Notes under the pieces: generated by a model
Database searches by the model: none
Told to the model about the DNA's origin: nothing
What the model saw: only the letters and a program-made list of their open reading frames with translations
In this document: piece by piece, positions 1 through 64,000 of the stretch
How the letters are laid out: each line of letters begins with the position of its first letter
Numbering within the stretch: position 1 is the stretch's first letter
Source of the DNA: Candidatus Omnitrophota bacterium
GTDB lineage: Bacteria; Omnitrophota; Gorgyraeia; Zapsychrales; Fredricksoniimonadaceae
Direction: 5' to 3'
Length of the DNA stretch: 64,000 nt
Assembly (NCBI GenBank): GCA_015233335.1
Contig: JADFXX010000002.1
Coordinates: 891 to 64,890, forward strand
Made by a program: the position numbers and the translations under genes

Positions 1-1316
1 TCATGAGACAAAGACAATAAGAAATTCTCTGAATAAGCATATAAGAATGAGAAGGTCAGGTCATTGTGATGATATTTGCGATAGATGGGGTCTTTCGACA
101 TGTAGACCAAGGTATCATGCATCCAGCCCATATTCCATTTCATCCCAAACCCCAAGCCCCCTACATCCGTAGGTCTGGACACCCCGCCCCAAGCGGTTGA
201 TTCTTCGGCAAACATTTGTGTGTCGGGAAAATTGCCGTAGATCACTTCGTTAAGTTTCCGCAAAAAATAAATGGCTTCTATATTTTCACGTCCGCCATAT
301 TGATTGGGAATAAATCCGTCTTTCCTTGAATAATCCAGATAAAGCATAGAGGCCACCGCATCGACACGCAAGCCATCCACATGAAACTTATCCATCCAAA
401 ACATGGCAGAAGAAATCAAAAATGCCCTTACCTCGTTACGGCCATAATTATAGATGGAACTTTTCCAGTCAGGATGATAACCTTTTCTTGGATCCGCATG
501 TTCAAAAAGATGTGTACCATCAAAATACACAAGCCCGTGACCGTCAGTGGGAAAATGTGACGGCACCCAATCCAAAAATACACCAATACCTTTCTGATGA
601 AGGCAGTCCACTAAATACATAAAATCCTGAGGAGTGCCAAAACGGGAGGTCGGAGAAAAATACCCTAAAGTCTGGTAGCCCCAGGAACCATAAAACGGAT
701 ACTCCATCACCGGCAGGAACTCGACATGAGTATAGCCCATTTCATGCAAATACTCGGGCAACGAAATGGCCAGCTCCCGATAAGTCAAAGGTCGATTTTT
801 CTCTTCGACCACCCTTTTCCAAGAACCGATATGCATTTCATAAATGGACATGGGCGCATCCAAACTGTTGTTCTTATGACGGTGTTTCATCCACCCGTCA
901 TCCTGCCACGCATAATCCAAGTCCCAGACAATAGATCCAAACGAAGGAGCCACTTCATTATAAAAAGCAAAAGGGTCCTGCTTTTCTATCTGATAAAAAT
1001 CATAATTAGAAGCGATGTAATATTTATATACCTCGCCCCGAGCCAAACCCGGAATAAATCCTTCCCAAATTCCCGAAGAATCCTGACGTAACGACAAAGG
1101 ATGTGAATTACGGTCCCAATTATTAAAATTTCCGATCACGGAAACTTTTTTGGCATTGGGCGCCCACACGGCGAAATGCACTCCGGGTTGACCATCGACA
1201 AGCATCAGATGAGCCCCCATCTTATCATAAAGCTTAAAATGGTTGCCTTCCTTAAAAAGATGGCCGTCGAGATTAGTGACCATTGAATCTATTGTCTTTA
1301 TCCCCTGTTCATTCAT
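1..1316 (-). CDS. glgB: 1,4-alpha-glucan branching enzyme (GH13 GlgB), 5' part only; gene continues past the left window edge
   Basis: Absent from the ORF track (no in-window stop). My minus-strand translation from ATG at 1316..1314 reads [101 protein letters not shown], a canonical GlgB CBM48 N-terminus. Plus-strand ORFs 422..622 and 726..1091 are antisense artefacts. Confidence 0.85.
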
Positions 1317-1364
1317 AGAAAGTCATTATAACCTAAATAAGAAAATGTACAATTTTACTTCGGT

Positions 1365-3050
1365 TTATTTTACCCGATGCTGCTTCTGTTTCCATTTTTC
1401 AGAGTGATTCTTGAGCCAATCCTCACGGGCCCAGTCGATACCCACATCATGTCCTGCTTTTTCACTCTCACACCACTTATGCTTATCAATTTCCTCAATA
1501 ACCTGTGGATTATTAAGCAAATCTTTCTGGGATTTTGTAAATTCTTTAAGACCAACAGCCCGAGTCTCTTGAGGAACGCCTGCCGGCTTCACAAAACTTT
1601 GTGAAGGAACAAACGTCTTACCGCGTTCAACAGCCTCCATACCTCTTCGGCAAAGTTCACGGGCATAATCTGTCCATATCCCCTGCCCCCAATATCGAAA
1701 ACAACTTGTTTGAGACAAAAGCAAATACAACAGAGCCTCTTTGTAAGAACGGGAATTTTTATCCGCATTCTTTTGATCAAACTTCTCATGAAAAGTCGCG
1801 CTTAACCGATTAATGGGATCAAGCACCTGGTCATATCCCTTGACCCAATCACGGTCACTGGTCCACGACCCTTTATCGAGGTTAAAAGAAGAGTCTGTCT
1901 TATGAAGTTCCTGAATGGCTTTATTAGCCGCCTGAGGTTCGAATTTCTTGATCTTTTCCCAGATGCGGTGCTGAAAGATCGGCTGTACCGGTGTAAAATC
2001 GGCAGGATTGATCCCCGAATCCTGTAGAAACTCCAGATATTCCGAACCATTTAAGGCAACCGTGCCTTCTGTGGATACGCTTTGAATGGATTGCGTGTAC
2101 ATAGGGGCAAATTCATTCATCATAACCCCGCCGTTTTCTCCGTCACCAATTTGACAAACAAACGGAGGTACCAGCTTACCGCAATACTCTTTTCTGGAAA
2201 GGCCCCGCGCCTCTGATAGAGGCTGCATCTGAGCTACAAGTTTCGTGTCTGAGCCTTGAGTCTTGATTAAAACCGTAATCTCTTGAGTTTGCCCCAGAGA
2301 ATTCTTGGCAATGAGCTTATGCGGAAAATGAGGATTACCAATGCTGCGACCATTAAGATTTTCAATGGTATGTTCCTGCACCATCAGCCACTCATAACCG
2401 CATTCCTTAAGGGCTTTGACGTATTCATAACACACATCCGGATGGATAGGCAGGTGCATCTCTGGTGCGGAGAATCCCTTAATGCGCTCCTCAGCTTCTT
2501 TCCCAAAGATCGAGGCAAAATGTGAACGGAAGGCCAACATGTGAAGCTTGATATCAGGAACAGGGGTCGATGTTACAACGGAATGCGACCACATGGTCCC
2601 AAGCCATTCAACATAAGGATAATAAAATTTATCACATGTGATTTTCTTTAAATTTTCCAAAGCTTGACCTGCGTTGATCTGGCGCAGACCCCATAGCAGA
2701 TTGCCGGAATAATCCAGCATCACACGGGGACTTTTTCCTTCGTTAACTAAGTTTGGAATGATCTCGGCCAGTCGGTGGTAACACCAAAAAAACACTCCGG
2801 CATTATGATTATCCCCGATACCCTGATTTTCAAACATATGCTGCAAATTAGAGATCAGAGAAGCGCTGTGAAGGTCCCCACCGCCGGCAGGAATGGTGGG
2901 TTGATGCATATGAAGAGCGATCCCGAACGAAGATCTTACTTTGTTAAAATTAACATTTGAGCTGGCACTATAAAGCCTTCTTTTTTTTGACAAACTAAAT
3001 TCATTGTCTTGTGCATAAATGTTAGGTAAATTCTCAATGATATCTCCCAT
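1365..3050 (-). CDS. Glycoside hydrolase family 57 protein (alpha-glucan active, exact activity not assignable) with a charged, Trp-rich C-terminal tail
   Basis: 561 aa. GH57-like N-terminal motif FGIALHMHQPTIP and an internal GDGENGG region. Lies between GH13 glgB and a GH57 branching enzyme. Confidence 0.7.
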   Translation of the reverse strand: MGDIIENLPNIYAQDNEFSLSKKRRLYSASSNVNFNKVRSSFGIALHMHQPTIPAGGGDLHSASLISNLQHMFENQGIGDNHNAGVFFWCYHRLAEIIPNLVNEGKSPRVMLDYSGNLLWGLRQINAGQALENLKKITCDKFYYPYVEWLGTMWSHSVVTSTPVPDIKLHMLAFRSHFASIFGKEAEERIKGFSAPEMHLPIHPDVCYEYVKALKECGYEWLMVQEHTIENLNGRSIGNPHFPHKLIAKNSLGQTQEITVLIKTQGSDTKLVAQMQPLSEARGLSRKEYCGKLVPPFVCQIGDGENGGVMMNEFAPMYTQSIQSVSTEGTVALNGSEYLEFLQDSGINPADFTPVQPIFQHRIWEKIKKFEPQAANKAIQELHKTDSSFNLDKGSWTSDRDWVKGYDQVLDPINRLSATFHEKFDQKNADKNSRSYKEALLYLLLSQTSCFRYWGQGIWTDYARELCRRGMEAVERGKTFVPSQSFVKPAGVPQETRAVGLKEFTKSQKDLLNNPQVIEEIDKHKWCESEKAGHDVGIDWAREDWLKNHSEKWKQKQHRVK

Positions 3051-3103
3051 AGATCACCTCCCTATATGCCAACTGCCCCCCCCGATGCTCGGTCGCTTAT
3101 GAC

Positions 3104-4801
3104 CTATCGGGACATTTTTACAGATGCCTGTCTTGCCCTGTGTTGCGGGGAAACAAAATGTGTCAACTTGCGTTTTTCTAAATAATATCGAACACAGTTA
3201 ATATCCCCAAATATGTTATCCCGGGATTCAATTTCTCTCAACCAGCTTTCTTCGATCGTATCATTCTCAATATCATTCAATAATTTATGAAACCGGTTAA
3301 TATGGAGCCTGAATCTCTTTTCAGCATATGCTGTCATCGTACCGGACTTCATAATAAAAGGCCAGTCGCTGGATTCAGCTAATAGCAGTTCGCGGGCGGC
3401 CTGATTAAGGGCCCGGTAACGCAAAGAGGATTTAAATGGGTTTTTCCCAAAATTCCCTTGGATCAAATCGGAATGTTTTAAGGCCAACTCCTTCATCTGA
3501 CGGCCGGCTTCATGAAGATACGGATAAATCCAGTCGTTGGCACCTTCAAGCCAAAACTCACTAAACCCCTTATAGCCCCAACTCGAAAGGGTTGGACTTG
3601 ACATTTGAATAGTCGAATGTTCCTTCAAATATTCTGAAGGGGTGGTCATTTCAATAATATTCTGATCATAAAATATCTTCCTTGCCAAAAAATTGATCCA
3701 TTGGGGGCCTTCGAACCACCAATGACCAAATAATTCAGCATCATAGGGAGCGACAATGATCGGTTTGCGGTCCATATCGGGAAATATACTCTTTATTTGT
3801 TCCTGACGGTTAAACATAAAGTTTGCTGCATGCTCAGCAGCTTTTTTCGTTGCCAACTGCGGCTGGTAAGGTTCCTTATTTTCTGTAGGACCGGTAATTC
3901 TCCAATACTTGATCCCCGTATTGATGCGAATCCCATCCGGATGAATATAGGGTTTTATGTAATCAAAATCCAAGGTAAAACCGATATCCCGGTAATATTC
4001 CCGGTAATCATGATCTCCCGGATATCCTTCCTTGGAGCTCCATACCTGTTTCGAAGATTCCCAATCCCGTCCAAAAGCGGCAACTCCGCCGGGGCAATAG
4101 ATAGGCGCGTAAACACCGAACTGCGGCTGCGGGTCGGCATTCATGATCCCGTGAGAATCACAGAAAAAATATTTGATCCCGGCTTCATGAAGCAGATAGT
4201 CTAAACCAGGATAAAAACCGCATTCAGGAAGCCACATTCCTTGAGGGGCAACATTAAAATGCTTACGGTATTGCTCTATACCGATCTCGATCTGGGCCTT
4301 GACGGAAGATTCATTGATATTCAAATTCGGTAAAAAACCATGGGTGGCACAGCAGGCAATGATCTCAAGACTGCCTGATTCCTGAAACTTTTTAAAAGCA
4401 TGAATAAGATTTCTATCATAATGATGAATGAACAGGTCCCTTGCATCAACAAAACGGTTGTAATACATGAGAGCTAATCCCCGATATTGGGGATCATGGG
4501 AAGTGCGCTGTATTTCTTTTTGGGCCAGTTCAATAAGTCTGTTAATATGACGCTCATAGCGCCTCTGCAGTAAAGGATCGGAAAACATGTTGGCCAATGT
4601 CGGAGAAATCGACATTGTCAAACGAAAATCGACATCATCCCGTTCGAGCGATTCAAAGACCCGAATGAGAGGGATATAAGTCTCGGTCATGGCTTCAAAA
4701 AGCCAGTTCTCTTCTAAAAAGTAGTTCTCTTCCGGATGCCGAACAAACGGCAAATGGGCATGAAGGACAAGGGCCAAATAACCTTTTGGATCGTTAACCA
4801 T
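3104..4801 (-). CDS. GH57-type 1,4-alpha-glucan branching enzyme
   Basis: 565 aa. Motifs YLALVLHAHLPFVRHPE, MWLPECGF and APYDAELFGHWWFEGP match GH57 branching enzymes described from thermophiles. Confidence 0.85.
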   Translation of the reverse strand: MVNDPKGYLALVLHAHLPFVRHPEENYFLEENWLFEAMTETYIPLIRVFESLERDDVDFRLTMSISPTLANMFSDPLLQRRYERHINRLIELAQKEIQRTSHDPQYRGLALMYYNRFVDARDLFIHHYDRNLIHAFKKFQESGSLEIIACCATHGFLPNLNINESSVKAQIEIGIEQYRKHFNVAPQGMWLPECGFYPGLDYLLHEAGIKYFFCDSHGIMNADPQPQFGVYAPIYCPGGVAAFGRDWESSKQVWSSKEGYPGDHDYREYYRDIGFTLDFDYIKPYIHPDGIRINTGIKYWRITGPTENKEPYQPQLATKKAAEHAANFMFNRQEQIKSIFPDMDRKPIIVAPYDAELFGHWWFEGPQWINFLARKIFYDQNIIEMTTPSEYLKEHSTIQMSSPTLSSWGYKGFSEFWLEGANDWIYPYLHEAGRQMKELALKHSDLIQGNFGKNPFKSSLRYRALNQAARELLLAESSDWPFIMKSGTMTAYAEKRFRLHINRFHKLLNDIENDTIEESWLREIESRDNIFGDINCVRYYLEKRKLTHFVSPQHRARQASVKMSR

Positions 4802-5912
4802 GAAAATCCTTCAATAATTTTACGGAACTTCTTGTCTTTTCGCGCTCAACGCGGGTTAATATATGTCGCTCTTCAACACCGTCTGAAGATTGAGCAATAA
4901 ACTCAAAAGGGATTCCGCCGTCAGGCAGGGAATAACGTACTGAGAATGTCCCATCCGGATTTAATTTAACCCCCTTTTGATTAAGTAAGACGATCGCATC
5001 AGTTTCCGTCCGACCATATACGATGAGCTCTGACCAAATTTCAAAAAAGAATTTTCTAGATTTTAACCGTTCTTCGCTGCCACCCCCTGCCTTTAAACCA
5101 GATAAACTTTCAGAGGCTCCACCACTATTTTCTGAAGCTCCCATCGAAGAGCCCGGATACGCACGTTTTAATATGTCGGGATATGTAAATCGCGGCCTGA
5201 CTTTCTTCCAAGCGACACCTTTTAACTTTCTTTTGAGAATGTCTTCCATGGAAAGGGTTTTTAGCTTCCTTCTCGCCCTTCTGGATACACGGGCAAAAAG
5301 GCTCATATAATACTCCCGGATGTCCTGGGCCGTTAGATAATAAAGTTTGGTCTTAGACGATGGTTTTCCTTTCTGGAGCTCTTTTGGTGAAAGCTGATGA
5401 ATAAGGCTTTTGGTTCGATGGGAACGGCCCTTGACATCTTCCTCGATATAGGTCTGGGCCCCTTGTTTCGCATGAATATCCTGCCATATCAAATCATTAC
5501 GATGGGAAGCTGACTTAGGGGGCGTATGCGCTCGATTGGACTGTCCGATTGGCACGAAAAGATTAAAACCAGAACTTACGCCCAGTTGTGCACAATAATC
5601 CGCATTATCCTGCCATACATGAACATACCAATTCTTTGTTGAATAACCTACATCAAGGTCCCAAGTATGATTCGCATTCAATCCGTTGAAATCAACTCCG
5701 GTAATATCATAGATACGAAGGATCAATCGGGCATTTTCGCCCTCGACACCCAGCTCACCTTGAGCACGATCAATATCCTGTTGGGTATAATCCCAGTAAG
5801 CAAAAATAAAATTGGGATCCCTCGGAATCAAGACACAATGAGTGTGTGAGGCTAAGAACGGAAGCTCTGTTGAATCAAAAACAGATTGCGACATAACAAT
5901 AGATCCTAACAA
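4794..5912 (-). CDS. DUF4912 domain protein (glucan-cluster associated, function unknown)
   Basis: 372 aa. N-terminal LIPRDPNFIFAYWDY motif typical of DUF4912 and a basic low-complexity middle. It overlaps both neighbours (8 nt and 7 nt), implying translational coupling. Confidence 0.7.
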   Translation of the reverse strand: MLGSIVMSQSVFDSTELPFLASHTHCVLIPRDPNFIFAYWDYTQQDIDRAQGELGVEGENARLILRIYDITGVDFNGLNANHTWDLDVGYSTKNWYVHVWQDNADYCAQLGVSSGFNLFVPIGQSNRAHTPPKSASHRNDLIWQDIHAKQGAQTYIEEDVKGRSHRTKSLIHQLSPKELQKGKPSSKTKLYYLTAQDIREYYMSLFARVSRRARRKLKTLSMEDILKRKLKGVAWKKVRPRFTYPDILKRAYPGSSMGASENSGGASESLSGLKAGGGSEERLKSRKFFFEIWSELIVYGRTETDAIVLLNQKGVKLNPDGTFSVRYSLPDGGIPFEFIAQSSDGVEERHILTRVEREKTRSSVKLLKDFHG

Positions 5913-7072
5913 TATACATTCAACGTTTCATCGGCAATCGAATCCCATGAAAATGCTGTCTCAACGGTCAAACGACCATTATAACCCATCCACCGGGCGT
6001 GATCAAAATCATTAAAGAGGGTTGTGATTCCCCAAGCCATAGATTTAGGATTATCCTGAATTTTTAAACCATTGACATCATGCCAAATAATTTCATCGGG
6101 GCCTCCATTGGTGGTGGCCACCACCGGCTTTCCGGCACTCCAAGCTTCAAGAATAACAATCCCAAAAGGCTCATTACGGCTGGGAACACATACGCAATCG
6201 GTCGACTTAAAAAGATCTCTTAGCCCCCATGAATTTTTTTTGCCTAAAAACCGTGTCGCGTGAGACACTCCCATGCTCTGGGCCTGCCCTTCGACATCAG
6301 AACGCATTTCCCCATCACCCGCAAAAACAAACTTTGCATTAGGATAATGCCTTAAAACATCCGGTATCGCGCTGATGAGCAAATCCGGACCTTTCTGGTA
6401 GACGATGCGGCCGACAATAAGCACCATCGGATCCATGGGACCGATCCCATACTGACGCCGGACATCCCCGGGGTCGACCCAATGGTCAAAATCAGAACAA
6501 CGAATACCATTATAGACAACATCTGCTTTAGATTCAGGAATGCTGTATATCCACATGGCCTCATTTTTTAAGGCGCTGGATACGGTGATCACATGGTCGC
6601 TGCAATAGGTCCCAAGCCACTCCAGGTGACGGATACGCTGAGAATTGCCTCCAAAGAAATTATTACCGCAACGGCCATACTCCGTTGAATGAAGAGTAAA
6701 AATGGTCCTGTGGTGCCGGGCTTTGTTGATCCATTCAATAGCCTGGGCCGTTAACCAGTCATGTCCGTGGATCACGTCAAATGTGCCGCAATAGTTCTCT
6801 GTCGCCAGAAAAGTATCCACAAAAGAGCGGCACATGTTGGACACTTCTTCAATAAAATCAGGATTGCCGGTATAAGGACAACGGTGATAATGGACCCCGT
6901 GAATGTGTTCATAATGGGATTGATTAGAATAGGCCATGCGCGTAAATACATGAACTTCATGACCGCGACGTTCCAGAGCACAGGCAAGCTCAGTGACATG
7001 AAAGCCGATACCTCCGACAAACACTGAGTGAACAGCTTCCCAGGAAAATAATGCAATTCTCATAAATTTCAA
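5906..7072 (-). CDS. Glycosyltransferase family 4, glycogen-synthase-like (paralog 2)
   Basis: 388 aa. N-terminus IALFSWEAVHSVFVGGIGFHVTELA and C-terminal VPSRNEPFGIVILEAW (GT-B E-x7-E region). Close paralog of 7082..8245. Confidence 0.75.
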   Translation of the reverse strand: MKFMRIALFSWEAVHSVFVGGIGFHVTELACALERRGHEVHVFTRMAYSNQSHYEHIHGVHYHRCPYTGNPDFIEEVSNMCRSFVDTFLATENYCGTFDVIHGHDWLTAQAIEWINKARHHRTIFTLHSTEYGRCGNNFFGGNSQRIRHLEWLGTYCSDHVITVSSALKNEAMWIYSIPESKADVVYNGIRCSDFDHWVDPGDVRRQYGIGPMDPMVLIVGRIVYQKGPDLLISAIPDVLRHYPNAKFVFAGDGEMRSDVEGQAQSMGVSHATRFLGKKNSWGLRDLFKSTDCVCVPSRNEPFGIVILEAWSAGKPVVATTNGGPDEIIWHDVNGLKIQDNPKSMAWGITTLFNDFDHARWMGYNGRLTVETAFSWDSIADETLNVYC

Positions 7073-7081
7073 AATCCAAGT

Positions 7082-8245
7082 TTAGCTAGAATAAACATTT
7101 AACGTATGTTCAGCAATCGTGTCCCACGAATGTGCCTTTTCAACAGCCTCACGTCCTTTTTTACCCATCCATCGTGCATGTTCAAAATTGGTAAACAGCG
7201 TTCCAATGCCCCATGCAATGGAATTCGGGTTAGGAGACACCTTATAGCCTGTCACGTCATGCCACACCAACTCCGAGGGCCCCCCGTTTTCAGAGGCCAC
7301 CACCGGTTTTTCTGAGCTCCATGCTTCCAAAACAACTATGCCGAAAGGTTCATTACGGCTGGGAACACAGATGCAATCACTAGCTTTGTAAAGATCTCTC
7401 AGTCCCCAGCCATTCTGTTGTCCCACAAACCGCGTAGCATGGGCGACACCCATGTGATGAGCCCGGTGCTCAAGCTGCCCCCGCATATCTCCGTCACCGG
7501 CAAAAATAAATTTCGCATGGGAATGGTGGCGAAGTATGAACGGGATCGATTCCATCAAAATATCGGGCCCTTTTTGAGAAGTCATTCGTCCGGCAAACAA
7601 AACAGTCGGATCCATAGGCCCCATATGTAACCGTTTTTTGACGCTACCAGCATCAATAGGGGCATCGTAATGTCTAAAGTTGACCCCATTATAAATGACA
7701 CTCACCTTCCAATCCGGCAGATTATACATCCACATGATCTCACGCTTAAGGCTGTGCGAAACCGCGATCACTTTATCCGCGCAATACGTGCCATGCCTTT
7801 CATGGTCCCTTATCCTAGCTGCCCTTCCTTCATAAAAATTATTCCCGCACCGGCCATATTCAGTCGAATGCATCGTCAAAATTGATTTACGTCCCCTGCC
7901 CTGCTTGATCCACACCATCGCATTGGAAACCAGCCAATCGTGAGCATGAACGATATCAAAATGCGAACCCATATAATTCTCTACATGAAAAACCGAATTT
8001 ACCAGAGACCGGCACATACTGTTGACATCTTCAACAAAATCCGGATGACCGCTGTAAGGGACCCGATGATAATGCACCCCATCAATGCGCTCATATTGAG
8101 GGTGGTCCCAGCGTCCCATTCGTGTAAATACATGGACTTCTTGGCCGCGACGCTCAAGAGCAGAGGCCAACTCAGTAACATGAGCGCCGACACCGCCAAC
8201 GCTAATGGAATGCAAGGACTCCCAGGAAAGAATTGCGATTTTCAT
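7082..8245 (-). CDS. Glycosyltransferase family 4, glycogen-synthase-like (paralog 1)
   Basis: 387 aa. Motifs IAILSWESLHSISVGGVGAHVTELA and VPSRNEPFGIVVLEAW. Collinear with the neighbouring 388-aa paralog along its whole length. Confidence 0.75.
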   Translation of the reverse strand: MKIAILSWESLHSISVGGVGAHVTELASALERRGQEVHVFTRMGRWDHPQYERIDGVHYHRVPYSGHPDFVEDVNSMCRSLVNSVFHVENYMGSHFDIVHAHDWLVSNAMVWIKQGRGRKSILTMHSTEYGRCGNNFYEGRAARIRDHERHGTYCADKVIAVSHSLKREIMWMYNLPDWKVSVIYNGVNFRHYDAPIDAGSVKKRLHMGPMDPTVLFAGRMTSQKGPDILMESIPFILRHHSHAKFIFAGDGDMRGQLEHRAHHMGVAHATRFVGQQNGWGLRDLYKASDCICVPSRNEPFGIVVLEAWSSEKPVVASENGGPSELVWHDVTGYKVSPNPNSIAWGIGTLFTNFEHARWMGKKGREAVEKAHSWDTIAEHTLNVYSS

Positions 8246-8401
8246 CTCTAACCGATTGTTATTAAAAGGTTAATATAAAACGGAATGTGATTATAACAAA
8301 TTCTGTTAATATTACAATTCTTTTTTAAGAGGCTGAATGAATTATGAAAACCTCTTAATTGTTATAACTTCTTGAAATGAATCAAATTAGAATTGGTGTC
8401 T

Positions 8402-9997
8402 TTACAACTGCGGATCTTTGATAATCTTCTCAAAAGCATCAACAACCTTAGGGTCGAATTGCGAGCCTCTTCCCTTTTTAATAATTTTTAAGGCTTCCTG
8501 TTTGCTATAAGCTTTGCGGTAAGGACGGTCAGACACCAATGCCTGATAAACATCGGCAACAGCTACGATCCTTGCCCCAACGGGAATCTGCTCTCCTTTC
8601 AGACCGGAACAATAACCCTTGCCGTCATAACGTTCGTGATGATAGAGAATGCTGGGAATAACTCCGCTTAAGGAATGTACCGGACGGATAATTTCCGCGC
8701 CAATTTGAGGATGTTTTTGAATCTTCTTAAACTCAGTGTTCGAAAGTTTATTTTTCTTATGCAGGATTGCATCCGAAACCCCTATTTTTCCTAAATCATG
8801 CAAAACAGCAGCATGTCCCAAATCTTCAGTTTCCTGAGATGACAGCCCCAGCTTCTTAGCCATACGCTTAACCAAAACGATCAATTTCTTTGAATGATCT
8901 CCAGTAGAAGAATCTCTGGCTTCGATTGTTTTACTAAAGGCATAAATGGATTCAATAAGGGAATTGCTGATCCTTTGAGACATTTTAGAAAGTTTATTTT
9001 TTAACCTTTCAACGCTATCCGGACCGCCTTTGTTTAATTCTTGTTTAATTTCCTTCTGATATATGTCCTTGGCCGCATAAATCCTGTTACCTCCCTCTTC
9101 TTTAGCACGGGAAAGGGCGCGATCCGCAAGATCAATAAGAGCATCGTCCGTATCTGTCTGCTGATCCTCGGGGTAACTGGCAAGCCCCATACTTATTTTT
9201 AAATTAATCTTATGGCCTTTTTCATCGAAGATATGTTCGTTGATCTTCTCAAGCAGTCGGCGGCCGAATAATAATGCCCCTTCTTTATTGGTATCCATGA
9301 GCAAAAAAACAAATTCCTCACCTCCATACCGGACCACCACATCACTACCGCGGGTAAATTTCACCAAAAATTGCCCAAAGCTGTTTAAAATAAAATCCCC
9401 ATACTGATGTCCATAAACATCGTTAATGGACTTAAAATAATCAATATCCATCATAATAATGGAGATCGGTGAGGCGTGACGTTTAGACCGGCTTAATTCC
9501 TTTTCCAGACGTCTTTTTAAATAGCGGTAATTATAAAGCCCTGTGTGCGGGTCGATCAGACTAAGATCCTGAAGCTGCTTTAATAAATAACGATTCTGGG
9601 CTGTCAATAACTGCATCCGAAGGGCTTTTTGAATGGTCAATTTTAGTTCAACAGGGTTAAGTGGTTTTTGTAAATAAGCAAAAGCCCCCTCATTTAAGGC
9701 TATAACAGCTGTTTCCAGGGAAGCAAAAGCTGTTATGATAATAACAGTCGTATCAGGATGAGGAGCTTTGACTGCCTTTAAAACATCCAGCCCTGACCCA
9801 TCCAGTAGTTTTAAATCCGCCAAAACAATATTATAAAACTTCTCAGCAATTTTTAACTTAGCCGCAGCAACCGTTTCAGCCCTTGCAATACTGTACCCAT
9901 CCTCCTTTAGAATGTCGTACAAAGTCTTGCTCATCTGAAGATTGTCTTCAACGATCAAGATCGAAGTCTCATTGCCCTTAGGTAGCTTACGCCTCAT
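8402..9997 (-). CDS. Response regulator with REC, GGDEF and HD-GYP domains (c-di-GMP synthesis/hydrolysis)
   Basis: 531 aa. REC: ILIVEDN...VLADLKL. GGDEF: RGSDVVVRYGGEEF, i.e. an RxxD I-site 5 aa before GGEEF. HD-GYP: HDLGKIGV ... HHERYDGKGYCSG (GYC variant). Confidence 0.85.
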   Translation of the reverse strand: MRRKLPKGNETSILIVEDNLQMSKTLYDILKEDGYSIARAETVAAAKLKIAEKFYNIVLADLKLLDGSGLDVLKAVKAPHPDTTVIIITAFASLETAVIALNEGAFAYLQKPLNPVELKLTIQKALRMQLLTAQNRYLLKQLQDLSLIDPHTGLYNYRYLKRRLEKELSRSKRHASPISIIMMDIDYFKSINDVYGHQYGDFILNSFGQFLVKFTRGSDVVVRYGGEEFVFLLMDTNKEGALLFGRRLLEKINEHIFDEKGHKINLKISMGLASYPEDQQTDTDDALIDLADRALSRAKEEGGNRIYAAKDIYQKEIKQELNKGGPDSVERLKNKLSKMSQRISNSLIESIYAFSKTIEARDSSTGDHSKKLIVLVKRMAKKLGLSSQETEDLGHAAVLHDLGKIGVSDAILHKKNKLSNTEFKKIQKHPQIGAEIIRPVHSLSGVIPSILYHHERYDGKGYCSGLKGEQIPVGARIVAVADVYQALVSDRPYRKAYSKQEALKIIKKGRGSQFDPKVVDAFEKIIKDPQL

Positions 9998-10025
9998 AGA
10001 TCAACTTTCTTTTTATAGCTCTCCC

Positions 10026-10406
10026 TCACGACAGTGTAGCCGCGCTTCTGGCAGCAGCAAGATGCCCGAAGAGTTTAGGAATATCCAAAGGCTTATCCAA
10101 AACTGCCAAAGCCCCTTCCTTAAAAGCATCCTTAATGAGGGCCTCAAGAGAATACCCTGTCATTAGAATGACCGCCAGGCGAGGGGCGATTTTTTTTATT
10201 TCTTTTAAGGTCTCAACGCCATTGATACCGGGCATTTTGATATCCATTAAAACAATATCAAATTTCTCATTTCTTACTTTCTGAAGCGCTTCATAGCCGT
10301 TATGAATGATGCTTGCGTCACACTTTTCAAGCTCAAGGAGGTCTTTGAGAGTCTCTGTAAATTCGACATCATCATCAACAACGAGGATCTTAGTTTTGAG
10401 CGGCAT
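10026..10406 (-). CDS. Single-domain response regulator (CheY-like)
   Basis: The track ORF 10026..10466 overlaps the kinase gene. MPLKTKILVVDDD begins at ATG 10406, followed by DIVLMDIKMPG. The REC domain is complete. Confidence 0.8.
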   Translation of the reverse strand: MPLKTKILVVDDDVEFTETLKDLLELEKCDASIIHNGYEALQKVRNEKFDIVLMDIKMPGINGVETLKEIKKIAPRLAVILMTGYSLEALIKDAFKEGALAVLDKPLDIPKLFGHLAAARSAATLS

Positions 10407-12606
10407 GCTGTTTCTCTTTTGATGATAATTGAGGCAAATAAATGTTAAACTCTGTCCCTTTTCCAACCTGAGAAATTACTTCAATCTTCCCATGATGTAA
10501 GGCAACAATACTCGAACAAATGGCCAATCCCAAGCCTGAACCGTGTTGTTTGGTCGTAAACCCGGGCTTAAAGATCTTGTTTAAATTCTCGTGGGGAATG
10601 CCCATCCCCATATCTTTAAATATTACCACAAACCAAGGATCTTGCCAAAAAGTCTTTACCAATAATTCCCCTCCATCAGGCATCGCATCTAAAGCATTAT
10701 CGATAAGATTGATAAAAACCCTCCTCATCTGATCAGCGTCAATTTCGACCAGAGCCAGGGATTGATCCAAATAGAGTTCTTTTCGGACACCTATCGGAAA
10801 CTTTATTTTCTTTAACTCCTCGACAATAATAGCATTGATATTTTCTTTTTGCAAAACAGGCGGCTTAATCCGATTGAATGATAAAATATCCGAAATGACC
10901 TTATCTGAAATCCTGACTTCTCCCTCCAAAATATCAAGATACTTCAGAATTTTCTTTTCCTGGCTGATCTTAGGTAATTTTGATTTCAAAAAATAAACAG
11001 AATTACGTATAACCCCTAGAGAATTGCGCAACTCATGGCCCACCATCGCTGCCATTTCGCCTAAGGCCGCCATCCTCTCGGAGCGCACCAGCATATCCAA
11101 TGTCTCTTGAAGCTGGTCATAGGCATTCTTTAGTTTTATATTAGAATCCTGGAGCTTATCATTAAGCTGCAAAATCCTTTGCTCATTATTCTTCAGTTCC
11201 GTAATGTCATTGATGATCCCCACAAGAACCTTTTCCTTTGTGTTTTCCTGCACAAAAAGGACCTTTTTAGTCACAATGGTATGAACCTGTCCTTTGGCAT
11301 CGGTAAATTTTTCCTCATTGACATTGATTTGACCGCTATCAAAAACCAATTGATCCTTCTGCCAGAATACCTCAGCCTGTTCAGGAGGGAAAAAATCAAT
11401 GTCGCTTTTTCCGATAAGGTCCTCTTTATTATAGCCCATAAACTCACAATAAGAATCATTGAGAAGGATCCAACGATGGTCCTTGTCTTTCACGAAAATA
11501 GGACTGGCAATGTTATTAATAATCTGATCGAGGAACTCCCTTGCCGTTACCAGTTGGGAAGCCCTCTCCTTGACTAATTCCTCGAGATGATAACGGTGGT
11601 TTTCCAACTCTTCCTGGGCCACTTTTCTATAGGTAATATCCTGCACGACCCCAACCATGCGCTGTAATGTTCCAGATGCTCCCAGCTTATGCCGCCCAAC
11701 CACGAAGATCCAGCGAACAACCCCATCCACACGCCGGATGCGGCACTCGAAAGTCAAGTCAGACTTATTCTGGAGAGCATAACGGAACTTGCGGTCAACC
11801 AAATCTCGGTCTTCGGGCAAAACATGTTTTAAAAAAATATCATAGGTCCATGAAGGCAGAAGCTCTGTGTAGCCGAATATCTGATCGTGTTTAATCGAAC
11901 GAATCGCTTTGTGGTCAACAAGGTTTAAATCCCAGGTGCCCATATTGCTTGCTTCAAGCGCAAAGTGTTCCCGTTCTTCGCTTTCCCTCAGGTCCTTTTC
12001 AATACGCTCGCGATGAAGGATCTGTTGGGTAAGTTTCAGGTATTCTTCCTTGGCCTCGAGTTTTGTATACCCCATTTCCGATATAACACAGGCAATCTCT
12101 ACCAGCAGCCCTGTAATACTCTTAAACCGCCGCTTTGAGACCACAGGGATTTTTTTTAAGGCATCTAAATATTGCTTTTCGTTGATCCCGAATGTCCTGG
12201 CCTGCCGTTTAAATCTTTGAAGGTCCGGCGCCTTTAAAAAAAGCTGCCCTGTAACAACACTGGCCAAATGTCTGCCTCTAATGATAATCGGCGTTGCACA
12301 GTCGACCAAACCATTATCGCATTCATCGATGACAATTTTTCCGGATTCGCTTAATTGATCAAACAGGCGGGTATTGCTCTTCAAACAATTCTGGGCAGAA
12401 ATGGGACAAACCCGATGGTATTTACTGCACAGCTCACGCCAGCCTGTAGAGAAGAGCTGGTTCTTATCAGGGTGGTCGAAAAAACCGATCGGAAACCCAG
12501 TTGCACTGGTAAACATCTCAAAGATCCTGGAGAGCCTCTCTATATTCACCAGATCTTTAATGCCGTAATGAACATCGACTAGATGGTCATTCTTTTTTTG
12601 AGCCAT
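10390..12606 (-). CDS. Sensor histidine kinase with PocR, PAS, PAS, HisKA and HATPase domains
   Basis: 738 aa. PocR-like N-terminus (FPIGFFDH...WRELCSKYHRVCPISAQNCLKSN), two PAS regions, H-box MVGHELRNSL, ATPase motifs DNALDAM and GSGLGLAI. Confidence 0.85.
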   Translation of the reverse strand: MAQKKNDHLVDVHYGIKDLVNIERLSRIFEMFTSATGFPIGFFDHPDKNQLFSTGWRELCSKYHRVCPISAQNCLKSNTRLFDQLSESGKIVIDECDNGLVDCATPIIIRGRHLASVVTGQLFLKAPDLQRFKRQARTFGINEKQYLDALKKIPVVSKRRFKSITGLLVEIACVISEMGYTKLEAKEEYLKLTQQILHRERIEKDLRESEEREHFALEASNMGTWDLNLVDHKAIRSIKHDQIFGYTELLPSWTYDIFLKHVLPEDRDLVDRKFRYALQNKSDLTFECRIRRVDGVVRWIFVVGRHKLGASGTLQRMVGVVQDITYRKVAQEELENHRYHLEELVKERASQLVTAREFLDQIINNIASPIFVKDKDHRWILLNDSYCEFMGYNKEDLIGKSDIDFFPPEQAEVFWQKDQLVFDSGQINVNEEKFTDAKGQVHTIVTKKVLFVQENTKEKVLVGIINDITELKNNEQRILQLNDKLQDSNIKLKNAYDQLQETLDMLVRSERMAALGEMAAMVGHELRNSLGVIRNSVYFLKSKLPKISQEKKILKYLDILEGEVRISDKVISDILSFNRIKPPVLQKENINAIIVEELKKIKFPIGVRKELYLDQSLALVEIDADQMRRVFINLIDNALDAMPDGGELLVKTFWQDPWFVVIFKDMGMGIPHENLNKIFKPGFTTKQHGSGLGLAICSSIVALHHGKIEVISQVGKGTEFNIYLPQLSSKEKQHAAQN

Positions 12607-12645
12607 ATCTCAACTTGGAAAACCCGAGCGATTAAAAAAAGATTT

Positions 12646-13023
12646 TCAGGCCAATTGAATTTTTATGATCTCCAGCAATTTTTCCAAATCGTAAGGCTTC
12701 AAGATAAAGTCATCTGCGCCTAATTCTCGGGATTTCTTTTCAACACCTGCAGTAATATTGGCTGTTGAAACAATGATGCGCATCTGAACGATTTTGCGTG
12801 TTTTACGGATATTTTCCAACACAAAAAAACCTCCGCCGGAGGGCAGGCCAAGATCAAGGATCGCCAAATCAATGTTCTCTTTAGCGACATATTTTATAGC
12901 AAATGTTGCATCCTGCGCAATGAAAACCTTGTAGCCATGGCCGCTTAAGAATGTCGCCAGTGCCTTGACAAATGCCTGGTCATCATCAACGATAAGTATT
13001 TTTTTCGGTGTTTGATCTTCCAA
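12646..13023 (-). CDS. Single-domain response regulator
   Basis: 125 aa. KILIVDDD...LAILDLGLP...KPYDL REC signature. Confidence 0.8.
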   Translation of the reverse strand: MEDQTPKKILIVDDDQAFVKALATFLSGHGYKVFIAQDATFAIKYVAKENIDLAILDLGLPSGGGFFVLENIRKTRKIVQMRIIVSTANITAGVEKKSRELGADDFILKPYDLEKLLEIIKIQLA

Positions 13024-13028
13024 GATAA

Positions 13029-14003
13029 CTACTCCTTTGCTAATGGCAGTACGACGTTAAAAAAATTGGGGGCGCCTAATTTACTGGATGCCCAGATTTT
13101 ACCTAGATGCAGCTCCACAATATCCTTAGCAATAGATAAACCTAACCCCTGACCTTCAACGCTTTTATCCAGTCGTTCGAATTTATCAAAAATCTTTTCA
13201 AGCTTATCCTGAGGAATAGAAGTACCGTCGTTTAAAAATTCTACCCGTACAAAACCATCCGCAACAAATGCTTTAATAATAACATTGCCTCCTTCAAATG
13301 AATGCTTGATGGAATTATTAAAAAGATTATTAACGGCCCGCAGCATCTTTTCCTTATCCGCATTGATCATAATAGGCTTTAAAGGAAGCTCCAGCTTCAT
13401 GGCAACATTCTTTCTTAGAGCAACACTAGCAAGCTCCCTCTCCTGTTCTAAAAAAAGCTCCCGCAGGTCAAAAGAAGTAATTTTAAGCTTAGCTTCCCTC
13501 GCTTCAATCATATAGGTGTCGATCAACTCCATGATCATGGTGTTCATACGATCTGCTGTCTCTTTGCAGACATTAATGACTTCTTCCTGCTGTTGAGTCA
13601 ATTTTCCGAGAAAACCCGCCTTTAGGTTAGATATATTGGCCTTAACCGTCATCAGCGGACTTTTTAAGTCATGCGCCAAAGATATGGCAAAGGACGATTT
13701 AAGCTCATCCGCCCGTTTTGCCTTTGCGGCATACACAAGCGTTTTATTAACAATATTTCTAATGACATTATACGCCACGACATACCCAAAAATAAGAATA
13801 AGCCCTGTGAACAACAGGATATACATCATGCTATTTAAGTTATTATTGGCGCTGGCAACTTTATCCACTAGGACATAGGTCAGGGAAAGAACTGGGATGA
13901 CGCTGATCAGAAGAAATGAAAAATTCAAACGCCTGTAGGGGTTTTCGTTTAATTCTTTAAATAAAAGCTCTAGCTCGTTATTCTTTTTCATCTGCTTCGT
14001 CAT
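13029..14003 (-). CDS. Membrane-anchored histidine kinase
   Basis: 324 aa. Two N-terminal hydrophobic helices, H-box LAHDLKSPL, ATPase motifs NLFNNSIKH and GQGLGLSI. Confidence 0.8.
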   Translation of the reverse strand: MTKQMKKNNELELLFKELNENPYRRLNFSFLLISVIPVLSLTYVLVDKVASANNNLNSMMYILLFTGLILIFGYVVAYNVIRNIVNKTLVYAAKAKRADELKSSFAISLAHDLKSPLMTVKANISNLKAGFLGKLTQQQEEVINVCKETADRMNTMIMELIDTYMIEAREAKLKITSFDLRELFLEQERELASVALRKNVAMKLELPLKPIMINADKEKMLRAVNNLFNNSIKHSFEGGNVIIKAFVADGFVRVEFLNDGTSIPQDKLEKIFDKFERLDKSVEGQGLGLSIAKDIVELHLGKIWASSKLGAPNFFNVVLPLAKE

Positions 14004-14046
14004 TTCATAGGACCTTTAATTTGAGCCATCGTGAAATTGAATTATA

Positions 14047-14075
14047 ATTATAGCCTCTTCTTTTGCTCTTGCCAA
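14047..14075 (-). promoter_or_regulatory. Sigma70-type promoter for the kinase/regulator operon
   Basis: Minus strand reads TTGGCA (14075..14070), a 17-nt spacer, then TATAAT (14052..14047), about 45 nt upstream of the ATG at 14003. Confidence 0.5.
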
Positions 14076-14145
14076 TAAAATAAATTAAAAGGACTGAGAA
14101 ATTCCGTCGGGGACTAAAGGGCAACTCAATCCCAACCGTCTCATT

Positions 14146-15480
14146 CTAAAATTTAATCTGCAATTCACACCTAATAAAAATCGCATCGTCTTTATTTAAA
14201 TACACATCTCCCGGGACAAAATATTCTCCCAAAATATAGGCCGTTATGTTCTTATTAAACATATAGTCGAACCTCAGTTGAGGCAATTGCCCCCGATCTC
14301 TGCCTCGTCCAGAAAAGACGGCACTCACCGGTATCTCTGTATTGGCGCGAAGGTAATTATAAAACAAAGTGACTTTGGATTTTTGGGTTGGTTTTACCGC
14401 CACCGAACTTCTGAACATCTGCAAATTGGTCCAATAAGCCAATATACCGGTTTCACTCTTATAACTCAGGTTATAAAGTTCCGAATACCATGGATACCTG
14501 GAAAACAAAGGGTCCCAGGATTCATTCTTGGCCGTAGAACTGTCATCCCCGGAAAGATAAACAAATCCGGTGGTTGCAGACGGCGTCCAGGCAAGATCTT
14601 TGAAATCCCTGTCAACAAAAGCATAGCCGCCAAGACCTTGCCTGTCATTGGTTCCGTAGGTGCCGAACTGATAAGCCAACTGTCCCCTTAACGTAAAGGG
14701 AGATAAATCATATTTCGCATAAGAGCCTAAAGTGTTGATCGTTCCCTTCTGAGACTGAAAACCCGGCCCTTCAAGGCCTTCAGTTTTATAAATGTAGTAG
14801 CTTTCCAGGCCCAGATGATCGATCGCTTTATTTTTTAAATACAATACTTCTGCTGTTTCCTGGCTGCTCGTTAAGTTTGTATTGACCTTTTCTCCGTTGA
14901 TGATCGGCAGCCATTCGTCTGAACGTGGGTCGTTGATATAAATCAAATCCAAGCTATTGGACTCATCCAAGCGCCAATTAGCCTTTGCGGCGTTAAAATA
15001 AAATGATCTGGACCCGTCATTTGGAGTACCGTCAAAAATTAAAAACCCTTCGCCGTAATCTGTCAGGTCCTGACGGCCCAAACGTAAATTCACAGGCGCA
15101 GAAAAAACATTGTTAACATCTACATATAAATTATCGAAGATAACCTCGTTAATATCAAAAGGGTACCCCTTCTTTGTTTGTCCCCACATTTTACTGCTGG
15201 AAGGTGCGTAATAGGTATAAGACTTAAATTCATCAGTTAATTTAGCATATACGTCAAAATCTTTATTAAAATTAGCACTACCCCACAACGAAGTTTTGAA
15301 CCTAAAGAAACTGCGGTTATCCAACGCATCGTTATTCATGTCAAAAATATTCTTCCACAACTCATATCTTACGCGTTCGGCCCCTCCTGCGGTTAAAGCC
15401 AGATCAGCAGAAGCTTTTGGAAGAAGCAAAAAACAAACTGAAAACGAGGCAAACAAGACAAGGATTGATTTTTTAAGCAC
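14146..15480 (-). CDS. Outer-membrane beta-barrel protein, alginate-export (AlgE)-like family (tentative)
   Basis: 444 aa. Signal peptide (LLPKASA|D), alternating aromatic/hydrophilic beta-strand pattern, C-terminal ...CELQIKF with terminal Phe. Confidence 0.5.
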   Translation of the reverse strand: MLKKSILVLFASFSVCFLLLPKASADLALTAGGAERVRYELWKNIFDMNNDALDNRSFFRFKTSLWGSANFNKDFDVYAKLTDEFKSYTYYAPSSSKMWGQTKKGYPFDINEVIFDNLYVDVNNVFSAPVNLRLGRQDLTDYGEGFLIFDGTPNDGSRSFYFNAAKANWRLDESNSLDLIYINDPRSDEWLPIINGEKVNTNLTSSQETAEVLYLKNKAIDHLGLESYYIYKTEGLEGPGFQSQKGTINTLGSYAKYDLSPFTLRGQLAYQFGTYGTNDRQGLGGYAFVDRDFKDLAWTPSATTGFVYLSGDDSSTAKNESWDPLFSRYPWYSELYNLSYKSETGILAYWTNLQMFRSSVAVKPTQKSKVTLFYNYLRANTEIPVSAVFSGRGRDRGQLPQLRFDYMFNKNITAYILGEYFVPGDVYLNKDDAIFIRCELQIKF

Positions 15481-15492
15481 AGGCTCTCCTTT

Positions 15493-15879
15493 TTATTCTT
15501 GGGTTTTCTTTAAATAGGCCATCGCTTGGAATTGAGCGATGATATCACCGTTCTTATTGGTAACAACCCCCTGATAGGACCCTAATTTTCTACTACGGGA
15601 AACCTCTTTAACTTCGGCAATGATCTCTTCATGAAGGGCAACTGATTTAATAAAATGAATGTTCGCGTTGATGGCCAAACCTGATTCTTCCTTGACATTA
15701 GAGGCTAATGCAAAAGCGTAATCTACCAAAGAAAAAATCACCCCTCCATGGGCCACATCTAAACCATTAAGAAAATCAGATTGTATCACCAGTTTAGTTT
15801 TAGCATAGCCCGCCGCAACTTCAACTATTTGAGCCCCTAGATGCTTTGCAAACTTGTCATTTAATACATTACTTTCCAT
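15493..15879 (-). CDS. PaaI/hotdog-fold acyl-CoA thioesterase
   Basis: 128 aa. Motif NGLDVAHGGVIFSLVDYAFA typical of the PaaI-type thioesterase family. Adjacent to paaK. Confidence 0.7.
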   Translation of the reverse strand: MESNVLNDKFAKHLGAQIVEVAAGYAKTKLVIQSDFLNGLDVAHGGVIFSLVDYAFALASNVKEESGLAINANIHFIKSVALHEEIIAEVKEVSRSRKLGSYQGVVTNKNGDIIAQFQAMAYLKKTQE

Positions 15880-15941
15880 ACACCAGACCCCTCCAATCCT
15901 TATTCATCCAGCCGTTCATCACTCCATCATAATCAAGATTT

Positions 15942-16373
15942 TTAAAAATTTGCGATATCTTTTTTACCCACTACTCGGATATTATTTTTATTCAAAACGG
16001 CAATGGCTTTATCCAAATCGTCAAAACGAAAAACAAGGATCGCTTTATCTGCACGCTTCTCAACAAATGCATACATATATTCGATATTAATTTTATTGCC
16101 ATCCAGCACCTTTAAAACCTTAGCCAGTCCACCGGGATGATCATCCACCTCAACCGCTACAATCTCAGTGATAGAGGCCACAAAATCATGGGATTTAAGG
16201 ACCTCAAGGGCTTTCTGAGGATTATCAACGATCATGCGCAGTACTCCAAAATCTTTATTTTCCGCGATGGTCAGGGTCTTTATATCAACAGCCTTTTCAC
16301 CCAATATGCGAATGGCATCAAATAACCGTCCTTTTTTGTTTTCTAAAAAAACCGAGACTTGAGTGATTTTCAT
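15942..16373 (-). CDS. Tandem ACT-domain protein
   Basis: 143 aa. Two ACT-like repeats (ITQVSVFLENKKGRL..., VAVEVDDHPGGLAKV...). A common partner of paaK in anaerobes. Confidence 0.7.
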   Translation of the reverse strand: MKITQVSVFLENKKGRLFDAIRILGEKAVDIKTLTIAENKDFGVLRMIVDNPQKALEVLKSHDFVASITEIVAVEVDDHPGGLAKVLKVLDGNKINIEYMYAFVEKRADKAILVFRFDDLDKAIAVLNKNNIRVVGKKDIANF

Positions 16374-16397
16374 CGGCAGACCTCCCCATTTGATGCT

Positions 16398-17696
16398 TCA
16401 CAGTGATCTTTTATCAATGATACGTTTGGACTTTCCTTCACTTCTTTCAATACTCTTTGGCTCAACTAATCGGACCTTAACGCCAATACTCAGGACCGAT
16501 TCGATTTCTTTGGAAATACGCTGCTCAAAATTCTGCAACTGCTTAACCTCATCCGAGAAGAATGATTCTTTAAGCTCGACTAAGACTTCTAGACGGTCTA
16601 ATCCCTTGTGCCGTTCAACGATAATTTGGTAATGCGGCTCGGCCCCTTCGATATTTAAAAGGACCTCTTCAATCTGTGTCGGAAAAACATTGACACCGCG
16701 CACCACGATCATATCATCGGTCCGTCCTAAGACTTTACTAATACGGGGAGACGTCCGGCCGCAAGCACATTTTTCATAGTTGATCGTCACAATATCCCGG
16801 GTTCTGTAGCGAATAAGCGGCATTCCAAGCTTTGTCAAAGTAGTCACAACTAATTCACCGGGAATTCCCGGCTTTGCTTTCTTAAGGGTCTTAGGATCAA
16901 TGACTTCAGGATAAAACACATCCCAAGGCACGTGCAAACCATTCTTACAATGACATTCACAAGCAACGCCCGGACCGATGATTTCCGATAATCCGTAAAT
17001 ATCAATAGCTTCAAGGTCCCAGCGCTTCTCGATCTGCTGACGCATCGCTTCGCTCCATGGTTCAGCGCCGAAGATCCCTATCTTCCAGCTACTTTTTTTA
17101 GCGTCAATGCCTAACTCCCCGGCTGTCTCCGCCATATATAACGCATAGGAAGGCGTGCAGGCTAATACCCGCGGCCTAAAATCCTGCATAATCTTTAACT
17201 GACGCTTGGTCTGACCGGAAGAACAGGGAATGACTGTCAAGCCCAAAAGCAGACTGCCGTAATGCAATCCTAGTCCCCCGGTAAATAGTCCATACCCGTA
17301 GGCAATCTGGATCATGTCACCGGGCACGGCACCGGCACAACACAAGCTTCGGGCAATGACATTTGCCCACAGATCAAGGTCTTCTTTAGAATACCCAACA
17401 ACCGTCGGATTTCCCGTCGTACCGCTAGAAACATGGATTTCACGGATATCACTCATGGGGGCAGAAAAAATCCCAAATGGATAGGTGTCTCTTAAATCCT
17501 CTTTGACCGTAAATGGCAAATGATCGATATCATTAATCGACTTGATCTTACGAAGGATCACCCGGCTTTGGGCAAATTTCTTTTGATAAACCGGAGACTT
17601 CCTCTGCATATAATTGACAATACGACAGAGCCTTTTCGATTGAATGTCTTTTAGGGCCCGCGGGGCCAGACATTCAACCTGTTTATTAAAGATCAT
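16398..17696 (-). CDS. paaK: Phenylacetate-CoA ligase
   Basis: 432 aa. Motif HVSSGTTGNPTVVGYS plus a C-terminal PaaK-type domain. 4-nt overlap with iorB. Confidence 0.85.
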   Translation of the reverse strand: MIFNKQVECLAPRALKDIQSKRLCRIVNYMQRKSPVYQKKFAQSRVILRKIKSINDIDHLPFTVKEDLRDTYPFGIFSAPMSDIREIHVSSGTTGNPTVVGYSKEDLDLWANVIARSLCCAGAVPGDMIQIAYGYGLFTGGLGLHYGSLLLGLTVIPCSSGQTKRQLKIMQDFRPRVLACTPSYALYMAETAGELGIDAKKSSWKIGIFGAEPWSEAMRQQIEKRWDLEAIDIYGLSEIIGPGVACECHCKNGLHVPWDVFYPEVIDPKTLKKAKPGIPGELVVTTLTKLGMPLIRYRTRDIVTINYEKCACGRTSPRISKVLGRTDDMIVVRGVNVFPTQIEEVLLNIEGAEPHYQIIVERHKGLDRLEVLVELKESFFSDEVKQLQNFEQRISKEIESVLSIGVKVRLVEPKSIERSEGKSKRIIDKRSL

Positions 17697-18184
17697 CTCC
17701 TGCCTCCTTCTTGACGACCCTGTAAGAAATATTCTTTATTCTGGGCATGCCCTCTCTCAAACGTATCTTCAAGTGCCATGACCCAGGCTTCTTCCTTGAT
17801 CTTTAAATACGATGAAACCACTCCTAACATATAGGCATTAAGAAAAATCTTGTGCTCGCCAACGGCTCGATGGGCCTTATCTAAGTAGGAAAAAAGATCT
17901 ACCCCTTCTGTTTTAAGTTCAGAACGCAGTCTAGGATACTCACTTTCATACAAACAAACCAAAATATCGGTCTGTCCCTCTGGAGGAAGAGGCGAAAGAA
18001 CGCATGGGCCAAACCGCACATACGATTCGACCGAGCCGCCGCGCTGGGCCATGCCCTTGACTTCAGATTTTTTGACATGAAACCCTTCGATAAGCGCCGC
18101 CCTGGCGCAAACTTCCGAAGCGGACAAAACTCCCTGCCCGCCCACCCCGTAAAAAAGCACATTCGTTATGCTTTTATTTTTCAT
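17693..18184 (-). CDS. iorB: Indolepyruvate:ferredoxin oxidoreductase subunit beta
   Basis: 163 aa. Motif GVGGQGVLSASE...GMAQRGGSV typical of the IorB / 2-oxoacid oxidoreductase gamma-like family. Confidence 0.8.
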   Translation of the reverse strand: MKNKSITNVLFYGVGGQGVLSASEVCARAALIEGFHVKKSEVKGMAQRGGSVESYVRFGPCVLSPLPPEGQTDILVCLYESEYPRLRSELKTEGVDLFSYLDKAHRAVGEHKIFLNAYMLGVVSSYLKIKEEAWVMALEDTFERGHAQNKEYFLQGRQEGGRR

Positions 18185-19911
18185 ACAGGCACGACCGCAT
18201 TAAGGTTACAGACTTTTTGGCATAGTTCACAGCCAACGCACATCTGCTCATCGATATGGAGATTCCCATCTTTGTCTTCACTGATAGCCGGACAGTCTAA
18301 TTTCATGCAAAGACCGCATTTTTTGCAGGCCGCAGTATCTATTTTTAAAGCAGGCTTGCGCGATCGGTCAATTATTTTACAAGGATGCCGGGCAATGATG
18401 ACGGATAATTTATCTTCCTCAATCCTGGTTTTTAGCAACTTCTCAAAGGCCAAGAAATCATACGGGTCAATAACATCAACCTGGTCGGCATTCGCCGCTT
18501 TGCATATATTTTCCAAAGAAAGCTTCTTCGTCCTTATACCCTGCAAGGTCACGCCCGTTGCCGGATTTTCCTGGGCGCCGGTCATTGCCGTAATAGCGTT
18601 ATCCATAATGACCACGACCCCTTTGGTATTATTATACGCCGCGCTGATAAGGCCGCTTAAACCCGTATGGATGAAGGTAGAATCTCCAATAACAGCGACG
18701 ATTTTTTTATCCAGCGTCGTCTTGCTGATACCTTCGAAAAAAGGCACACTGGCGCCCATGCAAAGCTGGGTATGCAATGAAGCCAGGGGCTCTAAAGCTC
18801 CCAAAGTGTAGCAACCAATATCTCCTGCGACAAAAAACCGGGTCTTTTTCAAAGCGTAAAATGCCGGCCGATGGGGACATCCCGGGCAAAGCAAAGGACG
18901 CCGTCCTTTTTTGGGCTTATCCTCCCTTTCTTTACGCTCAACAATGCGTTTAACAGCGTCCGGACTTAACTCACCGCAGCGCCAGGAAGGTTTTTTACAA
19001 ACGACTGTTATCCCCTCCTGTTTTAACTGCTCTTCTAAGAACGGTTCCAACTCTTCGATCACATAAAGTTTCATTACTTTTTTCGCAAAGGCTTTAATTT
19101 TTTTGACAGGAAACGGAAAGGACATGCCGAGTGTCAGAATAGAAGCATCGGGATAAACCTCCTTGACATAAAGAGCGGAAATACCGCTGGTGATAAACCC
19201 TATCTTACGGTCCTTGATCTCCCAGTGGTTCAATGAAGTATGTTCTGCGTATTCTTTGAGTCCCAAGAGACGCTTTTCCAAATCCACATGACGGGCACGC
19301 GCGTGGCCGGGGACCATCACGTATTTGGAAGGATTCCTTTCCAAAGGACGTATAGGTGGAACATTATAAGAACCAGCAATTTCAAAAGATTCTTTAGTAT
19401 GGGAGATCCTGGTCGTTATCCTAAACAATACAGGAATATCAAACTGCTCACTAATGCGGAAAGCTTCTTCTATATAGCGGTAGGCTTCACTCGGAGAGGA
19501 AGGCTCAATCAAAGGGATCTTAGCGTAAGGAGCAACCCTTCTGGTGTCCTGCTCATTTTGCGATGAGTACATTCCCGGGTCATCCGCAACCACGACTACA
19601 AACCCCGCGTTAACACCGCTATAAGCGGTTGTCATCAGCGGATCCATGGCCACATTCAACCCGACATGCTTACAAGCTGTCAATGCCCTTTTTCCACCCA
19701 GAGAAGCACCGAAAGCCGCTTCATAGGCCACCTTTTCATTGACCGCCCATTGGGCTTCCAGACCGTCAAAAGTCCCCAAAGTCTCAAGGATCTCGGTGGA
19801 AGGCGTTCCGGGATATCCGGAGGCAAAACTTACCCCAGCCGCTTTCGCCCCCCAGGCAATGGCTTCATTGCCGGATAATAATACAATTTTATGTTGCATT
19901 GGATTAGACAT
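18181..19911 (-). CDS. iorA: Indolepyruvate:ferredoxin oxidoreductase subunit alpha
   Basis: 576 aa. TPP-binding regions (GDSTFIHTG) and C-terminal 2x[4Fe-4S] motifs CKKCGLCMKLDCP and CVGCELCQKVC. Confidence 0.85.
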   Translation of the reverse strand: MSNPMQHKIVLLSGNEAIAWGAKAAGVSFASGYPGTPSTEILETLGTFDGLEAQWAVNEKVAYEAAFGASLGGKRALTACKHVGLNVAMDPLMTTAYSGVNAGFVVVVADDPGMYSSQNEQDTRRVAPYAKIPLIEPSSPSEAYRYIEEAFRISEQFDIPVLFRITTRISHTKESFEIAGSYNVPPIRPLERNPSKYVMVPGHARARHVDLEKRLLGLKEYAEHTSLNHWEIKDRKIGFITSGISALYVKEVYPDASILTLGMSFPFPVKKIKAFAKKVMKLYVIEELEPFLEEQLKQEGITVVCKKPSWRCGELSPDAVKRIVERKEREDKPKKGRRPLLCPGCPHRPAFYALKKTRFFVAGDIGCYTLGALEPLASLHTQLCMGASVPFFEGISKTTLDKKIVAVIGDSTFIHTGLSGLISAAYNNTKGVVVIMDNAITAMTGAQENPATGVTLQGIRTKKLSLENICKAANADQVDVIDPYDFLAFEKLLKTRIEEDKLSVIIARHPCKIIDRSRKPALKIDTAACKKCGLCMKLDCPAISEDKDGNLHIDEQMCVGCELCQKVCNLNAVVPV

Positions 19912-19963
19912 TCAAAGCGAAAGATCCATATTCGCCTATGTATGAGCCGCACTCAAATCTACC

Positions 19964-20425
19964 CTATTTAATTTCCTCAACATTGCCTGAGCCGAACATA
20001 CGGTATGGGCCAGTGTACTTAAATTTGAGCACTTGATCTTTGGCTATAACAATATCTTTCTTATTTGGTTCGCCCCAAACAACCTTATCGCTTTCTGCCG
20101 GATTATCTGAGGTGCCATAAAACTTTAAAGAATGTTTGCCAACATTAATCTTGATGGTAACATCGCTTTGCTTCTCAACAACCAGCGGAGGATTGGAGTC
20201 TATCTTGATCGCATATTTAGCGACTACCATCTGGTAAGAAGGCTGTCTGGTTTGGATATACAATGTGCCTGCATCCGCACCCGGCTTTGATACGTCAAAA
20301 CTAAAGCTTTGAGCCTTAGGAGGGGCCGCTTGGTTGGCAGCCTGTTGAGCGATCATGGTTGAAACGCATCCACATAATGACATGAACATCAGACCGCTGA
20401 ATAACAGAAAAATTTTTCTTTTCAT
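19964..20425 (-). CDS. Hypothetical lipoprotein
   Basis: 153 aa. Signal peptide with a lipobox-like FMSLCGC. No recognisable catalytic motif. Confidence 0.5.
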   Translation of the reverse strand: MKRKIFLLFSGLMFMSLCGCVSTMIAQQAANQAAPPKAQSFSFDVSKPGADAGTLYIQTRQPSYQMVVAKYAIKIDSNPPLVVEKQSDVTIKINVGKHSLKFYGTSDNPAESDKVVWGEPNKKDIVIAKDQVLKFKYTGPYRMFGSGNVEEIK

Positions 20426-20591
20426 TTTGATATCTCCTCAAGAGATGGGTTTTAAAGAAAAGCCCTCCCAGACACTAAAAAAATTTTTTTATTAGAATAC
20501 TCTTATAATTGTTTTGTGTCAATTTGATTAAACGAAGAGCATGTTTGCGCCCCAAAAAGCCTCCTTTGTAGCAACAAATCAATTCAAAATT

Positions 20592-20630
20592 AAAAAAAAT
20601 CGCAAACCACGATTTTCTAATGACTTGCGA
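20592..20630 (-). terminator. Possible intrinsic terminator after the DUF1566 gene
   Basis: Minus strand: UCGCAA, a 19-nt loop, UUGCGA, followed by a run of eight U. The stem is only 6 bp. Confidence 0.35.
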
Positions 20631-20655
20631 AACTTGATTATTAATAGCAAAGGGA

Positions 20656-21480
20656 TCAATATCTGCGGACGCAACGAATTCTAGTAGCGCCGATTGAGGT
20701 CGTTTTGGTAACAGAAACCTGGTTACCATTTACATACGATACAAATCTGTCCTGAGTAGGACTAGACTCTGTCGACGACCAATAAAAATTAGTAAAACCA
20801 GTTAAAGGGTGAGGAGTTTGACAACCTGCTGAGCAGTTAGTGCTATTAAAATAAAGCACATTTTTTAGCTCACCATTTGCGTCACTGTTCATAGATGCTG
20901 CCGGCAGATACCAATCACTATAACCTCCAAATACCATATAATGACAATAAAGGGCAGGGTCTGTGTCCGCATAAGAAGCCAAAATATTTGTATTGCTACG
21001 CCCATCAGTTTGACTTGATGCGCCTGTTGTAACATTACAAGGAGTATTGCCTACAGTGGTATTACACGAGCTTGGGGCATGAGCATTATCAGACCATTTC
21101 GGTGCAGTTGGGTCAGCTCCTCCGGAACAGCTTGGATAAAAATAACCCGTGACCGGATTCGTTTGAGCTGTACAGCCGCTGGGCGTCGTCATGTAATTAC
21201 TATTATTATATGTACCGGCATAAAGAGGATAATCGGTTGCTAAGTTGCATCCTCCCAACGGGCCGCAAGTACAGTTGTTCCCTACAAAGTTCTGGTTGGG
21301 CGACGAACCTGTTTGGGTACACTGATCCAGTGGGGAAAGATGAGCGGCGGACAATCGAGCCCCTGAGATCTTGATAATTGCATAAGATATTTTCGTATTT
21401 ACAAAAAGAAATCCGAAAGAAAGAAGTAAAATTACGCTTGCCTGTTTGAAAGAAATGTCATAGAAGCTTCGCATAACCAA
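20656..21480 (-). CDS. Secreted Cys-rich protein with C-terminal DUF1566 (Lcl C-terminal-like) domain
   Basis: 274 aa. N-terminal hydrophobic signal; motifs GGYSDWYLPA and FYWSSTE typical of DUF1566; about 16 Cys in the mature part. Confidence 0.6.
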   Translation of the reverse strand: MVMRSFYDISFKQASVILLLSFGFLFVNTKISYAIIKISGARLSAAHLSPLDQCTQTGSSPNQNFVGNNCTCGPLGGCNLATDYPLYAGTYNNSNYMTTPSGCTAQTNPVTGYFYPSCSGGADPTAPKWSDNAHAPSSCNTTVGNTPCNVTTGASSQTDGRSNTNILASYADTDPALYCHYMVFGGYSDWYLPAASMNSDANGELKNVLYFNSTNCSAGCQTPHPLTGFTNFYWSSTESSPTQDRFVSYVNGNQVSVTKTTSIGATRIRCVRRY

Positions 21481-21489
21481 TTAAATCAA

Positions 21490-21581
21490 TGGCGGAGAGG
21501 TCGGGATTCGAACCCGAGGACCCAGTTACCCAGGTCAATTGCTTAGCAGGCAATTGCATTCAGCCACTCTGCCACCTCTCC
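21490..21581 (-). tRNA. tRNA-Ser (anticodon GCU), CCA encoded
   Basis: Minus strand: GGAGAGG-UG-GCA..UGC-A-AUUGC-CUGCUAA-GCAAU, long variable arm, UCGGG-UUCGAAU-CCCGA, CCUCUCC-G-CCA. Class II cloverleaf folded by hand. Confidence 0.9.
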
Positions 21582-21621
21582 TACAAAAAAATTACTATAT
21601 CAAATACATTCAGAAAAGGAG

Positions 21622-21669
21622 AGGTGTTGCCCCTGTGCTTGTTTTCGAAGAAAACTACAGGGGCCACCT
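21622..21669 (-). repeat. 48-nt structured element, copy 1 (shared with 61144..61191)
   Basis: 42/48 nt identical to the copy upstream of tRNA-Ser(CGA). Minus strand folds as AGGUG-GCCCCUGU-(A)GUUUUC-UUC-GAAAAC-(AAGC)-ACAGGGGC-(AA)-CACCU. Confidence 0.7.
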
Positions 21670-21773
21670 TCCTAAATCAAATACAATAAATATTTTGGTT
21701 CATGATGTGCTAAATTTGTGCTGTTTTAAGAATCCTAATTATACGCATTTATACTCAAAAGTAAATCTCTTTG

Positions 21774-22811
21774 TTAAATGAAAGTATATAAATAGCCCGT
21801 CAATAAACACAATGCTGCAATCGAAGCCACAAAAACAACCAGCACTTTAAATCCAAATTCTTTCTTTAAAACTAAGATCGTTGCATAAGATACAACAGGC
21901 CCCAGCAAAAGCAGACACATACCGGCACCTATGTTTAAGCCCTGATTTACAAAAGCATGGACCAAAGGCACACTGCAGGTGGCGCACATATACATGATCA
22001 GCCCGTAAAGAATAACGAAAAGATAGCCGCATCCTTGAGCAAGATAACTTTTGATCCAAAAGCCTATAGGGGCAACGCTTGTGACCAAGGCTGCCAAAAA
22101 AAGACCTATGATCAACTGTAAACCAATTTCTTTGGGCATATCTATAAAAGCAAATTTAAGCGCACCTCTGACCCTTCTCCAAAATGTGCTCTTTCCCCCA
22201 CAACTACAACAATGACAGCTATCCTCTGTTTTATTGTCAAGAACCCCATTGTTTCTGTCTGTAATTTTAATATCTAGAAATTCACCTATCGAGCCCATAA
22301 TAAGACCAATGATAATTACCGCAAAAAACGCATAGATGGCAAATTTAAGGCCCATAAAGCGATATGTTACAAACACAGCGCTGATAGAAGTCGCAGGAGT
22401 TGCCACCAGAATGGAAAATACAGGCCCAAGTGTAGCCCCTTTCTTACGAAAGCTGAGGGCAATAGGAAGAGATCCCCAACAGCAAACCGGTGCGATTGCA
22501 CCGATCATGGTCGCCAGCATGATCGGCCTAATCCCTTTACCACCTAAATATCTTTCGACCCAATTTTCCGGTATAAACTCATGGATGATACCGCTCATAA
22601 GGAGTCCCAAAGCAAGGGCAGGGATCAATTCGATAGAATACTCTTTTAAAACATCAAAAAAATATAAAATATACCATCTCCCGTTTAATGTAAAAATTTC
22701 TTTGCTAAGAACATACCGATCAACATCGAAAGCACAAATATAATTGCCCTGGGCAAACCTAATCCTACTCCAACAAGGGCCGGCCCCGGACAAAAACCAG
22801 CCAGCCCCCAA
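21774..22811 (-). CDS. Predicted permease (ArsP-like 'predicted permease' family) with Cys-rich loop; start uncertain
   Basis: Motifs GAIAPVCCWGSLPIALSF and ATPATSI, and loop EDSCHCCSCGG. The first about 40 codons overlap the upstream YeeE-like gene, so the true start is probably internal. Confidence 0.6.
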   Translation of the reverse strand: MGAGWFLSGAGPCWSRIRFAQGNYICAFDVDRYVLSKEIFTLNGRWYILYFFDVLKEYSIELIPALALGLLMSGIIHEFIPENWVERYLGGKGIRPIMLATMIGAIAPVCCWGSLPIALSFRKKGATLGPVFSILVATPATSISAVFVTYRFMGLKFAIYAFFAVIIIGLIMGSIGEFLDIKITDRNNGVLDNKTEDSCHCCSCGGKSTFWRRVRGALKFAFIDMPKEIGLQLIIGLFLAALVTSVAPIGFWIKSYLAQGCGYLFVILYGLIMYMCATCSVPLVHAFVNQGLNIGAGMCLLLLGPVVSYATILVLKKEFGFKVLVVFVASIAALCLLTGYLYTFI

Positions 22812-23101
22812 CCTATCCCAAACAGGACCGCCCCCCCAACTAAGGACGCGTCAACTTTATTCTTTTTGGGCAGGTCAAAACAATCACATAACAACGGTTT
22901 AAAATTACCTACTAAACGAAAACCGACGAATGTGATAGTTAAAGCCCCGGCCATGACAAAGGCTAAGGTCAGGTCAAAATTTCCGAACACATCTAGAAAG
23001 CCTATAATTTTCTGAGGATTAACCATGCCTGATATGCATAAACCTATCGACATGACAATCCCGCTGATAAATGCCGTAAAAATATACATATCACACTCCA
23101 A
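22685..23101 (-). CDS. YeeE/YedE-family sulfur-compound transporter half (C-terminal-type)
   Basis: 138 aa, four hydrophobic helices, GWGLAGFCPGPA motif. Confidence 0.65.
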   Translation of the reverse strand: MECDMYIFTAFISGIVMSIGLCISGMVNPQKIIGFLDVFGNFDLTLAFVMAGALTITFVGFRLVGNFKPLLCDCFDLPKKNKVDASLVGGAVLFGIGWGLAGFCPGPALVGVGLGLPRAIIFVLSMLIGMFLAKKFLH

Positions 23102-23504
23102 GAGTCTTCTTAACCCACACCGTCAAAATTCCGGCCGCCATAAAGACAATCGTCGCTACAATCGATCTTTTTGATAACCTTGCAAGACCGCAAATCCCAT
23201 GACCACTGGTACAGCCATTACCGATCACAGTTCCAAAACCTACTAAAAACCCTGCAACGATCAAACCCCACCCTGAAGTTTCAATCACAACTGCAACAGG
23301 AAACCTCATCTGATAAATGTAACCGCCAAAGATAAGCCCTAAAACAAATGCAAGCCTCCACCAAAAATCTTTATCCGGTTTTGATAGTAGTTTTGATGTT
23401 ATCCCACTCACACCCATAATACGCCCATTAAACCAAAACAAGATCACCGCGGCAGCCCCAATAAATGCTCCCCCGATCAGTCCATGAACATAGGATATAT
23501 TCAT
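23091..23504 (-). CDS. YeeE/YedE-family sulfur-compound transporter half (N-terminal-type)
   Basis: The track ORF extends to 23570. The likely start MNISYVHGLIGG is at 23504, just after the upstream stop. GNGCTSGHGICG motif present. Confidence 0.65.
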   Translation of the reverse strand: MNISYVHGLIGGAFIGAAAVILFWFNGRIMGVSGITSKLLSKPDKDFWWRLAFVLGLIFGGYIYQMRFPVAVVIETSGWGLIVAGFLVGFGTVIGNGCTSGHGICGLARLSKRSIVATIVFMAAGILTVWVKKTLGV

Positions 23505-23505
23505 A

Positions 23506-25149
23506 TTAAATCCCCACATATGCCTTAAAAGTTTGGTATCCACCCGATAAATTACGACATTTAAAACCATGCTGGGTTAAAATGCGACATGCCAGATACC
23601 CTCGCAACCCAACTTGGCAATAAGCCATATATTCTTTATCCTTGGAAAGCCGGTCTAATTGTCCCCTTAAATCATCGATGGGAATGTTAACCGCACCGGG
23701 AATCATGCCAGCCTGCGTTTCTTGAACAGATCTTACATCTAAAATAACTTGATCAGGTCTTGGATTAATTGCATCTTCACTATGACAATTTAGCACATCA
23801 CCTTTGAGCATATTAGAGGCCACAAATCCTAAGAAATTGACCGGATCCTTGGCAGAGCCATAAGGCGGCGCATAACATAATTCCAAATGTTCCAGATCAT
23901 AAACAGTCATCCCACAACGAAGAGCAACTGCCAGAACGTCAATACGTTTATCCACCCCTTCCCGGCCAACTGCTTGAGCCCCTAATATCTTACCGCTTTG
24001 CGGATCAAAAAGTAGTTTCATGCTAATCTGAGTGGCCCCGGGATAATAGCCGGCATGATTATGAGAATGGATATAAACTTTTTCAAAGGCTAAATTCATT
24101 CTCTTGAGGATCTTTTCATTGATACCCGTCATGCCGATCGTCAGATCGAAGAATTTACAAACAGCTGTGCCCTGTGTTCTTCGATAAATGGAATCACGGC
24201 CAAAAATATTATCTGCGGCGATCCTGCCCTGTCTGTTAGCCGGTCCGGCTAAAGGGATCAATACCTTTGTACCCGTTACAAATTCATCAACCTCAATGGC
24301 ATCACCAACCGCGAATATGGCAGGATCATTAGTGCGCATATGCTCATCGACCACTATTCCCCCACGCTGGCCAATCTGTAGCCCCGCTTCACGAGCCAAA
24401 GGGATTTCCGGCTTAACCCCAATAGCTAAAATCACCAAATCGCAATCAAGTTTCTCTCCATTACTTAATTCTGCAGACACCCCATGACCCGCTTGATAAA
24501 ACGCCTTGACAGAAACACCAAAATTGATACCTACACCATGCTTATATAACTCCTGATGTAAATAATACGCCATTTCAGGATCAGCAGGACCCATGACCTG
24601 ATTTGATAGCTCAATGATCTGCACTTGAAGCTTGCGCTCACACAAAGCCTCGGTCATCTCCAAACCAATATATCCCCCACCAACAATAATAACCTTCTTG
24701 GCGTTGTTTTGATCTATTTGCTGTTTGATCCGGTCCATATCCGACAAATTACGCAAAGTCATCACTTGGGGAAGATCGAACCCTGGTATAGGAGGCTTGA
24801 TCGGATCAGCCCCTGGGCTTAGAATTAAATAGTCATAAGCTTCCACTGATTCCTGTCCACTTACGATATCTCTGACTACGATATTTTTCTGAACCCGATC
24901 TATTTTTGCGACTTCGGTCTTAACGTTTGTTTTAATACGAAAACGCTTATATAAAGATTCCGGTGTCTGCACTAAAAGCTTTTGACGTTCCTTGATCACA
25001 CCCCCAATATGATACGGTAAACCACAGTTGGCAAACGAGACATGTTCCCCGCGTTCGAAAATGATAATCTCAGCATCTTCAGACAATCTTCTGGCTCTTG
25101 CCGCGGCTGATGCACCGCCGGCAACACCGCCCACGATCAATATTCTCAT
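23506..25149 (-). CDS. CoA-disulfide reductase / NAD(P)H persulfide-polysulfide reductase type flavoprotein with C-terminal rhodanese domain
   Basis: 547 aa. FAD motif ILIVGGVAGGASAA, redox Cys in SFANCGLPY, second dinucleotide fold VIIVGGGYIGLE, rhodanese loop YCQVGLRG. Confidence 0.8.
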   Translation of the reverse strand: MRILIVGGVAGGASAAARARRLSEDAEIIIFERGEHVSFANCGLPYHIGGVIKERQKLLVQTPESLYKRFRIKTNVKTEVAKIDRVQKNIVVRDIVSGQESVEAYDYLILSPGADPIKPPIPGFDLPQVMTLRNLSDMDRIKQQIDQNNAKKVIIVGGGYIGLEMTEALCERKLQVQIIELSNQVMGPADPEMAYYLHQELYKHGVGINFGVSVKAFYQAGHGVSAELSNGEKLDCDLVILAIGVKPEIPLAREAGLQIGQRGGIVVDEHMRTNDPAIFAVGDAIEVDEFVTGTKVLIPLAGPANRQGRIAADNIFGRDSIYRRTQGTAVCKFFDLTIGMTGINEKILKRMNLAFEKVYIHSHNHAGYYPGATQISMKLLFDPQSGKILGAQAVGREGVDKRIDVLAVALRCGMTVYDLEHLELCYAPPYGSAKDPVNFLGFVASNMLKGDVLNCHSEDAINPRPDQVILDVRSVQETQAGMIPGAVNIPIDDLRGQLDRLSKDKEYMAYCQVGLRGYLACRILTQHGFKCRNLSGGYQTFKAYVGI

Positions 25150-26798
25150 TTTTTGCCTCCTAAAATCACCTCTGCAAGATTACGGGCTATTAATTCATTG
25201 CCCGCACGTGTACAGTGCCCAAAATCAGAAGCAAAAATATCTTTGAAATAATAATTATATCCTTGTTTCATCAAAGCTTGTTTGAAGTTTTGACTGTTTT
25301 CAACAAATATAATCCCCTTTTTTTGCCCCAAGTAATCTTTTAATAAACCTATCTCTCTTAGAGGATATTGCATAACCAGCACTTTAATATGACGCCTCAA
25401 GATCTTATCCAAAAGAAGACTATAATTAATCAGCGTTGCCGGACAATATTCAGGCATTTGGCGCTGGGCGGCTTTTCGAAAATATCCTTTAGCTAAATCT
25501 GCCTTTCCTTGTTTATAATAAAGGTGCCCTAAAGCTTCAAAAAAAAGAGAATTTTTAGGATGAAGAGGGATTTGTTTCAAATATAAAGTTTCTTCCTGTT
25601 GGTATTGACCCTGATCATCCAAAACCTGTCCCCAATCAATATAAGCCTGATCAAGATCAGGTCTAAGCTTTATGGCATGACTCAAATACCTCTGCGCCAG
25701 GTCAAAATGCTTTGCTTCCCTAAACCATTCAGCTAATTCGATATGCCCCCAATAATCCTGAGGGTTGGATTGTAAATAACCGGCATAAACATAAAAAGCT
25801 TCATCTTTATGTTCTCGATAATAGACACGGGCCATTCCCAAAAGAGCATTGGTATTCTTTGGATCCAATACAAACGCCGCTTGGAAAGCTTTTAAGGCCT
25901 GTTCGTTCTTACCCTCTGCCAAATAAAGCTCGCCCCACTCTTTATAAATATCCGAACTTTTAGGAATTAAAGTGGCAGCCTGTTCTAACGTCCTCTGGGC
26001 TTCCTCAAAAGAGCCTTGAAGACGATAGCGCCAGGCTAGTTCAACACAAGCTAAACCTGCCTCAATGACAGATCGTCCGGCCATTTGTTTTTCTTGCTCA
26101 ACTTGAGCAAACTGCTCTTTCTGCTGGTATTGAGCCAAGGCGGACATATGCTTAGATAAACCTTCGATATTCTTAGTTATTACAAGCTTGAAAAAATCTT
26201 CCATCTGCTGATAATTACCGCTACCGGTTAATAAATCAGCCTCTTCGGTAGGGGCATTGATCTCCTTGATCCGATGAGTGATGTGCTGACATAAAAGACG
26301 GGCCAACTTATAAACCCGAAAATCTTTTAAGAAAGATTTAATATTTTCCCACCACAGGTTTTTGTGCAAATCATTTAAATAAATCCTATCGTTAATCCCC
26401 ATCATAACAATCACAAGTTGTGGTTTATACTGATCCAGATTTTGCTCAACATGTGTTAAAATATAGTCAGAGGTTGTGCTGATAATGCCTTTATTAATCA
26501 CCGTAAAATTCTTTTGCCGACTTTGCGTATTAAGCATCTGTTCAAGCAGGCTAGGATACGAATCTTCCCCCCCTAAAGCCGTCGTTGACTCTCCTAAACA
26601 TAAAATGCGATATTCATTCTTGTTAAAAGACAGATGGTTATGCCTTTCTTGCAAATAAAGAACAGCACTCCCGGCTATACGTAGTCCGACCTCAAGAAGA
26701 ATAGCGGCCAAAAATACACCGAAGATTAATAGAAATAATTTTTGTTTAATTGAGGTTGTCTGCATTAGAACACATGGAGGCAAAAAGAATCGCTTCAA
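25146..26798 (-). CDS. Membrane-anchored SGNH/GDSL-type hydrolase interrupted by a TPR-repeat insertion
   Basis: 550 aa. Block I LCLGESTT, block III MMGINDR, then about 300 aa with TPR-like repeats, then block V SDFGHCT (DxxH) at the C-terminus. Confidence 0.6.
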   Translation of the reverse strand: MKRFFLPPCVLMQTTSIKQKLFLLIFGVFLAAILLEVGLRIAGSAVLYLQERHNHLSFNKNEYRILCLGESTTALGGEDSYPSLLEQMLNTQSRQKNFTVINKGIISTTSDYILTHVEQNLDQYKPQLVIVMMGINDRIYLNDLHKNLWWENIKSFLKDFRVYKLARLLCQHITHRIKEINAPTEEADLLTGSGNYQQMEDFFKLVITKNIEGLSKHMSALAQYQQKEQFAQVEQEKQMAGRSVIEAGLACVELAWRYRLQGSFEEAQRTLEQAATLIPKSSDIYKEWGELYLAEGKNEQALKAFQAAFVLDPKNTNALLGMARVYYREHKDEAFYVYAGYLQSNPQDYWGHIELAEWFREAKHFDLAQRYLSHAIKLRPDLDQAYIDWGQVLDDQGQYQQEETLYLKQIPLHPKNSLFFEALGHLYYKQGKADLAKGYFRKAAQRQMPEYCPATLINYSLLLDKILRRHIKVLVMQYPLREIGLLKDYLGQKKGIIFVENSQNFKQALMKQGYNYYFKDIFASDFGHCTRAGNELIARNLAEVILGGKK

Positions 26799-26801
26799 TC
26801 A

Positions 26802-27278
26802 TCAGTTCTCGAAAGCTTGCCTGGATTTGCGTTTCTTCTGGAAAAATTCGCTGACTAATGCAGCGCATTCTGCCGCTAAAATACCGCCGGTGACATTCAA
26901 GCGGTGATTTAATGATTTATGATTTGCGATATTTATAACTGAACCACAGGCACCGGTCTTGGGATCTTCGGCTCCAAAACACACACGGCTCATACGTGCT
27001 AAAACCAGTGCTCCGGCGCACATGGAACAAGGCTCAATTGTCACAAAGAGACTGCATTCCTGCAGCCATTTTGATGATAAATAATTCGTTGCCTGAGTGA
27101 TTGCGATCATTTCGGCATGTGCCGTTGGATCTTTAAGCATTTCAATCTGATTATGCGCTCGGGCTATAATTTTATGCTGATAAACCACGATGGCACCCAC
27201 CGGAACCTCATCCGCCAAGGCCGCCTTCTGAGCCTGCCGAACGGCCTCCATCATAAAAATCTCATCATCTTTAAGCAT
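26802..27278 (-). CDS. tadA: tRNA adenosine(34) deaminase
   Basis: 158 aa. HAEM...PCSMCAGAL zinc-binding CDA motifs and typical TadA length. Confidence 0.9.
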   Translation of the reverse strand: MLKDDEIFMMEAVRQAQKAALADEVPVGAIVVYQHKIIARAHNQIEMLKDPTAHAEMIAITQATNYLSSKWLQECSLFVTIEPCSMCAGALVLARMSRVCFGAEDPKTGACGSVINIANHKSLNHRLNVTGGILAAECAALVSEFFQKKRKSRQAFEN

Positions 27279-27281
27279 GGT

Positions 27282-28010
27282 CTATTTGGTTTTATCTATA
27301 GGAAGGAGAATATGAACACTTGTCCCCTTGCGCAGAGAACTTTTAATGTCAATGGAGCCGCCGACAGCTTTGATAATCGAATAGATAATGGAAAGTCCCA
27401 AGCCGGCACTTTTATCAACGCCGCGCTCTTTGGTTGTAAAGAATGGTTCAAATACTTTGGGTAAATGATCCGGTGTAATCCCTACCCCTTCATCAATCAC
27501 AGTAATCCCAACAGCCCTTCGTTCAAGATCCAAATAAGTTTTTAACTTGATCGTTCCGCCACCCGGCATGGCCTGGATGGCGTTAACAAGCACATTATGA
27601 ACGATCTGATGACACTCAATATGTCCCACACCAACCAAAGGCAAGTCTCTTTTTAAATAAGGAATCAGCTTAATACGGGAGAACTCCAACTGCTGACTTA
27701 AAATACCAAGAATATTACTGATGACATCATTGATCTGACAGCTGTTGTCTTCAAGCCTAGCACTACGTTTGCCCATATGCAGCATGCGGCTTGTCGTCTG
27801 CGAACAATATTCCAGTTGACGCTTGAGCTGCTCTAAAGAAGAGATTATGCTTTTAAAATCTTTGTATGAAACATACTCAAAATTGCGGTTTTTATACTCA
27901 TTAATCAATTTTTCGGTATGCGCAAGTACGGATTTAAGGGGAGAATCCAGCTCATGCGCCAAACCGGAAATGATCGTCATGGAGTCAGAGGAAGGCTGAG
28001 TTCTTTTCAT
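27282..28010 (-). CDS. Cytoplasmic histidine kinase core (no sensor domain)
   Basis: 242 aa. H-box LAHELDSPL, ATPase motifs HNVLVNAIQAM, DEGVGI and GLGLSI. The ATG lies 8 nt downstream of the tRNA-Arg 3' end. Confidence 0.75.
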   Translation of the reverse strand: MKRTQPSSDSMTIISGLAHELDSPLKSVLAHTEKLINEYKNRNFEYVSYKDFKSIISSLEQLKRQLEYCSQTTSRMLHMGKRSARLEDNSCQINDVISNILGILSQQLEFSRIKLIPYLKRDLPLVGVGHIECHQIVHNVLVNAIQAMPGGGTIKLKTYLDLERRAVGITVIDEGVGITPDHLPKVFEPFFTTKERGVDKSAGLGLSIIYSIIKAVGGSIDIKSSLRKGTSVHILLPIDKTK

Positions 28011-28018
28011 ATTTAAAA

Positions 28019-28092
28019 CGCGCCTGACAAGATTCGAACTTGTAACCCTCAGTTCCGTAGACTGATGCTCTATCCAGTTGAGCTACAGGCGC
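28019..28092 (-). tRNA. tRNA-Arg (anticodon ACG)
   Basis: Minus strand: GCGCCUG-UA-GCUC..GAGC-A-UCAGU-CUACGGA-ACUGA-GGGUU-ACAAG-UUCGAAU-CUUGU-CAGGCGC-G. No encoded CCA. Confidence 0.9.
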
Positions 28093-28257
28093 AGCAAATC
28101 CGTCCAATAAATTATAAATGGTTGTTATTTATATCAGATTTATTAACGACTGTAAAGGAAGACTTCATATTATGCCCCACCTAAAAGAAGCCTAAAATTA
28201 CAAATAAGGTTACAAAATTTTAAAGCCGTTTAAAGTATCTAATCCGAATTGACCTAA

Positions 28258-29298
28258 TCAACAAATTCTTGGAAGTTGTTCACCGCTGATCATATCTAAA
28301 ATACGGCTGGCTCCAATAAAACTTTTTAGGATCACCACAGGCTTGCATTCCCCTAAAACTTTTCCAATACGGCAGGCCCCTTGACCTAAAGCATGACTTT
28401 GCAAAATTTCTAAAGCTTTTGGAGCCTGCGTCTCGGGAACAAAAACGATAAAACGGCCCTCATTCGCTACATACAATGGATCCAAACCCAAAATCGCACA
28501 GGCGGATGCTACTTGTTGGTGCACCGGAACAGAAGCCTCATCAATTTGAATTGTCTTGGAGGAGCCCTGTGCTATTTCATTAAGCGCACTGGCCAAACCA
28601 CCGCGCGTTAAATCACGCATACAATGTATCTCAATTCCCGCTTGAATCAAACGGCTAACAATATCATTAAGTGGGGCACAATCACTTTCAATTGTAGTTT
28701 GAAAATCAAGCCCCTCACGCGTGGCCATAATAGCTATGCCGTGACGCCCGACATCCCCGTTAATCAAAATCGCATCCCCTGCTTGAACACTGGCGGGAAC
28801 AATAGGCCCTTCACATTCAACAATGCCGATACCGGAAGTGTTAATATAAATACCGTCTCCTTTACCGCGTTCAACGACCTTAGTGTCCCCTGTAACAATT
28901 TTAACTCCTGCGGCATCAGCAGCTTTTCTAATAGAACGCACAATACGCCATAGAATATCCATTGAGAGTCCTTCTTCAAGAATAAATCCCAAACTTAAAT
29001 ATAAAGGCCGTGCGCCTGACATGCTCAGATCATTAACAGTCCCATTGACAGCCAATGTCCCAATGTCCCCTCCCGGAAAAAACAAAGGACTGACCACAAA
29101 AGAATCGGTTGTGAATGCTATTCGAGGGGCAGGCAAATTTAAAACGGTCGAATCATGCAAGCCAGACGCCGGTTTGGGGCCAAAAACTTCAGTAAACATT
29201 TTCTCAATCAATTGCTGCATCAATTTTCCGCCACCGCCATGAGCTAAAAGCACGCAAGGATATTGTTGAATAGGAAAAGGACAATTCCATGTATCCAT
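28258..29298 (-). CDS. hypE: Hydrogenase maturation protein HypE
   Basis: 346 aa. AIR-synthase-like fold motifs and the diagnostic C-terminus ...GEQLPRIC. Confidence 0.9.
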
Positions 29299-29303
29299 GA
29301 CAG

Positions 29304-30386
29304 CTACCTCTTATACCTGTAATAAGCCGAGCAAGCACCTTCTGACGAAACCATGGTTGCTCCCAAGGGATGTTCCGGAGTGCATGTAACGGCAAATGCC
29401 GGGCATTCGTGAGGCTTTTTGACACCTTGGAGAATAAGCCCGCTTAAGCAATCCCGGCTTTCCTGTGTTTTTATGTCCCCTAAATTAAATTTGAGCTCTG
29501 CGTCGTAATCCCTGTACTGTGGAGTCAAAGAAAAGCCACTCTGAGGGATTTCTCCTATGCCGCGCCATTTACGCGGCGTCACGCAAAAAACTTTAGTAAT
29601 TAAATCCTGCGCATAAACATTGCCCTCCGCCCTGACGGAACGGGCATATTGATTTTCCACGTCATATTGGCCCTCTTCTAACTGCTCAACACACATGGCA
29701 ATACCCTGTAAAATGTCGAGCGGCTCAAATCCTGTCACAACAATCGGCACTTTATACTTTGCCGCAATGGGTGAATATTCTCTATAGCCCATCACCGTAC
29801 ATACATGGCCTGCGGCTAAAAAACCCTGCACGCGATTATTTTTAGACGATAATATTGCCTCCATTGCTGGCGGGACCAAGACATGGGAAACAAGTAACGA
29901 AAAATTATGCAACCCCCGCTCACGCGCCTGGTAAACAGCCATAGCATTAGCTGGAGCTGTCGTCTCAAAACCAACCGCAAAGAAAACGATCTCCTTTTTG
30001 GGGTTGTCCTGCGCTATTTTAAGGGCATCTAAAGGAGAGTATACAATACGCACATCTCCCCCTTGGGCTTTAACAGACAGCAGATCCCCTCCTGTGCCCG
30101 GCACTCGCAACATGTCTCCAAAAGAACAAAAAATCACATCATGCCGGGCCGCAATGGCCAATGCCCGATCGATCATCTCCAAAGGTGTCACGCACACCGG
30201 ACAGCCCGGCCCATGCACCAGTTCAATTTTATCAGGAAGAAGCGTATCAATACCGAATTTTACAATGGCATGCGTCTGCCCACCGCAAACCTCCATGATG
30301 ACCCAAGGCTTAGTCGTAATTTTATAAATTTGCCGGGATAATTGTGCGGCCAACTTTGGATCTTTATATTCGTCTAAATATTTCAT
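29304..30386 (-). CDS. hypD: Hydrogenase maturation protein HypD
   Basis: 360 aa. Motifs [19 protein letters not shown] and FEPLD. Confidence 0.9.
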
Positions 30387-30628
30387 ATCCCCTCTATCTC
30401 ACCCATTTCTTTCAAATATTCGAAAACCTTCATAGCCTCTTCTTGATCAACGATGCTAAGAGCAAAACCCACATGCACGATCACGTAATCTCCGGGCTTG
30501 GCCTGCGGAACATAGGCCAAAGAAACTTCCTTTAAAATGCCGCCAAAGTTGACTTGTCCCTTGATATTAAGCAGATCGGCTTGGGAGCCTGTGATGCTTT
30601 CAATTCTTCCCGGTACGGCCAGACACAT
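30383..30628 (-). CDS. hypC: Hydrogenase maturation chaperone HypC
   Basis: 81 aa. N-terminal MCLAVPGRI signature. Confidence 0.9.
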
Positions 30629-32903
30629 TTTCTCTCCTTTTTGCCATCACAAACATTTGTCCCAGCGAAATGCCCCCATCATTGGCAGGAATTTGTTTAT
30701 GCCAGTAAGGCTTGAATCCTTCTTCTTTAAGTCTGTCAACAGCCTTTTGGGTAAGCCATTTATTTTGAAAACAGCCTCCCGTTAAAATAACAGGAATTTG
30801 ACCCGCTTGGCATGCCAAATCGACGATGATTTCGATCAAAGTTTGATGAAATCGCGTTGAGATCATCCGTATATCGCGCTTGGCACGAAAATCTTCGATA
30901 ACTCCCTGAATAATTCCTGACCAATCAATCCCGAGCGCGCCATTCATCTGATGCGAAGGAATTATCTTATAACAATACGGCGCTAATACAAGATTTTCTA
31001 TCACCTGATACTCCAAGGCCATGGCGGCCTGACCTTCAAAGCTCGTTTGATGACATAAGCCAACCATTGAGGCAATGCCATCAAACAAACGCCCCATGCT
31101 AGACGTCTGAGGGCTATTAATCTTTTGGGTGATCATCCGCTGAATGACAGTCAATTCTTCTAAGCTGAATGCCTTTACACAGGGCAAATCTTTATACTCC
31201 TGCCAGTTTCCGTTACAAAAAACATGCAATAGTCCCAACGCCGAACGTCTAGGTTCTTTAACGGCTTGCTCTCCTCCCGGCAAAGCAAATAAATTTAAAT
31301 GTGCGAAACGTCGATAATCAAGACCATCTGTCAGCAAGCATTCTCCTCCCCAAATTGTACCATCAAGGCCATAGCCTGTCCCGTCCCAACAAACACCCAA
31401 AACATCTTGGTTTAAGCCCCATTCCGCCATTGACGACGCTACATGAGCATGATGGTGCTGGACTTGGGTCACTTTGACTTTTAATGAATGGGCAAAACGT
31501 GTGGAAATGTAGTCAGGATGCGCATCACAAACCACGTCTGTTAAAGGGGCATCATAAATTGATTTTAAACTGCGCACCGTTTCTTCAAATGTTATATAGG
31601 AAACCTGAGCGTCTAAATCACCAATATGCTGGCTTACAACCGCGGATGCCCCAAGACCCAAAGCCACGGTATTTTTTTGATGCGCTCCTGTGGTCAAAAT
31701 GCCATCACAACTTATTCCGATATCAACCGGCAAAGGCGCAAACCCACGCGCACGACGAAGCAAAGAGGGTTCATTGCACATAACCTGCATGATGGAATCA
31801 TCTACATGACGGATAATGGAACGGTCGTGCACCAAAAAGAAATCCGCAATGCCTTTTAAACGTTCTAAACATTCAACATTATCAATACAAATAGGTTCAT
31901 CACTTAAGTTCCCACTAGTGGCAACAACGGGCCCCTCCATTGTTTTCATAAAGATATGAAGCAAAGGCATTGAAGGAAGCATGCAACCCAAATAGGGGTT
32001 TTGAGGAGCCACTGATTCTGCGACCTTAAGGCCTTCTGGCGCTTTTCGTAATAAAACAATTGGAGCCTGGGCTGATTGAATAAGCTCTGCCTCTAACGGG
32101 TCCAAATAGCAGTATTTAGCTGTAAGGTCCAAAGAAGGCATCATCAAAGCAAAAGGCTTATGCGGCCTGCTTTTCCTCTGACGCAATAAAGAAACCGCAT
32201 CCTCATTAAGAGCGTCTGCCATCAAATAAAATCCTCCCAACGCCTTAACAGCGACTATCCTTCCTTGCTTGATCATCTCCACCGTTTTAAGAACTGCCAT
32301 ATGGGCAATATCAATGCTGCCCCCTAGAGCGTCCAATAAAGCAACCTTAGGGCCGCAAACAGGACAAGCATTAGGTTGAGCATGAAAACGCCGATTTAAA
32401 GGGTCATCATATTCCGTCTGGCATTGTTCACACATGATAAATTTCTTCATAGATGTATTGATCCGGTCATACGGCAAAGCCTCAATAATCGAATACCTTG
32501 GGCCGCAATGCGTACAATTGGTAAACGGATATAAATAACGACGGTCGTTAGGGTCAAAAACTTCCTTAAGACATAAAGAACAACTGGCCATATCAGGAAG
32601 AATTAGCGCTTCATGCTGATTTCGATCAAGACTGGATAAGATCTGAAATTGATGAAACCCTTGAGGCTGAATATCGGTGAGAAGACATTGAGAAATGGCA
32701 CAATGTAATGGAGGCTCTCCATGGACCTTCTGTAAGAAATCCTCTACATCTTTTGACGCCCCTTCAATTTCTATACAAGCCCCATCTGACGTGTTACGGA
32801 CAAAACCCTTAAGATTGAATTGCGCGGCCAGCCGGTATATCCATGGCCGGAAACCCACTCCTTGAACAGTGCCCCGAACGAGACACCTGATTGATCTTAT
32901 CAT
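30600..32903 (-). CDS. hypF: Carbamoyltransferase HypF
   Basis: 767 aa. Acylphosphatase-like start VRGTVQGVGFRPW, two CxxC-x18-CxxC zinc fingers, YrdC-like and Kae1-like domains. Confidence 0.9.
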   Translation of the reverse strand: MIRSIRCLVRGTVQGVGFRPWIYRLAAQFNLKGFVRNTSDGACIEIEGASKDVEDFLQKVHGEPPLHCAISQCLLTDIQPQGFHQFQILSSLDRNQHEALILPDMASCSLCLKEVFDPNDRRYLYPFTNCTHCGPRYSIIEALPYDRINTSMKKFIMCEQCQTEYDDPLNRRFHAQPNACPVCGPKVALLDALGGSIDIAHMAVLKTVEMIKQGRIVAVKALGGFYLMADALNEDAVSLLRQRKSRPHKPFALMMPSLDLTAKYCYLDPLEAELIQSAQAPIVLLRKAPEGLKVAESVAPQNPYLGCMLPSMPLLHIFMKTMEGPVVATSGNLSDEPICIDNVECLERLKGIADFFLVHDRSIIRHVDDSIMQVMCNEPSLLRRARGFAPLPVDIGISCDGILTTGAHQKNTVALGLGASAVVSQHIGDLDAQVSYITFEETVRSLKSIYDAPLTDVVCDAHPDYISTRFAHSLKVKVTQVQHHHAHVASSMAEWGLNQDVLGVCWDGTGYGLDGTIWGGECLLTDGLDYRRFAHLNLFALPGGEQAVKEPRRSALGLLHVFCNGNWQEYKDLPCVKAFSLEELTVIQRMITQKINSPQTSSMGRLFDGIASMVGLCHQTSFEGQAAMALEYQVIENLVLAPYCYKIIPSHQMNGALGIDWSGIIQGVIEDFRAKRDIRMISTRFHQTLIEIIVDLACQAGQIPVILTGGCFQNKWLTQKAVDRLKEEGFKPYWHKQIPANDGGISLGQMFVMAKRRENVSGRTGKN

Positions 32904-33247
32904 GGCTTGAATACTATTTGCTCGATGGTGACATGATCACCGGCAATGGTTTTAACCTGACGGGAATGACAAAAAGAACATAAAAGAAGATGATGATCTT
33001 CCAAGGGCCCTTGCTTACCGCATTGACCGCAGACAACGAGCATGGGTTCTTCTAAAAGGTTAAGCTGAACACCCTCTAGGATTGAACCCTTGGTCAGAAG
33101 ATCATAGTGCATCAGCACCGAATCGGCCACGAGATGATATGATTCTCCAACCTTCACGGTGACGGATTCGATCGTGCGTCCGGGATGTTTTTTAAGCTCC
33201 CCCACAATCGCATCGACAATGTTCTCAGTAAAATGCCCTTCGTGCAT
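32900..33247 (-). CDS. hypA: Nickel-insertion protein HypA
   Basis: 115 aa. MHE start and CGQCG...CSFCHS zinc site. Confidence 0.85.
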   Translation of the reverse strand: MHEGHFTENIVDAIVGELKKHPGRTIESVTVKVGESYHLVADSVLMHYDLLTKGSILEGVQLNLLEEPMLVVCGQCGKQGPLEDHHLLLCSFCHSRQVKTIAGDHVTIEQIVFKP

Positions 33248-33250
33248 AAG

Positions 33251-33739
33251 CTAGCTCTCGATCAACGAACATATTAGCTCAACCGCCTCTTTGGCGCAAG
33301 CAAGAACATGCGGGGATATTTTATCACCTACTTCAAAACTGTCACCACGAACAGAGCACAATTGCAAAGGAAGATCTTTTTTGTAAATACTTTGAGCAAG
33401 ACTTACATACATTGCTGGGGATAAATGATGAGAGGATGAAACTGTCAGATCTTTGGTTCCTTTGACTTGACGGATATCTATGGGCTGCCCGGCAACTGAC
33501 GCGTCAACAAGGATCACCTTCTCAAAATCAAGCATTGACTCCAGGTCTTCAACATGTAATTGCTGAGTCACCCGGACTTTAACACCCTTCAATCGGCGTG
33601 CCTCAATACACTCAACCACATAAGGCCCTACGCCATCATCAGAGCGCATAGGATTGCCGACACCGATGACCAAAATATTTCTAGGCTTATCCCCGTTTAA
33701 GGACATGGACAACGTCGCCCGTATGGTCATGAACTTCAA
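33251..33739 (-). CDS. hoxW: [NiFe] hydrogenase maturation endopeptidase (HoxW/HybD family); true start probably ATG at 33706
   Basis: Motif ILVIGVGNPMRSDDGVGPYV. The 5' end of the track ORF overlaps hoxH. Confidence 0.8.
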   Translation of the reverse strand: MKFMTIRATLSMSLNGDKPRNILVIGVGNPMRSDDGVGPYVVECIEARRLKGVKVRVTQQLHVEDLESMLDFEKVILVDASVAGQPIDIRQVKGTKDLTVSSSHHLSPAMYVSLAQSIYKKDLPLQLCSVRGDSFEVGDKISPHVLACAKEAVELICSLIES

Positions 33740-35132
33740 TAACCATAGGCATTGATCCTATCGCATGTGTTGAGCAGGAAAGGCAAGGGTCATAACAACG
33801 GATGGCCGCCTCTACCCGGTTGAGCGCCCCTTCCTTGACATCTTTACCTTGAACATATTGCCGGGCCACTTCTAAAACTGAGCGGTTCATGGCAGGATTG
33901 TTCTGGCCTGTTGCGATCAAAAGATTAACACGGGTCAATTTTCCGCTGTCATCTGTATTGTAGTGGTGAAACAGGGTCCCTCTAGGAGCTTCGGAAGAAC
34001 CGACCCCCTCATTAAAATTATGTTTGCCTTGTGATTGGATATCCTCTGAGGTCACTTTCGGATCTTTAAGGATAAGCTCCAGTTCTTCAATGGAGCCTAG
34101 CAACTCGATTAAACGCGTATAATGAAAATAAAAAGTGCCATGAACCGGCTTGCCGCCATTCATAGATTTAAAACTTAAAAATTCTTTCTGGGCTTGAGCC
34201 GTCTTCATCCGGGACGCCACATTCAATCGCGCCAGGGGCCCGACCCGGTAAAACCCTTTTTCAAAACCGTAGGGTTTATAGTAAGGATATTTTAAATAAG
34301 ACCATTCGATCGGACGTTCCGCAATATAATCAAGATAATTCTTGGGATCTATCTGATCCTTAAGGATCTTGCCGTCCGCATCAACAAACCTTAATTTTCC
34401 GTCATACAACTCTGCCTCCCCATCCGGCCCCACCGTCCCTAAATAAAGGGTCGGGAAGTTGGCAAAACTGTTAACCATCTCTCTGTTCTGAGTATGATAT
34501 TTTTTGATTAATTCGAGCCCTATCATGGTGGTTTCTGTCGCCTCAGGAATCCAGGCAAGCAGAGCCTTGCGGTTTTCCTCAGTCAAAGGAAAACCCATGC
34601 CTCCGGGAACAATACCCATGATATGGATTTTCTTGCCAGTAATGCGTTCACTGATCTCCTGGCCAAATTTACGCAAACGGATACCCTTGAGGGCTAATTC
34701 AGGGGAGTGCTGGGCGAGCCCGACCACGTTACGCAAGGCTGGGTCACTATCCCACCCTAAAATAAAATCCGGGGAAGACAAATGAAAGAATGAAAGCGCA
34801 TGGGAAGAAACCATCTGCCCCAGATGAACCAGACGGCGCAACAAATTTCCTGTATAGGTCGGCTTGATCCCCATGATCATTTCGCAAGCCTTTACACTAG
34901 CCAAAGAATGGCTCCCCGGACAGATCCCGCAGATACGCGGGGTGATCGAAGGCATTTCTGTAAACAACCGGCCCTCACAAAACTTTTCAAATCCACGGAA
35001 TTCATTGACATGGAAACGCGCATCTTGGACCTTGCCGTCTTGACCTAACATGATCGTGATCTTGGCATGCCCTTCAATACGAGTCACTGGAGAAATCAAG
35101 ATTGTGTTATCTCGATTGATCTGATTATCCAT
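33687..35132 (-). CDS. hoxH: NAD-linked bidirectional [NiFe] hydrogenase large subunit
   Basis: 481 aa. N-terminal RICGICPGSH and C-terminal DPCLSCSTH Ni-binding motifs, followed by a 25-aa cleavable extension. Confidence 0.9.
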   Translation of the reverse strand: MDNQINRDNTILISPVTRIEGHAKITIMLGQDGKVQDARFHVNEFRGFEKFCEGRLFTEMPSITPRICGICPGSHSLASVKACEMIMGIKPTYTGNLLRRLVHLGQMVSSHALSFFHLSSPDFILGWDSDPALRNVVGLAQHSPELALKGIRLRKFGQEISERITGKKIHIMGIVPGGMGFPLTEENRKALLAWIPEATETTMIGLELIKKYHTQNREMVNSFANFPTLYLGTVGPDGEAELYDGKLRFVDADGKILKDQIDPKNYLDYIAERPIEWSYLKYPYYKPYGFEKGFYRVGPLARLNVASRMKTAQAQKEFLSFKSMNGGKPVHGTFYFHYTRLIELLGSIEELELILKDPKVTSEDIQSQGKHNFNEGVGSSEAPRGTLFHHYNTDDSGKLTRVNLLIATGQNNPAMNRSVLEVARQYVQGKDVKEGALNRVEAAIRCYDPCLSCSTHAIGSMPMVIEVHDHTGDVVHVLKRG

Positions 35133-35667
35133 ATTTTAACTTCCTTTCCTGCGCTAAATTCGGTATGCGGTCATTAAGAAGTTCCGCCAGCACGTAAAAA
35201 ATCGTATCTGCTGACGGAGGACAACCCGGTATCGAAAAATCCACTTTAACAACCTCTTGCAGAGGGACCACTTTATCACGCAGTTTCAAAAGTGCCGGAT
35301 GATCTGGGGTTTTGCCTTCCTTGTCATTGCTGGCAGCTTGAATATACGCATAATTGAAGACTTCCTCTTTGGTCAAACAATTGCGCATACCCGTGACATT
35401 GGTCGTCACCGCGCAGTCACCTAGGGCGATCAGCACACGGGATTTCTTACGGATATGCAATAATTCATGCAAATGTTCATCACTGGTCACAGAACCTTCA
35501 ACCAATGCGATATCAGCTTCCGGAAACTCCTTGGTATCCACAATGGGACACTTGACAATATCAGCCAGTTTAATGACATCAAGGATGCGCTCATCTATAT
35601 CTAAAAGCGACATATGGCACCCTGAACATCCCCCCAGCCATACTGTTGCCAATTTTTTCTTTGTCAT
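35125..35667 (-). CDS. hoxY: Bidirectional [NiFe] hydrogenase small subunit
   Basis: 180 aa. Motifs WLGGCSGCHMS and GCPP. Confidence 0.85.
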   Translation of the reverse strand: MTKKKLATVWLGGCSGCHMSLLDIDERILDVIKLADIVKCPIVDTKEFPEADIALVEGSVTSDEHLHELLHIRKKSRVLIALGDCAVTTNVTGMRNCLTKEEVFNYAYIQAASNDKEGKTPDHPALLKLRDKVVPLQEVVKVDFSIPGCPPSADTIFYVLAELLNDRIPNLAQERKLKYG

Positions 35668-36371
35668 AGATTCATCTTTCTTTTAGCCACAAGCTCACTG
35701 ACCATCTGTGGTTGTTTGACTAATTGTCCCTGCACTGCGGCTTTAGACCACAGCGCTCCCGTAGGACAAACATTGACGCACTTACTGCAGGCCGTGCAAG
35801 TCGTAGAATCGCCCCAAGGAGTATTAAAATCGGATATGACCCTCACCTGAAACCCTCGGTTCATAATACCCCAATTATGGGCCCCTTCTACTTCAGAGCA
35901 GACCCGTACACAACGAACGCACATGATGCAACGGTTATGGTCCATCACATACCATGGATGTGATGTGTCCACCTCACATTTAGGGAAAAGATATGGAAAA
36001 CGCACATGCTCCATCCCTACTTTATATCCCAAATCCTGCAATTCACAATTGCCATCAGCAATACACACGGCACATATATGATTGCGCTCGGCAAATAACA
36101 ATTCCGTTGTAATCTTCTGATATTTTTTTAATTTCTCTGTCTGAGTTTTAATGACCTGATTGGCGGCTACCTTTGTGGTGCAAGCAGGCAAAAGTTTATT
36201 GATCCCCTCGATCTCAACCAGACACAAACGGCAAGCCCCGACATCGCCAATCCCTTCAAAATGACACATGGTCAGGATCTCAATTTCATTTTCACGACAA
36301 ACATCCAAAATGGTCCGACCCACATCCACTTCTAAGGCGCGACCATCAATATTTACCGGAATTTTAGGCAT
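35664..36371 (-). CDS. hoxU: Hydrogenase diaphorase subunit HoxU (NuoG N-terminal-like Fe-S protein)
   Basis: 235 aa. [2Fe-2S] CRLCLVE...C and several [4Fe-4S] motifs ([23 protein letters not shown]). Confidence 0.85.
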
Positions 36372-38028
36372 GGGAAACCCCCTCTAATTCTTTGTTCCTG
36401 TCAATATGGGCCAAATATTCATTTTTATAATACCTTAAGGTGCTAAGCAGCGGATTAGGAGCTGACATCCCTAAACCGCAAAGACTGGATTCCTTCACAT
36501 AAACCGCCAATTCTTCCAGCCTCTCAATATCTCTGAGTGTGCCATGACCGGCGCAAACTTTACTTAAAAGATCATACATCATCTTGGTCCCCACGCGACA
36601 AGGAACGCATTTGCCGCAAGACTCATCCATGCAAAATTCCATAAAGAACCGGGCCACATCCACCATATCCGAGGTGTCATCCATAATGATCAACCCCCCG
36701 GAACCCATAATGGAACCAAGGCTCACCAAAGACTCATAATCAACTTTTGTATCAAGATGTTCTTTGGGAATACACCCACCTGATGGTCCTCCGGTTTGCG
36801 CTGATTTAAATTCCCGTCCTCCGGGAACGCCGCCGCCTATGTCAAACACAATCTCACGCAAAGTCATCCCCATTGGGACTTCAATCAGACCTGAATAATT
36901 AATCTTACCGGCCAGAGCGAAGACTTTTGTTCCTGCACTCTTAGGAGTGCCGATAGCACCGTACCATTGACCGCCACGGTTAATGATAGGAGCAATACTG
37001 GCTAAGGTCTCAACATTGTTGATCAAAGTCGGCTTTCCCCATAAACCAACTTCCGCAGGAAAGGGCGGCCTTGGACGGGGCATGCCGCGCTTGCCTTCAA
37101 TTGAGGCAATCAATGCAGTTTCTTCACCGCAAACAAAAGCCCCTGCACCTATACGGATCTCAACCTCAAAAGAAAAATTGCTCCCTAAAATATTAGGGCC
37201 CAACAATCCCTGTTTCTTGGCAGCTTTAATAGCCGCTTCAAAACGCTTGATAGCCAACGGATATTCACCACGGATATATGCAAAACCTTTACTAGCCCCG
37301 ACTGCATAACCGGCAATAGCCATCCCTTCCAGAACACGATGAGGGTTTCCTTCCAAAACACTACGGTCCATAAAAGCACCGGGGTCCCCTTCATCTCCGT
37401 TACAAATGACATATTTCTGATCGGCTACATACTTAAACACCGTTTCCCATTTGATCCCTGTCGGAAAACCGGCGCCGCCGCGGCCGCGCAAACGGCTATT
37501 TTTGATTTCCCCGATCACATCCTCACGTGACATCTGAAATAATGCCTTATCCAAAGCCTTGTAACCGTCGCGAACAATATAATCTTCAATAACTTCCGGA
37601 TTAATGTCCCCGCAGTCTTCTAAAACGATCTTATGCTGTTTTTTAAAAAAGGGATCTTCCAAGGCATTCACAAAAGCCTTGGGACGGGAATCTGAAAAGA
37701 GCAATAAGTCCTCTATGGGTTTTTTCTCAATTAATTGACTCTGCACAACGGCAGCAATGTTGGCACAAGTGACCTTCTGATACATCGTGTATTCCGGCAT
37801 CACCTTGACCAAAGGCCCCTGATTGCAAGGCCCCATGCATCCTGAGGGGACAACCTCAATTTCCCCCTCTAAGCCGCGAGACTTAACCTCTTCCTGCAAT
37901 TTTTTAAGAACGGCTTCTGAACCGGAAGAAATGCATCCGGCCCCGCAACACACACAGACTCTTCGTTTATATTGTTCCTGTTTGACACGGGCCTGCTGGG
38001 CCGTTGTGATTAAATCCTGACGGTTCAT
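36364..38028 (-). CDS. hoxF: Hydrogenase diaphorase subunit HoxF (NuoF-like, NAD(P)H/FMN binding)
   Basis: 554 aa. Motifs [20 protein letters not shown] and [10 protein letters not shown]. Confidence 0.9.
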
Positions 38029-38537
38029 ACTTGGGCTCCAATTTTTGAAAGGATCATGTTTTTAACTTCTTCAGGTTTGACCTTGGCATGAACCTCTTCA
38101 TCAATAACGATCGCCGGGGCAAGACCACAGGCACCTATGCAGCGGGCCGTTGAAACGCCCAACTTGTTATCAGGGCTTACCTGACCCGGTTTGAGTGAAA
38201 AATCCTTCTCAATTTCAGACAAAATATGCTCCGCTCCCTTGACGTAGCAGGCTGTTCCGGTGCAAACCAGGCAGGTATGCTCACCTTTGGATTTTAAGGA
38301 AAAGAAATGGTAAAACGTCACCGTTGAATACACCCTGCTGGGAGGGACCTTGAGCTCTTTAGTCACAAAAGCCAGTACGCTCATGGGAAGAAAACCAAAA
38401 GAGTTCTGGGCTGTATGTAAAATTTCAATGAGCGCATCCGGCCTGTAATTCTCTTTTTTCATCTTCGCTATGATCTGCTTGACGCGCGGATCACTCCTCG
38501 AAAGATTCTCGTCAAGGATGGATTTCTTAGGTTTCAT
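38025..38537 (-). CDS. hoxE: Hydrogenase diaphorase subunit HoxE (NuoE-like [2Fe-2S])
   Basis: 170 aa. Motifs [10 protein letters not shown]...CIGACGLAP. Confidence 0.85.
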
Positions 38538-38546
38538 ACGGACTCC

Positions 38547-38999
38547 TTAAATAGCATGGTACATTTCAAGAAGCTGTTGACGGGTAGCCTCAAGCCTTTG
38601 CACGAATATACCGGCTAATCTCTTAAAAATCTCATAACCCAAATCATGGTCTTTTTCACTTTTTTTACGAATATACTCACCGTCGATTATAAGCAGTTCG
38701 GTGTTCTCTATAACGCGCGCATTAAATCTCCACTCATAAGGAGAGATCATCCACGACCAGCCAAGGATTTCCCCTTCTTTTAATGTCTGGATGGAAAAGG
38801 GTTTGCCCTCAGGCGATGTCACTTCGATCGAAACTTTTCCTTTAAGGATCAAAAAGAGCTTATTGGCCTCCTGTTTTTCTTGGAACACATATTCATTGGC
38901 CTTAAATGTATCTTTGCTCATCCGGCTCGAAAGAAGATCCAGATGTTCTTTCTTCATCCCCTCAAAAAAAGAATAAGAAGCTAAATTAACATCTTGCAT
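38547..38999 (-). CDS. Cyclic-nucleotide-binding-domain-only protein (no DNA-binding domain)
   Basis: 150 aa. CNB beta-roll pattern (FLILKGKV...GEILGWSW...RFNARV...). Strong SD AGGGAGG. Lies 9 nt upstream of hoxE. Confidence 0.7.
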   Translation of the reverse strand: MQDVNLASYSFFEGMKKEHLDLLSSRMSKDTFKANEYVFQEKQEANKLFLILKGKVSIEVTSPEGKPFSIQTLKEGEILGWSWMISPYEWRFNARVIENTELLIIDGEYIRKKSEKDHDLGYEIFKRLAGIFVQRLEATRQQLLEMYHAI

Positions 39000-39081
39000 A
39001 TTTCCTCCCTTTTTTTAATGAGAAACTATTATGATATGCTTTTTCTATGGAATTCTCAACTCAAATTATGTTATATTATGT

Positions 39082-39096
39082 ATAAGAATATCTTAT
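39082..39096. promoter_or_regulatory. LysR-type T-N11-A dyad (ATAAGA-ATA-TCTTAT)
   Basis: Perfect 6-bp inverted arms around a 3-nt centre, 20 nt upstream of the LysR ATG, in the 117-nt divergent intergenic region shared with the hox operon. Confidence 0.45.
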
Positions 39097-39116
39097 CAAC
39101 TCATAAAACTTAAATT

Positions 39117-40001
39117 ATGGTCGATCTATTTTTTATTAAAAGCTTCTTAGCTGTCGCCCAAACTGGATCATTTAGGCTCGCAGCCCAACGCAATAATATC
39201 ACCCAGCCTGCGGTTTCTCAACATATCCATATTTTGGAACAAAAACTGCGATGCTCGCTTTTCGAACGTTCCTCACGTAAAACCATTTTAACGCCTGCCG
39301 GCCGTGTTTTTTTAGTATTCGCTCAACAGATGCTGGATTCCTACCAAAACGCCTGTACTGAAATTGAAAAAATGAACAACCTGTCTGTTGGGACCGTTCG
39401 CATCGCATCAATCTACAGTATCGGATTATACCAACTCAAGCCCCTCATTCAACGTTTACTTAAAAAATATCCCAAAATTAATATCCACCTGGAATACTGT
39501 CATCATAGTTTAGTTTATCAAATGGTGCAAGATAGATCTGTTGACTTCGGCATGGTCGCCTTTCCTAAAGAAATCGAAGGATTACAAATAAAAGTATTCG
39601 CACATGACCAGCTCACCATGGTCCAATCCCCCAAGCACCGCTTCTTTAAGAAAAATGAAAAAATCACACTTAACCGATTAAATAATACCAGTTTTGTAGG
39701 GATTGATAATCTCTCTCCGACAGGCATAGCTATTAACCAATTCTTTAAAGCCCACCACATCAATGTCAATCTGGTTAAGGAGTACGAAAACATTGAAACG
39801 GTCAAAGATGCGGTTGAAATAGGGCTGGGCTGCTCGATTTTGCCCAAGACAACTATTGCACAGGAATTAAAAAACCACACCCTTGAGATTATTCCTTTGC
39901 AGCGATTCAACCTAAAAAGGCCCCTAGCCCTCGTGCATAGCGATAAAAAAGTGTTCACCAAAGCCGCTAATATCTTTTTGGAATCGTTTTTTTCCCTTTA
40001 A
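39117..40001 (+). CDS. LysR-family transcriptional regulator
   Basis: 294 aa. N-terminal wHTH FLAVAQTGSFRLAAQRNNITQPAVSQHIHILEQKL plus a LysR substrate-binding fold. The only plus-strand gene in the window. Confidence 0.85.
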   Translation: MVDLFFIKSFLAVAQTGSFRLAAQRNNITQPAVSQHIHILEQKLRCSLFERSSRKTILTPAGRVFLVFAQQMLDSYQNACTEIEKMNNLSVGTVRIASIYSIGLYQLKPLIQRLLKKYPKINIHLEYCHHSLVYQMVQDRSVDFGMVAFPKEIEGLQIKVFAHDQLTMVQSPKHRFFKKNEKITLNRLNNTSFVGIDNLSPTGIAINQFFKAHHINVNLVKEYENIETVKDAVEIGLGCSILPKTTIAQELKNHTLEIIPLQRFNLKRPLALVHSDKKVFTKAANIFLESFFSL

Positions 40002-40444
40002 GCAACCCTTTGCGAATCACGTATTTCAATTTTTAAAGAATCCAGGGACAAATGTATGTCCATTAAAAAGAAAATCATCGAAACCATCAAAAACAGCAGG
40101 CTCAAAATAAAAAATATGTAAACAAGGAAGCCAATCGGCCAGGCATATAAAGCTCCCAAGAATAGCAACAATACGATAGAAGAAATCAGCACGATGCTAT
40201 AAATATTACAAACTATCGCAGAACGTAAAAGTTCACAGCGTTTATAAAGGATGCGGATCTGCTCTTCGGTTGCCTGGTGGTCCTTTTGGGGTTCTGATTT
40301 AAGCTGAGCACATAAAAGACGGATGCGTTCGATCGGACGCGAAAGACGGTTGGTCAACGAAAGCAATAATAGCCCTGCACCGGAGATCAAAACACAGGGC
40401 GCAATAGAGGCCTGAAGGGCCGGGATCAGTTGGATATTAGTCAT
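39998..40444 (-). CDS. DUF2721-like membrane protein
   Basis: 148 aa. N-terminal and C-terminal TM helices around a helical linker. N-terminus LIPALQASIAPCVLISGAGLLLLSLTNR. Confidence 0.55.
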   Translation of the reverse strand: MTNIQLIPALQASIAPCVLISGAGLLLLSLTNRLSRPIERIRLLCAQLKSEPQKDHQATEEQIRILYKRCELLRSAIVCNIYSIVLISSIVLLLFLGALYAWPIGFLVYIFFILSLLFLMVSMIFFLMDIHLSLDSLKIEIRDSQRVA

Positions 40445-40483
40445 TAGACCCCCTTGGGTTTTGTTATCATCTAAATTCGAATC

Positions 40484-41017
40484 TTAAAAATTTACTAAAC
40501 GTATGCTTGAAACCACGATACGGCCCCGTAAAGTATTGACTGCATCGGAATATTTTTCTACATTCAGTTCATCAATAAAATACAAATTCGGTTTTTGCTG
40601 AAGCATATAGAGAAATCGTACAATATCAAGCCACTGTCCGTCAATCTGTAATTCAACAGGAAAAAATGTCACCTCTTTTTGAGTAACCGCTTTTTGTGGC
40701 TGGATATTCGCGATATGGACATTGGCATCTCTGGCAGTTGACTCAATTTTAGATACCATGGCCGTCATCTGAGAAGCTTCAGAGGCGGCTGTCCCGATCA
40801 CATCTACCAAATTTTGATACCGTGCTTCAACCTCCTGTTTTATAGCCACCATCTTGCGGGCCTTGACCAGATGAGCATGATTTAAACGGAACTGGTCATC
40901 AATGTCTATGGCGCTGCCCTGCATGGGCTTGATCACCCATTGAAAAATAATAAAAGCAAGCACCAGTCCCAGAGTTATGAACAAAATAACGGTTTCTCGC
41001 GTGCTTAGCTTTTTCAT
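40484..41017 (-). CDS. gspM: T2SS assembly-platform protein GspM / PilO-like
   Basis: 177 aa. One N-terminal TM helix, coiled coil, ferredoxin-like C-terminus (PVELQIDGQWLDIVRFLYML). Last gene of the gsp operon. Confidence 0.6.
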   Translation of the reverse strand: MKKLSTRETVILFITLGLVLAFIIFQWVIKPMQGSAIDIDDQFRLNHAHLVKARKMVAIKQEVEARYQNLVDVIGTAASEASQMTAMVSKIESTARDANVHIANIQPQKAVTQKEVTFFPVELQIDGQWLDIVRFLYMLQQKPNLYFIDELNVEKYSDAVNTLRGRIVVSSIRLVNF

Positions 41018-42447
41018 TTATCCTGTTTCACAGTTTTAATAACACATGTGATCTTAAAATAATCAACTTCACCCTGTTGAGTAACCCGCTTATTAACATA
41101 ATCCAAGTTAACATTATAAAAATACGGTGAATCAACCATGCCCTTTTGGAATTGGTTAATATCTGCGGAGTTCATGGAAACCCCCTGAAGGGACAAAGTA
41201 TGTCCGTTGCTTATGGCAATACTCACTAATGAGATCTGCGATGGCAGCAAGCGGTCAATTTCGCGGGCAAAATCAGAAAAAATCATTCTGTCCTTTAAGA
41301 CACTTTCAACATCATACACCTTTCGCAGTTGACTCTCGATGTTAGCCGCTTGGCGTTTAGTAATTTTAAGCTCATCTTCAAGTCGATTAAGCCGGATATT
41401 CTTTCTTAAAAACCCGACACCCAATGCCAAACCGACGGCAAGCAATGCCGCTAACACCCAAATTCCCATAACCACCATCTGGCGATGATTAGCCCTTTGC
41501 TTTTGCGCATCCCTGATAGATTGTGGGGTTAAATCTATTGGCGTCGCCCCGGGACTCAAGGCAATACCCGCCAGCGGGCTCATTGAAATTCCACCTTCAA
41601 TCAATAACTGGGGGATTGCAACACCACGGGCCACGGGCAAACCGTTTGTGAACAGAATATCCTTGACCGTCAAACCTCCCTGCAATTTCATCATTTCTGC
41701 ACCGAGCCCTGAGGCACGGTTAGCCCAACTGACCAAATAAACTGATCCTACGGTTGCGATTATTTTCTCGTCAATAATATTGCTTTGCGTCAGTTCCCAT
41801 TGCTTTAAGAATTCCGTATAGCCGTCACGCTGCATTTGCACGAACCCTACGGGAATTTCTCTCGAATTCAACCAATGCGTCTTATAGCATACGCAAATTT
41901 CACTATGATTAACATCCAGATCAATAATGGCACCCAGCTTCTCTAAAAGACCCGGCTGCTCTCGGTATAATAACCATAGGCCTACGGAAGAAATCGTCAT
42001 TTGATGGACTGGAATTCCTGATTCTAAAAAAATCTTCCAATAACGTATCGCCATATCCTGCGGAATGATGACCACAGCCACCCTCGCGTAACCGTCCTTG
42101 GAGATAGACAATACTTGGAAATCAATTTCAACTTCTTGTCTGGCATAAGGAATGCGGCTGCCGACCTGCAAATCGATCATGGCACGTATTTCATCCGGCT
42201 TTTGAGAAGGAAATGACATATAGCGCAATATGGCGCGGGACCGCGGGATCACGACAATCACGCGGCTTTCAGCAAAACTTAATTTGCGCTGTTTAACAAA
42301 AGCATTTAAAGTTCGGCTGATCTGTACGTCACTTTGCCCGTTGGTATCGATCACGTCTAAGCCGGCTATGACCTTCTTTTGTGTTCCCGTCGTTTGAAGG
42401 AATTTGATCATTCCTTCGCTCATATAAAACACGATGGTCGATTTCAT
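41014..42447 (-). CDS. gspL: T2SS assembly-platform protein GspL (PilM-like cytoplasmic domain, TM helix, PilN-like periplasmic domain)
   Basis: The track ORF runs to 42540. The likely start MKSTIVFYMSEG at 42447 directly follows the gspK stop. Central TM helix MVVMGIWVLAALLAVGLALGVGF. Confidence 0.6.
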   Translation of the reverse strand: MKSTIVFYMSEGMIKFLQTTGTQKKVIAGLDVIDTNGQSDVQISRTLNAFVKQRKLSFAESRVIVVIPRSRAILRYMSFPSQKPDEIRAMIDLQVGSRIPYARQEVEIDFQVLSISKDGYARVAVVIIPQDMAIRYWKIFLESGIPVHQMTISSVGLWLLYREQPGLLEKLGAIIDLDVNHSEICVCYKTHWLNSREIPVGFVQMQRDGYTEFLKQWELTQSNIIDEKIIATVGSVYLVSWANRASGLGAEMMKLQGGLTVKDILFTNGLPVARGVAIPQLLIEGGISMSPLAGIALSPGATPIDLTPQSIRDAQKQRANHRQMVVMGIWVLAALLAVGLALGVGFLRKNIRLNRLEDELKITKRQAANIESQLRKVYDVESVLKDRMIFSDFAREIDRLLPSQISLVSIAISNGHTLSLQGVSMNSADINQFQKGMVDSPYFYNVNLDYVNKRVTQQGEVDYFKITCVIKTVKQDK

Positions 42448-42448
42448 C

Positions 42449-43465
42449 CTAAACCCTCTGCCAGGAGATAATTTCTCCCGCGGCCTGCGGTGTCCAATGA
42501 ATAACTGCCTCGAGTACGGTGCGCACACCGCTTTTCTCATCGACTCCGACTACCCGTACCCTGTAATAGTCTGATTTACCCTCCTCCAAAACTTGCGGCC
42601 AGTTAGGATCTGCAATGGCCGCAATGGAGGACGTCCCGTCATCAGAACTAAAGGACTGGGCGTCTGCACCATCACGAATGGTATAAGCTTCTCTGATAAT
42701 GTCTCCCGCATTGATGGATGGATTCATGCGCGCCGAGGCATTGGCCACAGCCTGGATCACATCATTATTAGCCGTATCCGTATTGATCCATAAACCGCTT
42801 TGGGTGTCTCCATAAACCGTCAAATCATCCTTGATCTTATTGAAAATTTCCTGCGTCATGCCATTAACTTCCAATAATTCGAGCAAATTTTCATAAGGCT
42901 TATTCTTAGGCTTTAAAAGCGAATGATCCATATTCAAAAAAGATCCGTTATTGCCCGAGGTTCCTGTCCCCGTGTAATTGATGATGGCCAATGCCAGCTT
43001 ATCTGCGTTGGACTGTGATAAACCCTGTAACTGTAAAAGAGCGCTTAAAATCTGGTAATTCACAGGACTCATTGCATTGACGTTGATGCGCCCCCTCTCG
43101 TCTCTTATCCCATACTCTAAATGCGGTTTGTTCACGGGTGTATTAAAATTTTTGGCTGACCACTGAAGAGTCACATAAGCATTTGGAGCTATATCTATGT
43201 GTGAAAATATGTCCGCGGGGCTTTTGGTCTGATCAATACTGATCGCGGTCGCATACAAAGTATCTTTAGATGACGGGGAAGTTTGCATAAGATCAAGTAT
43301 TTTATTCATCCCTGCACGCGCAGCCGCATAACTGCGCAATTTCCCCCGGTAAGTTTCTAATAAAGACACCTCCAGCGATGAACGCCTCCCCAGACCCCAG
43401 GCTATCAAAGACAGAATCAACAATACCCATAATACCGCAACTAAGATAACCCCTTTATTGTTCAT
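42449..43465 (-). CDS. gspK: T2SS minor pseudopilin GspK
   Basis: 338 aa. N-terminus KGVILVAVLWVLLILSLIA lacks the Glu+5, as in GspK. Size and operon position fit. Confidence 0.7.
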   Translation of the reverse strand: MNNKGVILVAVLWVLLILSLIAWGLGRRSSLEVSLLETYRGKLRSYAAARAGMNKILDLMQTSPSSKDTLYATAISIDQTKSPADIFSHIDIAPNAYVTLQWSAKNFNTPVNKPHLEYGIRDERGRINVNAMSPVNYQILSALLQLQGLSQSNADKLALAIINYTGTGTSGNNGSFLNMDHSLLKPKNKPYENLLELLEVNGMTQEIFNKIKDDLTVYGDTQSGLWINTDTANNDVIQAVANASARMNPSINAGDIIREAYTIRDGADAQSFSSDDGTSSIAAIADPNWPQVLEEGKSDYYRVRVVGVDEKSGVRTVLEAVIHWTPQAAGEIISWQRV

Positions 43466-44189
43466 TATAATAATTTGATACCGGAGCTAAAAACATGTCC
43501 CGTTTAAACATAAGCCCTGCTTGGGGCTTTTTAGGATCATAAAGAACAAAGCTACAGCTAACCGCAAAAGGAAGAACTTTTTTGTCCCACGAGTCTGTGT
43601 AAACGATTCGCCCGGCACCCACGGTATGCAGGTCTTTCAAAAAAGGCGCATAGTGACAATTAAAAGTATCCTTTTTTAATCCTGCGGCCACAATTTGAAT
43701 AGATGTGTTATTCTTGACTTCATTGAGCCAATCGGACAAACTGCTCTCCTGACGTAATAAAAATTCTACAGGTATGGACTCTTTGAGCCTGGTCTCAAAG
43801 CTTGAAGGATTGGTGAGTCGTCCGATCATTCTTTGGGTAACCTTCCCCCAATCAACCAAGCCGCTATAATAGCGCACATGCTTTATGCCCACCGGAGTCT
43901 GGGTCAAGAATGCAAATTCTGTTTTTTGCCCGACAAAATTCTTGGCATCCCAGTAACTGTTTCTCCAATCCAGACTGATCGCATTCTCCAAATCACGAGT
44001 CATCACCTGATCGGCCATGAGCACTTCCATATAGTTATCATGGACGCGTCGCATTTTGTCATCCAGCTTCATGGCTGACCAAAACAGATTATAAACACTT
44101 ACGCCAATAATGGCGCTGATCGCCAATCCCAATAAAAGTTCAACGAGACTAAACCCTTCAGGGCATTTAACTACTTGCTTGAGTTCCAT
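43455..44189 (-). CDS. gspJ: T2SS minor pseudopilin GspJ-like
   Basis: 244 aa. Prepilin-type N-terminus GFSLVELLLGLAISAII. Confidence 0.65.
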   Translation of the reverse strand: MELKQVVKCPEGFSLVELLLGLAISAIIGVSVYNLFWSAMKLDDKMRRVHDNYMEVLMADQVMTRDLENAISLDWRNSYWDAKNFVGQKTEFAFLTQTPVGIKHVRYYSGLVDWGKVTQRMIGRLTNPSSFETRLKESIPVEFLLRQESSLSDWLNEVKNNTSIQIVAAGLKKDTFNCHYAPFLKDLHTVGAGRIVYTDSWDKKVLPFAVSCSFVLYDPKKPQAGLMFKRDMFLAPVSNYYNEQ

Positions 44190-44550
44190 TGGGAATGTTG
44201 ATAACCGTTGTCAGATCCCAAGAACCGGGCTTTTGACCAGCGGGCCAATTAAGAATCAAAGTGACCTGTTTTAAATGATCATTGATATTGTCTGTCCGGG
44301 TGCTGACTGTAAATTTATCATACGGCTCTTCTAAACTCTGGTGATTTAAGTTCAGCTGGTCCTCTGAAGCATGGGTAGCATATAAAAGCCCTAACTTGTT
44401 CTCCATAATCAAAAACGACCTGACAGTTTCCTGAAAACGCATGCCGGTGCGAAAATTGGTCAACAAGGCCTGAACAATAAAGGTGAGGCATACGCTGACA
44501 ATCACAACCGTCAAAATCGCCTCCAGAAGCATAAAACCGTTTTTATTCAT
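44167..44550 (-). CDS. gspI: T2SS minor pseudopilin GspI-like
   Basis: 127 aa. Prepilin-type N-terminus NGFMLLEAILTVVIV. Confidence 0.65.
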   Translation of the reverse strand: MNKNGFMLLEAILTVVIVSVCLTFIVQALLTNFRTGMRFQETVRSFLIMENKLGLLYATHASEDQLNLNHQSLEEPYDKFTVSTRTDNINDHLKQVTLILNWPAGQKPGSWDLTTVINIPNGTQASS

Positions 44551-45070
44551 TGTCCACTTTCATCAGCACCCCCCGCACGAGGACTGAAGACAGTACGATT
44601 TTTTGTAAAGGGGAGTCCAGTTCAATAACTGCCCTATCAATCATGCCGTCCGGATAAAATTCAATACGGTCATCCTGAGTATCAAGATTAACCCCATCCG
44701 GAATTATATGCATGCGCCCAAGGGCCCCCTTGACGGGCTCAAAGCTGTCCGGATAACTCTCCTTTTCAATATTCCATGTCTCATCGTTTTGAAGAGCGGC
44801 CTTTGCGCAAACGAGGCTATACGAGCGGCGATCATTGGAAAAAGACAGGACATAGATGCGTTCTTGCCCTATCGCCATAGCCTGGGCCCAACGGCTTATG
44901 CCCAGCAAATCATCCGCCGTCTTATTCAACTGAAAGCGAGCATACCCACTGGAAAAATTCGGCACAGCGAGCGCTAAAATTATACCGACGATAATGACCG
45001 CTAACAACATTTCGACCAGGCTAAAGGCCTTATTTACTCTCATTTCCCCAGTTGGTGATATCATCGGCAC
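44543..45070 (-). CDS. gspH: T2SS minor pseudopilin GspH-like
   Basis: 175 aa. Prepilin-type N-terminus KAFSLVEMLLAVIIVGI. The start is probably the internal ATG at 45043. Confidence 0.6.
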   Translation of the reverse strand: MPMISPTGEMRVNKAFSLVEMLLAVIIVGIILALAVPNFSSGYARFQLNKTADDLLGISRWAQAMAIGQERIYVLSFSNDRRSYSLVCAKAALQNDETWNIEKESYPDSFEPVKGALGRMHIIPDGVNLDTQDDRIEFYPDGMIDRAVIELDSPLQKIVLSSVLVRGVLMKVDNE

Positions 45071-45473
45071 TTTCTATTCCATCAGCTCCCAAAGACGAAA
45101 GATCGTAACTATCCGGATTATGCGCACCGGGGAATACGTAAATATAGTCATGGCCCCAGGGATCTTTGGGAATTTTCTTTTTCTTTAAATAAGGACCATT
45201 CCACTGTGCCGGTACAGGGCTCACAGTCGGCAGTGTCAACAGAGCACTTAATCCCTGTTCGGTCGTAGGATATCGTCCGGTATCCATATGATATAAATCC
45301 AACGCCGTACTCAGATTAGACTCAATATCGGTCCGAGCCGCGGTCTTGCGCGTCTGCTCACTGCGTCCGGAGATATTAGGAACGATCATAGCCACCAATA
45401 TCCCGATGATAACGACCACAAGCATGATCTCAATTAAGGTAAAACCTCTTCTTTGATGAAAAAACATAATCAT
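45030..45473 (-). CDS. gspG: T2SS major pseudopilin GspG
   Basis: 147 aa. RRGFTLIEIMLVVVIIGILVAMIVPN followed by KTAARTDI...YPTTEQGL..L and DPWGHDYIY, the canonical GspG pattern. Confidence 0.9.
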   Translation of the reverse strand: MIMFFHQRRGFTLIEIMLVVVIIGILVAMIVPNISGRSEQTRKTAARTDIESNLSTALDLYHMDTGRYPTTEQGLSALLTLPTVSPVPAQWNGPYLKKKKIPKDPWGHDYIYVFPGAHNPDSYDLSSLGADGIESADDITNWGNESK

Positions 45474-45485
45474 CTCCCTATAGGG

Positions 45486-46703
45486 TCAATTAATAATCAT
45501 ATTCATCTGAAACATCGGCAAGAGCATGGCTACGATCATAAATCCCACGATACTTACCACCACAACCAATACTGCCGGCCCTAAGATCGTCACAAAAGCT
45601 CCTGCCATATCTTGGGAGGCGCGTTCGCAACTTGCGGCCAATTTATACAATCCTCTTTCTAATTTACCACTTTCCTGCCCTACGGCAATCAGATCAACAG
45701 CCATTTCCGGAAAAAGCGTACTTGCCTTAATCGCCTGTGTCAGGCTCATGCCGGCTTTAACCCTGAGCGCAATTTTCTTTACCTCTTCCTGCAGAGCGTG
45801 GTTGTCTACAACCATTGTCACCGACTCAAGCGCGGGCACAATAGGCACACCGCTTTCAAGCAACATCCCCAAAGTCCTGGAAAACCGGCTTAACTGGGTA
45901 TTTTCAATGTATGACTTTAATAAGGGGATTCTCAAAGAAAACCCGTCGATCCATGCTTTGCCCTGTCCGGTCTTCAAATAAGAACGTATCCATAAAATCA
46001 CGATTGTTATAACAGCAGCCATAAGCCACCAAAACTGAGCAAATACCCCACTTACGGCCACGACCATCCGGGTTACAAGCGGCAACTGGGCGTCAAAATC
46101 TTCAAACATCATTGTCAGACGAGGCAAAACAAAAGACAGCAGCACAAAAAGCGTCAACAAGCCAACAACAAGAATAATAACCGGATATAATAAACTCGCC
46201 TTAGCTTTGGACTGTATTTGCATATCATTTTCCAGAAATTGAGCCAGCCGATTTAATACCAGCGGCAGCTTACCGCTCGCTTCCGCCGCTTTGACAGTAT
46301 GAATATACAATGTTGAAAATATTCCCGGATATTTTGCTAAAGCAAAAGAAAGGCTTCCGCCTTGCTGTAATAAAACAGTCATCGACTCAATAACTCCGAC
46401 CATAACGGGAAATTGGCGCTGACGGGACAACAATTCCATAGAACGGGCTAAAGGGATTCCTGCATCTAATAAATCCGCCAACTGTCTGGTAAATTGGAAC
46501 AAAGCAGCCCGAGAAACACTGATATCAACCCCGGTTGATTTCGAAGACTGCGGTAACACCATTTTTTCGTGGAGCTTGACATCAAAAGGCATTTGCCCCG
46601 CATTGGTCAGACGGGTTACAGCATCGGCAACGCTTTCCGCGTCAATAAATCCACTGATCACGTCGTTGGGGCCACTTTTAGCTTTGTAAATGAAATGCGC
46701 CAT
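45486..46703 (-). CDS. gspF: T2SS inner-membrane platform protein GspF
   Basis: 405 aa. Two repeated T2SS-F cytoplasmic domains separated by TM helices. Confidence 0.85.
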   Translation of the reverse strand: MAHFIYKAKSGPNDVISGFIDAESVADAVTRLTNAGQMPFDVKLHEKMVLPQSSKSTGVDISVSRAALFQFTRQLADLLDAGIPLARSMELLSRQRQFPVMVGVIESMTVLLQQGGSLSFALAKYPGIFSTLYIHTVKAAEASGKLPLVLNRLAQFLENDMQIQSKAKASLLYPVIILVVGLLTLFVLLSFVLPRLTMMFEDFDAQLPLVTRMVVAVSGVFAQFWWLMAAVITIVILWIRSYLKTGQGKAWIDGFSLRIPLLKSYIENTQLSRFSRTLGMLLESGVPIVPALESVTMVVDNHALQEEVKKIALRVKAGMSLTQAIKASTLFPEMAVDLIAVGQESGKLERGLYKLAASCERASQDMAGAFVTILGPAVLVVVVSIVGFMIVAMLLPMFQMNMIIN

Positions 46704-46706
46704 CAG

Positions 46707-48314
46707 TTATTCGTCTTCCGTAACCCTTAAAACCTCGCTGGGGCTGGTTAAACCTTGAGCCACTTTTTCCCATCCATGCTGACGCAACGTCTTCATGCCG
46801 TCTAAAATAGCCAATTGTTTGATGTCCCTGCTGGTCGCCCGTGCGGTAACCAGCATACGCGTTTTTTCATTAAGCACCAAAAATTCACAAATTGCCTGCC
46901 GGCCTCTGTAGCCTGTCATACGGCATTCTTTACACCCTACAGCTTCATAAATGACAGGATCACGGGTAATATGGCTTAACTCAAATTCTTTTTTAATAGT
47001 GTCAGTGAAAGGCGTTTGTTTTTTGCAAGCTGGACACAACAGTCTCACCAAACGCTGCGCTAAAAAACACTCAACGGAGGAAGCGATTAAATAAGGCTCG
47101 ATGCCTATATCGATTAGGCGAGTGACCCCGGAGGCGGCATCATTGGTGTGCAAAGTTGAAAAAACCAGATGACCGGTTAAGGACATTTGGATGGCGATCT
47201 GCGCTGATTCAAAATCACGCACCTCCCCTATCATAATGACATCAGGGTCATTGCGCAGGATGGAACGCAGAGCCGCGGCAAATGTCAGGCCAATAGCTGA
47301 ATTGGCTTGAATTTGCACCGCTCCTTTAAGCTGATATTCCACCGGATCCTCAACTGTGATGATCTTAGTGTCTTCCGAATTGATGGCGGCTAAACACGAG
47401 TACAATGTAGTTGTTTTTCCGCTACCCGTTGGACCAGTTAAAAAAATGATTCCATGCGGTTTATTGATCAAGACCTCTAGCTGTCGACGTTCTTCTCCCA
47501 CAATACCCAATTCCTCAAGATTATATAAACGAAACGCGTTAAGCAAACGAATCACGCAACTTTCCCCGAAAGTAGTAGGTAAAAAAGACACTCTCAAATC
47601 CATATCAGTCCCTTCCACCTTGACTTTAAAGCGGCCGTCCTGCGGAAGACGCTTTTCGGCGATATTCAAGTTTGAAAGGATCTTAACGCGGGAGATCAGG
47701 GCATCCTGAAAATAACGGATATTTTCGGGAACTTGAGCGTCATAAAGCACCCCGTCGATACGATAGCGTATACGCAGCTCATTGCCGAAAGGTTCAATGT
47801 GAATGTCGGTAGCGCCGTCGCGGTGCGCCTGAAATAAGATTTGGTTCAAGAATTGACTGATCGATGCTTCAGAGGAAGATTGATCGATCGCTTCAATAGC
47901 GGGAAGCTCCGGGATCACCATCTGTGCATCAGACATCATTCTTTCGATTGTTTCTGCGCCGAGGCCATAATGTTCCCGAATAGCTTCGATGATGTCTTTT
48001 TCAGCCGCTAAAATAGGTTGAATAGGAGTTTGCGCTACCATACTTAAATCGTCAATCACGGACACTTCCCAGGGATTTCTCATAGCTACCGTCAAAGTCC
48101 CATTTTCATACTTGACAGGAAAAACTTTATAATGATTAACAGCTTTCGCAGGTAGACGGCCTAGGACCTGGGGGGAAACGGTAATTGCTTTTAAAGAAAT
48201 GAAATCAATCTGGCCCGTCATTTTTTGTTCTTCCAAAGCCTGTTTTAACTGCTCCGGGCTTATCACTCCCTTTTTTAATAGCAGCTCTCCTAAAAAAACA
48301 TATGGTTTTTTCAT
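46707..48314 (-). CDS. gspE: T2SS ATPase GspE
   Basis: 535 aa. Walker A GPTGSGKTT, Asp/His boxes, tetracysteine CPACK...CKECRMTGY, N-terminal T2SSE_N region. Confidence 0.9.
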   Translation of the reverse strand: MKKPYVFLGELLLKKGVISPEQLKQALEEQKMTGQIDFISLKAITVSPQVLGRLPAKAVNHYKVFPVKYENGTLTVAMRNPWEVSVIDDLSMVAQTPIQPILAAEKDIIEAIREHYGLGAETIERMMSDAQMVIPELPAIEAIDQSSSEASISQFLNQILFQAHRDGATDIHIEPFGNELRIRYRIDGVLYDAQVPENIRYFQDALISRVKILSNLNIAEKRLPQDGRFKVKVEGTDMDLRVSFLPTTFGESCVIRLLNAFRLYNLEELGIVGEERRQLEVLINKPHGIIFLTGPTGSGKTTTLYSCLAAINSEDTKIITVEDPVEYQLKGAVQIQANSAIGLTFAAALRSILRNDPDVIMIGEVRDFESAQIAIQMSLTGHLVFSTLHTNDAASGVTRLIDIGIEPYLIASSVECFLAQRLVRLLCPACKKQTPFTDTIKKEFELSHITRDPVIYEAVGCKECRMTGYRGRQAICEFLVLNEKTRMLVTARATSRDIKQLAILDGMKTLRQHGWEKVAQGLTSPSEVLRVTEDE

Positions 48315-48345
48315 ATACCCTTAAATCCCATGGTCAAGTGTTTCA

Positions 48346-50172
48346 TTACGGCACAGGAATTGTTGATTCATCTTTAGGCAAAGGATCATAATACGTCTTA
48401 TTGCCTTTTATAGCAGGGGATGTACTTATATATTCTTCAGAGTCGGCATGCACATCTCCATTGATGATATGCGGAGTTAAAAATATAACAATTTCAGATT
48501 TTTGCATATTTCGGTTTTCAGAATTAAACGCTTTACCGATAAAAGGTAAATCCCCTAAGACAGGAACCTTGGTCTTGCTATTGGAAACCTCATCCTTGAT
48601 CAAACCGCCGATGATGATGGTCACCCCATCCTTCACGCGAACGGTGGTTTGGACCTCGGAGGTATCAACAATAGGAATTGTGCTGCCTGTCGTTTTATCT
48701 TGAAAAGGAGTGGCCTCTTCATTGGAAATTTCAGGCTTGATCTTTATCGTAATGTACCCGTCTTCGTGGATGGACGGGGTCACGTGCAGTTTGACCCCGG
48801 TGTCGATAAAATTAACACTTTCTGCAGTGACCGGTGAGCCGGTAGCCGGAGTTGTGATCGAGCTTGTCGTATAAGGAGTGGTCGTTCCGATCAAAATACT
48901 GGCTTCCTGATTGTTGATCACAGCCAAATGAGGATTAGATAATGTGCGTGATTTGCCGAAAGTATCTAATGCTTGAAGAACGATATTATAGTTATCCCTG
49001 TTTAACGTCCCTATGGTCGCAGTACCGACACCGGCCGTTACCGCTCCCGGCAAACTGAAAGCGCTATGAAGGTCCACCACCGAATGGCCTGCTTTCGGAA
49101 TGATCTGTTCCCAATTGATTCCCATCTGATATTGGTCGCTCAAGGTGATCTGGACGATCTTCGCTTCGATAAAAACTTCCTTATCATCACGATCCAGCGC
49201 ATTGATCATGGCCTTGATCTCATCTATTTTAGAAGGGATATCCATCACAACCAGGGTATTGGAACGGGTATCAAATTCGACACTGCCGACATCCTTTGTC
49301 AGCATCGGAGTGATCGTCTTGGCCAGTTCATCGGTTTTCGCGTAATTGATATTAAAAACCTTGGTCTCGCGGGGAATGTCAATCTGCTTAATATACTTGT
49401 CTATTTCTGATAATTTCTTGGGAGTATCTTTGATGAACAGTTTATTGGAGAGACTGTCGAATTTGACACTACCGATCTTAGGACTGGTCATCTCCTGCAA
49501 TTTAGCAACCAGCGGCTGACCGGCTATATGCTGTAATTTATACACCTCCATCTGTGTCGGGGCGTCAATCGTCTTGATATAATCCAGCATTTGATTCAAT
49601 CTCTGAGGGACATCTTCGATAATAATGCTGTTAGATTGATCATCCGCGATCACTTTTCCGGCTTGACTTTTCACTTGGGCCAAGATCGCTACCACATCCG
49701 TTGCTTTTGCCGACTGAAGCGTTACGATGGTGCTCTCCATGCTAACCCCAAATTTATGACCGGTCGTCGCTTCATATTCAGCAGAGGTCATAATTTGAAC
49801 CACCCCACGGTTTTCTAGAAAAGCTAGGTCATTGGCTTGAAGGATGATCGTTAGAGCATCATGCACCTCAACGTTCTGTAAATAAATCGTCACCCGCCCT
49901 GTTATACTTTTTCCCGCGATAATATTTAACCCGGATTTAGCGGCCAATAATTTCAGAACATCATTGATGTCCATATCTTTTATCTCAAGTGTATCTAAAA
50001 TTGTCGACTTTTGTGATAAAGCGGCTAATGACGCATTAACAGCAGAGTCACGGGACGGATTTTCTGTGGGTGTTTCAGGCTTGTTGGCAACATCCAACAA
50101 CGGTTGGGACCAGGAGATACTGGAAGAAAAGAACCAGAAAATAAAAAATATTAGCTTAAAGCCCCTAAACAT
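48346..50172 (-). CDS. gspD: T2SS secretin GspD
   Basis: 608 aa. Signal peptide, N0/N1-type domains, C-terminal secretin core (VPVLGDLPFIGKAF...EIVIFLTPHI). Confidence 0.9.
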   Translation of the reverse strand: MFRGFKLIFFIFWFFSSSISWSQPLLDVANKPETPTENPSRDSAVNASLAALSQKSTILDTLEIKDMDINDVLKLLAAKSGLNIIAGKSITGRVTIYLQNVEVHDALTIILQANDLAFLENRGVVQIMTSAEYEATTGHKFGVSMESTIVTLQSAKATDVVAILAQVKSQAGKVIADDQSNSIIIEDVPQRLNQMLDYIKTIDAPTQMEVYKLQHIAGQPLVAKLQEMTSPKIGSVKFDSLSNKLFIKDTPKKLSEIDKYIKQIDIPRETKVFNINYAKTDELAKTITPMLTKDVGSVEFDTRSNTLVVMDIPSKIDEIKAMINALDRDDKEVFIEAKIVQITLSDQYQMGINWEQIIPKAGHSVVDLHSAFSLPGAVTAGVGTATIGTLNRDNYNIVLQALDTFGKSRTLSNPHLAVINNQEASILIGTTTPYTTSSITTPATGSPVTAESVNFIDTGVKLHVTPSIHEDGYITIKIKPEISNEEATPFQDKTTGSTIPIVDTSEVQTTVRVKDGVTIIIGGLIKDEVSNSKTKVPVLGDLPFIGKAFNSENRNMQKSEIVIFLTPHIINGDVHADSEEYISTSPAIKGNKTYYDPLPKDESTIPVP

Positions 50173-50681
50173 TAGCCACCTTTGTCATTTGATCCTTTAT
50201 GGATCGCTAAAGGGATATCTTGTCCTTGATAATTTATAATCAATTGATTCTTATTCACCCGCACAATCCTGATCCCAGCTTGGGGTTTCCCCTGATCTAT
50301 AAAATACGTCATGTGCGCCAAAGTATCTTCAATGATCACCTCGGATGTACCGGCTATTAAAATACCTACTATTTTTAAATGAGCAGGAAGCTGTCCCTTC
50401 GGAGTTATTTCAACATTCCCAGACGGGCCGATAGCAGTGGGAGAGGAAAAAATATCCCTGTTTTGAGCCCAAACAGCCGCGTCATAAGGCTTTAGGTCTA
50501 ATTCCGGTGCAGGTTGGATAAACTCCGCAGCCTTAATCGGAACGTCAATGCTTTCAGGGAGCATAGAATTACCCTGACTTATGAACATCGAATAAGCCAC
50601 ATAGGCACAAAGCCCAAGTGTCAAGACCATGGACAAGCGCTGGACCAACCGTAACACAGGCCATGCAAAGGGAATCCCCAT
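50172..50681 (-). CDS. GspC/PilP-like inner-membrane T2SS component (tentative)
   Basis: 169 aa. One TM helix plus a small beta-rich domain (LKIVGILIAGTSEVIIED...IRIVRVNKNQLIINYQGQ). First gene of the gsp operon, ending 1 nt into gspD. Confidence 0.45.
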   Translation of the reverse strand: MGIPFAWPVLRLVQRLSMVLTLGLCAYVAYSMFISQGNSMLPESIDVPIKAAEFIQPAPELDLKPYDAAVWAQNRDIFSSPTAIGPSGNVEITPKGQLPAHLKIVGILIAGTSEVIIEDTLAHMTYFIDQGKPQAGIRIVRVNKNQLIINYQGQDIPLAIHKGSNDKGG

Positions 50682-50783
50682 ATTCTAATCTATAATTATA
50701 AACACTTATTTAAATATTAAAAAGTAAAAGATAAGTTTTTTTATTGCGGAATTACTCTTTCCTGTGCGAAATCCAGACAATCT

Positions 50784-53669
50784 TTATTTCTTTGGCGCAA
50801 CAACAGTTACTTTATTAGAAGCCTGACTTTCGATACCGCTCGAGTTAACAGCCGTGACATAGTAACTTCCCGAACTGATACCTAAAACATAAACGCCTGT
50901 TGTGGCCGAAATACTGCCGTAAAAAGAAAAAGTTGTGCCATTTACGGAACCATAAATATTATTCTTTGTAATATTCAGACTATTGGACTGCGTCCATTGT
51001 AAAAGCACCGCGGGAGTCCCTTTGTAGCTTGTCGCTAAACCCGTCAAATTGGCAACAGGCGCCACAGTTACGGAACTTTTGGGTGTCGCGCTCACTTGCA
51101 GAGAATTTGGGCTGACAGCCCCAAACCCGCTTACATTGATATATGTTGAAACAACATAGTAATAAGTTGCCCCATTAACAACCGTCGTGTCCTTAAAATT
51201 ATTGGCTGTGGCATAACCAATGGTACTGTAGGGCCCTCCGTTTACTGTCGATCTTCCGATATAGTACCACAATGCTTGGGATACCGCATTCCATGAAAGG
51301 GTCACACTCCCCGACGCTGGAACAGCAGCCAATCCACTGGGAGCCGGTGGCGGTGCAAACGGAGTGACCATATACAGATTAGAATTCGGGCTTTCTCCTC
51401 CAGCATTGAGGGCACTGACAGTATAATAATAAGTCATTTGGTTTTTGGCGGATGTGTCCACATATGTTAAGTTCTTTGTTTGGCTTGTCAGTACAGTAAA
51501 GGGGCCGCTCGTCGCAGTGGATCTTTTGACATTATACGACGTCGCCCCGACACTGGCATTCCAGGACACGGCAACTTGATTATTACCGGGCATCACTGAA
51601 AGACCTGTAGGAGCCGCCGGAGGCGAAAGGGCCGGAGCCATAGGCTTGGCCTGCACCTGTGAGGAATTGGCACTTTCTCCAGCCGCATTGACTGCGCTCA
51701 CTACATAATAGTATGTTGTTCCATTGGCAACTGACGTGTCCGTATAGCTGCCTGTCTTAACAGCGCCACTGACAGAGATCGTGGAATATGGCCCTGCGCT
51801 GACCGTAGATCTTTTAACATTGTAATAAACAGCTGTTGTGCTGATGCCCCAAGCAAGAGCGACTTGCGCATTGCCTGCGGTAGCATTTAAACTAGTAGGC
51901 ACGGCCGGAGGAACAGCCTTAGTTGATCCAACCAAGTCATTATACAAATTTACACCATTAAAGGCCCCCAAACCCGTTGCATCATCGAAACCCGCCTGAG
52001 CAGTATAATACTGGTTATTGCCGGCTACTATGTCATGAAAATCTGTAGAATATTTGCTGCCAGCAGCTAAGAGATAAAGCACGGGATTTAAAAATCCTAC
52101 GATCGATTGACCGGCGTGTACCCTGCCTTGATTGACCTGGGCCAAAAAAGCAGCCCAGGTCGGTGCAGCTATGCTGGAACCCCAGAAACCATACCACCCT
52201 GAAGATTGAGGAGCGGTCGTTATATAAAAAGCATATGCGGTCGAGGGGTCCGCTGTCAGGGAAACATCCGGCACATTGCGCATAGTTTTTGATACCTTTG
52301 AAGCACTGCTCGCTGTTGATGCCATGGCTTGTTGATAAGAAGGAATAGTGTTAAACATGCTTACCCCACCGCCGCCATAGAGGGATGAGGTCTCACTCTT
52401 ATAGGTCCCATCGGAATTCATGACCAAGGCACTAATCCCAACGCCCGTTGCAAACGGTTGAGAAGAAGGCTCATCGGCTGATAATGTTTTTGTCGAACAA
52501 TCAGCATAAGCTCCGCAATCTCCTGATGCCACAAATACTTCCTGTCCCTGAGCTGCCATTCTTTGAAAAATCTGATTATCAAAACTCACTGTCGGAGCAT
52601 AGTACTCAGCAAGACCCCAGGAACAACTGATGATCTTGGCTAAATTATCATTGGCGATTTTGGTCCACTCATCATCCCAAGCTTGAAACGTGTTCGGGGC
52701 TTCATAAACATAAATCTTGTTAATAGACCAGGGCGCAATCCCTATCAATTCCTCAATATCGAGAGTGACCTCTTCGTTGCCTCCGTTGTAGGTCGGCAAT
52801 CCATTAAATCCATCAACAAGGACATTCTGCAACGTCACACTATTATTAGGAAGATGAAAATAGGATTCATACGCCGCAATGTCGCTTTGTAAATATCCGT
52901 CAAGCTCAAAAAGAGCCACATTTTGCAGTGAACTGGGATCACTGATAGATGGAATGGCGTTAAGATTATACGCTTTTTGCACATCCCCGAAAGCAAGATA
53001 TCCTCCTGGACCTGTGCCCATGTGAGGAACCGCCACCTGAGCTTGACCAAAACTTTGAGAAGGATTGAGTGGCAAGCGGTTCGAATGAGGCTTGAATTTA
53101 AGCGCGTTGTCCATACCCCCAACTGCCCAAACCTTCCCGACAATTTCCGTTGAAATCGTTGGGTTGGCGTCGGGAGCAAAAAACGTTGTACCGTCGTTCT
53201 TGGAATAATGGTTAATATGCACCCCGAAGGTTTTCTCAACGACCCCCACCGCTCCTTTTATCTGCAAAACAGTCCCGTTAGGTGATTGGGTAATTATTGT
53301 AAACCCTCTGGAATTAAAGTAACTTTTTAATTTATTTAAGTCCATATCAGAAGACTTGAACTGCTGATTAAACTGATCTGAAGTTAAAAAATGATGATAA
53401 TTAGGGCTGGTCGGATCATAAATACTTTTAAGCAAAGTGTCTAATTGTACTTGGTTCGTTAAAGGTACTATGATCCTCAAATCCATCATTTCATTAGCAT
53501 CAGCATGGTGATCAAATTTAGACAAAGCCACTGCTTGCGGCACATGTCCGGCCAATGTGCGGCTGCCATCAAGGTTATCTTTGTAATGCAAGGTTGTATC
53601 AGCAAATGAATATTGGGCCATTGCGCCCATAAAAATGACCAATAAAATCTTAAGAAGATTTTTGCGCAT
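50784..53669 (-). CDS. Secreted S53 (sedolisin/kumamolisin-like) serine-carboxyl peptidase with four C-terminal FN3 domains (paralog 1)
   Basis: 961 aa. Signal peptide; pro-kumamolisin-type activation region (DLRIIVPL...YDPTSPNYHHFLTSDQF); catalytic motifs EVTLDIE, ASGDCGAY and WGSSIAAPTWA; four repeats of about 90 aa with YNVKRS / TYYYVVSAVN patterns. Confidence 0.85.
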   Translation of the reverse strand: MRKNLLKILLVIFMGAMAQYSFADTTLHYKDNLDGSRTLAGHVPQAVALSKFDHHADANEMMDLRIIVPLTNQVQLDTLLKSIYDPTSPNYHHFLTSDQFNQQFKSSDMDLNKLKSYFNSRGFTIITQSPNGTVLQIKGAVGVVEKTFGVHINHYSKNDGTTFFAPDANPTISTEIVGKVWAVGGMDNALKFKPHSNRLPLNPSQSFGQAQVAVPHMGTGPGGYLAFGDVQKAYNLNAIPSISDPSSLQNVALFELDGYLQSDIAAYESYFHLPNNSVTLQNVLVDGFNGLPTYNGGNEEVTLDIEELIGIAPWSINKIYVYEAPNTFQAWDDEWTKIANDNLAKIISCSWGLAEYYAPTVSFDNQIFQRMAAQGQEVFVASGDCGAYADCSTKTLSADEPSSQPFATGVGISALVMNSDGTYKSETSSLYGGGGVSMFNTIPSYQQAMASTASSASKVSKTMRNVPDVSLTADPSTAYAFYITTAPQSSGWYGFWGSSIAAPTWAAFLAQVNQGRVHAGQSIVGFLNPVLYLLAAGSKYSTDFHDIVAGNNQYYTAQAGFDDATGLGAFNGVNLYNDLVGSTKAVPPAVPTSLNATAGNAQVALAWGISTTAVYYNVKRSTVSAGPYSTISVSGAVKTGSYTDTSVANGTTYYYVVSAVNAAGESANSSQVQAKPMAPALSPPAAPTGLSVMPGNNQVAVSWNASVGATSYNVKRSTATSGPFTVLTSQTKNLTYVDTSAKNQMTYYYTVSALNAGGESPNSNLYMVTPFAPPPAPSGLAAVPASGSVTLSWNAVSQALWYYIGRSTVNGGPYSTIGYATANNFKDTTVVNGATYYYVVSTYINVSGFGAVSPNSLQVSATPKSSVTVAPVANLTGLATSYKGTPAVLLQWTQSNSLNITKNNIYGSVNGTTFSFYGSISATTGVYVLGISSGSYYVTAVNSSGIESQASNKVTVVAPKK

Positions 53670-53714
53670 AATTTTTCCTTTTAAAAATTGGAAACTGATA
53701 AAGGGAGGGTATTA

Positions 53715-53815
53715 AAAAGAGGTTATCCGAGGTCCGCTCGACTACCATAGGTTGCCCTTTAGGTTCGATCCTTTGCGCCGCCAGGTTTCCCTGACTTTGC
53801 CTTTTACTCTAACCG
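53715..53815 (-). promoter_or_regulatory. Candidate c-di-GMP-I (GEMM-I) riboswitch aptamer (boundaries approximate)
   Basis: Minus-strand RNA: AAAAGGCAAA-GUCAGG-GAAA-CCUGGC-GGCGCAAAGG-AUCGAA-CCUAAAG-G-GCAA-C-CUAUGG-UAGUCGAGCGGACC. This gives GGCAAA, a 6-bp helix with a GAAA tetraloop, CGCAAAG, both halves of a tetraloop receptor, and AGCGG, in the GEMM-I order. Confidence 0.75.
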
Positions 53816-53817
53816 GT

Positions 53818-53846
53818 AGTATACCATCTCATCGATCGGCTGTCAA
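53818..53846 (-). promoter_or_regulatory. Sigma70 promoter driving the riboswitch leader
   Basis: Minus strand: TTGACA (53846..53841), 17 nt (GCCGATCGATGAGATGG), TATACT (53823..53818). Confidence 0.6.
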
Positions 53847-53884
53847 AATGCGGAAAAAAAGAAGATGCACGGCCTTTTCAATTG

Positions 53885-54859
53885 CTATATTTGCAGCCCT
53901 ATACGCAAACCGTACTCTTGGGTATTATTTCTCGGTTCATAAAGAACCGCGGTGGGATCAGTCGGATCAACTTTACTATTAGACTGCGCGATCTTCCAGT
54001 ATCGATAAAATCCTTCTGCAAAAGCAGTAAAATACTTAAAATATAAATTCAACCTTAAAGAGGCCCTCAAGCCATACCCGCCTCTTTGATCTACGACGAG
54101 CGTACTATAACCCGGGATGTCTCCTAATTTGCTCACCTGCCAACCATTAAACATATAATCATACTCAAGGTTGCTTTCAAAACTGGAATTAGGATATTTC
54201 TGATATACAATATCTGCTCCTAAAGGCAAGTAGCAATAATGTGAGAACCTTTTATACCCTTGCAAAGTATACTCATCGGTGACAGTAATCAGCCCTTCTG
54301 AGTTATCTTTCAAATACCTGTAGCCAAAACCAAAGTATCCTGTTGTCCTCAAATAGGAAGAAGGGTAGAAATCTTTTCCGACGACACCTCTTATATCAAA
54401 GGTGCTATCTTTAATGCCAGAAGGCCCTTGATCAGGAGCTTGTTTAAATTTCCCGCTAGCCCACTGCCCTTGAATTCGGAACATATTAATAATGGATTGA
54501 GGAGCGCTAGTCATTCTATGGGAAAATTGGGCACTGTATCCCGACATAAATCCTTTTTGATACATATTCTTAGGCTCGTCGTATTTAGCCCAATACAGTT
54601 CAGGGCTGAAGCTTAACTCATTTGTCTTAGGAGCGATGGCGGGCTTGAAAGAAGGAATTATAATAGTGTTATTCTTAGAAGGAGAAGCAACTGACGGCTT
54701 AATACCCGAAATTTCTATTTTGTCCAATTCTTGATTAACTTGCCGCATATGCACGTAACTGGAGGGCAAGTAATTCTCTGACCAGTTGTCCGCACAACAG
54801 ACAGAAATAGCGAAAAAATATATCGTCGCAGATAAGATAATTAAAGAAAATCGCATCAT
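53885..54859 (-). CDS. Putative outer-membrane beta-barrel protein (unknown family)
   Basis: 324 aa. N-terminal signal, Pro/Ser-rich linker, then about 230 aa with alternating aromatic beta-strand periodicity ending ...YGLRIGLQI. Confidence 0.5.
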   Translation of the reverse strand: MMRFSLIILSATIYFFAISVCCADNWSENYLPSSYVHMRQVNQELDKIEISGIKPSVASPSKNNTIIIPSFKPAIAPKTNELSFSPELYWAKYDEPKNMYQKGFMSGYSAQFSHRMTSAPQSIINMFRIQGQWASGKFKQAPDQGPSGIKDSTFDIRGVVGKDFYPSSYLRTTGYFGFGYRYLKDNSEGLITVTDEYTLQGYKRFSHYCYLPLGADIVYQKYPNSSFESNLEYDYMFNGWQVSKLGDIPGYSTLVVDQRGGYGLRASLRLNLYFKYFTAFAEGFYRYWKIAQSNSKVDPTDPTAVLYEPRNNTQEYGLRIGLQI

Positions 54860-54872
54860 AAGAAATAGACGA

Positions 54873-57743
54873 TCAATAATTTACTGTCACCGAATTGGAA
54901 GCCAAACTTTCAACCCCGCTTGAATTAAAAGCCGTAACTTTATAATTATAAACCGTTCCTTTTGTCGTATTCTTATCCGTGTATGAAGTTGATGCACCAA
55001 CGGTAGCCAACAGAGAATAAGCACCGGCACCTACGGAACGATAAATCTTATTTTGAACTACACCGGGCGCTATTGACTGTGCCCAATATAACACGACCCC
55101 TCCATAGACAATTCTGCCTCCTACTCTGGCCGCTAAAAGCGTTGCTTTTATGTTCGTTGGGGCTGGCATGCCCTGGGGGGCTGCACTTACTTCAAAAGAA
55201 TTGGCCCCTTCACCGGTGCCATTAACCGCACTGACTACGTAGTAATAGGTGGTCCCGTTGGTCAGATTAGTATCTGTATAAGATGGAGTTGTGACTGCTC
55301 CGGGTGTAGATACGGTTGAATATGACCCGCCGCTTGTTGGCGATCTTTTAACATTATAGGACGTTGCACCATTAGCGTTCCAAGTCAATGTTACTTGTTT
55401 ATTACCTGAAGCAGCATTTACTCCCGTCGGAGCTAAGGGCAAAGTTGCCAAGGGTGTGAGCGGTATTTCTACAGAATTCGCACCCTCCCCACTTGCATTA
55501 AGCGCGCTAATGACATAGTAATAAGGGGTGTTGTTGCTAAGGCCGCTGTCTGTAAAAGATGTCCCCGTAACTGTGGCTATGGTTGAATACCCGCTTCCGC
55601 TGGTTAAAGATCTTTTAACATGATACGACGTGGCTGTTGGCGTCACATTCCAATTGATGGTGGCTTGTGTGTTGCCCGGAGTACCGTTCTGTCCTGTCGG
55701 AGCTGACGGAGGGGCAATAGGAGTAGCACTAACCTGAGAAGAAAATGTGCTTTCTTCTCCTAAAATACTAACCGAAGTGACCACATAATAATATGTTGTC
55801 CCATTGATGACATTGGTGTTATCTGTATAAGGAAGCGAGGTTATACCGGTGTATGTTGGTGTTGAATAAGAATTAGAAGTGGTTGACCTGTAAATTTTAT
55901 ACGACACTGCTGCCGGAATAAGACTCCAGGACAGTGTGACTTGGGCATTTCCCGCTGTCGCGGTCAAACCGCTAGGCGTTGCAGCAAAGAGATCATTGTA
56001 CAAACCAAGACCACTAACAGAACCTATCAAAGAACCTAACCCTGTGACAAGGTCATACCCTATTCCTGCTGAAAAGCCATTATTCCCTGAGGTTATATCA
56101 TGATAATCTAGAGCATTGTGACTTCCTTGGGCAATCGTATAAAGTGACGGATTAAGAAAACCAATAGGAGTCTGTCTAACCTGATTAACGCGGGTTACAA
56201 GAGCTGCCCAGATGGGCGTCGCAACACTAGATCCCCAATAACAGCCCCAACTCCCACCAATTAAAACATCATAACAAGAGCTCAGGCTATTATCTGCAGT
56301 TAGGGCTACATCAGGAACATTACGTCCTCCGGCAGTAATGCCGGCCAATCCCTGCTGATACAACGGGACCGGCCAAGTTCCGCTAATCCCTCCGCCGCTT
56401 TCTGAAGAACCCGTTTCAGAGCTCCAATTCCCAGAAGGATCTGTTGTCAAGGCACTGATCCCAACAGCAGTTACACCGGGGTCAGAAGCAGGAGAACTGG
56501 CATTTGTAGTAGGACCGGAAGTGTTGTAAGCTCCTGCATCACCCGACGCTACCATAATAGTCACTCCCTGAGTGGCCATCTGTTGAAAAAGAGTATGCTC
56601 CGTATCGAGAATAGAAAAACCGCTAAAAAGGATAATATTAGCTATCGACTGCTCTGCAATCCCCCATGAAACGCTGACCACTTGTGCTATATTATCACTT
56701 GCGATCCGTTCCCATTCATCAATATAATTCAAAGCAGTATTTTGGGCCTCATAAACCAAGATCTGCTTAAGCCCCTGGGCAATTCCCAATGCTATTTCAA
56801 TGTCCAGCGTCACTTCGTCAGTACTGGGTCCGGCCGACCCATCATACCCATCAATCAAAACATTCTGCAAACTAGGCAAGTGAAAACCAAAATAACCGGC
56901 ATAAGTAGAAATATCACTTGCCAAATATCCATCAAGTTCAAAAAGCGCTAATGTCTGATTATTGCCATCAGTCGTATTCAACGTAAAATTATAAGCTTTA
57001 GCGACATCTTGAGGCTCAAGCCCTCCGTTAGGCCCATGATGAGCTAGGGGTTGCGCCTTCACTCCGCCCGTGGCGGTGACTATACCTTTTTGCAATGACT
57101 TATTTTGCTTGGGGCCTGTATACTTATGGTTAAAAGCCTGAAACTTTACTGCGTTGTCCAACCCGATAACTGCCTTTATTTTCCCTGCCATTGGAGTAGG
57201 AATCGTTGGATCCGCATCAGGAGCGAAAAATAGCGTCCCGTCACTTCTTTTATAATTATTAACGTTAAGCTTAAAAGCATGCTCAACTTTTGATAATGGG
57301 CCTGTCACAGAAAGAATAAGCCCGTTTTTTGACTGTCTCTTAACGGTCAAGCCCAGTGACTTAAGATTTTCTTGAACTATTGAAAAGTCGAGTGCAGAGG
57401 CTCCAAATTGCTGGGCAAATTGTTCAGGAGTTATGAATTTATGATAAATCGGGCTTTGGGGATCGTAAAGGTTCTTAATAAGTTGATCCAATCCGGCTTG
57501 GTCCTTAACAGGCAGAATGATTCGAAGATCAAGCGTTTGATTAGAGTTCGCATGTGCTATTCTTTGGGCTTTGCCTTTAGACACTTCTCCGGGGACGTAA
57601 TTAAGCAGGGTTTGACTGCCATCCGGATTATTTTTAAAATGAGCCGTTAATTTTTTTTCTTGGGCATTGGCCAGAGAACTCAATAAGACAAGAACAGCCA
57701 TTGTCAAATTCCAAAACGTGCCCATCTTTTTAAAAATCGTCAT
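54873..57743 (-). CDS. Secreted S53 (sedolisin/kumamolisin-like) peptidase with C-terminal FN3 domains (paralog 2)
   Basis: 956 aa. Signal peptide (SLANA|QE); pro-domain (DLRIILPV...YDPQSPIYHKFITPEQF); catalytic motifs EVTLDIE, ASGDAGAY and WGSSVATPIWA; FN3 repeats with YNVKRS / TYYYVVSAVN. Confidence 0.85.
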   Translation of the reverse strand: MTIFKKMGTFWNLTMAVLVLLSSLANAQEKKLTAHFKNNPDGSQTLLNYVPGEVSKGKAQRIAHANSNQTLDLRIILPVKDQAGLDQLIKNLYDPQSPIYHKFITPEQFAQQFGASALDFSIVQENLKSLGLTVKRQSKNGLILSVTGPLSKVEHAFKLNVNNYKRSDGTLFFAPDADPTIPTPMAGKIKAVIGLDNAVKFQAFNHKYTGPKQNKSLQKGIVTATGGVKAQPLAHHGPNGGLEPQDVAKAYNFTLNTTDGNNQTLALFELDGYLASDISTYAGYFGFHLPSLQNVLIDGYDGSAGPSTDEVTLDIEIALGIAQGLKQILVYEAQNTALNYIDEWERIASDNIAQVVSVSWGIAEQSIANIILFSGFSILDTEHTLFQQMATQGVTIMVASGDAGAYNTSGPTTNASSPASDPGVTAVGISALTTDPSGNWSSETGSSESGGGISGTWPVPLYQQGLAGITAGGRNVPDVALTADNSLSSCYDVLIGGSWGCYWGSSVATPIWAALVTRVNQVRQTPIGFLNPSLYTIAQGSHNALDYHDITSGNNGFSAGIGYDLVTGLGSLIGSVSGLGLYNDLFAATPSGLTATAGNAQVTLSWSLIPAAVSYKIYRSTTSNSYSTPTYTGITSLPYTDNTNVINGTTYYYVVTSVSILGEESTFSSQVSATPIAPPSAPTGQNGTPGNTQATINWNVTPTATSYHVKRSLTSGSGYSTIATVTGTSFTDSGLSNNTPYYYVISALNASGEGANSVEIPLTPLATLPLAPTGVNAASGNKQVTLTWNANGATSYNVKRSPTSGGSYSTVSTPGAVTTPSYTDTNLTNGTTYYYVVSAVNGTGEGANSFEVSAAPQGMPAPTNIKATLLAARVGGRIVYGGVVLYWAQSIAPGVVQNKIYRSVGAGAYSLLATVGASTSYTDKNTTKGTVYNYKVTAFNSSGVESLASNSVTVNY

Positions 57744-57792
57744 GACTGTTCTCCTTGGATATTAAGAAGCACTTTTTTACAATGTAATAATA

Positions 57793-57812
57793 ATTATACG
57801 TCTTTCAAAGAC
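57793..57812 (-). promoter_or_regulatory. -10 box (TATAAT) abutted by a 13-nt palindrome upstream of S53 paralog 2
   Basis: Minus strand: GTCTTT-G-AAAGAC (57812..57800), G, then TATAAT (57798..57793). No convincing -35. SD AAGGAG lies 7 nt before the ATG at 57743. Confidence 0.3.
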
Positions 57813-57860
57813 TTTAAAAAGAAGAAATAGAATTATTTTGATTAGGGAGAAAACTGCGGA

Positions 57861-59225
57861 TTATTTGCCTAAATCTTTCAACAAACGGTCACGGTCAAGG
57901 CCAATCTTAGCCATGGCTTCTTTAGGGTTAAGCGCATAAAAATGACAAAAAGTGGTCACTTCTTTGATGGTATGGACGTCACGGTCATTCAAGACTTTTA
58001 AAACAGCGCCACGCATCCAGGTTTCATTAATAATATCCCGCGGGGTTAATCCCGCCTCGCGGCTTAAGCGGTCTCGATAAACCGTACTGGGAGAGACCGC
58101 TATAACACGTTTCTGCTCATAACTATATTTAAAAACATGGGAAAGCAACACGCGCACTTCATCCGCACTAGTTTCAGAAATTTCATCGACAACACGAAAT
58201 AGTTGGCCTCCCACATGATAACGTTTGAGGATGACAAACACATCAATTAAATTAATCAACACTTCAGGAACGTTCATGGGTTCGTTGTGAAGCCGCGTGA
58301 TGGTTTCCCTTGCGGTCAGCGCATGAATAGTCCCCATGCAATATTTACCGATATTGACCGCGGTGATCATATCACGGGCCTCTGACCCCCGGACTTCCCC
58401 GACAATAACACGCTCGGGCCTCATACGCAGGCTATTTTTAACCAAGTCCGAAAGGGTCAATTCATCATCGGTTTCCAAGCGGGAAGCACTATCCTCTAGG
58501 AATGTGTTTAACTCCAAGGTGTCTTCGATCACGACCAAACGATCTTTGGGAGGGATAAAGCTCAGCAAAGCATTAAGCAATGTGGTTTTACCAGTCCCCG
58601 GACCGCCGGCAATGATCATGTTAGCCGGCCTCACAGATAAGCCTTCCAGGTAAAGCCACAACTGACCCGCCGCCTCATAACTCATACTTTGACGACGGAT
58701 CAAATCAATAATGCTCAAAGGATCTGTTTTAGCTTTGGTAATGGTCAACTGCACCCCTAAGGGGGAGTCAATGATATTGACACGACCCGCAAGATTTGCT
58801 AATTCCAGATTTGCGATCTTGTGGTAGCCTTTTCGACCCGAAAAAACCAGCAATTTCTGCACAAAATTATTTAATTCATAACGGGAGTTGAAACGCTTAT
58901 CGGTTGCGATGAAACCTTTTTGAGAGTGATGGATATAAATAGGTTTTAAAGCATTAATGATAATATCCTCGACTTCGGCACTGTAAAGCAGATCTTCAAT
59001 GATGTCATAACAGAGGAATTTCTTAATAAAAACGTTTCGATCTTCAGCCGATGCCAGAACATTCGCAAAAGCTTTGCCTTCATCATTGAGTAATTCCTGC
59101 AAAGCAGTTTTAACCACAGAGACCCGCTCCTCCGAAGACTGCATGAGCGTCATACGTCCCATGAGCCGCCCAAGGAGCAATGCTTCCAATTGAAGCTGAT
59201 CATTTTTTGACATAACCGAACTCAA
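57861..59225 (-). CDS. Type II/IV secretion-family ATPase, FlaI / archaeal-type PilB-like
   Basis: 454 aa. Walker A GGPGTGKTT, Walker B region RVIVGEVRG, His-box region GTIHA, and a FlaI-style C-terminal helical tail. The track start is TTG at 59225; an alternative ATG is at 59213. Confidence 0.75.
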   Translation of the reverse strand: MSSVMSKNDQLQLEALLLGRLMGRMTLMQSSEERVSVVKTALQELLNDEGKAFANVLASAEDRNVFIKKFLCYDIIEDLLYSAEVEDIIINALKPIYIHHSQKGFIATDKRFNSRYELNNFVQKLLVFSGRKGYHKIANLELANLAGRVNIIDSPLGVQLTITKAKTDPLSIIDLIRRQSMSYEAAGQLWLYLEGLSVRPANMIIAGGPGTGKTTLLNALLSFIPPKDRLVVIEDTLELNTFLEDSASRLETDDELTLSDLVKNSLRMRPERVIVGEVRGSEARDMITAVNIGKYCMGTIHALTARETITRLHNEPMNVPEVLINLIDVFVILKRYHVGGQLFRVVDEISETSADEVRVLLSHVFKYSYEQKRVIAVSPSTVYRDRLSREAGLTPRDIINETWMRGAVLKVLNDRDVHTIKEVTTFCHFYALNPKEAMAKIGLDRDRLLKDLGK

Positions 59226-59752
59226 TCCTCTTTTTTATGATATTCATCCAACAATCGCCGTATATCAGTAGGTGAATTTTTAGCAATTTGAGAACAGACA
59301 AAGATCAACAACGAGAACTGCCAAACATCGTCAGGCCCGCAAACTAAACCTGCAGATGTATTTTCCTCTCTCTGCAATTGATTCCCATATACTCCAATAG
59401 CATTTTCTATTTTACCTTCAAAAACGTTCAAAGAGAAAATTTTATTATCATATTTCATGGAAGGCAGGGTAACCCCCCTGACCATGAGAAAATTAATCAT
59501 GGTGTTTTCAAGAAAAGAGCCTTCACCGAGATCAAAACCTTCCAGTTGAGGGATATTCGGAGGTAAGATCAAGGTTGGCCGATGGACCAACACTTCTCCC
59601 GTACGCACAACCGTATCGCCTTCGTTAATGACAGACGGTGATAAAAGTATATACGGCACATGCGTTTCAGAGAAGGTTTGCAGACCTGTGACCCTTGAAC
59701 GGATGATGTTTGTTTCTTTTAAAGCCTTTTCCCAAGCTGAATGGACATCCAT
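59222..59752 (-). CDS. Hypothetical cytoplasmic protein (no recognisable domain)
   Basis: 176 aa. Start lies 1 nt after the upstream stop, and its stop overlaps the ATPase TTG start. No TM helix or nucleotide-binding motif seen. Confidence 0.5.
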   Translation of the reverse strand: MDVHSAWEKALKETNIIRSRVTGLQTFSETHVPYILLSPSVINEGDTVVRTGEVLVHRPTLILPPNIPQLEGFDLGEGSFLENTMINFLMVRGVTLPSMKYDNKIFSLNVFEGKIENAIGVYGNQLQREENTSAGLVCGPDDVWQFSLLIFVCSQIAKNSPTDIRRLLDEYHKKED

Positions 59753-59753
59753 A

Positions 59754-60191
59754 TCAATGACGGATCCTTACTTTAAAATTAGAAACAAGCAACACTCCAT
59801 TTTGCGCCTTAATTTGAACCTCAAGGATATCTGGAGCTTGGGACTGACGGCGGATAAACAACCCACCAATATGATCCGCGATCAAAACAGCCTGCCCCTT
59901 GTTAAGACGCCACAAATGTTCATTCTTTAACTCATACTCCAAGGCGCCCTGCCCTGTGTGCTCAAATGCAATACGACCATGCCATCGACCATCGGCAGGC
60001 ACATCCTGAATAGTGTCTTCACGGGCCTCGCGTAGATCAAACATCAGATGATCCAATGCTTTACGAATTTCGTGGGCCAAGATGACTTTTTGATGATAAT
60101 CTTCTTTATTTTTAACTTTAAAGAAGATGACTATCATCAAAGCCAAAAGACCGATGAGCAGAAAAGCGCATATAATTTTTATTTTATTCAT
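59754..60191 (-). CDS. Hypothetical single-pass membrane protein
   Basis: 145 aa. N-terminal TM helix IICAFLLIGLLALMIVIFF plus a beta-rich soluble domain. ATGA overlap with the SPFH gene. Confidence 0.5.
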   Translation of the reverse strand: MNKIKIICAFLLIGLLALMIVIFFKVKNKEDYHQKVILAHEIRKALDHLMFDLREAREDTIQDVPADGRWHGRIAFEHTGQGALEYELKNEHLWRLNKGQAVLIADHIGGLFIRRQSQAPDILEVQIKAQNGVLLVSNFKVRIRH

Positions 60192-60964
60192 GAATCCTTC
60201 TTTTCTCCGAGTTTTGCTGTCAGGGCCCTGACTGATTCTAAAATATCGATGGGAACGGCCAGTACGACAGTATTTGATGGTGTGGGCCCAAGCCCATCAA
60301 TAGTTTGAAGGGTCCTTAACTGCATGGCGCCGGGAGACTGGGTCATTGTTTTGGCAGCTTCTGCCAAATTGAAAGCCGCTAATTTATCCCCTTCCGCCTT
60401 GGTAATGGTCGCTCTTTTCTCTCTTTCCGCAGATGCCTGCCGGGACATCATCTTTTTTAATTCTTCAGGCACATCCACATCCAGGATCTTGATAGCTGTT
60501 ACATTAAGCCCCCAAGTCTCTGCCTGCTTTTGAATGATCGCTTCAATTTCATCACCGATCTTCTGTCTTTCCGCTAAAAGATCATCAAAGGTCATCCCGC
60601 CAACCACATCTCTTAAGGCTGCCTGAGCGTATTGTGAAACGGCGTATAAATAATTTTGGACTTTAATAACTGCTGTTTGGGCATCAACAACCTGAAAATA
60701 GACTACCCCATTAATTGATACCGGCACATTATCTTTTGTGATCGCTTGCTGTTTAGGAATATCATTGGTCAATACCCGCATATCCACAACTCTTGCGTAC
60801 TCAATGACGGGAATTAAAAAATTCAATCCCGGCTGAAGCGTTCTGGAGTACCGTCCAAGCTGAAAAACAACACCGGTTTCATACTGCTGAATGATCCTGA
60901 TAGAAGAAATCAATATCACAATCAAAACTGGAATTAATATGACCCCCATAAGAATTGCCCTCAC
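60188..60964 (-). CDS. SPFH/band-7 (slipin/stomatin-like) membrane-scaffold protein
   Basis: 258 aa. N-terminal TM helix, QYETGVVFQLGRYSRTLQPGLNFLIP motif, C-terminal coiled coil. Confidence 0.85.
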   Translation of the reverse strand: MRAILMGVILIPVLIVILISSIRIIQQYETGVVFQLGRYSRTLQPGLNFLIPVIEYARVVDMRVLTNDIPKQQAITKDNVPVSINGVVYFQVVDAQTAVIKVQNYLYAVSQYAQAALRDVVGGMTFDDLLAERQKIGDEIEAIIQKQAETWGLNVTAIKILDVDVPEELKKMMSRQASAEREKRATITKAEGDKLAAFNLAEAAKTMTQSPGAMQLRTLQTIDGLGPTPSNTVVLAVPIDILESVRALTAKLGEKKDS

Positions 60965-61049
60965 TTTCTAGTTAAACTAATTAAGTAACTTTTAAATAGC
61001 AATAAAAACTCCCCCCTTCGGGCATGAAGTTTTCATCTTTAGAGAAGAC

Positions 61050-61141
61050 TGGCGGAGAGGGAGAGATTTGAACTCTCGATCCGAGTTACCCCGGACAACG
61101 GTTTTCGAGACCGCCGCATTCGACCACTCTGCCACCTCTCC
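61050..61141 (-). tRNA. tRNA-Ser (anticodon CGA), CCA encoded
   Basis: Minus strand: GGAGAGG-UG-GCA..UGC-G-GCGGU-CUCGAAA-ACCGU, long variable arm, GAGAG-UUCAAAU-CUCUC, CCUCUCC-G-CCA. Confidence 0.9.
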
Positions 61142-61143
61142 AA

Positions 61144-61191
61144 AGGTGTTGTCCCTGAGCTTGTTTTCGAAGAAAACTGAAGGAACCACCT
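61144..61191 (-). repeat. 48-nt structured element, copy 2 (5' leader of tRNA-Ser(CGA))
   Basis: 42/48 identical to 21622..21669. Its 3' arm ends 2 nt before tRNA position 1. One C-G to U-A compensatory change, and one change that stays paired (G.U) only on the minus-strand RNA. Confidence 0.7.
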
Positions 61192-61205
61192 GTCTCCACT
61201 GACCT

Positions 61206-61234
61206 GCTATATCAAACACATTTAGAAATGTCAA
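61206..61234 (-). promoter_or_regulatory. Sigma70 promoter for tRNA-Ser(CGA)
   Basis: Minus strand: TTGACA (61234..61229), 17 nt, TATAGC (61211..61206). Its spacer and -10 (TTTCTAAATGTGTTTGATATAG) recur, in a form I read as 22/24 identical, at 21595..21618 before tRNA-Ser(GCU). Confidence 0.55.
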
Positions 61235-61288
61235 TTATACACATCCTGGCAACTTAAGGGAATCAAAAATAAAAATCACAGGAAGAGG

Positions 61289-61591
61289 TTAATAAGTGAA
61301 AAAAATGATATAAAGCAAGACGCAGATAATGACGGTAGTAATTAAATAAAAATCGTTAAAATAGAAAAAATCCCTGAGGCGCTCACCCGCGGTATAAATC
61401 TGGATCACATTTTCAGAAACAACCTCACCGCTGGTACGCATGCCTACGACTTCATTGCGTTTAAGGCGCAAAAACTGGTCCGCGATCTTATACGCCTGTA
61501 AGTTGCCGCCTTCAATAAGATCCATGACCTTTTTTTCAGATACGCTTAAAATTTGAGCTGTTTCACGTACGGTAATATATTGACTGCTCAT
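61289..61591 (-). CDS. Excisionase-family HTH (HTH_17-type) protein with C-terminal TM anchor
   Basis: Likely start MSSQYITVRETAQILSVSEKKVMDLIEGG at 61591, an ATGA overlap with the bactofilin stop. C-terminal helix YLITTVIICVLLYIIFF. Confidence 0.65.
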   Translation of the reverse strand: MSSQYITVRETAQILSVSEKKVMDLIEGGNLQAYKIADQFLRLKRNEVVGMRTSGEVVSENVIQIYTAGERLRDFFYFNDFYLITTVIICVLLYIIFFTY

Positions 61592-62109
61592 GATTTGACC
61601 CTGCCTGAGGCAGCCCACACATCGATTTGGGCCCGCTCAAATTTCCAATTCTCTCCCTCTCTAATAGCAGGGATCTTACCGGTTGTGGCTAACTCTATAA
61701 TGGCCGGTATATCAATTTCCAAATATTGTGCAAGATCATCAATGCTTAAAATATCTTCCAGCATGTGGCAGTGTCCCTGAAAAATAGCGCCCTCGACAAT
61801 GTTTAACTTGGGCGTCGATATATCCCCATGCAAAACCGCGGTTGGCATCAACACCAGCATTTTTTTGGCTGTACAGTTACCTTTGACTTTCCCTGCAACA
61901 ATGACATTATCACCGACAATATTGGCCTCAACTTGTGCTGTGGGACCTATGGTCAGAGTGCCACGGGTATCGAGCTTTCCCGTATAACGGCCGTGAATCT
62001 TTAAATTCACCGGATCAGCAAAAGTCAAAGACCCTTCCATTTGGGCATTGATTTCAACCACTTTTTCTTCCGGCAACTCTTTGGGTTCTTTACGGTTAAA
62101 TGCCATCAA
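61588..62109 (-). CDS. Bactofilin fused to a C-terminal excisionase-family HTH domain
   Basis: 173 aa. Bactofilin beta-helix repeats (GSLTF...GRYTGKL...GTLTIG...ANIVGDNVIVAGKVKGN...LHGDISTPKLNIVEGAIFQG), then LSIDDLAQYLEIDIPAIIELATTGKIPAIREGENWKF. Confidence 0.75.
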   Translation of the reverse strand: MMAFNRKEPKELPEEKVVEINAQMEGSLTFADPVNLKIHGRYTGKLDTRGTLTIGPTAQVEANIVGDNVIVAGKVKGNCTAKKMLVLMPTAVLHGDISTPKLNIVEGAIFQGHCHMLEDILSIDDLAQYLEIDIPAIIELATTGKIPAIREGENWKFERAQIDVWAASGRVKS

Positions 62110-62166
62110 GATCTCCTCTATAAGGTTGAATGACTCTCCTATTTATAACAAAATAACAGCCCCTGG

Positions 62167-63132
62167 TCAACGGTGCCAATGAAAACCTAAACCTGCGACC
62201 ATAGCCGCATTATCCATGCATAACGCCATCGGCGGAAAAAACACATCGACCCCTTGGGACCGGGCTTTAAGCGGTAATTGACTGCGCAGGGCAGAATTCG
62301 CCGCAACGCCTCCACCGATCAATAGTGTTTTTACCTTCATTTTCCGGCAAGCATCAAGAGATTTCTCTATTAAACTTGAAACAACGCTTTCCTGAAAGGC
62401 ATAAGCGACCTGGGCCGAAGAAAAATCAGGTTTATTTTTATGCTTTTGGGTGTAATAAAGTACCGCGGTCTTAAGCCCGCTAAAAGAAAAATCATAACTT
62501 CCGGGTAAAATGGCTTTTGGAAACTTGATCCGGTCATTGTTTCCTTGACGACTCAAACGGTCAATAACAGGCCCTCCAGGATAACCCAAATCTAAAATAC
62601 GCGCCACTTTATCAAAGGCCTCTCCTGCGGCATCATCCCTCGTTGAACCCAACAATTTAAAACTCTTAAAATCTTTGACATAATAAAGACTGGAATGCCC
62701 GCCTGAAACAACCAGCCCCACGGCCGGAAGACGTTCAAACGGACAGGCTGTCGATTCCTTAGTTAACTGTATAAAATTGCTGTAGAGATGCGCCTTAATA
62801 TGATCAATTTCAATAAGCGGTTTGTCCAGCGATCGACTAAGTGCCCTTGCAAAACATAGCCCGACTAACAAAGAGCCGATCAAGCCCGGATGACGGGTTA
62901 CCGCAACGGCATCAATATCTCGAAGCTCCGCCTTTGCACTCAATAAGCTTTTTAAAACAACCTCATCAATGAATTCGATCTGACGGCGCGAGGCGATTTC
63001 CGGGATGATACCGCCAAAACGCTGATGATCTTTAAGACTGGTAGCAACGACATTGGAACGGACGAACACACCGTCGGATACGACCGCAGCGGCCGTCTCA
63101 TCACAGGAGGTCTCAATACCTAAAATGTTCAT
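62167..63132 (-). CDS. tsaD: tRNA N6-adenosine threonylcarbamoyltransferase
   Basis: 321 aa. Motifs MNILGIETSCDETAAAVV and VSGGHS. Confidence 0.9.
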   Translation of the reverse strand: MNILGIETSCDETAAAVVSDGVFVRSNVVATSLKDHQRFGGIIPEIASRRQIEFIDEVVLKSLLSAKAELRDIDAVAVTRHPGLIGSLLVGLCFARALSRSLDKPLIEIDHIKAHLYSNFIQLTKESTACPFERLPAVGLVVSGGHSSLYYVKDFKSFKLLGSTRDDAAGEAFDKVARILDLGYPGGPVIDRLSRQGNNDRIKFPKAILPGSYDFSFSGLKTAVLYYTQKHKNKPDFSSAQVAYAFQESVVSSLIEKSLDACRKMKVKTLLIGGGVAANSALRSQLPLKARSQGVDVFFPPMALCMDNAAMVAGLGFHWHR

Positions 63133-63968
63133 CTTTTCTTAAGCAGGTCCTTGATACTGACAATCTCGAAACCTTGATCCTCAAGTACTGGGATTTGTTC
63201 CTTGAGCACTTGCATGGTTAAATGGCGGTCATGACCAATGGCGACTGCATAGCCTCTATGGCGGGCCTTCTGAGCCAAAAGCATGAGCTGTTTGATAATC
63301 GCCTCTCTATTATTAACATTATCTAAAAAAACATCTCTCTTGCTAAAAGCCAGATCCATCTCACCGGCAAGCTGCGCACAAACAGAATTATGGGCCGTCA
63401 TGCTATCCACAAAAAACAGCTTTTTTTTCTTTAACTTTCTAAAAATGAGCTTCATCAAATTTTTGTCTTCGGTCGCTTTCGAACCCATATGATTGTTGAC
63501 CCCCTCAATCGACGGCAGTTGGTCCAGATCCTCATCGAGGATTTTCAAGACTAAATTTGGTTTCATAGTCGTCTTGATAATATAATCCTGAGGGTAAAAA
63601 TCATTATTATTCAAGGCCTCCAGCGGCAGGTGAAGCATCGTCATCTTGTGGGATTGCCCCGCACAGCGGGCCACATCTTTAGTATGCCGCAAACCGGGCA
63701 ATATCGATACCGCTAAGGGCTCAGATATTTCTTCAAGATATTTACAGTTCCCTAAACTCTGGCCCCAATCATCAATGATGATAGCGATCTTCCCGGCTGA
63801 GCCCTGCGGCATTTTTTTAATAGCGATAGGAGTGATGACTGCCACAGGTAAGGGTTTTGGCCTAATCTGTTTAATGACAGGCAGGACTTTTTTGGGACCG
63901 GAGGGTTCTTTTGATTTTGGGAAAAATAAGAAAAAAGCAGCTACGGCCAAACCTAAGACAACCACCAC
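63129..63968 (-). CDS. Divergent polysaccharide deacetylase family protein (YibQ-like)
   Basis: 279 aa. N-terminal TM helix; motifs IAIIIDDWGQS and NNHMGS. Confidence 0.7.
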   Translation of the reverse strand: MVVVLGLAVAAFFLFFPKSKEPSGPKKVLPVIKQIRPKPLPVAVITPIAIKKMPQGSAGKIAIIIDDWGQSLGNCKYLEEISEPLAVSILPGLRHTKDVARCAGQSHKMTMLHLPLEALNNNDFYPQDYIIKTTMKPNLVLKILDEDLDQLPSIEGVNNHMGSKATEDKNLMKLIFRKLKKKKLFFVDSMTAHNSVCAQLAGEMDLAFSKRDVFLDNVNNREAIIKQLMLLAQKARHRGYAVAIGHDRHLTMQVLKEQIPVLEDQGFEIVSIKDLLKKR

Positions 63969-64000
63969 CGTGGTTACTTTGATATCATTTTGAGAAGCCG

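Follow-up and report, generated by a model that had tools for sequence, protein, structure and literature searches.

Do a type II secretion system (T2SS) operon and the two S53 sedolisin-FN3 protease genes beside it constitute a single island dedicated to protease secretion and gated by a second messenger, as an earlier note had proposed, or is the region made up of separate parts? The locus lies at positions 40484-57743 of the window, the whole 64-kb stretch of DNA that was analysed, and the host is an uncultured diderm Omnitrophota bacterium. Gene calls placed every gene at 40484-57743 on the minus strand and bore out the co-orientation and gene order that had been read from the sequence: S53-FN3 paralog 2, outer-membrane barrel, riboswitch, S53-FN3 paralog 1 and then gspC-like/D/E/F/G/H/I/J/K/L/M. 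All features located below are on the minus strand.

The type II secretion operon

T2SS membership was judged by a TXSScan-style definition. The core components GspD, GspE, GspF and GspG are encoded together, and the accessory set is represented by GspL/GspM and the minor pseudopilins, among them the T2SS-specific GspK. These matches confirm the gsp genes as a true T2SS operon, in keeping with the earlier annotation, with gspC-like through gspM identified (GspI by motif and the gspC-like gene weakly).

The gspC-like gene (169 aa; 50172..50681) gave a weak TIGR01713 match (E 2e-4), and orthologs that are 51-69% identical precede gspD in all related operons. The gene at the gspC position in L084 passes PF11356 (T2SSC), a correspondence of position only that is unaligned to the window gene. 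The secretin GspD (608 aa; 48346..50172) passed the cutoffs for Secretin and three Secretin_N domains. Its N0 domain match (24.5 bits) was under the cutoff of 27, and the protein scored 300.8 bits for the PilQ subfamily, above that cutoff, and 279 bits for the GspD model, below cutoff. The ATPase GspE (535 aa; 46707..48314), which has a truncated MshEN N-terminus, matched T2SSE (E 2.7e-129), MshEN and TIGR02533 (583 bits), and the platform protein GspF (45486..46703) matched T2SSF twice and TIGR02120 (325 bits). The major pseudopilin GspG (45030..45473) scored 152.5 bits for TIGR01710 (cutoff 88.85). Measured against the NCBIfam equivalog cutoffs, GspG was above, and GspD, GspE and GspF were strong but below.

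The minor pseudopilins are GspH-like (44543..45070; N_methyl and a weak TIGR01708 match), GspI-like (44167..44550), GspJ-like (43455..44189; N_methyl, TIGR01711 E 1.3e-6) and GspK (42449..43465; T2SSK_1st, PF21687, 30.4 bits versus 26.2; NF037980, E 3e-17 and 63.1 bits, under the 130-bit cutoff). The GspI-like protein matched no profile model and was recognised by its N-terminal G/FMLLE prepilin motif and by a position conserved in orthologous operons. These genes are followed by a GspL-like assembly protein with PilM-like and PilN-like parts (508 aa; 41014..42540; PilN, PilM_2, TIGR01175) and a GspM/PilO-like protein (40484..41017; T2SSM_b, PilO, NF040576). As previously stated for gspO, no prepilin peptidase (Peptidase_A24) was found among all ORFs flanking 40484-57743 and all ORFs of at least 230 aa elsewhere in the window. 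Prepilin peptidase genes are commonly unlinked to the T2SS locus, so this absence from the scanned ORFs does not exclude T2SS membership; the gene may lie on another part of the 197.8 kb contig, or in the remaining genome.

The MshEN c-di-GMP receptor consists of two tandem 24-residue motifs with a 5-residue spacer, each beginning with Arg (PMC5013675). The window GspE shares the N-terminal motif xLGxxLLxxGVIxxxxLxxALxxQ with Vibrio cholerae MshE and Pseudomonas aeruginosa PA14_29490 (PMC5013675), but unlike these ATPases it keeps motif 1 only, with the first Arg replaced by Phe. The second motif is removed by a 27-aa in-frame deletion, and NF053729 scored 37.1 bits (cutoff 38) with half of the model covered. 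GspE orthologs carry two tandem motifs with the 5-residue spacer, and their motif 1 begins with Tyr; both motifs are missing in L085 and L091. Since motif 2 is lost, the key Arg is replaced and two orthologs are motif-less, c-di-GMP binding by the window GspE is doubtful.

Two sedolisin-FN3 proteases

Paralog 2 (956 aa; 54873..57743) and paralog 1 (961 aa; 50784..53669) are S53 sedolisin-FN3 pre-pro-proteases with 42% identity over their full length. Both matched fn3 and the pro-kumamolisin activation domain (Pro-kuma_activ, PF09286; E 8e-27 for paralog 2 and 8e-28 for paralog 1), and both begin with a Sec-type signal peptide without a lipobox Cys. Paralog 1 aligned with pro-kumamolisin 1t1e (E 8e-37), which placed E300, D304, D384 and S499 on the catalytic and oxyanion residues of kumamolisin; all four are unchanged throughout a 27-sequence family alignment. 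The paralog 2 motifs EVTLDIE, SGDAG and GSSVATP match the paralog 1 positions in a pairwise alignment. For paralog 1, the AF2 model (pLDDT 80.4) gave a TM-score of 0.83 (normalised to target) against 1t1e, and its C-terminus resembles four-FN3 fragments. In Pfam and NCBIfam, neither protease matched a PEP-CTERM, T9SS-CTD or other sorting-domain model.

The signal peptides, pro-domains, catalytic motifs and lack of an alternative sorting signal that had been claimed for these proteins were thus all recovered, the catalytic residues also by structural alignment. Of the four FN3 modules claimed for each, three are clear, and the C-terminal fourth is divergent. Both paralogs are intact sedolisins with predicted Sec export, and the modelled subtilisin-like fold with a Glu-Asp-Ser triad and oxyanion Asp assigns them to S53. 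They share these features and the pro-domain type with kumamolisin and sedolisin (MEROPS S53) but differ in adding four C-terminal FN3-type modules, and in that one is riboswitch-controlled and the other is paired with a barrel gene.

A c-di-GMP-I riboswitch upstream of paralog 1

A c-di-GMP-I (GEMM-I) riboswitch aptamer (RF01051; 53733..53811) is located upstream of paralog 1, 63 nt from its start codon. Just upstream of it is a sigma-70-like promoter, TTGACA-17-TATACT with TG (53818..53846), the top promoter-like match (11/12) over the 19.5 kb scanned. The aptamer reached 49.7 bits, above the gathering score of 35, and five homologous aptamers scored 48-63 bits. Across six homologous aptamers, 88.7% of cells were paired and nine pairs had compensatory changes, a covariation score that was reached by 0/500 shuffles, with the model-fitted alignment biasing these counts towards structure. 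In GEMM-I aptamers a G at Vc2 position 20 is c-di-GMP-selective and an A is of the cGAMP type (GEMM-Ib) (PMC6140456). In the window aptamer the base directly 5' to the GC of GGCAAA is a G, with position 20 mapped by our own count. The riboswitch claimed for this locus is therefore real by score and covariation.

RF01051 directly precedes an S53-FN3 gene in six loci (the window, L001, L005, L006, L007 and L008), so the riboswitch is predicted to gate paralog 1. None was found before paralog 2 or gspC. Of the second-messenger gating that had been proposed, the part that concerns paralog 1 stands and the remainder does not; judging from the aptamer position, c-di-GMP is predicted to act at the RNA level and to tune paralog 1 alone. 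Strong terminators in the platforms of four relatives (L001, L005, L007 and L008) suggest that c-di-GMP switches those genes OFF. The window expression platform showed no significant terminator (hairpin −6.7 kcal/mol, z = 0.01). In Clostridioides difficile the secreted protease gene zmpI (PPEP-1) is controlled by a class I OFF switch (PMC6366702). The two cases are alike in having a GEMM-I aptamer in the 5' leader of a gene for a Sec-exported extracellular protease, and the self-contained intrinsic terminator platforms of the four relatives resemble those of class I OFF switches in C. difficile (PMC6366702). They differ in that ZmpI is a zinc metalloprotease whereas paralog 1 belongs to the serine-carboxyl S53 sedolisins and carries FN3 modules, in the diderm Omnitrophota host, and in the window platform being without a clear terminator. 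Also within the 64-kb window, c-di-GMP metabolism is represented by a REC-GGDEF-HD-GYP protein at 8402-9997.

The outer-membrane barrel and its protease partner

The gene at 53885..54859 encodes a small outer-membrane beta-barrel (324 aa) that is a conserved partner of S53-FN3 genes. The protein itself had no Pfam match; its distant homologs carry PF03797 and PF13505. Its AF2 model (pLDDT 86.7) gave best Foldseek matches to OpcA (E 7e-12) and OmpT/Pla, with a TM-score of 0.74-0.82 to OpcA 1k24 (normalised to target). It is predicted to consist of a signal peptide and a closed antiparallel barrel of OpcA/OmpT-like form. The barrel gene is directly downstream of an S53/FN3 gene in five loci (the window, L014, L088, the P0248 contig and L089), in four of which the pair has no adjacent T2SS, and it is absent from the riboswitch-linked loci L001, L005 and L007. 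The barrel-linked protease of L088 is 53% identical to paralog 2 in the C-terminal FN3 region and 45% overall. By this gene-order conservation, paralog 2 and the barrel form a conserved two-gene module.

Promoter-like elements and comparative synteny

The pattern CTTTTTAA-N13-16-TATAATTA matched exactly twice in the window, with zero expected by chance. Copy A (CTTTTTAA-N15-TATAATTA; 57791..57821) is upstream of paralog 2, and copy B (50693..50724) is directly upstream of gspC. The exact pattern was also found upstream of gspC in the S53-less operons L086 and L087, and a diverged copy that keeps TATAATTA aligns upstream of gspC in L004; copy A aligns with the gspC-upstream elements of all three. 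We infer promoter function of these elements from their conservation, and because a copy is placed directly before gspC, the T2SS probably has its own promoter. No terminator was seen between paralog 1 and gspC, which leaves room for riboswitch-dependent read-through into the T2SS genes.

Five orthologous T2SS operons (L085, L086, L087, L090 and L091) were compared, with secretins 69-79% identical to that of the window; an S53 gene or riboswitch was present in none. Beyond paralog 2, at the left edge of the protease block, are three context genes (57861..60191) that encode proteins of 145 aa and 176 aa and a 454-aa FlaI/TadA-like ATPase. In L086 and L090 the homologs of these three genes (60-89% identical) directly abut gspC, which marks the ~7.2 kb protease block as a predicted insertion between the ATPase gene triad and gspC.

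S53-FN3 homologs were surveyed at 79 genome loci. At 77 of them the protease had no neighbouring T2SS operon like that of the window; of the other two, L007 carries the operon in full, and L014 shows nothing of it but an inverted GspE-like gene at a distance upstream. Adjacency to a T2SS therefore recurs, in one related Omnitrophota MAG (L004/L007), contrary to the complete lack of synteny that would have told against the earlier note. It may there and in the window stem from one ancestral event. Substrate and machine are not co-conserved, with S53 in 0/5 operons and a T2SS at 1/79 loci.

Interpretation of the locus

On balance we favour reading the region as a composite of three transcription units and not as one island, that is, a new combination of known, separately conserved parts. 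One unit would be the lineage-conserved T2SS operon, gspC-like to gspM, behind its own promoter-like element. Another would be paralog 2 with the small barrel, behind a duplicated copy of that element, and the third a consensus sigma-70 promoter, the riboswitch and paralog 1, a second conserved module. The latter two would make up the ~7.2 kb block inserted between the ATPase gene triad and gspC. Going by their signal peptides, both sedolisins would cross the inner membrane by Sec as pre-pro-enzymes, and the domain match and predicted fold suggest folding with the kumamolisin-type pro-domain. Outer-membrane crossing would probably be through the neighbouring general T2SS, making T2SS export of both proteases plausible, and the barrel might retain paralog 2 at the cell surface by way of that protein's FN3 tail.

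The composite reading has to be weighed against an island in which the T2SS serves both sedolisins and the whole protease and gsp unit is c-di-GMP-gated through the riboswitch. The genes are contiguous and co-oriented without a terminator-like site between paralog 1 and gspC, L004/L007 repeats the riboswitch-S53-gspC..L order with a riboswitch terminator, so that read-through control could extend downstream, and orthologous GspE proteins have tandem MshEN c-di-GMP-type motifs. However, the window GspE has lost the second motif, both S53 and riboswitch are missing from all five orthologous operons and the T2SS from nearly all S53-FN3 loci, and the conserved partner of the riboswitch is the protease gene, not the T2SS. 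Furthermore, gspC follows immediately upon an element conserved in S53-less operons, and paralog 2 lacks a riboswitch and belongs to the separate pair with the barrel. The dedicated, second-messenger-gated island of the earlier note is on these grounds quite improbable. A neutral juxtaposition, with a variable site upstream of gspC, an uncoupled protease block and proteases that are periplasmic or otherwise released, is improbable as well. The upstream neighbours of gspC do differ in every related operon (small ORFs with an RHS toxin further upstream, a TPR protein, Fic, the ATPase triad, GH28-FN3), and IS110 transposase genes are ~2 kb upstream of the L004 protease. But the adjacency is kept in two genomes although the proteases diverged to 55% identity, the T2SS promoter-like element before paralog 2 implies co-expression, and FN3 tails with a pro-domain are typical of extracellular enzymes.

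That the barrel and not the T2SS is the partner of the proteases, in a self-contained surface-display or export module with the T2SS adjacency incidental, is possible though unlikely. Such a module can be pictured as a split, autotransporter-like or adhesin-anchor arrangement. It would suit the pair kept in five loci, mostly away from any T2SS, the match of distant barrel homologs to the autotransporter beta-domain model PF03797, and the L088 protease being closest to paralog 2 in its FN3 region. The predicted barrel is, however, small and OpcA/OmpT-like, without a POTRA domain or an obvious pore wide enough for a ~100 kDa folded protein, and the riboswitch-linked S53-FN3 genes of L001, L005 and L007 occur without it. 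Barrel anchoring and T2SS export are moreover not mutually exclusive. A more speculative and rather unlikely reading is that the S53-FN3 sedolisins of these Omnitrophota make up an exoprotease system of two tiers, attached to the T2SS. Here paralog 2 and its OpcA-like barrel would have been captured behind the duplicated T2SS promoter, yielding a barrel-anchored enzyme co-expressed with the secretion machine, and the second enzyme would be released only at a particular c-di-GMP level through the riboswitch. If true, T2SS cargo would be displayed at the surface by the protease-barrel pair, a module not described before, in a phylum whose lifestyle is suspected to be predatory or epibiotic.

Comparison with known T2SS loci

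T2SS loci with an adjacent substrate gene had been called uncommon, a view that did not hold. Klebsiella pulA-pulC-O, P. aeruginosa Hxc-LapA and Escherichia coli T2SSbeta-SslE are known examples, in which the substrate and its machine are conserved together and frequently regulated as one unit. As in these, a secreted hydrolase gene in the window adjoins a full, co-oriented gsp operon. The window differs in that all five orthologous operons keep this T2SS without the protease, and in that the T2SS has a promoter-like element to itself.

Omnitrophota itself has T2SS-like loci that flank giant secreted proteins (West-Roberts et al., bioRxiv 10.1101/2023.11.21.568195). They have in common with the present locus the phylum, large extracellular-type hydrolase or adhesion proteins beside gspD/E/F-containing loci, and nearby PilZ genes (bioRxiv 10.1101/2023.11.21.568195), which our comparison showed in L004, L084 and L087. 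The proteins there are giants of thousands to tens of thousands of residues, whereas the sedolisins here are of ~960 aa, and rcpC/Tad-like parts there contrast with a canonical GspC-M operon here, which includes GspG and GspK. A further T2SS-adjacent exoenzyme was observed in another relative (L084), where a GH28+FN3 protein is encoded immediately upstream of gspC.

Gene content and the two proteases

Every gene between 40484 and 57743 lies on the minus strand, and GC content was uniform throughout the region. The gene content and shared orientation described in the earlier note were confirmed, in that both S53-FN3 (sedolisin) proteases, the outer-membrane barrel gene, the riboswitch and a full gsp set are all real. 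Their arrangement is best modelled as a conserved general T2SS with two protease modules, each conserved independently of the other, inserted next to it. To our knowledge, the Omnitrophota are uncultured nanobacteria, perhaps with a predatory lifestyle, and what is known of their secretion biology comes from genomes only. Paralog 1 (50784-53669) was 100% identical to HQL14_01250, located on a 197,836-bp contig of a MAG labelled Candidatus Omnitrophica, and the secretin corresponded to HQL14_01240.

A pro-kumamolisin activation domain and FN3 modules were found in both large ORFs, which were 42% identical end to end. Paralog 1 was aligned to pro-kumamolisin (1t1e; E 8e-37), placing Glu300, Asp304, Asp384 and Ser499 on kumamolisin E78, D82, D164 and S278, positions whose functional roles we take to be as established for S53 peptidases. 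All four residues were unchanged across 27 homologs. The AlphaFold model of paralog 1 (pLDDT 80.4) superposed on pro-kumamolisin (TM 0.83) and on the TPP1 precursor (TM 0.76, both target-normalised). The catalytic motifs described as apparently intact were upheld. As for the four FN3 modules claimed, profile search recovered three clear modules and a divergent fourth, and the tail of the model resembled four-FN3 fragments. Both proteases begin with a Sec-type signal peptide, and neither has a hydrophobic anchor at its C-terminus; no PEP-CTERM, T9SS CTD, LPXTG, lipobox or other sorting domain was detected on either, in agreement with what had been reported from the sequence.

A conserved T2SS and an inserted block

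The S53-FN3 family returned > 1,500 matches, and gene neighbourhoods were compared at 79 genome loci from Omnitrophota, "Planctomycetales" MAGs, Armatimonadota, Geomonas, Chlamydiota and Verrucomicrobiota. A T2SS of the window type lay downstream of the protease at just one of these, in another Omnitrophota MAG (L007, on the same contig as L004) whose Gsp proteins were 60-91% identical to those of the window. The nearest protease homologs (P0002, 66%; P0010, 58%; P0005, 50%) had unrelated neighbours. In the reverse synteny comparison, five orthologous operons (L085, L086, L087, L090 and L091; secretin 69-79% identical) kept the order gspC-D-E-F-G-H-I-J-K-L-M, and an S53 gene was present in none of them. 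No riboswitch was found in the three of these operons searched (L085-L087). The adjacency reported earlier thus recurs at a single locus, and the reading built on it, a dedicated, second-messenger-gated secretion island, was rejected as not supported, given the five T2SS orthologs; gene adjacency by itself had overstated the case. What results is a helpful correction together with a modest lead, with no new kind of system.

In L086 and L090, gspC was directly preceded by homologs (60-89%) of three window genes (57861-60191, minus strand), which encode proteins of 145 aa and 176 aa, both without a family match, and a 454-aa FlaI/TadA-like ATPase. It is possible that the triad serves this T2SS clade as an accessory that has so far gone unrecognised. 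Relative to these two loci, the window holds an extra ~7.2 kb (50682-57860) consisting of paralog 2, the barrel gene, the riboswitch and paralog 1. When metagenomes were scanned with the secretin, which was not a survey, a single locus was obtained, the more distant operon L084 (secretin 45%), in which the slot directly upstream of gspC was occupied by a GH28+FN3 protein (6112-8784). SNase nuclease and PilZ genes were located nearby in L084, and PilZ genes also occurred near the T2SS in L004 and L087.

Approximately 60 nt before gspC were conserved among the window, L086, L087 and L004, with an invariant TATAATTA ~12 nt 5' of the gspC start codon, itself preceded by a T-rich box. The same element precedes paralog 2, directly after the ATPase gene. 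The pattern CTTTTTAA-N13-16-TATAATTA occurred exactly twice in the 64 kb and in none of 100 shuffles, and once each in L086 and L087, both times before gspC. Our reading is that the block probably entered between gspC and its putative promoter and that the promoter region was duplicated along with this, so that the T2SS would have retained its own putative promoter while paralog 2 and the barrel gene would lie behind an acquired copy, as judged from conservation. On this comparison, the T2SS is the machine that the lineage conserves, with a promoter-like element of its own, and the proteases apparently arrived later. Export of the proteases through the neighbouring T2SS is plausible, given their Sec signals, the lack of other sorting signals, the promoter sharing and a phylum-level precedent (bioRxiv 10.1101/2023.11.21.568195).

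Features of the T2SS operon

The gsp set was complete but divergent: GspG alone scored above its NCBIfam equivalog cutoff, the secretin scored as PilQ-subfamily, and GspL resembled a PilM-PilN fusion. No prepilin peptidase was found among the window ORFs scanned, which comprised all those flanking this locus and all of 230 aa or more elsewhere, in line with the earlier note.

A match of GspE to NF053729 (37.1 bits) prompted the idea of double c-di-GMP gating, through the MshEN motifs of this ATPase as well as the riboswitch. Two MshEN-type 24-residue motifs stand in tandem in the GspE orthologs of L004, L084, L086, L087 and L090, and such motifs cooperate, with one c-di-GMP bound by the two (PMC5013675). 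In the window GspE (48200-48314, minus strand, residues 1-38), an exact in-frame deletion of 27 residues has taken out the second motif, and the key first Arg of the motif is replaced by Phe (Tyr in orthologs). With the cooperating motif lost and this Arg absent, c-di-GMP binding by GspE is not claimed and the double gating was rejected for the window. Both motifs were absent from GspE of L085 and L091. Their retention did not track the presence of a riboswitch (both are kept in L004, none in L085 and L091), and c-di-GMP sensing by the T2SS ATPase seems evolutionarily labile.

A riboswitch conserved with the protease

The sole c-di-GMP-I aptamer found with Rfam lies at 53733-53811 (minus strand), 63 nt before paralog 1, and directly upstream of it is a sigma-70-like site (TTGACA-17-TATACT), the best match in the 19.5 kb scanned. 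By using Rfam and our own covariance model, aptamers were located directly upstream of S53-FN3 genes in the window, L001, L005 (= L003), L006, L007 and L008, with strong covariation across the six. None was found with either model next to distant homologs from Geomonas, Armatimonadota, Thermodesulfovibrionales, Parachlamydiales and Verrucomicrobia, nor was there a riboswitch upstream of paralog 2. What is conserved as a unit is thus the riboswitch together with the protease. No paper tying c-di-GMP riboswitches to S53 peptidases was found in the literature, and the link, which is conserved, appears to be undescribed. A sedolisin gene with a class I riboswitch at six loci represents a concrete, testable c-di-GMP regulon member in this phylum.

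By our own count, the L007 aptamer (9729-9845; L004 9789-9905) has A in place of G at the position of Vc2 G20, and the other five have G. In GEMM-Ib, this change results in cGAMP or dual specificity (PMC6140456).

Elsewhere in the window, a REC-GGDEF-HD-GYP protein (8402-9997, minus strand) shows that c-di-GMP is both synthesised and broken down in this organism. It adjoins a PocR-PAS histidine kinase (10390-12606, minus strand), and it is possible that this pair feeds the c-di-GMP pool read by the riboswitch.

Direction of regulation

In the leaders of L001, L005, L007 and L008, the aptamer was followed at 16-30 nt by a strong terminator that was self-contained and had a U-tract. In L001, L005 and L008, the 5' arm of the terminator carried CAGCT(T/C), complementary to the aptamer 3' strand GUCGAGCUGC, and the minimum-energy fold of the full L001 leader contained this anti-terminator pairing. 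Such a layout predicts that the ligand-locked aptamer would terminate transcription, an OFF switch like the C. difficile zmpI riboswitch (PMC6366702, a review that advises caution in extrapolating across species). In the window and L006, the leader is short and shows no significant terminator. In the window leader, a candidate hairpin (GGUAGUCGAG/CUCGGAUAACC) was discarded as not above shuffled sequence; in the minimum-energy fold CCUCUUUUUAA pairs with the SD region, but the leader as a whole scores z = 0.77.

The barrel gene and its pairing with paralog 2

The 324-aa ORF between the proteases (53885-54859) had no family match and no match to sequences of solved structures. Its remote homologs had autotransporter-beta or OMP-barrel Pfam matches, and its model (pLDDT 86.7) was a small barrel. 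A role as an autotransporter-type translocator is less likely, given that OpcA and OmpT/Pla were the nearest structures and the translocators NalP and EstA ranked lower. Homologs 49-71% identical lay immediately 3' of an S53-FN3 gene at two loci, L088 and the contig encoding P0248 and P0011. L014 has two S53 genes, and there a homolog came after the second; in L089 a homolog followed a long protein of FN3 repeats, truncated at the end of the contig. A conserved pair of protease and small-barrel genes was thereby identified, and a surface anchor is our preferred guess for it. Exosortase, GHL10, polysaccharide-deacetylase and GGDEF-EAL genes near two of these pairs hint that the pair is connected with the cell envelope or matrix. 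The two loci are L088 (11209-13633) and the P0248 contig; the exosortase is EpsH, and the GGDEF-EAL gene, of PAS-GGDEF-EAL type, is on the P0248 contig.

Other observations

Three S53-FN3 paralogs (1,500-1,700 aa) were located on one contig (L002 8008-22525), where a further large gene separates the second from the third and no riboswitch, barrel or T2SS is nearby. The nearest protease homologs outside the Omnitrophota came from MAGs labelled "Planctomycetales" (L008, L009, L010, L011 and L014), with the riboswitch in L008 and the barrel in L014; mis-binning, mislabelling or horizontal transfer might account for this.

Within the window, a bactofilin domain is fused to HTH_17 (61588-62109, minus strand), an unusual combination, beside a second small HTH_17 protein (61289-61618, minus strand). 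A NiFe-hydrogenase cluster (28258-38537, minus strand) includes NuoE/F/G-like subunits and, as maturation genes, hypD/hypF and an AIR-synthase-family gene that is probably hypE, and is neighboured by a cNMP-binding protein (38547-38999).

What the first reader, a model, noticed from the sequence alone, without database searches (positions are those of the whole stretch)
53715..53846. Candidate c-di-GMP-I (GEMM-I) riboswitch with a consensus promoter upstream of the first S53 protease and the T2SS block
The 215-nt gap between the barrel gene and S53 paralog 1 is not empty.

Aptamer. On the minus strand, 53805..53731 reads AAAAGGCAAA GUCAGG GAAA CCUGGC GGCGCAAAGG AUCGAA CCUAAAG G GCAA C CUAUGG UAGUCGAGCGGACC. 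In order, this reproduces the hallmarks I know from the Vibrio cholerae Vc2 GEMM-I aptamer (GGCAAA CCAUUC GAAA GAGUGG GACGCAAAGC ... GGUAGGUAGCGG):
- the GGCAAA strand;
- a 6-bp helix, including one G.U, capped by a GAAA tetraloop (53789..53786);
- the CGCAAAG junction strand, retaining the A that stacks between the two ligand guanines;
- a second helix carrying both halves of an 11-nt-type GAAA-tetraloop receptor (CCUAAA at 53763..53758, UAUGG at 53749..53745), itself closed by a GCAA tetraloop;
- the AGCGG segment.

Context. Directly upstream is TTGACA, 17 nt, TATACT (53846..53818). Downstream are a U5 tract (53718..53714) and the SD/ATG of the protease gene. Only a 102-nt gap with no obvious terminator separates that gene from the 11-gene gsp operon, so the element could gate both cargo and machine. 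The same window encodes a REC-GGDEF-HD-GYP enzyme (8402..9997).
Basis: partly seen in the sequence, partly recalled or inferred. Interest (0 to 1): 0.8.

Follow-up and report, generated by a model that had tools for sequence, protein, structure and literature searches.

The report
c-di-GMP riboswitch before secreted protease gene
The 215-base gap holds a genuine class I c-di-GMP riboswitch at the start of the mRNA for a secreted kumamolisin-type protease in an uncultured Omnitrophota bacterium: a sound but ordinary member of a well-known RNA family, whose on/off direction could not be settled.

Summary
Rfam's c-di-GMP-I model (RF01051) matches window 53811..53733 (minus strand) over its full length, at 49.7 bits against a gathering score of 35. 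It is the only copy in the window. An 11/12 sigma-70 promoter with a TGn extension ends about 7 nt before the aptamer.

The gene downstream (53669..50784) is a pro-kumamolisin/S53 protease. It is identical to a protein from a 'Candidatus Omnitrophica' MAG.

The element is conserved. Eleven other distinct loci encoding S53 homologues carry the same aptamer just upstream, and one homologue locus does not. Related aptamers precede pilin-like genes, pectate-lyase-like proteins, a papain-like peptidase and a PilZ protein in Omnitrophota-type MAGs. Across 23 copies, 95% of cells pair and 12 of 20 pairs show compensatory changes. G20, A47 and the C44-G83 equivalents are present, so c-di-GMP is expected rather than cGAMP.

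Two points are not supported or not resolved:
- The U5 tract is not a convincing terminator. Its hairpin is only -5.5 kcal/mol and is not conserved.
- Co-regulation of the type II secretion operon is possible but not shown, and it is not conserved.

Most relatives have a clear terminator/antiterminator layout of the OFF type. I lean towards OFF here, with low confidence. This is a new member of a known kind.

The parts
53841..53846 (-). Promoter -35 hexamer TTGACA
   Evidence: TTGACA-17-TATACT, 11 of 12 matches. Relatives have a TTGACA-like box, about 17 nt, then (T/C)ATACT at the same distance from the aptamer.
53818..53826 (-). Extended -10 element TGgTATACT. The inferred transcription start is about 53811-53810, so the aptamer sits at the very 5' end of the mRNA.
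   Evidence: The start site is inferred from the usual 7-nt spacing after the -10 box and has not been mapped.
53729..53811 (-). c-di-GMP-I (GEMM-I) aptamer. Sub-features:
- G20 equivalent: G53801.
- First hairpin: 53795-53790 with 53785-53780, GAAA loop at 53789-53786.
- C44 equivalent: C53777.
- A47 equivalent: A53774.
- Second helix: 53767-53762 with 53746-53744 and 53741-53739.
- AG bulge at 53743-53742, with G53742 as the G83 equivalent.
- Tetraloop receptor: CCUAAA at 53763-53758 with UAUGG at 53749-53745.
- Distal stem: GG at 53757-53756 with CC at 53751-53750 (optionally plus A53758-U53749), GCAA loop at 53755-53752.
- C92 equivalent: C53732 or C53736.
- Putative 3-bp P1: GAG at 53809-53807 with CUC at 53731-53729.
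   Evidence: RF01051 hit 53811..53733, 49.7 bits, gathering score 35. Clade model R1 hit 53813..53722, 81.7 bits. Covariation counts. Contact-residue definitions from PMC4744006 and PMC6140456. The P1 helix and C92 assignment are inferred from GAG-N5-G and ACCUC, which are conserved in all five 'type A' copies.
53670..53728 (-). Expression platform (unresolved). It contains:
- The 3' arm (53731-53721) of a weak hairpin that pairs with 53746-53737.
- The U-rich tract UCUUUUUAA at 53720-53712.
- CCCUUUA at 53705-53699.
- The SD region UUAAAAGGA at 53684-53676.
   Evidence: the minimum-energy fold pairs the U-rich tract with the SD (9 bp), and the hairpin is worth -5.5 kcal/mol; none of these pairings beats shuffled controls; no strong terminator.
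50784..53669 (-). Regulated gene: a secreted pro-kumamolisin/S53 (sedolisin-family) protease of 961 aa, with a signal-peptide-like N-terminus
   Evidence: Pfam Pro-kuma_activ, 97.9 bits. PDB kumamolisin 1t1e, E = 8e-37 over residues 88-584. 100% identical to NCBI HQL14_01250 from a 'Candidatus Omnitrophica bacterium' MAG.
40484..50681 (-). Eleven-gene type II secretion block (C-like, D, E, F, G, pseudopilins, K, L-like, M). It may be read through from the riboswitch-controlled transcript, but this is not shown.
   Evidence: Pfam hits. The 102-nt gap 50783..50682 has no terminator-like site and no promoter passing the scan's thresholds on this strand, but it does contain a TATAAT box. The arrangement is not conserved in relatives.

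Best explanation
This is a functional class I c-di-GMP riboswitch (GEMM-I, RF01051). It forms the first roughly 80 nt of the mRNA of a secreted S53 (kumamolisin-like) protease in an Omnitrophota bacterium.

Shown:
- A strong sigma-70 promoter match ends about 7 nt before the aptamer.
- The RNA has the two-hairpin GEMM-I fold, with a GAAA tetraloop, an 11-nt-type receptor, and equivalents of G20, A47 and the C44-G83 pair.
- The same aptamer sits in front of S53 homologues in eleven other distinct loci.
- The helices covary.

Inferred:
- c-di-GMP, made and degraded by enzymes such as the REC-GGDEF-HD protein in the same window, binds at the three-helix junction.
- Binding locks the second helix and a short P1 (GAG 53809-07 with CUC 53731-29).
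- This changes what the 59-nt spacer (53728..53670) can pair with, and so sets protease expression.

The read-out in this copy is not a classical terminator. My best guess, at about 45%, is an OFF switch acting on translation initiation: the U-rich tract UCUUUUUAA (53720-12) pairs with the SD region UUAAAAGGA (53684-76) when the aptamer is closed, while ligand-free alternative folds leave the SD more open. I lean towards OFF mainly by homology. Most relatives carry a strong terminator whose 5' arm is complementary to the aptamer's 3' strand UCGAGCUG, and one relative (L157) has its SD directly after the aptamer. Both are OFF layouts.

If transcription also reads through into the adjacent T2SS operon, the same signal would tune the secretion machine as well. 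That step is unproven.
For: - Rfam: RF01051 at 49.7 bits against a gathering score of 35, E = 1e-6, full length. It is also the best hit within its clan.
- Clade model R1: 81.7 bits, single copy in the window.
- Conservation upstream of S53 homologues: L001, L002, L004; L005, L007; L022, L023, L034; L156, L157, L158.
- Covariation on 23 copies: 95.4% of cells paired, 12 of 20 pairs with changes on both sides, 0 of 500 shuffles reach the observed score, and slid controls give 20-37% paired.
- Promoter: 11/12 match with a TG extension, and the promoter-to-aptamer spacing recurs in relatives.
- Ligand rule: G20 gives c-di-GMP, A20 gives cGAMP (PMC6140456). The window has G at this position.
- Contact residues and the interhelical pair are as defined in PMC4744006.
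- OFF architecture in relatives: 18 of the 19 copies carrying the UCGAGCU 3' strand have a terminator of -13 to -23 kcal/mol; in 17 of them it ends 71-98 nt after AGUCGAGC (L019 is the exception, at 201 nt). The 5' arm of most pairs with the aptamer's 3' strand at up to -21.5 kcal/mol, and this beats shuffles (fraction <= 0.05) in 8.
- In L157 the SD follows directly after the aptamer.
- Equilibrium folding: the probability that the SD's GGA is unpaired falls from about 0.16 to 0.01-0.11 when the aptamer is enforced.
- The organism has c-di-GMP enzymes: REC-GGDEF-HD at 8402..9997.
Against: - No ligand binding or expression data exist. The transcription start is inferred only.
- The leader as a whole folds no better than shuffles (z = 0.43).
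- U-tract:SD, aptamer:leader and 5'-end:leader duplexes are all within the shuffled range, with fractions of 0.13-0.86.
- In L002 the SD is predicted to be sequestered with or without the aptamer, so the translational model has no comparative proof.
- The four outer pairs of the second helix in the Rfam consensus are not canonical here.
- The C92 equivalent can be placed at C53732 or C53736, depending on the alignment.
- P1 is only 3 bp and is invariant, so covariation cannot test it.
- One S53 homologue locus (L006) has no aptamer.
Confidence: 0.85

Rival explanations
1. This is the same genuine c-di-GMP-I riboswitch, but it works as a transcriptional ON switch. Without ligand, the 3' strand of the second helix (GGUAGUCGAG, 53746-53737) pairs with CUCGGAUAACC (53731-53721). 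That hairpin, followed by UCUUUUU, terminates transcription. Ligand binding holds the strand in the aptamer and allows read-through. This is essentially the first reader's U5-tract idea.
For: The hairpin and the U5 tract exist and are mutually exclusive with the second aptamer helix. At 90-97 nt of transcript, the hairpin fold and the aptamer fold differ by only 1-3 kcal/mol, so a ligand could tip the balance.
Against: The hairpin is worth only -5.5 kcal/mol and has a mismatch and a bulge. Neither terminator scan finds it. The closest relatives (L002, L005, L023) have CUCAA instead of CUCGG, so they lack the hairpin. Relatives that do have clear terminators are wired the opposite way, as OFF switches.
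Confidence: 0.25
2. The aptamer senses a different cyclic dinucleotide, such as 3',3'-cGAMP as in GEMM-Ib, or another ligand. The reason would be this clade's unusual base of the second helix (GGAU / GAGC) and its altered 3' tail (GAGCGgACCUC).
For: The four outer pairs of the second helix are non-canonical, and the 3' tail differs from the consensus. Some clade members do vary at the G20 position: A in L022, and U in L014 and L020.
Against: The window copy has G at the G20 position, plus A47 and a C at a C92-compatible position. G20 is the c-di-GMP determinant and A20 the cGAMP one (PMC6140456). RF01051 outscores the variant families of its clan. A GGDEF enzyme is encoded in the window.
Confidence: 0.05
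3. It is a chance resemblance, or a decayed relic that no longer regulates, and the leader is constitutive.
For: The expression platform cannot be shown to be better than chance. The outer pairs of the second helix are missing.
Against: The E-value is 1e-6 across the whole window. The aptamer is retained in front of homologous genes in eleven other loci whose proteins are only 45-66% identical. Compensatory changes occur in 12 of 20 pairs. The promoter-to-aptamer spacing is conserved.
Confidence: 0.04

Closest known systems
Vc2 c-di-GMP-I riboswitch of Vibrio cholerae (upstream of tfoY), the structural reference for GEMM-I
   Same: Same order of elements: G20-GC-AAA, a hairpin with a GAAA tetraloop, GAC/GGC-GC-AAA with the intercalating A47, a second helix with a CCUAAA/UAUGG-type receptor and an AG bulge carrying the G83 equivalent, and a C for the second guanine. 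Vc2 is reported to act as an OFF switch (abstract of bioRxiv 10.1101/617340).
   Different: The distal stem here is only 2-3 bp, closed by a GCAA loop. The four outer pairs of the second helix are replaced by a conserved GGAU/GAGC arrangement. P1 appears to be 3 bp with a 5-nt one-sided internal loop. The aptamer starts within a few nt of the inferred transcription start. The host is Omnitrophota, not Gammaproteobacteria.
Cd1 c-di-GMP-I riboswitch of Clostridioides difficile (flagellar operon), a transcription-terminating OFF switch
   Same: The 'type B' relatives found here (for example L001, L014, L020, L032, L156) have the same logic. A strong intrinsic terminator follows the aptamer, and its 5' arm can pair with the aptamer's 3' strand. 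Cd1 is described as an OFF switch in PMC4744006.
   Different: The window copy itself has no strong terminator, so it probably does not work like Cd1.
c-di-GMP riboswitch control of the secreted zinc metalloprotease ZmpI in C. difficile
   Same: It is a precedent for a c-di-GMP-sensing leader that controls a secreted protease (mentioned in PMC4744006).
   Different: To my knowledge that riboswitch is class II (c-di-GMP-II), which I did not check here. The protease family also differs (zinc metalloprotease versus S53 serine-carboxyl peptidase), as does the phylum.
GEMM-Ib (3',3'-cGAMP) riboswitches of Geobacter
   Same: Same fold and the same Rfam-level architecture.
   Different: GEMM-Ib has A at the G20 position (PMC6140456). 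The window has G. Only the relative L022 has A there.

Membership tests
c-di-GMP-I riboswitch (GEMM-I, Rfam RF01051) | Score at or above the curated gathering score of the family covariance model, full length | tested here: met
   49.7 bits against 35, model positions 1-87 of 87, E = 1e-6 for the window. Same hit with E = 7.9e-9 on the 501-nt region.
c-di-GMP-I riboswitch (GEMM-I, Rfam RF01051) | Two adjacent hairpins whose pairs are supported by covariation | tested here: met
   23 clade copies: 95.4% of cells paired, 12 of 20 pairs with compensatory change. All 6 pairs of the first hairpin, 2 of the second and 4 of the distal stem covary. Slid controls give 20-37%. Caveat: 20 nt of the aptamer were fixed by the search pattern used to collect most copies.
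c-di-GMP-I riboswitch (GEMM-I, Rfam RF01051) | GNRA tetraloop on the first hairpin and a tetraloop receptor in the second | tested here: met
   GAAA at 53789-53786. CCUAAA at 53763-53758 with UAUGG at 53749-53745. The feature is defined in PMC4744006. Docking itself was not tested.
c-di-GMP-I riboswitch (GEMM-I, Rfam RF01051) | Ligand-contacting G20 and intercalating A47 | tested here: met
   G53801 aligns to model position 11 and A53774 to position 38. The residues are defined.
c-di-GMP-I riboswitch (GEMM-I, Rfam RF01051) | C92 that Watson-Crick pairs with the second guanine | tested here: inconclusive
   A C is available, but its position depends on the alignment. For the window, cmscan deletes four positions and aligns AGCGGA (C53736). 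The alignment of the near-identical L002 tail and the conserved ACCUC motif point to C53732.
c-di-GMP-I riboswitch (GEMM-I, Rfam RF01051) | Interhelical C44-G83 Watson-Crick pair | tested here: met
   C53777 (in GGC) and G53742 (in the AG bulge) are present. Both columns are invariant in the 23 copies. The pair is described as universally conserved in PMC4744006. It is met by sequence only.
c-di-GMP-I riboswitch (GEMM-I, Rfam RF01051) | P1 helix closing the junction | tested here: inconclusive
   Only GAG (53809-07) with CUC (53731-29), with a 5-nt loop on the 5' side. The same arrangement occurs in all five type A copies, but it is invariant, so there is no covariation to test it.
c-di-GMP-I riboswitch (GEMM-I, Rfam RF01051) | Location in the 5' leader of a gene, on the same strand, downstream of a promoter | tested here: met
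   The promoter lies at 53846..53818. The aptamer ends about 60 nt before the ATG at 53669. The same placement is seen in 11 other S53 loci.
c-di-GMP-I riboswitch (GEMM-I, Rfam RF01051) | High-affinity, selective binding of c-di-GMP | not testable with these tools
   Needs in-line probing, ITC or DRaCALA.
c-di-GMP-I riboswitch (GEMM-I, Rfam RF01051) | Ligand-dependent expression platform | tested here: inconclusive
   Candidate pairings exist, but none exceeds shuffled controls. Relatives have clear platforms.
GEMM-Ib (cGAMP) riboswitch | Adenine at the position equivalent to Vc2 G20 | tested here: not met
   The window has G53801. The rule is from PMC6140456.
   The hairpin is worth -5.5 kcal/mol with a mismatch and a bulge. 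It is not reported by the consensus scan or by my scan with a -8 kcal/mol threshold.

The most novel reading that the evidence does not exclude
One c-di-GMP-sensing leader heads a polycistronic transcript of about 13 kb that carries both the cargo (the S53 protease) and the whole 11-gene type II secretion machine. The machine's ATPase GspE additionally carries an MshEN-type c-di-GMP-binding N-terminus. The same messenger would then act on secretion at the RNA level and at the protein level. This would be part of a lineage-wide Omnitrophota GEMM-I regulon of secreted hydrolases and pilins, which may be relevant to the proposed host-dependent lifestyle of these bacteria (that last link is from my own knowledge and was not checked here).
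Probability: 0.25. Interest if true: 0.5.

Novelty: new member of a known kind. Interest (0 to 1): 0.3.

Why it matters
The finding adds a well-supported instance of a familiar riboswitch in a phylum with no cultured, genetically tractable members. It shows that in these Omnitrophota-type genomes GEMM-I is repeatedly placed in front of secreted S53 proteases, pilin-like genes and other extracellular enzymes, with up to seven copies in one MAG. That gives a cheap, sequence-based way to read part of the c-di-GMP regulon of uncultured bacteria, and a set of natural aptamer variants with at least two different expression-platform designs. It does not change what is known about how c-di-GMP riboswitches work.

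Tried and rejected
1. The protein-based scan of GTDB genomes with the 961-aa protease found no relative. I replaced it with the search for homologous proteins plus contig look-ups.

It returned almost only chance matches, with one real aptamer (L139). I therefore could not enlarge the 'type A' set beyond five copies.

3. Terminator reading of the U5 tract: rejected as the main mechanism.

4. A decoy model. UAAAAGG occurs twice, at 53806-00 inside the aptamer and at 53683-77 in the SD, and both copies are complementary to the U tract. The model is attractive, but the duplex is weaker than about -4.3 kcal/mol (the best 5'-end:leader duplex) and is not better than shuffles. I kept it only as a speculative component.

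5. Seven-nt complements between the distal-stem region and the leader: UAAAGGG/CCCUUUA in the window, GGAUAAA/UUUAUCC in L002, AAGGGUA/UACCCUU in L023. They were seen by eye and in minimum-energy folds, but they are absent in L005 and L139, and the aptamer:leader duplex is not significant.

6. Second copies in the window: none. The next R1 hit scores 10.5 bits with E = 0.49.

7. A sub-threshold DUF2815 RNA hit at 53667..53748 (25.5 bits against 41.2) was dismissed, because it is driven by the A-rich SD region.

8. Literature searches for Omnitrophota riboswitches, and for S53/sedolisin or type II secretion together with c-di-GMP riboswitches, found nothing specific.

Full report
**Observation**

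Going 5' to 3', it contains:
- TTGACA (53846-41), a 17-nt spacer ending in TGg, and TATACT (53823-18). This is an 11/12 match and the best promoter-like site in 51500..54500.
- AGAGUAAAAG, then G-GC-AAA.
- A 6-bp hairpin with a GAAA loop (53795..53780).
- GGC-GC-AAA.
- A second helix carrying CCUAAA/UAUGG and an AG bulge, with a 2-3-bp distal stem closed by GCAA.
- UCGAGCGGACCUC, then a 59-nt spacer, the SD AAGGA (53680-76) and the ATG (53669).

**Is it more than chance?**

A cmscan of the whole window against all 4227 Rfam families at gathering thresholds returns three tRNAs and one riboswitch. The riboswitch is RF01051 (c-di-GMP-I) at 53811..53733 on the minus strand: 49.7 bits against a gathering score of 35, E = 1e-6, model positions 1-87 of 87. 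In a permissive search of the 501-nt region it remains the best member of its clan. The only irregularity is that the four outermost pairs of the second helix in the consensus are not formed. A covariance model built from 23 related copies (R1) scores the site at 81.7 bits and finds no other copy in the 64 kb.

**Gene context**

- The gene that starts 60 nt after the aptamer (53669..50784, 961 aa) has a Pro-kumamolisin activation domain. It aligns to pro-kumamolisin 1t1e over residues 88-584 with E = 8e-37, so it is an S53 protease.
- It is 100% identical to HQL14_01250 of an NCBI 'Candidatus Omnitrophica bacterium' MAG.
- Upstream lie a 324-aa ORF with no Pfam match and a second S53 paralogue.
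- Downstream, after a 102-nt gap, lie eleven tightly packed T2SS genes: secretin GspD, ATPase GspE, GspF, GspG, pseudopilins, GspK, and L-like and M-like proteins.
- A REC-GGDEF-HD protein is encoded at 8402..9997.

**Relatives**

I looked up contigs encoding the closest S53 homologues, which are 45-66% identical. Every readable locus except one has an RF01051 or R1 hit immediately upstream on the same strand:
- L001, L002 (identical to L003) and L004, at 51.7-53.8 bits.
- L005 and L007 (identical to L008), at 51-53 bits.
- L156, L157 and L158 (identical to L159).
- L006 has none.

None of these loci has a T2SS operon directly downstream on the same strand. L156 has only an oppositely oriented T2SSE-type gene further downstream.

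A pattern scan of GTDB species genomes with 20 nt of the aptamer gave 17 further real copies plus 8 chance hits. All real copies come from MAGs labelled Omnitrophota or 'uncultured Planctomycetales'. One MAG (CAZKUL01) has seven. The downstream genes are:
- S53 proteases: L022, L023, L034.
- Pairs of N-methyl pilin-like genes: L012, L013, L017, L019, L021, L030.
- Pectate-lyase/beta-helix proteins: L009, L020, L026.
- A LamG-Big protein: L016.
- A papain-like peptidase: L032.
- A PilZ-FeeM protein: L027.
- Proteins with no Pfam hit above the curated cut-off: L014, L025.

This is the classic GEMM theme of extracellular and surface functions.

**Structure test**

I tested the Rfam-type structure on a MAFFT alignment of 23 copies (A1). 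It gives 95.4% paired cells, and 12 of 20 pairs have changes on both sides. The covariation score is 0.51 against 0.20 in shuffles (0 of 500 reach it). Sliding the 3' partners by 1-3 columns gives 20-37% paired. Because the collecting pattern fixed CGCAAAGGATCGNNCCTAAA, conservation of those 18 specified bases is by construction. The covarying pairs lie in the first hairpin, two positions of the second helix and the distal stem, and none of their columns was fixed by the pattern (the two second-helix positions fall at its NN).

**Ligand**

The literature defines G20, A47 and C92 as the contacts and C44-G83 as a universally conserved interhelical pair (PMC4744006). G20 is replaced by A in cGAMP-sensing GEMM-Ib (PMC6140456). 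The window has:
- G53801 as the G20 equivalent.
- A53774 as the A47 equivalent.
- C53777 and G53742 as the C44-G83 equivalents.
- A cytosine that can serve as C92, at either C53736 (cmscan's alignment) or C53732 (by analogy with the L002 alignment and the conserved ACCUC).

The expected ligand is therefore c-di-GMP.

**Expression platform**

Two designs appear among the relatives.

*Type B.* This is the majority design, with the 3' strand UCGAGCUGC:
- 18 of its 19 copies have a terminator of -13 to -23 kcal/mol. In 17 it ends 71-98 nt after AGUCGAGC; in L019 the terminator found ends 201 nt after it.
- The terminator's 5' arm contains (CAG)CUCGA-like sequence that pairs with the aptamer's 3' strand. 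Examples are -21.1 kcal/mol in L001, -18.9 in L020 and -21.5 in L032.
- In 8 copies this pairing beats shuffles, with a fraction of 0.05 or less.
- Ligand-locked aptamers would free the terminator, so this is OFF logic.

*L157.* It has a canonical aptamer, with its SD (AAAAGGAAC) directly after the ACC and a complementary GUUCUUUU 5' of the aptamer. This is also an OFF layout.

*Type A.* This design is found in the window copy and in L002, L005, L023 and L139. The 3' end reads UCGA(G/A)CG-N-ACCUC, with a conserved GAG exactly 5 nt before G20. Except for L139, these copies have no strong terminator.

In the window:
- The hairpin before the U5 tract is worth only -5.5 kcal/mol and is not conserved.
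- Minimum-energy folds pair UCUUUUUAA (53720-12) with the SD region (9 bp). L002 has an analogous 12-bp U-tract:SD helix.
- Enforcing the aptamer lowers the unpaired probability of the SD's GGA from about 0.16 to 0.01-0.11 in the window, but it changes nothing in L002.
- None of these duplexes is better than shuffled leaders, and the leader's overall folding z-score is 0.43.

I therefore regard the read-out and its sign as unresolved. My estimates are about 45% for OFF at translation, about 25-30% for ON through the weak hairpin and U tract, and the remainder for other mechanisms or none.

**T2SS coupling**

The 102-nt gap has no terminator-like site and no promoter passing the scan's thresholds on the gene strand. 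It does contain a perfect TATAAT box about 10 nt before the next start codon. Read-through is plausible but untested, and the arrangement is unique to this window among the loci examined.

**Comparison and novelty**

Every sequence-level defining feature of GEMM-I that could be tested is met or, for C92 and P1, inconclusive. None is failed. The cGAMP subclass feature is not met. The family, its ligand and its typical regulon are well known, and a standard Rfam scan finds this copy. What is new is modest:
- An instance in an uncultured Omnitrophota genome.
- A recurrent pairing with S53 proteases.
- A clade-specific variant of the second-helix base.
- Two different platform designs.

Full-text searches found no paper on Omnitrophota riboswitches, or on c-di-GMP riboswitches linked to S53 proteases.

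**Verdict**

This is a new member of a known kind, with an interest score of 0.3.

Noticed in passing
window 46707..48314 (-): The T2SS ATPase GspE has an N-terminal MshEN domain (63 bits). Its residues 7-30, FLGELLLKKGVISPEQLKQALEEQ, fit the c-di-GMP-binding motif RLGxx(L/V/I)(L/V/I)xxG(L/V/I)(L/V/I)xxxxLxxxLxxQ as I recall it, except that F replaces the first R. The secretion machine may therefore sense c-di-GMP directly.
   Followed up: partly
L009, L017, L025, L026, L027, L032 (all from MAG CAZKUL01) and other loci: GEMM-I is expanded in Omnitrophota-type MAGs. One MAG gave seven pattern matches, six of them distinct aptamers listed here. They sit in front of pilin-like gene pairs, S53 and papain-like peptidases, pectate-lyase-like proteins and a PilZ-FeeM protein. 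Nearly all have a TTGACA-17-CATACT promoter ending about 10 nt before the aptamer.
   Followed up: partly
L022:1885..1900 (aptamer 5' part); also L014 and L020: At the position equivalent to Vc2 G20, L022 has A (UAGCAAAA), which is the cGAMP or bispecific signature. L014 and L020 have U. L022 also precedes an S53 protease. The ligand specificity of these variants is unknown.
   Followed up: no
L001, L004, L007, L014, L020, L032 and others, 20-100 nt after the aptamer: Most relatives carry a long terminator of -13 to -23 kcal/mol at a nearly constant distance. Its 5' arm is complementary to the invariant aptamer 3' strand UCGAGCUG. This is a clean antiterminator/terminator OFF design.
   Followed up: yes
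window 53733..53729 and 53723..53719 (-): The motif ACCUC, which ends the aptamer in all type A copies, occurs twice, 10 nt apart, in the window only (GGACCUCGGAUAACCUCUUUUU). Its significance is unknown. It could offer two alternative 3' ends for P1.
   Followed up: no
window 57861..59225 (-), 54873..57743 (-), 53885..54859 (-): A second T2SSE-type ATPase (454 aa) is followed by a second S53 paralogue (956 aa, with an fn3 domain) and a 324-aa ORF with no Pfam match. These lie directly upstream of the riboswitch promoter. No riboswitch precedes this paralogue.
   Followed up: partly
window 8402..9997 (-) and 10390..12606 (-): The REC-GGDEF-HD (HD_5) protein lies next to a PocR-PAS-PAS histidine kinase. 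This is a likely two-component input into c-di-GMP turnover.
   Followed up: partly
window 38547..38999 (-) and 39998..40444 (-): A small cNMP-binding-domain protein and a DUF2721 protein are encoded just beyond the end of the T2SS block.
   Followed up: no
L005:6030..6110 and L023:4750..4800: In two S53 homologue loci the reading frame of the signal peptide has no canonical start codon at the expected place. L005 needs a frameshift, and L023 has AUA where AUG is expected. These are probably assembly errors (a long-read contig and a roughly 2x-coverage contig), but they limit use of these leaders for platform comparison.
   Followed up: partly
window 53667..53748 (-): A sub-threshold match to DUF2815 RNA (RF03084, 25.5 bits against a gathering score of 41.2) overlaps the aptamer's 3' end and the SD. 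I judged it to be driven by the A-rich SD region.
   Followed up: no

Follow-up and report, generated by a model that had tools for sequence, protein, structure and literature searches.

A conserved Omnitrophota operon pairing an unnamed soluble protein with a secretion-superfamily ATPase related to FlaI, afGspE and CpaF

The genes analyzed here lie on the minus strand of a 64,000-nucleotide stretch (hereafter the window) of contig JADFXX010000002.1 from an Omnitrophota MAG (GCA_015233335.1). The Omnitrophota phylum is uncultivated; its members are largely ultra-small and probably depend on hosts. A preliminary description of this DNA had named four chained genes, and all four open reading frames are present on the minus strand, for an SPFH protein (60188-60964), a 145-aa protein (59754-60191), a 176-aa protein (59222-59752) and an ATPase (57861-59225). 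The mechanical SPFH frame begins at GTG 60964; we corrected this start to ATG 60949, and the resulting 253-aa form matches a deposited 253-aa protein from end to end with 100% identity. Orthologues of the ATPase begin MNKN[DE]..LE, which makes ATG 59213 (MSKNDQLQLE) its most likely start, in place of TTG 59225. The features of the locus, in which the 145-aa and 176-aa proteins are called TM145 and P176, are the following:

26802..28093, minus strand: tRNA-Arg(acg), a 242-aa HATPase_c protein and a TadA-type deaminase (ARAGORN, Pfam, BLAST)
57744..57860, minus strand: 117-nt spacer from the ATPase stop to the start of an S53 peptidase gene (sequence)
57861..59213, minus strand: hexameric-type ATPase of the T2SSE secretion superfamily, 450 aa (Pfam, NCBIfam, PDB, motifs, NJ tree)
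59222..59752, minus strand: P176, a soluble acidic protein, 176 aa, pI 5.1 (homologues, AF2)
59754..60191, minus strand: TM145, a bitopic protein, 145 aa, pI 9.3 (alignment, HMM, hydropathy)
60188..60949, minus strand: stomatin/slipin-type SPFH protein, 253 aa (Pfam Band_7, 4.8e-41, 141 bits)
61050..61141, minus strand: tRNA-Ser(cga), the upstream boundary of the operon (ARAGORN; Rfam tRNA, 59 bits)

The minimal junctions said to chain the four genes could largely be read in the sequence, with an ATGA overlap between the SPFH and TM145 genes at 60191-60188 and a TGA-T-ATG junction between TM145 and P176 at 59756-59750. For the third, TTGA, the overlap of TTG and TGA does exist at 59225-59222, but this TTG is unlikely to be the real ATPase start; with ATG 59213, the P176/ATPase junction would consist of the stop codon, 8 nt and ATG, which is still tight. 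Since overlapping or abutting junctions are frequent in the 64-kb window (about 18 same-strand gene pairs), such packing points to an operon and has no further meaning. The distance from the end of the operon to the start of the S53 gene (57743) is 117 nt, as described. In this spacer, a consensus scan retrieved a promoter-like site on the minus strand (TTGAAA-16-TACATT, 57808-57781) and no terminator-like hairpin after the ATPase gene; the same scan found no clear promoter upstream of the SPFH gene. The tRNA was the sole match of the Rfam search, and PADLOC returned nothing relevant to a role in defence.

Most related loci carry a tRNA-Ser at the equivalent position upstream of the P176 operon, and in several loci serS also lies upstream; serS, tRNA-Ser, tRNA-Arg and tadA mark a housekeeping stretch. 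The tRNA-Arg, HATPase_c and TadA-deaminase genes are conserved in relatives, where they follow the ATPase gene. In the window this block is displaced by about 29.8 kb, with BLAST identities of 68-71% between the displaced genes and those that follow the ATPase in relatives.

The ATPase scored 109.2 bits against Pfam T2SSE (PF00437; cut-off 24.9; E 2.4e-31). The Walker A sequence GGPGTGKTT and both C-terminal strings quoted in the preliminary description are present in its translation. Across 30 orthologues the Walker A (GGPGxGKTT), Asp box (IEDxxEL), Walker B with catalytic Glu (RPERxxxGEVRG) and His box (TxHA) are invariant, and the enzyme thus appears active. The earlier suggestion that it resembles archaeal FlaI rather than GspE, PilB or PilT proved sound in outline: these three are all far more distant from it than CpaF and archaeal afGspE/FlaI are, and its C-terminal ~70 residues can be aligned with archaeal proteins only. 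Profile scores were 204 bits to Archaeoglobus afGspE (PDB 2OAP; positions 26-439) and 159 bits to the archaellum motor FlaI/ArlI (PDB 4II7; 26-424), both homologous over nearly the full length including the C-terminal domain, and 171 bits to the Tad pilus ATPase CpaF/TadA (PDB 8RJF, 9E24; positions 34-367), with comparable similarity in the core. The ATPase has the archaeal-type C-terminal domain, the alignment running up to position 439 with afGspE and 424 with FlaI, and only to 367 with CpaF. The Omnitrophota protein shares the N- and C-terminal domain layout and the catalytic motifs of afGspE and FlaI, but its host is bacterial and its N-terminus is ~60 residues shorter; CpaF is at the smallest distance in a trimmed alignment (0.703), but the CpaF-specific insertion after the His box is missing.

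Family models placed the ATPase below the cut-offs of both named groups (181.2 bits for the FlaI equivalog NF058587, cut-off 550; 138.8 bits, 2.4e-40, for the TadA family TIGR03819, cut-off 373). A small NJ tree, built with three references only, gave three placements of the Omnitrophota clade over 200 bootstraps: as sister to CpaF+(FlaI+afGspE) in 120, to just CpaF in 44 and to the two archaeal proteins in 36. In most of them it branches outside FlaI+afGspE. Judged by its sequence, the ATPase branches deeply in the FlaI/afGspE/CpaF group, where its nearest kin could be either the archaeal proteins or CpaF. An orthologous ATPase gave a weak match to PF27713 ('UCP018868'), a family on which we found no literature.

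P176, which lies directly upstream, has 566 homologues (193 representatives at 50% clustering; 166 GTDB species matched). Across Omnitrophota it is 53-92% identical and always upstream of the ATPase, with distant relatives in SAR202/Chloroflexota and other lineages; the exact sequence of the window has no database record. Hydropathy shows no transmembrane segment, there is no P-loop, and the positions that stay unchanged from phylum to phylum carry G, P, Y and F, none of them a catalytic-type residue. Pfam and PDB sequence searches gave no match, in line with the earlier remark that the protein shows no recognizable motif. A first AF2 model on a shallow alignment was unusable (pLDDT 56); with an 83-sequence alignment the model reached pLDDT 85 and predicts an alpha/beta domain followed by a long C-terminal helix. 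P176 looks more like an adaptor than an enzyme. Foldseek searches with the model found no structural relative, and hence none that would back an adaptor role. Several candidate relationships were rejected, including an SPFH-like fold suggested by weak prohibitin/HflK matches (profile-profile probability 0.35%), a GspL/PilM-like adaptor (hhalign probability 0.09%) and CoiA_C, whose weak matches in 7/83 members were treated as noise (best E 0.023). Apparent Rosetta-stone fusions were also discarded, as the longer representatives are mis-called starts, often translated tRNA.

Examination of 80 Omnitrophota species loci related to that of the window showed which of these genes belong together. P176 and the ATPase are co-directional in 62/80 loci, and both are present in 56 of the 57 loci that have at least 4.3 kb of downstream sequence. 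They are directly adjacent in 14 loci (gaps of -20 to +74 nt), and in 48 others an M16 peptidase gene lies between them with overlapping or abutting junctions. This pairing is kept across classes while nearly all other neighbours vary. The M16 peptidase looks active and secreted, with HxxEH in 51/51 sequences and, in 45/51, a hydrophobic stretch at the N-terminus that would fit a signal peptide. In the clade of the window M16 is gone from the operon, and the whole window contains none. The four-gene SPFH-x-x-ATPase unit initially proposed shows little synteny in relatives; a lack of synteny had been named in advance as grounds for abandoning it, and this is largely what we found. The conserved unit is P176 and the ATPase, usually with M16 between them, and it is this unit (with or without M16), not the SPFH quartet, that is the one to study. 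Three observations weigh against a joint function of these genes: conserved order within a tRNA-rich housekeeping stretch could be inherited synteny without functional coupling; M16 would be periplasmic while the ATPase is cytoplasmic, with no conserved membrane-spanning link between them; and M16 has been lost from the operon in the clade of the window.

The N-terminal part of TM145 forms a transmembrane helix (residues ~6-24); the protein also has an amphipathic helix and a domain rich in beta structure that carries the conserved motif VPADGxWH. Its 24 homologues are all unnamed, and the family is confined to one Omnitrophota subclade (HMM matches in 21/80 loci); in the clade of the window it precedes P176. 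As for P176, Pfam and PDB sequence searches gave no match. That neither protein is NfeD was likewise confirmed, as no PF01957 match was seen up to E = 1 among 83 P176 and 32 TM145 members, and TM145 as a short NfeD has no Pfam support. A degenerate minor pseudopilin, suggested by a GspJ-like pattern, found no support either: hhalign comparisons with three of the window's pseudopilins gave probabilities of at most 0.3%, Pfam showed neither N_methyl nor a T2SS pseudopilin family, and the N-terminus (MNKIKII) does not have the G/F-E5 prepilin motif.

The SPFH protein is of the slipin/stomatin type, as had been stated (PH1511 stomatin, E 7.6e-49; human stomatin, 2e-47; HflK, 6.6e-10), with one N-terminal membrane segment (hydropathy peak at residue 4). 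NfeD is the usual partner of stomatins, and prokaryotic stomatin-NfeD operons include PH1511/PH1510 of Pyrococcus and qmcA-ybbJ of E. coli. One could imagine that in this lineage the four genes encode a single machine in which a stomatin microdomain holds TM145, P176 and the ATPase. As in stomatin-NfeD and HflK/C-FtsH systems, the stomatin gene is translationally coupled to that of a small membrane protein, and a hexameric ATPase and proteases are near; the junctions link SPFH, TM145 and P176, and one further locus (L004) has SPFH followed by P176 after 42 nt, with no TM145 gene between. In two other lineages, P176 relatives lie at most 3 genes from an SPFH gene belonging to another subfamily (FloA in L091, HflK/C-like in SAR202), within NfeD-FloA and HflK/C-protease clusters, and small bitopic proteins precede P176 relatives in L089 and L091. 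We nevertheless consider a stomatin machine quite improbable. SPFH adjoins P176 only in the window and L004, being missing from the other 79 Omnitrophota loci, and TM145 and SPFH occur together in no related locus (SPFH without TM145 in L004; TM145 without SPFH in L001-L014). An 88%-identical SPFH orthologue in another Omnitrophota genome (L095/L096) sits among unrelated genes, between Mrp/ParA-like and DRTGG genes, and the high conservation of SPFH on its own (81-94% identity) fits an independent housekeeping role. Moreover, TM145 has no NfeD domain and mostly occurs apart from SPFH, the ATPase lies outside the AAA+ class and lacks a protease domain, and tight junctions are common in this genome. 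From these sequence comparisons, SPFH is a lineage-specific neighbour outside the conserved core, and both it and TM145 are recent local additions to the neighbourhood.

The ATPase may instead be the TadA/FlaI-like motor of a dispersed Tad or archaeal-type pilus or secretion system, with P176, M16, TM145 and SPFH as unrelated passengers that inherited gene order has kept in place within a conserved housekeeping stretch. Its place in the CpaF/FlaI/afGspE group favours this, as do the many T4aP, Tad and T2SS genes of Omnitrophota genomes (PMC10066038; bioRxiv 10.64898/2026.06.07.730766) and the precedent of archaeal ATPase/TadC modules able to use pilins encoded in trans (PMC4858521). There is also secretion machinery nearby in some loci: L005 carries a PilB-like gene, L006 and L007 have secretin-like genes, and the window contains a complete T2SS (40484-50172, on the strand of the operon) that includes a GspE, GspF, GspG and minor pseudopilins of its own. 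The claim that pilin and platform genes are absent thus holds for the operon and the 80 related loci, but not for the window, which has GspF and GspG. This T2SS lies 7.7 kb away on the same strand, its GspE belongs to the same superfamily, and the two S53 peptidases between the T2SS and the operon are likely cargo; this GspE is, however, canonical, scoring 432 bits with T2SSE and having an MshEN domain as well, and only distantly related to the operon ATPase (distance 0.86). Relatives have no T2SS block between the ATPase and tRNA-Arg.

In archaea and Tad systems the ATPase normally lies beside a TadC/FlaJ platform (PMC4858521). No platform, by contrast, recurs in the 62 ATPase-bearing loci, and neither FlaJ/TadC, archaellin or pilin, FlaH, FlaG/F nor a prepilin peptidase is found beside the ATPase there. 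In the module surroundings across the 80 loci, tadB/tadC, rcpA/cpaC, tadZ/cpaE and flp are not among the recurrent neighbours, and no platform, pilin or secretin family recurs within 6 kb. The nearby T2SS and PilB-type genes have ATPases of their own and are not conserved neighbours, while the P176-ATPase pairing, with its overlapping junctions, outlasts nearly all other neighbours across classes. A dispersed motor therefore seems somewhat unlikely.

The position of the operon between tRNA-Ser and tRNA-Arg(ACG), followed by TadA and preceded by serS in several loci, raises the further idea of an ATPase that works on nucleic acid or RNA rather than on a membrane machine, a role put forward for MJ1533-like superfamily members in archaea, the tRNA/serS/tadA context then reflecting this function. 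Non-secretion members of the superfamily have precedent (PMC4858521), and no membrane partner is conserved here. The ATPase, however, can be aligned over its whole length with afGspE and FlaI, both of them secretion ATPases; nucleic-acid-binding domains such as PIN or KH are absent, and the PINA family gave only a negligible match (E 0.0023, 16.6 bits). P176 is acidic, a secreted M16 peptidase fits such an operon poorly, and tRNA genes are common landmarks of conserved synteny. A nucleic-acid role is on this evidence highly improbable.

We tentatively favour the view that the window holds a local form of an Omnitrophota-wide P176-ATPase operon for envelope protein export or turnover, with P176 as a cytoplasmic adaptor. 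FlaH, GspL/PilM and TadZ play adaptor or regulator roles for their own ATPases. The ATPase would form the usual hexamer and hydrolyze ATP on the inner side of the cytoplasmic membrane, and we infer that P176 would bind it as a dedicated partner, adaptor or regulator, and couple it to a membrane component encoded outside the operon. This component may be TM145 where present and elsewhere a platform encoded at another site. The output would be the export, maturation or turnover of envelope proteins together with extracytoplasmic proteases, namely M16 in most species and possibly the adjacent S53 enzymes in the window. The protease and SPFH genes next to P176 relatives in other phyla, described below, fit this view, as does the lack of a recurrent platform, pilin or secretin family within 6 kb in the 80 loci.

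To our knowledge, secretion ATPases of the archaeal/Tad branch are considered strictly dependent on a FlaJ/TadC platform and pilins. An ATPase clade of this kind that is paired with an unnamed soluble protein, and usually with a secreted protease, would imply either unusual partners in trans or a new activity; our literature search found no published description of the P176/ATPase module. P176 itself has no name, domain or structure, yet is widely conserved across Omnitrophota classes and extends to marine SAR202, and its neighbourhoods may give a lead on the upkeep of Omnitrophota envelopes and surface machinery.

Outside Omnitrophota no ATPase of this type was found beside P176 relatives, and P176 therefore does not require it, which counts against the favoured view. 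In at least four lineages the family lies beside M16, MA_2, M48 or NfeD proteases and stomatin, FloA or HflK/C-like genes. P176 could belong to an undescribed family of cytoplasmic partners of membrane protease/SPFH quality-control modules, which in Omnitrophota would have recruited a hexameric archaeal/Tad-branch ATPase to form a filament-free export or turnover machine with no need for a platform or pilins. We regard this as rather unlikely; the neighbourhoods are nonetheless a testable lead on bacterial SPFH/protease clusters. In SAR202, Peptidase_MA_2 is immediately upstream of the P176 relative in 31/46 loci, and an HflK/HflC-like pair is downstream in 36/38. L090 has an M48 peptidase, an 82-aa ORF and then P191, and L091 shows the order NfeD-NfeD-FloA-YqfB-P174. 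The T2SSE gene on L091, considered as a counterpart of the Omnitrophota ATPase, is of the unrelated PilB/GspE type (20% identity).

A scan of the GTDB species representatives retrieved relatives of P176, the 176-aa soluble protein of the operon, in 166 species; 80 loci were retained for comparison. Where the record titles are specific they name Omnitrophota or Omnitrophica, except for one Elusimicrobia locus (L068); the rest are titled 'Planctomycetales' (mostly 'uncultured Planctomycetales') or 'bacterium' (L019), labels that we give as deposited. P176 and the ATPase are encoded on the same strand in 62/80 loci. Where the sequence continues for at least 4.3 kb downstream of P176 (57 loci), all but one locus (56) have the ATPase. 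In 14 loci the two genes are directly adjacent, and in 48 they are separated by a gene for a protein of about 865 aa, with overlapping or adjacent junctions. This intervening protein is a tandem M16 peptidase composed of two M16 plus M16_C pairs, with HxxEH in the first half (51/51) and not in the second, and with an N-terminal hydrophobic run resembling a signal peptide in 45/51. No M16 gene was found in the window. We interpret P176 together with the ATPase, usually with the M16 peptidase, as the unit under selection, and the stomatin and TM145 (the 145-aa bitopic membrane protein) as later, local additions.

In the window, the four minus-strand ORFs were recovered at the coordinates of the preliminary description, as were its gene junctions and the Walker A and C-terminal strings of the ATPase. 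Two starts, those of the SPFH protein and the ATPase, need correction, giving the following layout:

26802-28093, tRNA-Arg(acg), HATPase_c protein (68-71% identical to its relatives) and TadA
28094-57860, stretch separating the ATPase from tRNA-Arg(acg)
57861-59213, minus strand, ATPase, probable start at ATG 59213
59222-59752, minus strand, P176
59754-60191, minus strand, TM145
start at ATG 60949, minus strand, SPFH protein
61050-61141, tRNA-Ser(cga), just upstream of the operon

The start at 60949 yields a 253-aa SPFH protein identical to the deposited one. The window is from a Candidatus Omnitrophica MAG, and P176 and TM145 match HQL14_01270 and HQL14_01275, respectively, at 100% identity. 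The ATPase very probably starts at ATG 59213, since the N-termini of its orthologues point there, and its junction with the upstream gene would then be a stop codon, 8 nt and ATG. Because overlapping gene junctions are common throughout the window, the tight junctions mean an operon and nothing rarer. A consensus scan of the window sequence found no terminator-like hairpin after the ATPase; an S53 peptidase gene, preceded by a promoter-like site, starts 117 nt downstream.

The SPFH protein is a stomatin/slipin, as had been proposed, matching Band_7 at 4.8e-41, Pyrococcus stomatin at 7.6e-49 and human stomatin at 2e-47, as against just 6.6e-10 for HflK. The novel SPFH-x-x-ATPase quartet into which it had been placed was mostly not borne out: among the related loci the gene adjoins the module only in L004, the closest relative of the window, where P176 follows SPFH directly with no TM145 between them, and TM145 is detectable in 21 of the 80 loci, all from the part of the tree nearest the window. 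In another genome, genes for succinyl-CoA ligase, a ParA-like protein and NADH dehydrogenase surround an orthologue of the SPFH protein (88% identical). A four-gene SPFH machine peculiar to this lineage is therefore, in our estimate, improbable.

The ATPase carries a T2SSE domain (Pfam), and NCBIfam ranks FlaI first (181 bits) and the TadA-family model second (139 bits), both scores far under the family cut-offs. A profile of 30 orthologues, in which all catalytic motifs are invariant, scored 204 bits with the archaeal afGspE (2OAP), 171 with CpaF, 159 with FlaI and 91 with VirB11, and below 50 with each of PilT, GspE and PilB. The final ~70 residues aligned only with archaeal proteins; the alignment with CpaF ends at position 367, and CpaF has a specific insertion that the Omnitrophota ATPase lacks. 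In a neighbour-joining tree with 200 bootstraps and only three PDB references (CpaF, FlaI and afGspE; sequences typed in), the Omnitrophota ATPases were monophyletic and sister to CpaF+(FlaI+afGspE) in 120/200 replicates; CpaF was their sister in 44 and the archaeal pair in 36. We read them as a probable deep branch of their own within the archaeal/Tad group, different both from FlaI orthologues and from ordinary CpaF proteins. The original FlaI-like assignment holds for the archaeal C-terminal region and the distance from GspE, PilB and PilT, but does not extend to FlaI orthology, for which 181 bits fall below the cut-off.

When neighbours were clustered across the 80 loci, no family of platform, pilin, secretin or other polytopic membrane proteins recurred, extending to the relatives what had been reported of the operon; apart from those named above, neighbours recurred only downstream, as a 242-aa HATPase_c protein and a TadA deaminase. 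Alternatively, the ATPase could be a type IV filament motor of the ordinary, dispersed kind and the other genes unrelated passengers, which we consider rather unlikely.

The gene order in most loci is tRNA-Ser – (TM145) – P176 – (M16) – ATPase – tRNA-Arg(acg) – HATPase_c protein – TadA – tRNA-Ser(gct), and this tRNA frame was seen in the window, L007, L008, L013, L020 and other loci. TadA edits tRNA-Arg(ACG), so that an enzyme and its substrate are encoded close together throughout the phylum. A role of the ATPase on nucleic acids would fit this tRNA context, but the ATPase matches secretion ATPases end to end, P176 is acidic and the operon includes a secreted peptidase, and we regard such a role as very unlikely. 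Most relatives have tRNA-Arg(acg) right next to the ATPase, whereas in the window about 29.8 kb separate the two. This stretch looks like a large insertion or rearrangement and encodes a complete T2SS (GspD, E, F, G, minor pseudopilins, K, L/M), two S53 peptidases, regulators of the LysR and cNMP-binding types, Nuo-like/NiFe hydrogenase proteins and hypF/D/E. Since this T2SS lies within a stretch that displaces the usual neighbours of the ATPase and has its own GspE, it is not the ancestral partner of the ATPase. The S53 peptidases, encoded directly upstream of the T2SS operon, are plausible T2SS cargo. They are paralogous, pro-kumamolisin-type proteins of about 960 aa with FN3 repeats, flanking a 324-aa ORF without a family match (50784-57743).

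Homologues of P176 number 566 at 66-100% identity, and 193 representatives were obtained at 50% clustering. TM145, a single N-terminal transmembrane helix followed by a beta-rich domain, has only 24 detectable homologues, none named. Scans of all family members gave no Pfam, NCBIfam, PADLOC or PDB-sequence match for either, in line with the first impression that P176 has no recognisable motif and that neither protein resembles NfeD. The P176 structure, predicted with confidence from a deep alignment (pLDDT 85), has an alpha/beta domain and a long C-terminal helix, and Foldseek found no significant structural relative of it in PDB or BFVD.

SAR202 and further Chloroflexota have distant members of the P176 family, which are about 225-237 aa long and carry a GLFExYQDRFF extension at the C-terminus. 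In the SAR202-type subfamily (80 marine metagenome loci, 52-99% identity), 31 of the 46 loci long enough to show it have a membrane-anchored Peptidase_MA_2 gene immediately 5' of the P176 relative, and 36/38 have an HflK/HflC-like Band_7 pair some 2 kb downstream, with a 405-aa HExxH membrane protein in between. This is an undescribed protease/SPFH neighbourhood. In L086-L088 and L097-L176 the cluster is conserved and runs Peptidase_MA_2, P176 family, 405-aa HExxH protein, HflK-like, HflC-like and then YbeY, with a HAD hydrolase on the opposite strand after the P176-family gene. Other relatives have these contexts:

L091, follows NfeD-NfeD-FloA-YqfB
L090, follows an M48 peptidase and an 82-aa ORF
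L084, follows a Yip1 membrane protein
L089, follows a 162-aa bitopic protein

No protease/SPFH-type link was seen in the contexts of L085 and L092, and the ATPase is absent from all examined loci outside Omnitrophota. Beside the P176 family we thus count three SPFH subfamilies and four or five families of proteases, a tally from few independent lineages that carries no statistic; accident seems unlikely, and we take the association as a lead. It agrees with the presence of M16 inside the operon of Omnitrophota and, in the window, of stomatin and S53 genes next to it.

In the reading that we favour over the alternatives, though at somewhat less than even odds, P176 would be the cytoplasmic partner of the ATPase. 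The pair would act at the membrane in the export, maturation or turnover of envelope proteins, its putative substrates, together with extracytoplasmic proteases; the membrane link would be provided in trans, by TM145 where present and otherwise by an unknown or shared platform. What has been shown comprises the gene content, its conservation, the intact motifs and the neighbourhoods; the interaction, the coupling to the membrane and the substrates are inferred. The operon belongs to a known kind, that of secretion-superfamily ATPases, in an unusual form: the ATPase of a bacterial phylum has an archaeal-type C-terminal domain, the 62 ATPase-carrying loci lack an adjacent platform or pilins, the new partner looks obligate, and an M16 peptidase is embedded in the operon. 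The searchable literature yielded no description of the module, the P176 family or the TM145 family.

Several individual loci showed further features. In L001-L003 a prophage-like block with an integrase lies upstream of TM145 in place of SPFH, ending directly 5' of the TM145 gene, in the slot held elsewhere by tRNA-Ser (and in the window by SPFH too); in L001 (about 570-9450) it encodes a terminase, DNA methylase, MazG-like protein, HTH regulators, resolvase and integrase. The orthologous ATPase of L001 (10536-11894) has a weak precomputed match to PF27713 'UCP018868'. In L054 (1403-5374) the M16 peptidase and ATPase form a single 1323-aa ORF, whether because a stop codon was lost, through misassembly or by a genuine fusion, the last of which, joining a signal-peptide protease to a cytoplasmic ATPase, would be topologically odd. 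Within the window's clade, type IV pilus or T2SS parts lie beside the module in differing arrangements in L005 (4223-5539), L006 (7546-9552) and L007 (613-3135). They comprise an ATPase of the PilB/GspE type, an ExeA-like AAA protein and secretin-like ORFs, and none is conserved between loci. Also encoded in the window (8402-12606), and unrelated to the operon, are a PocR/PAS histidine kinase and a response regulator carrying GGDEF and HD-GYP-type HD domains. At 61289-62109, a 173-aa fusion of a bactofilin domain and a C-terminal HTH_17 DNA-binding domain overlaps a second HTH_17 ORF of 109 aa, a pair also found in L004.
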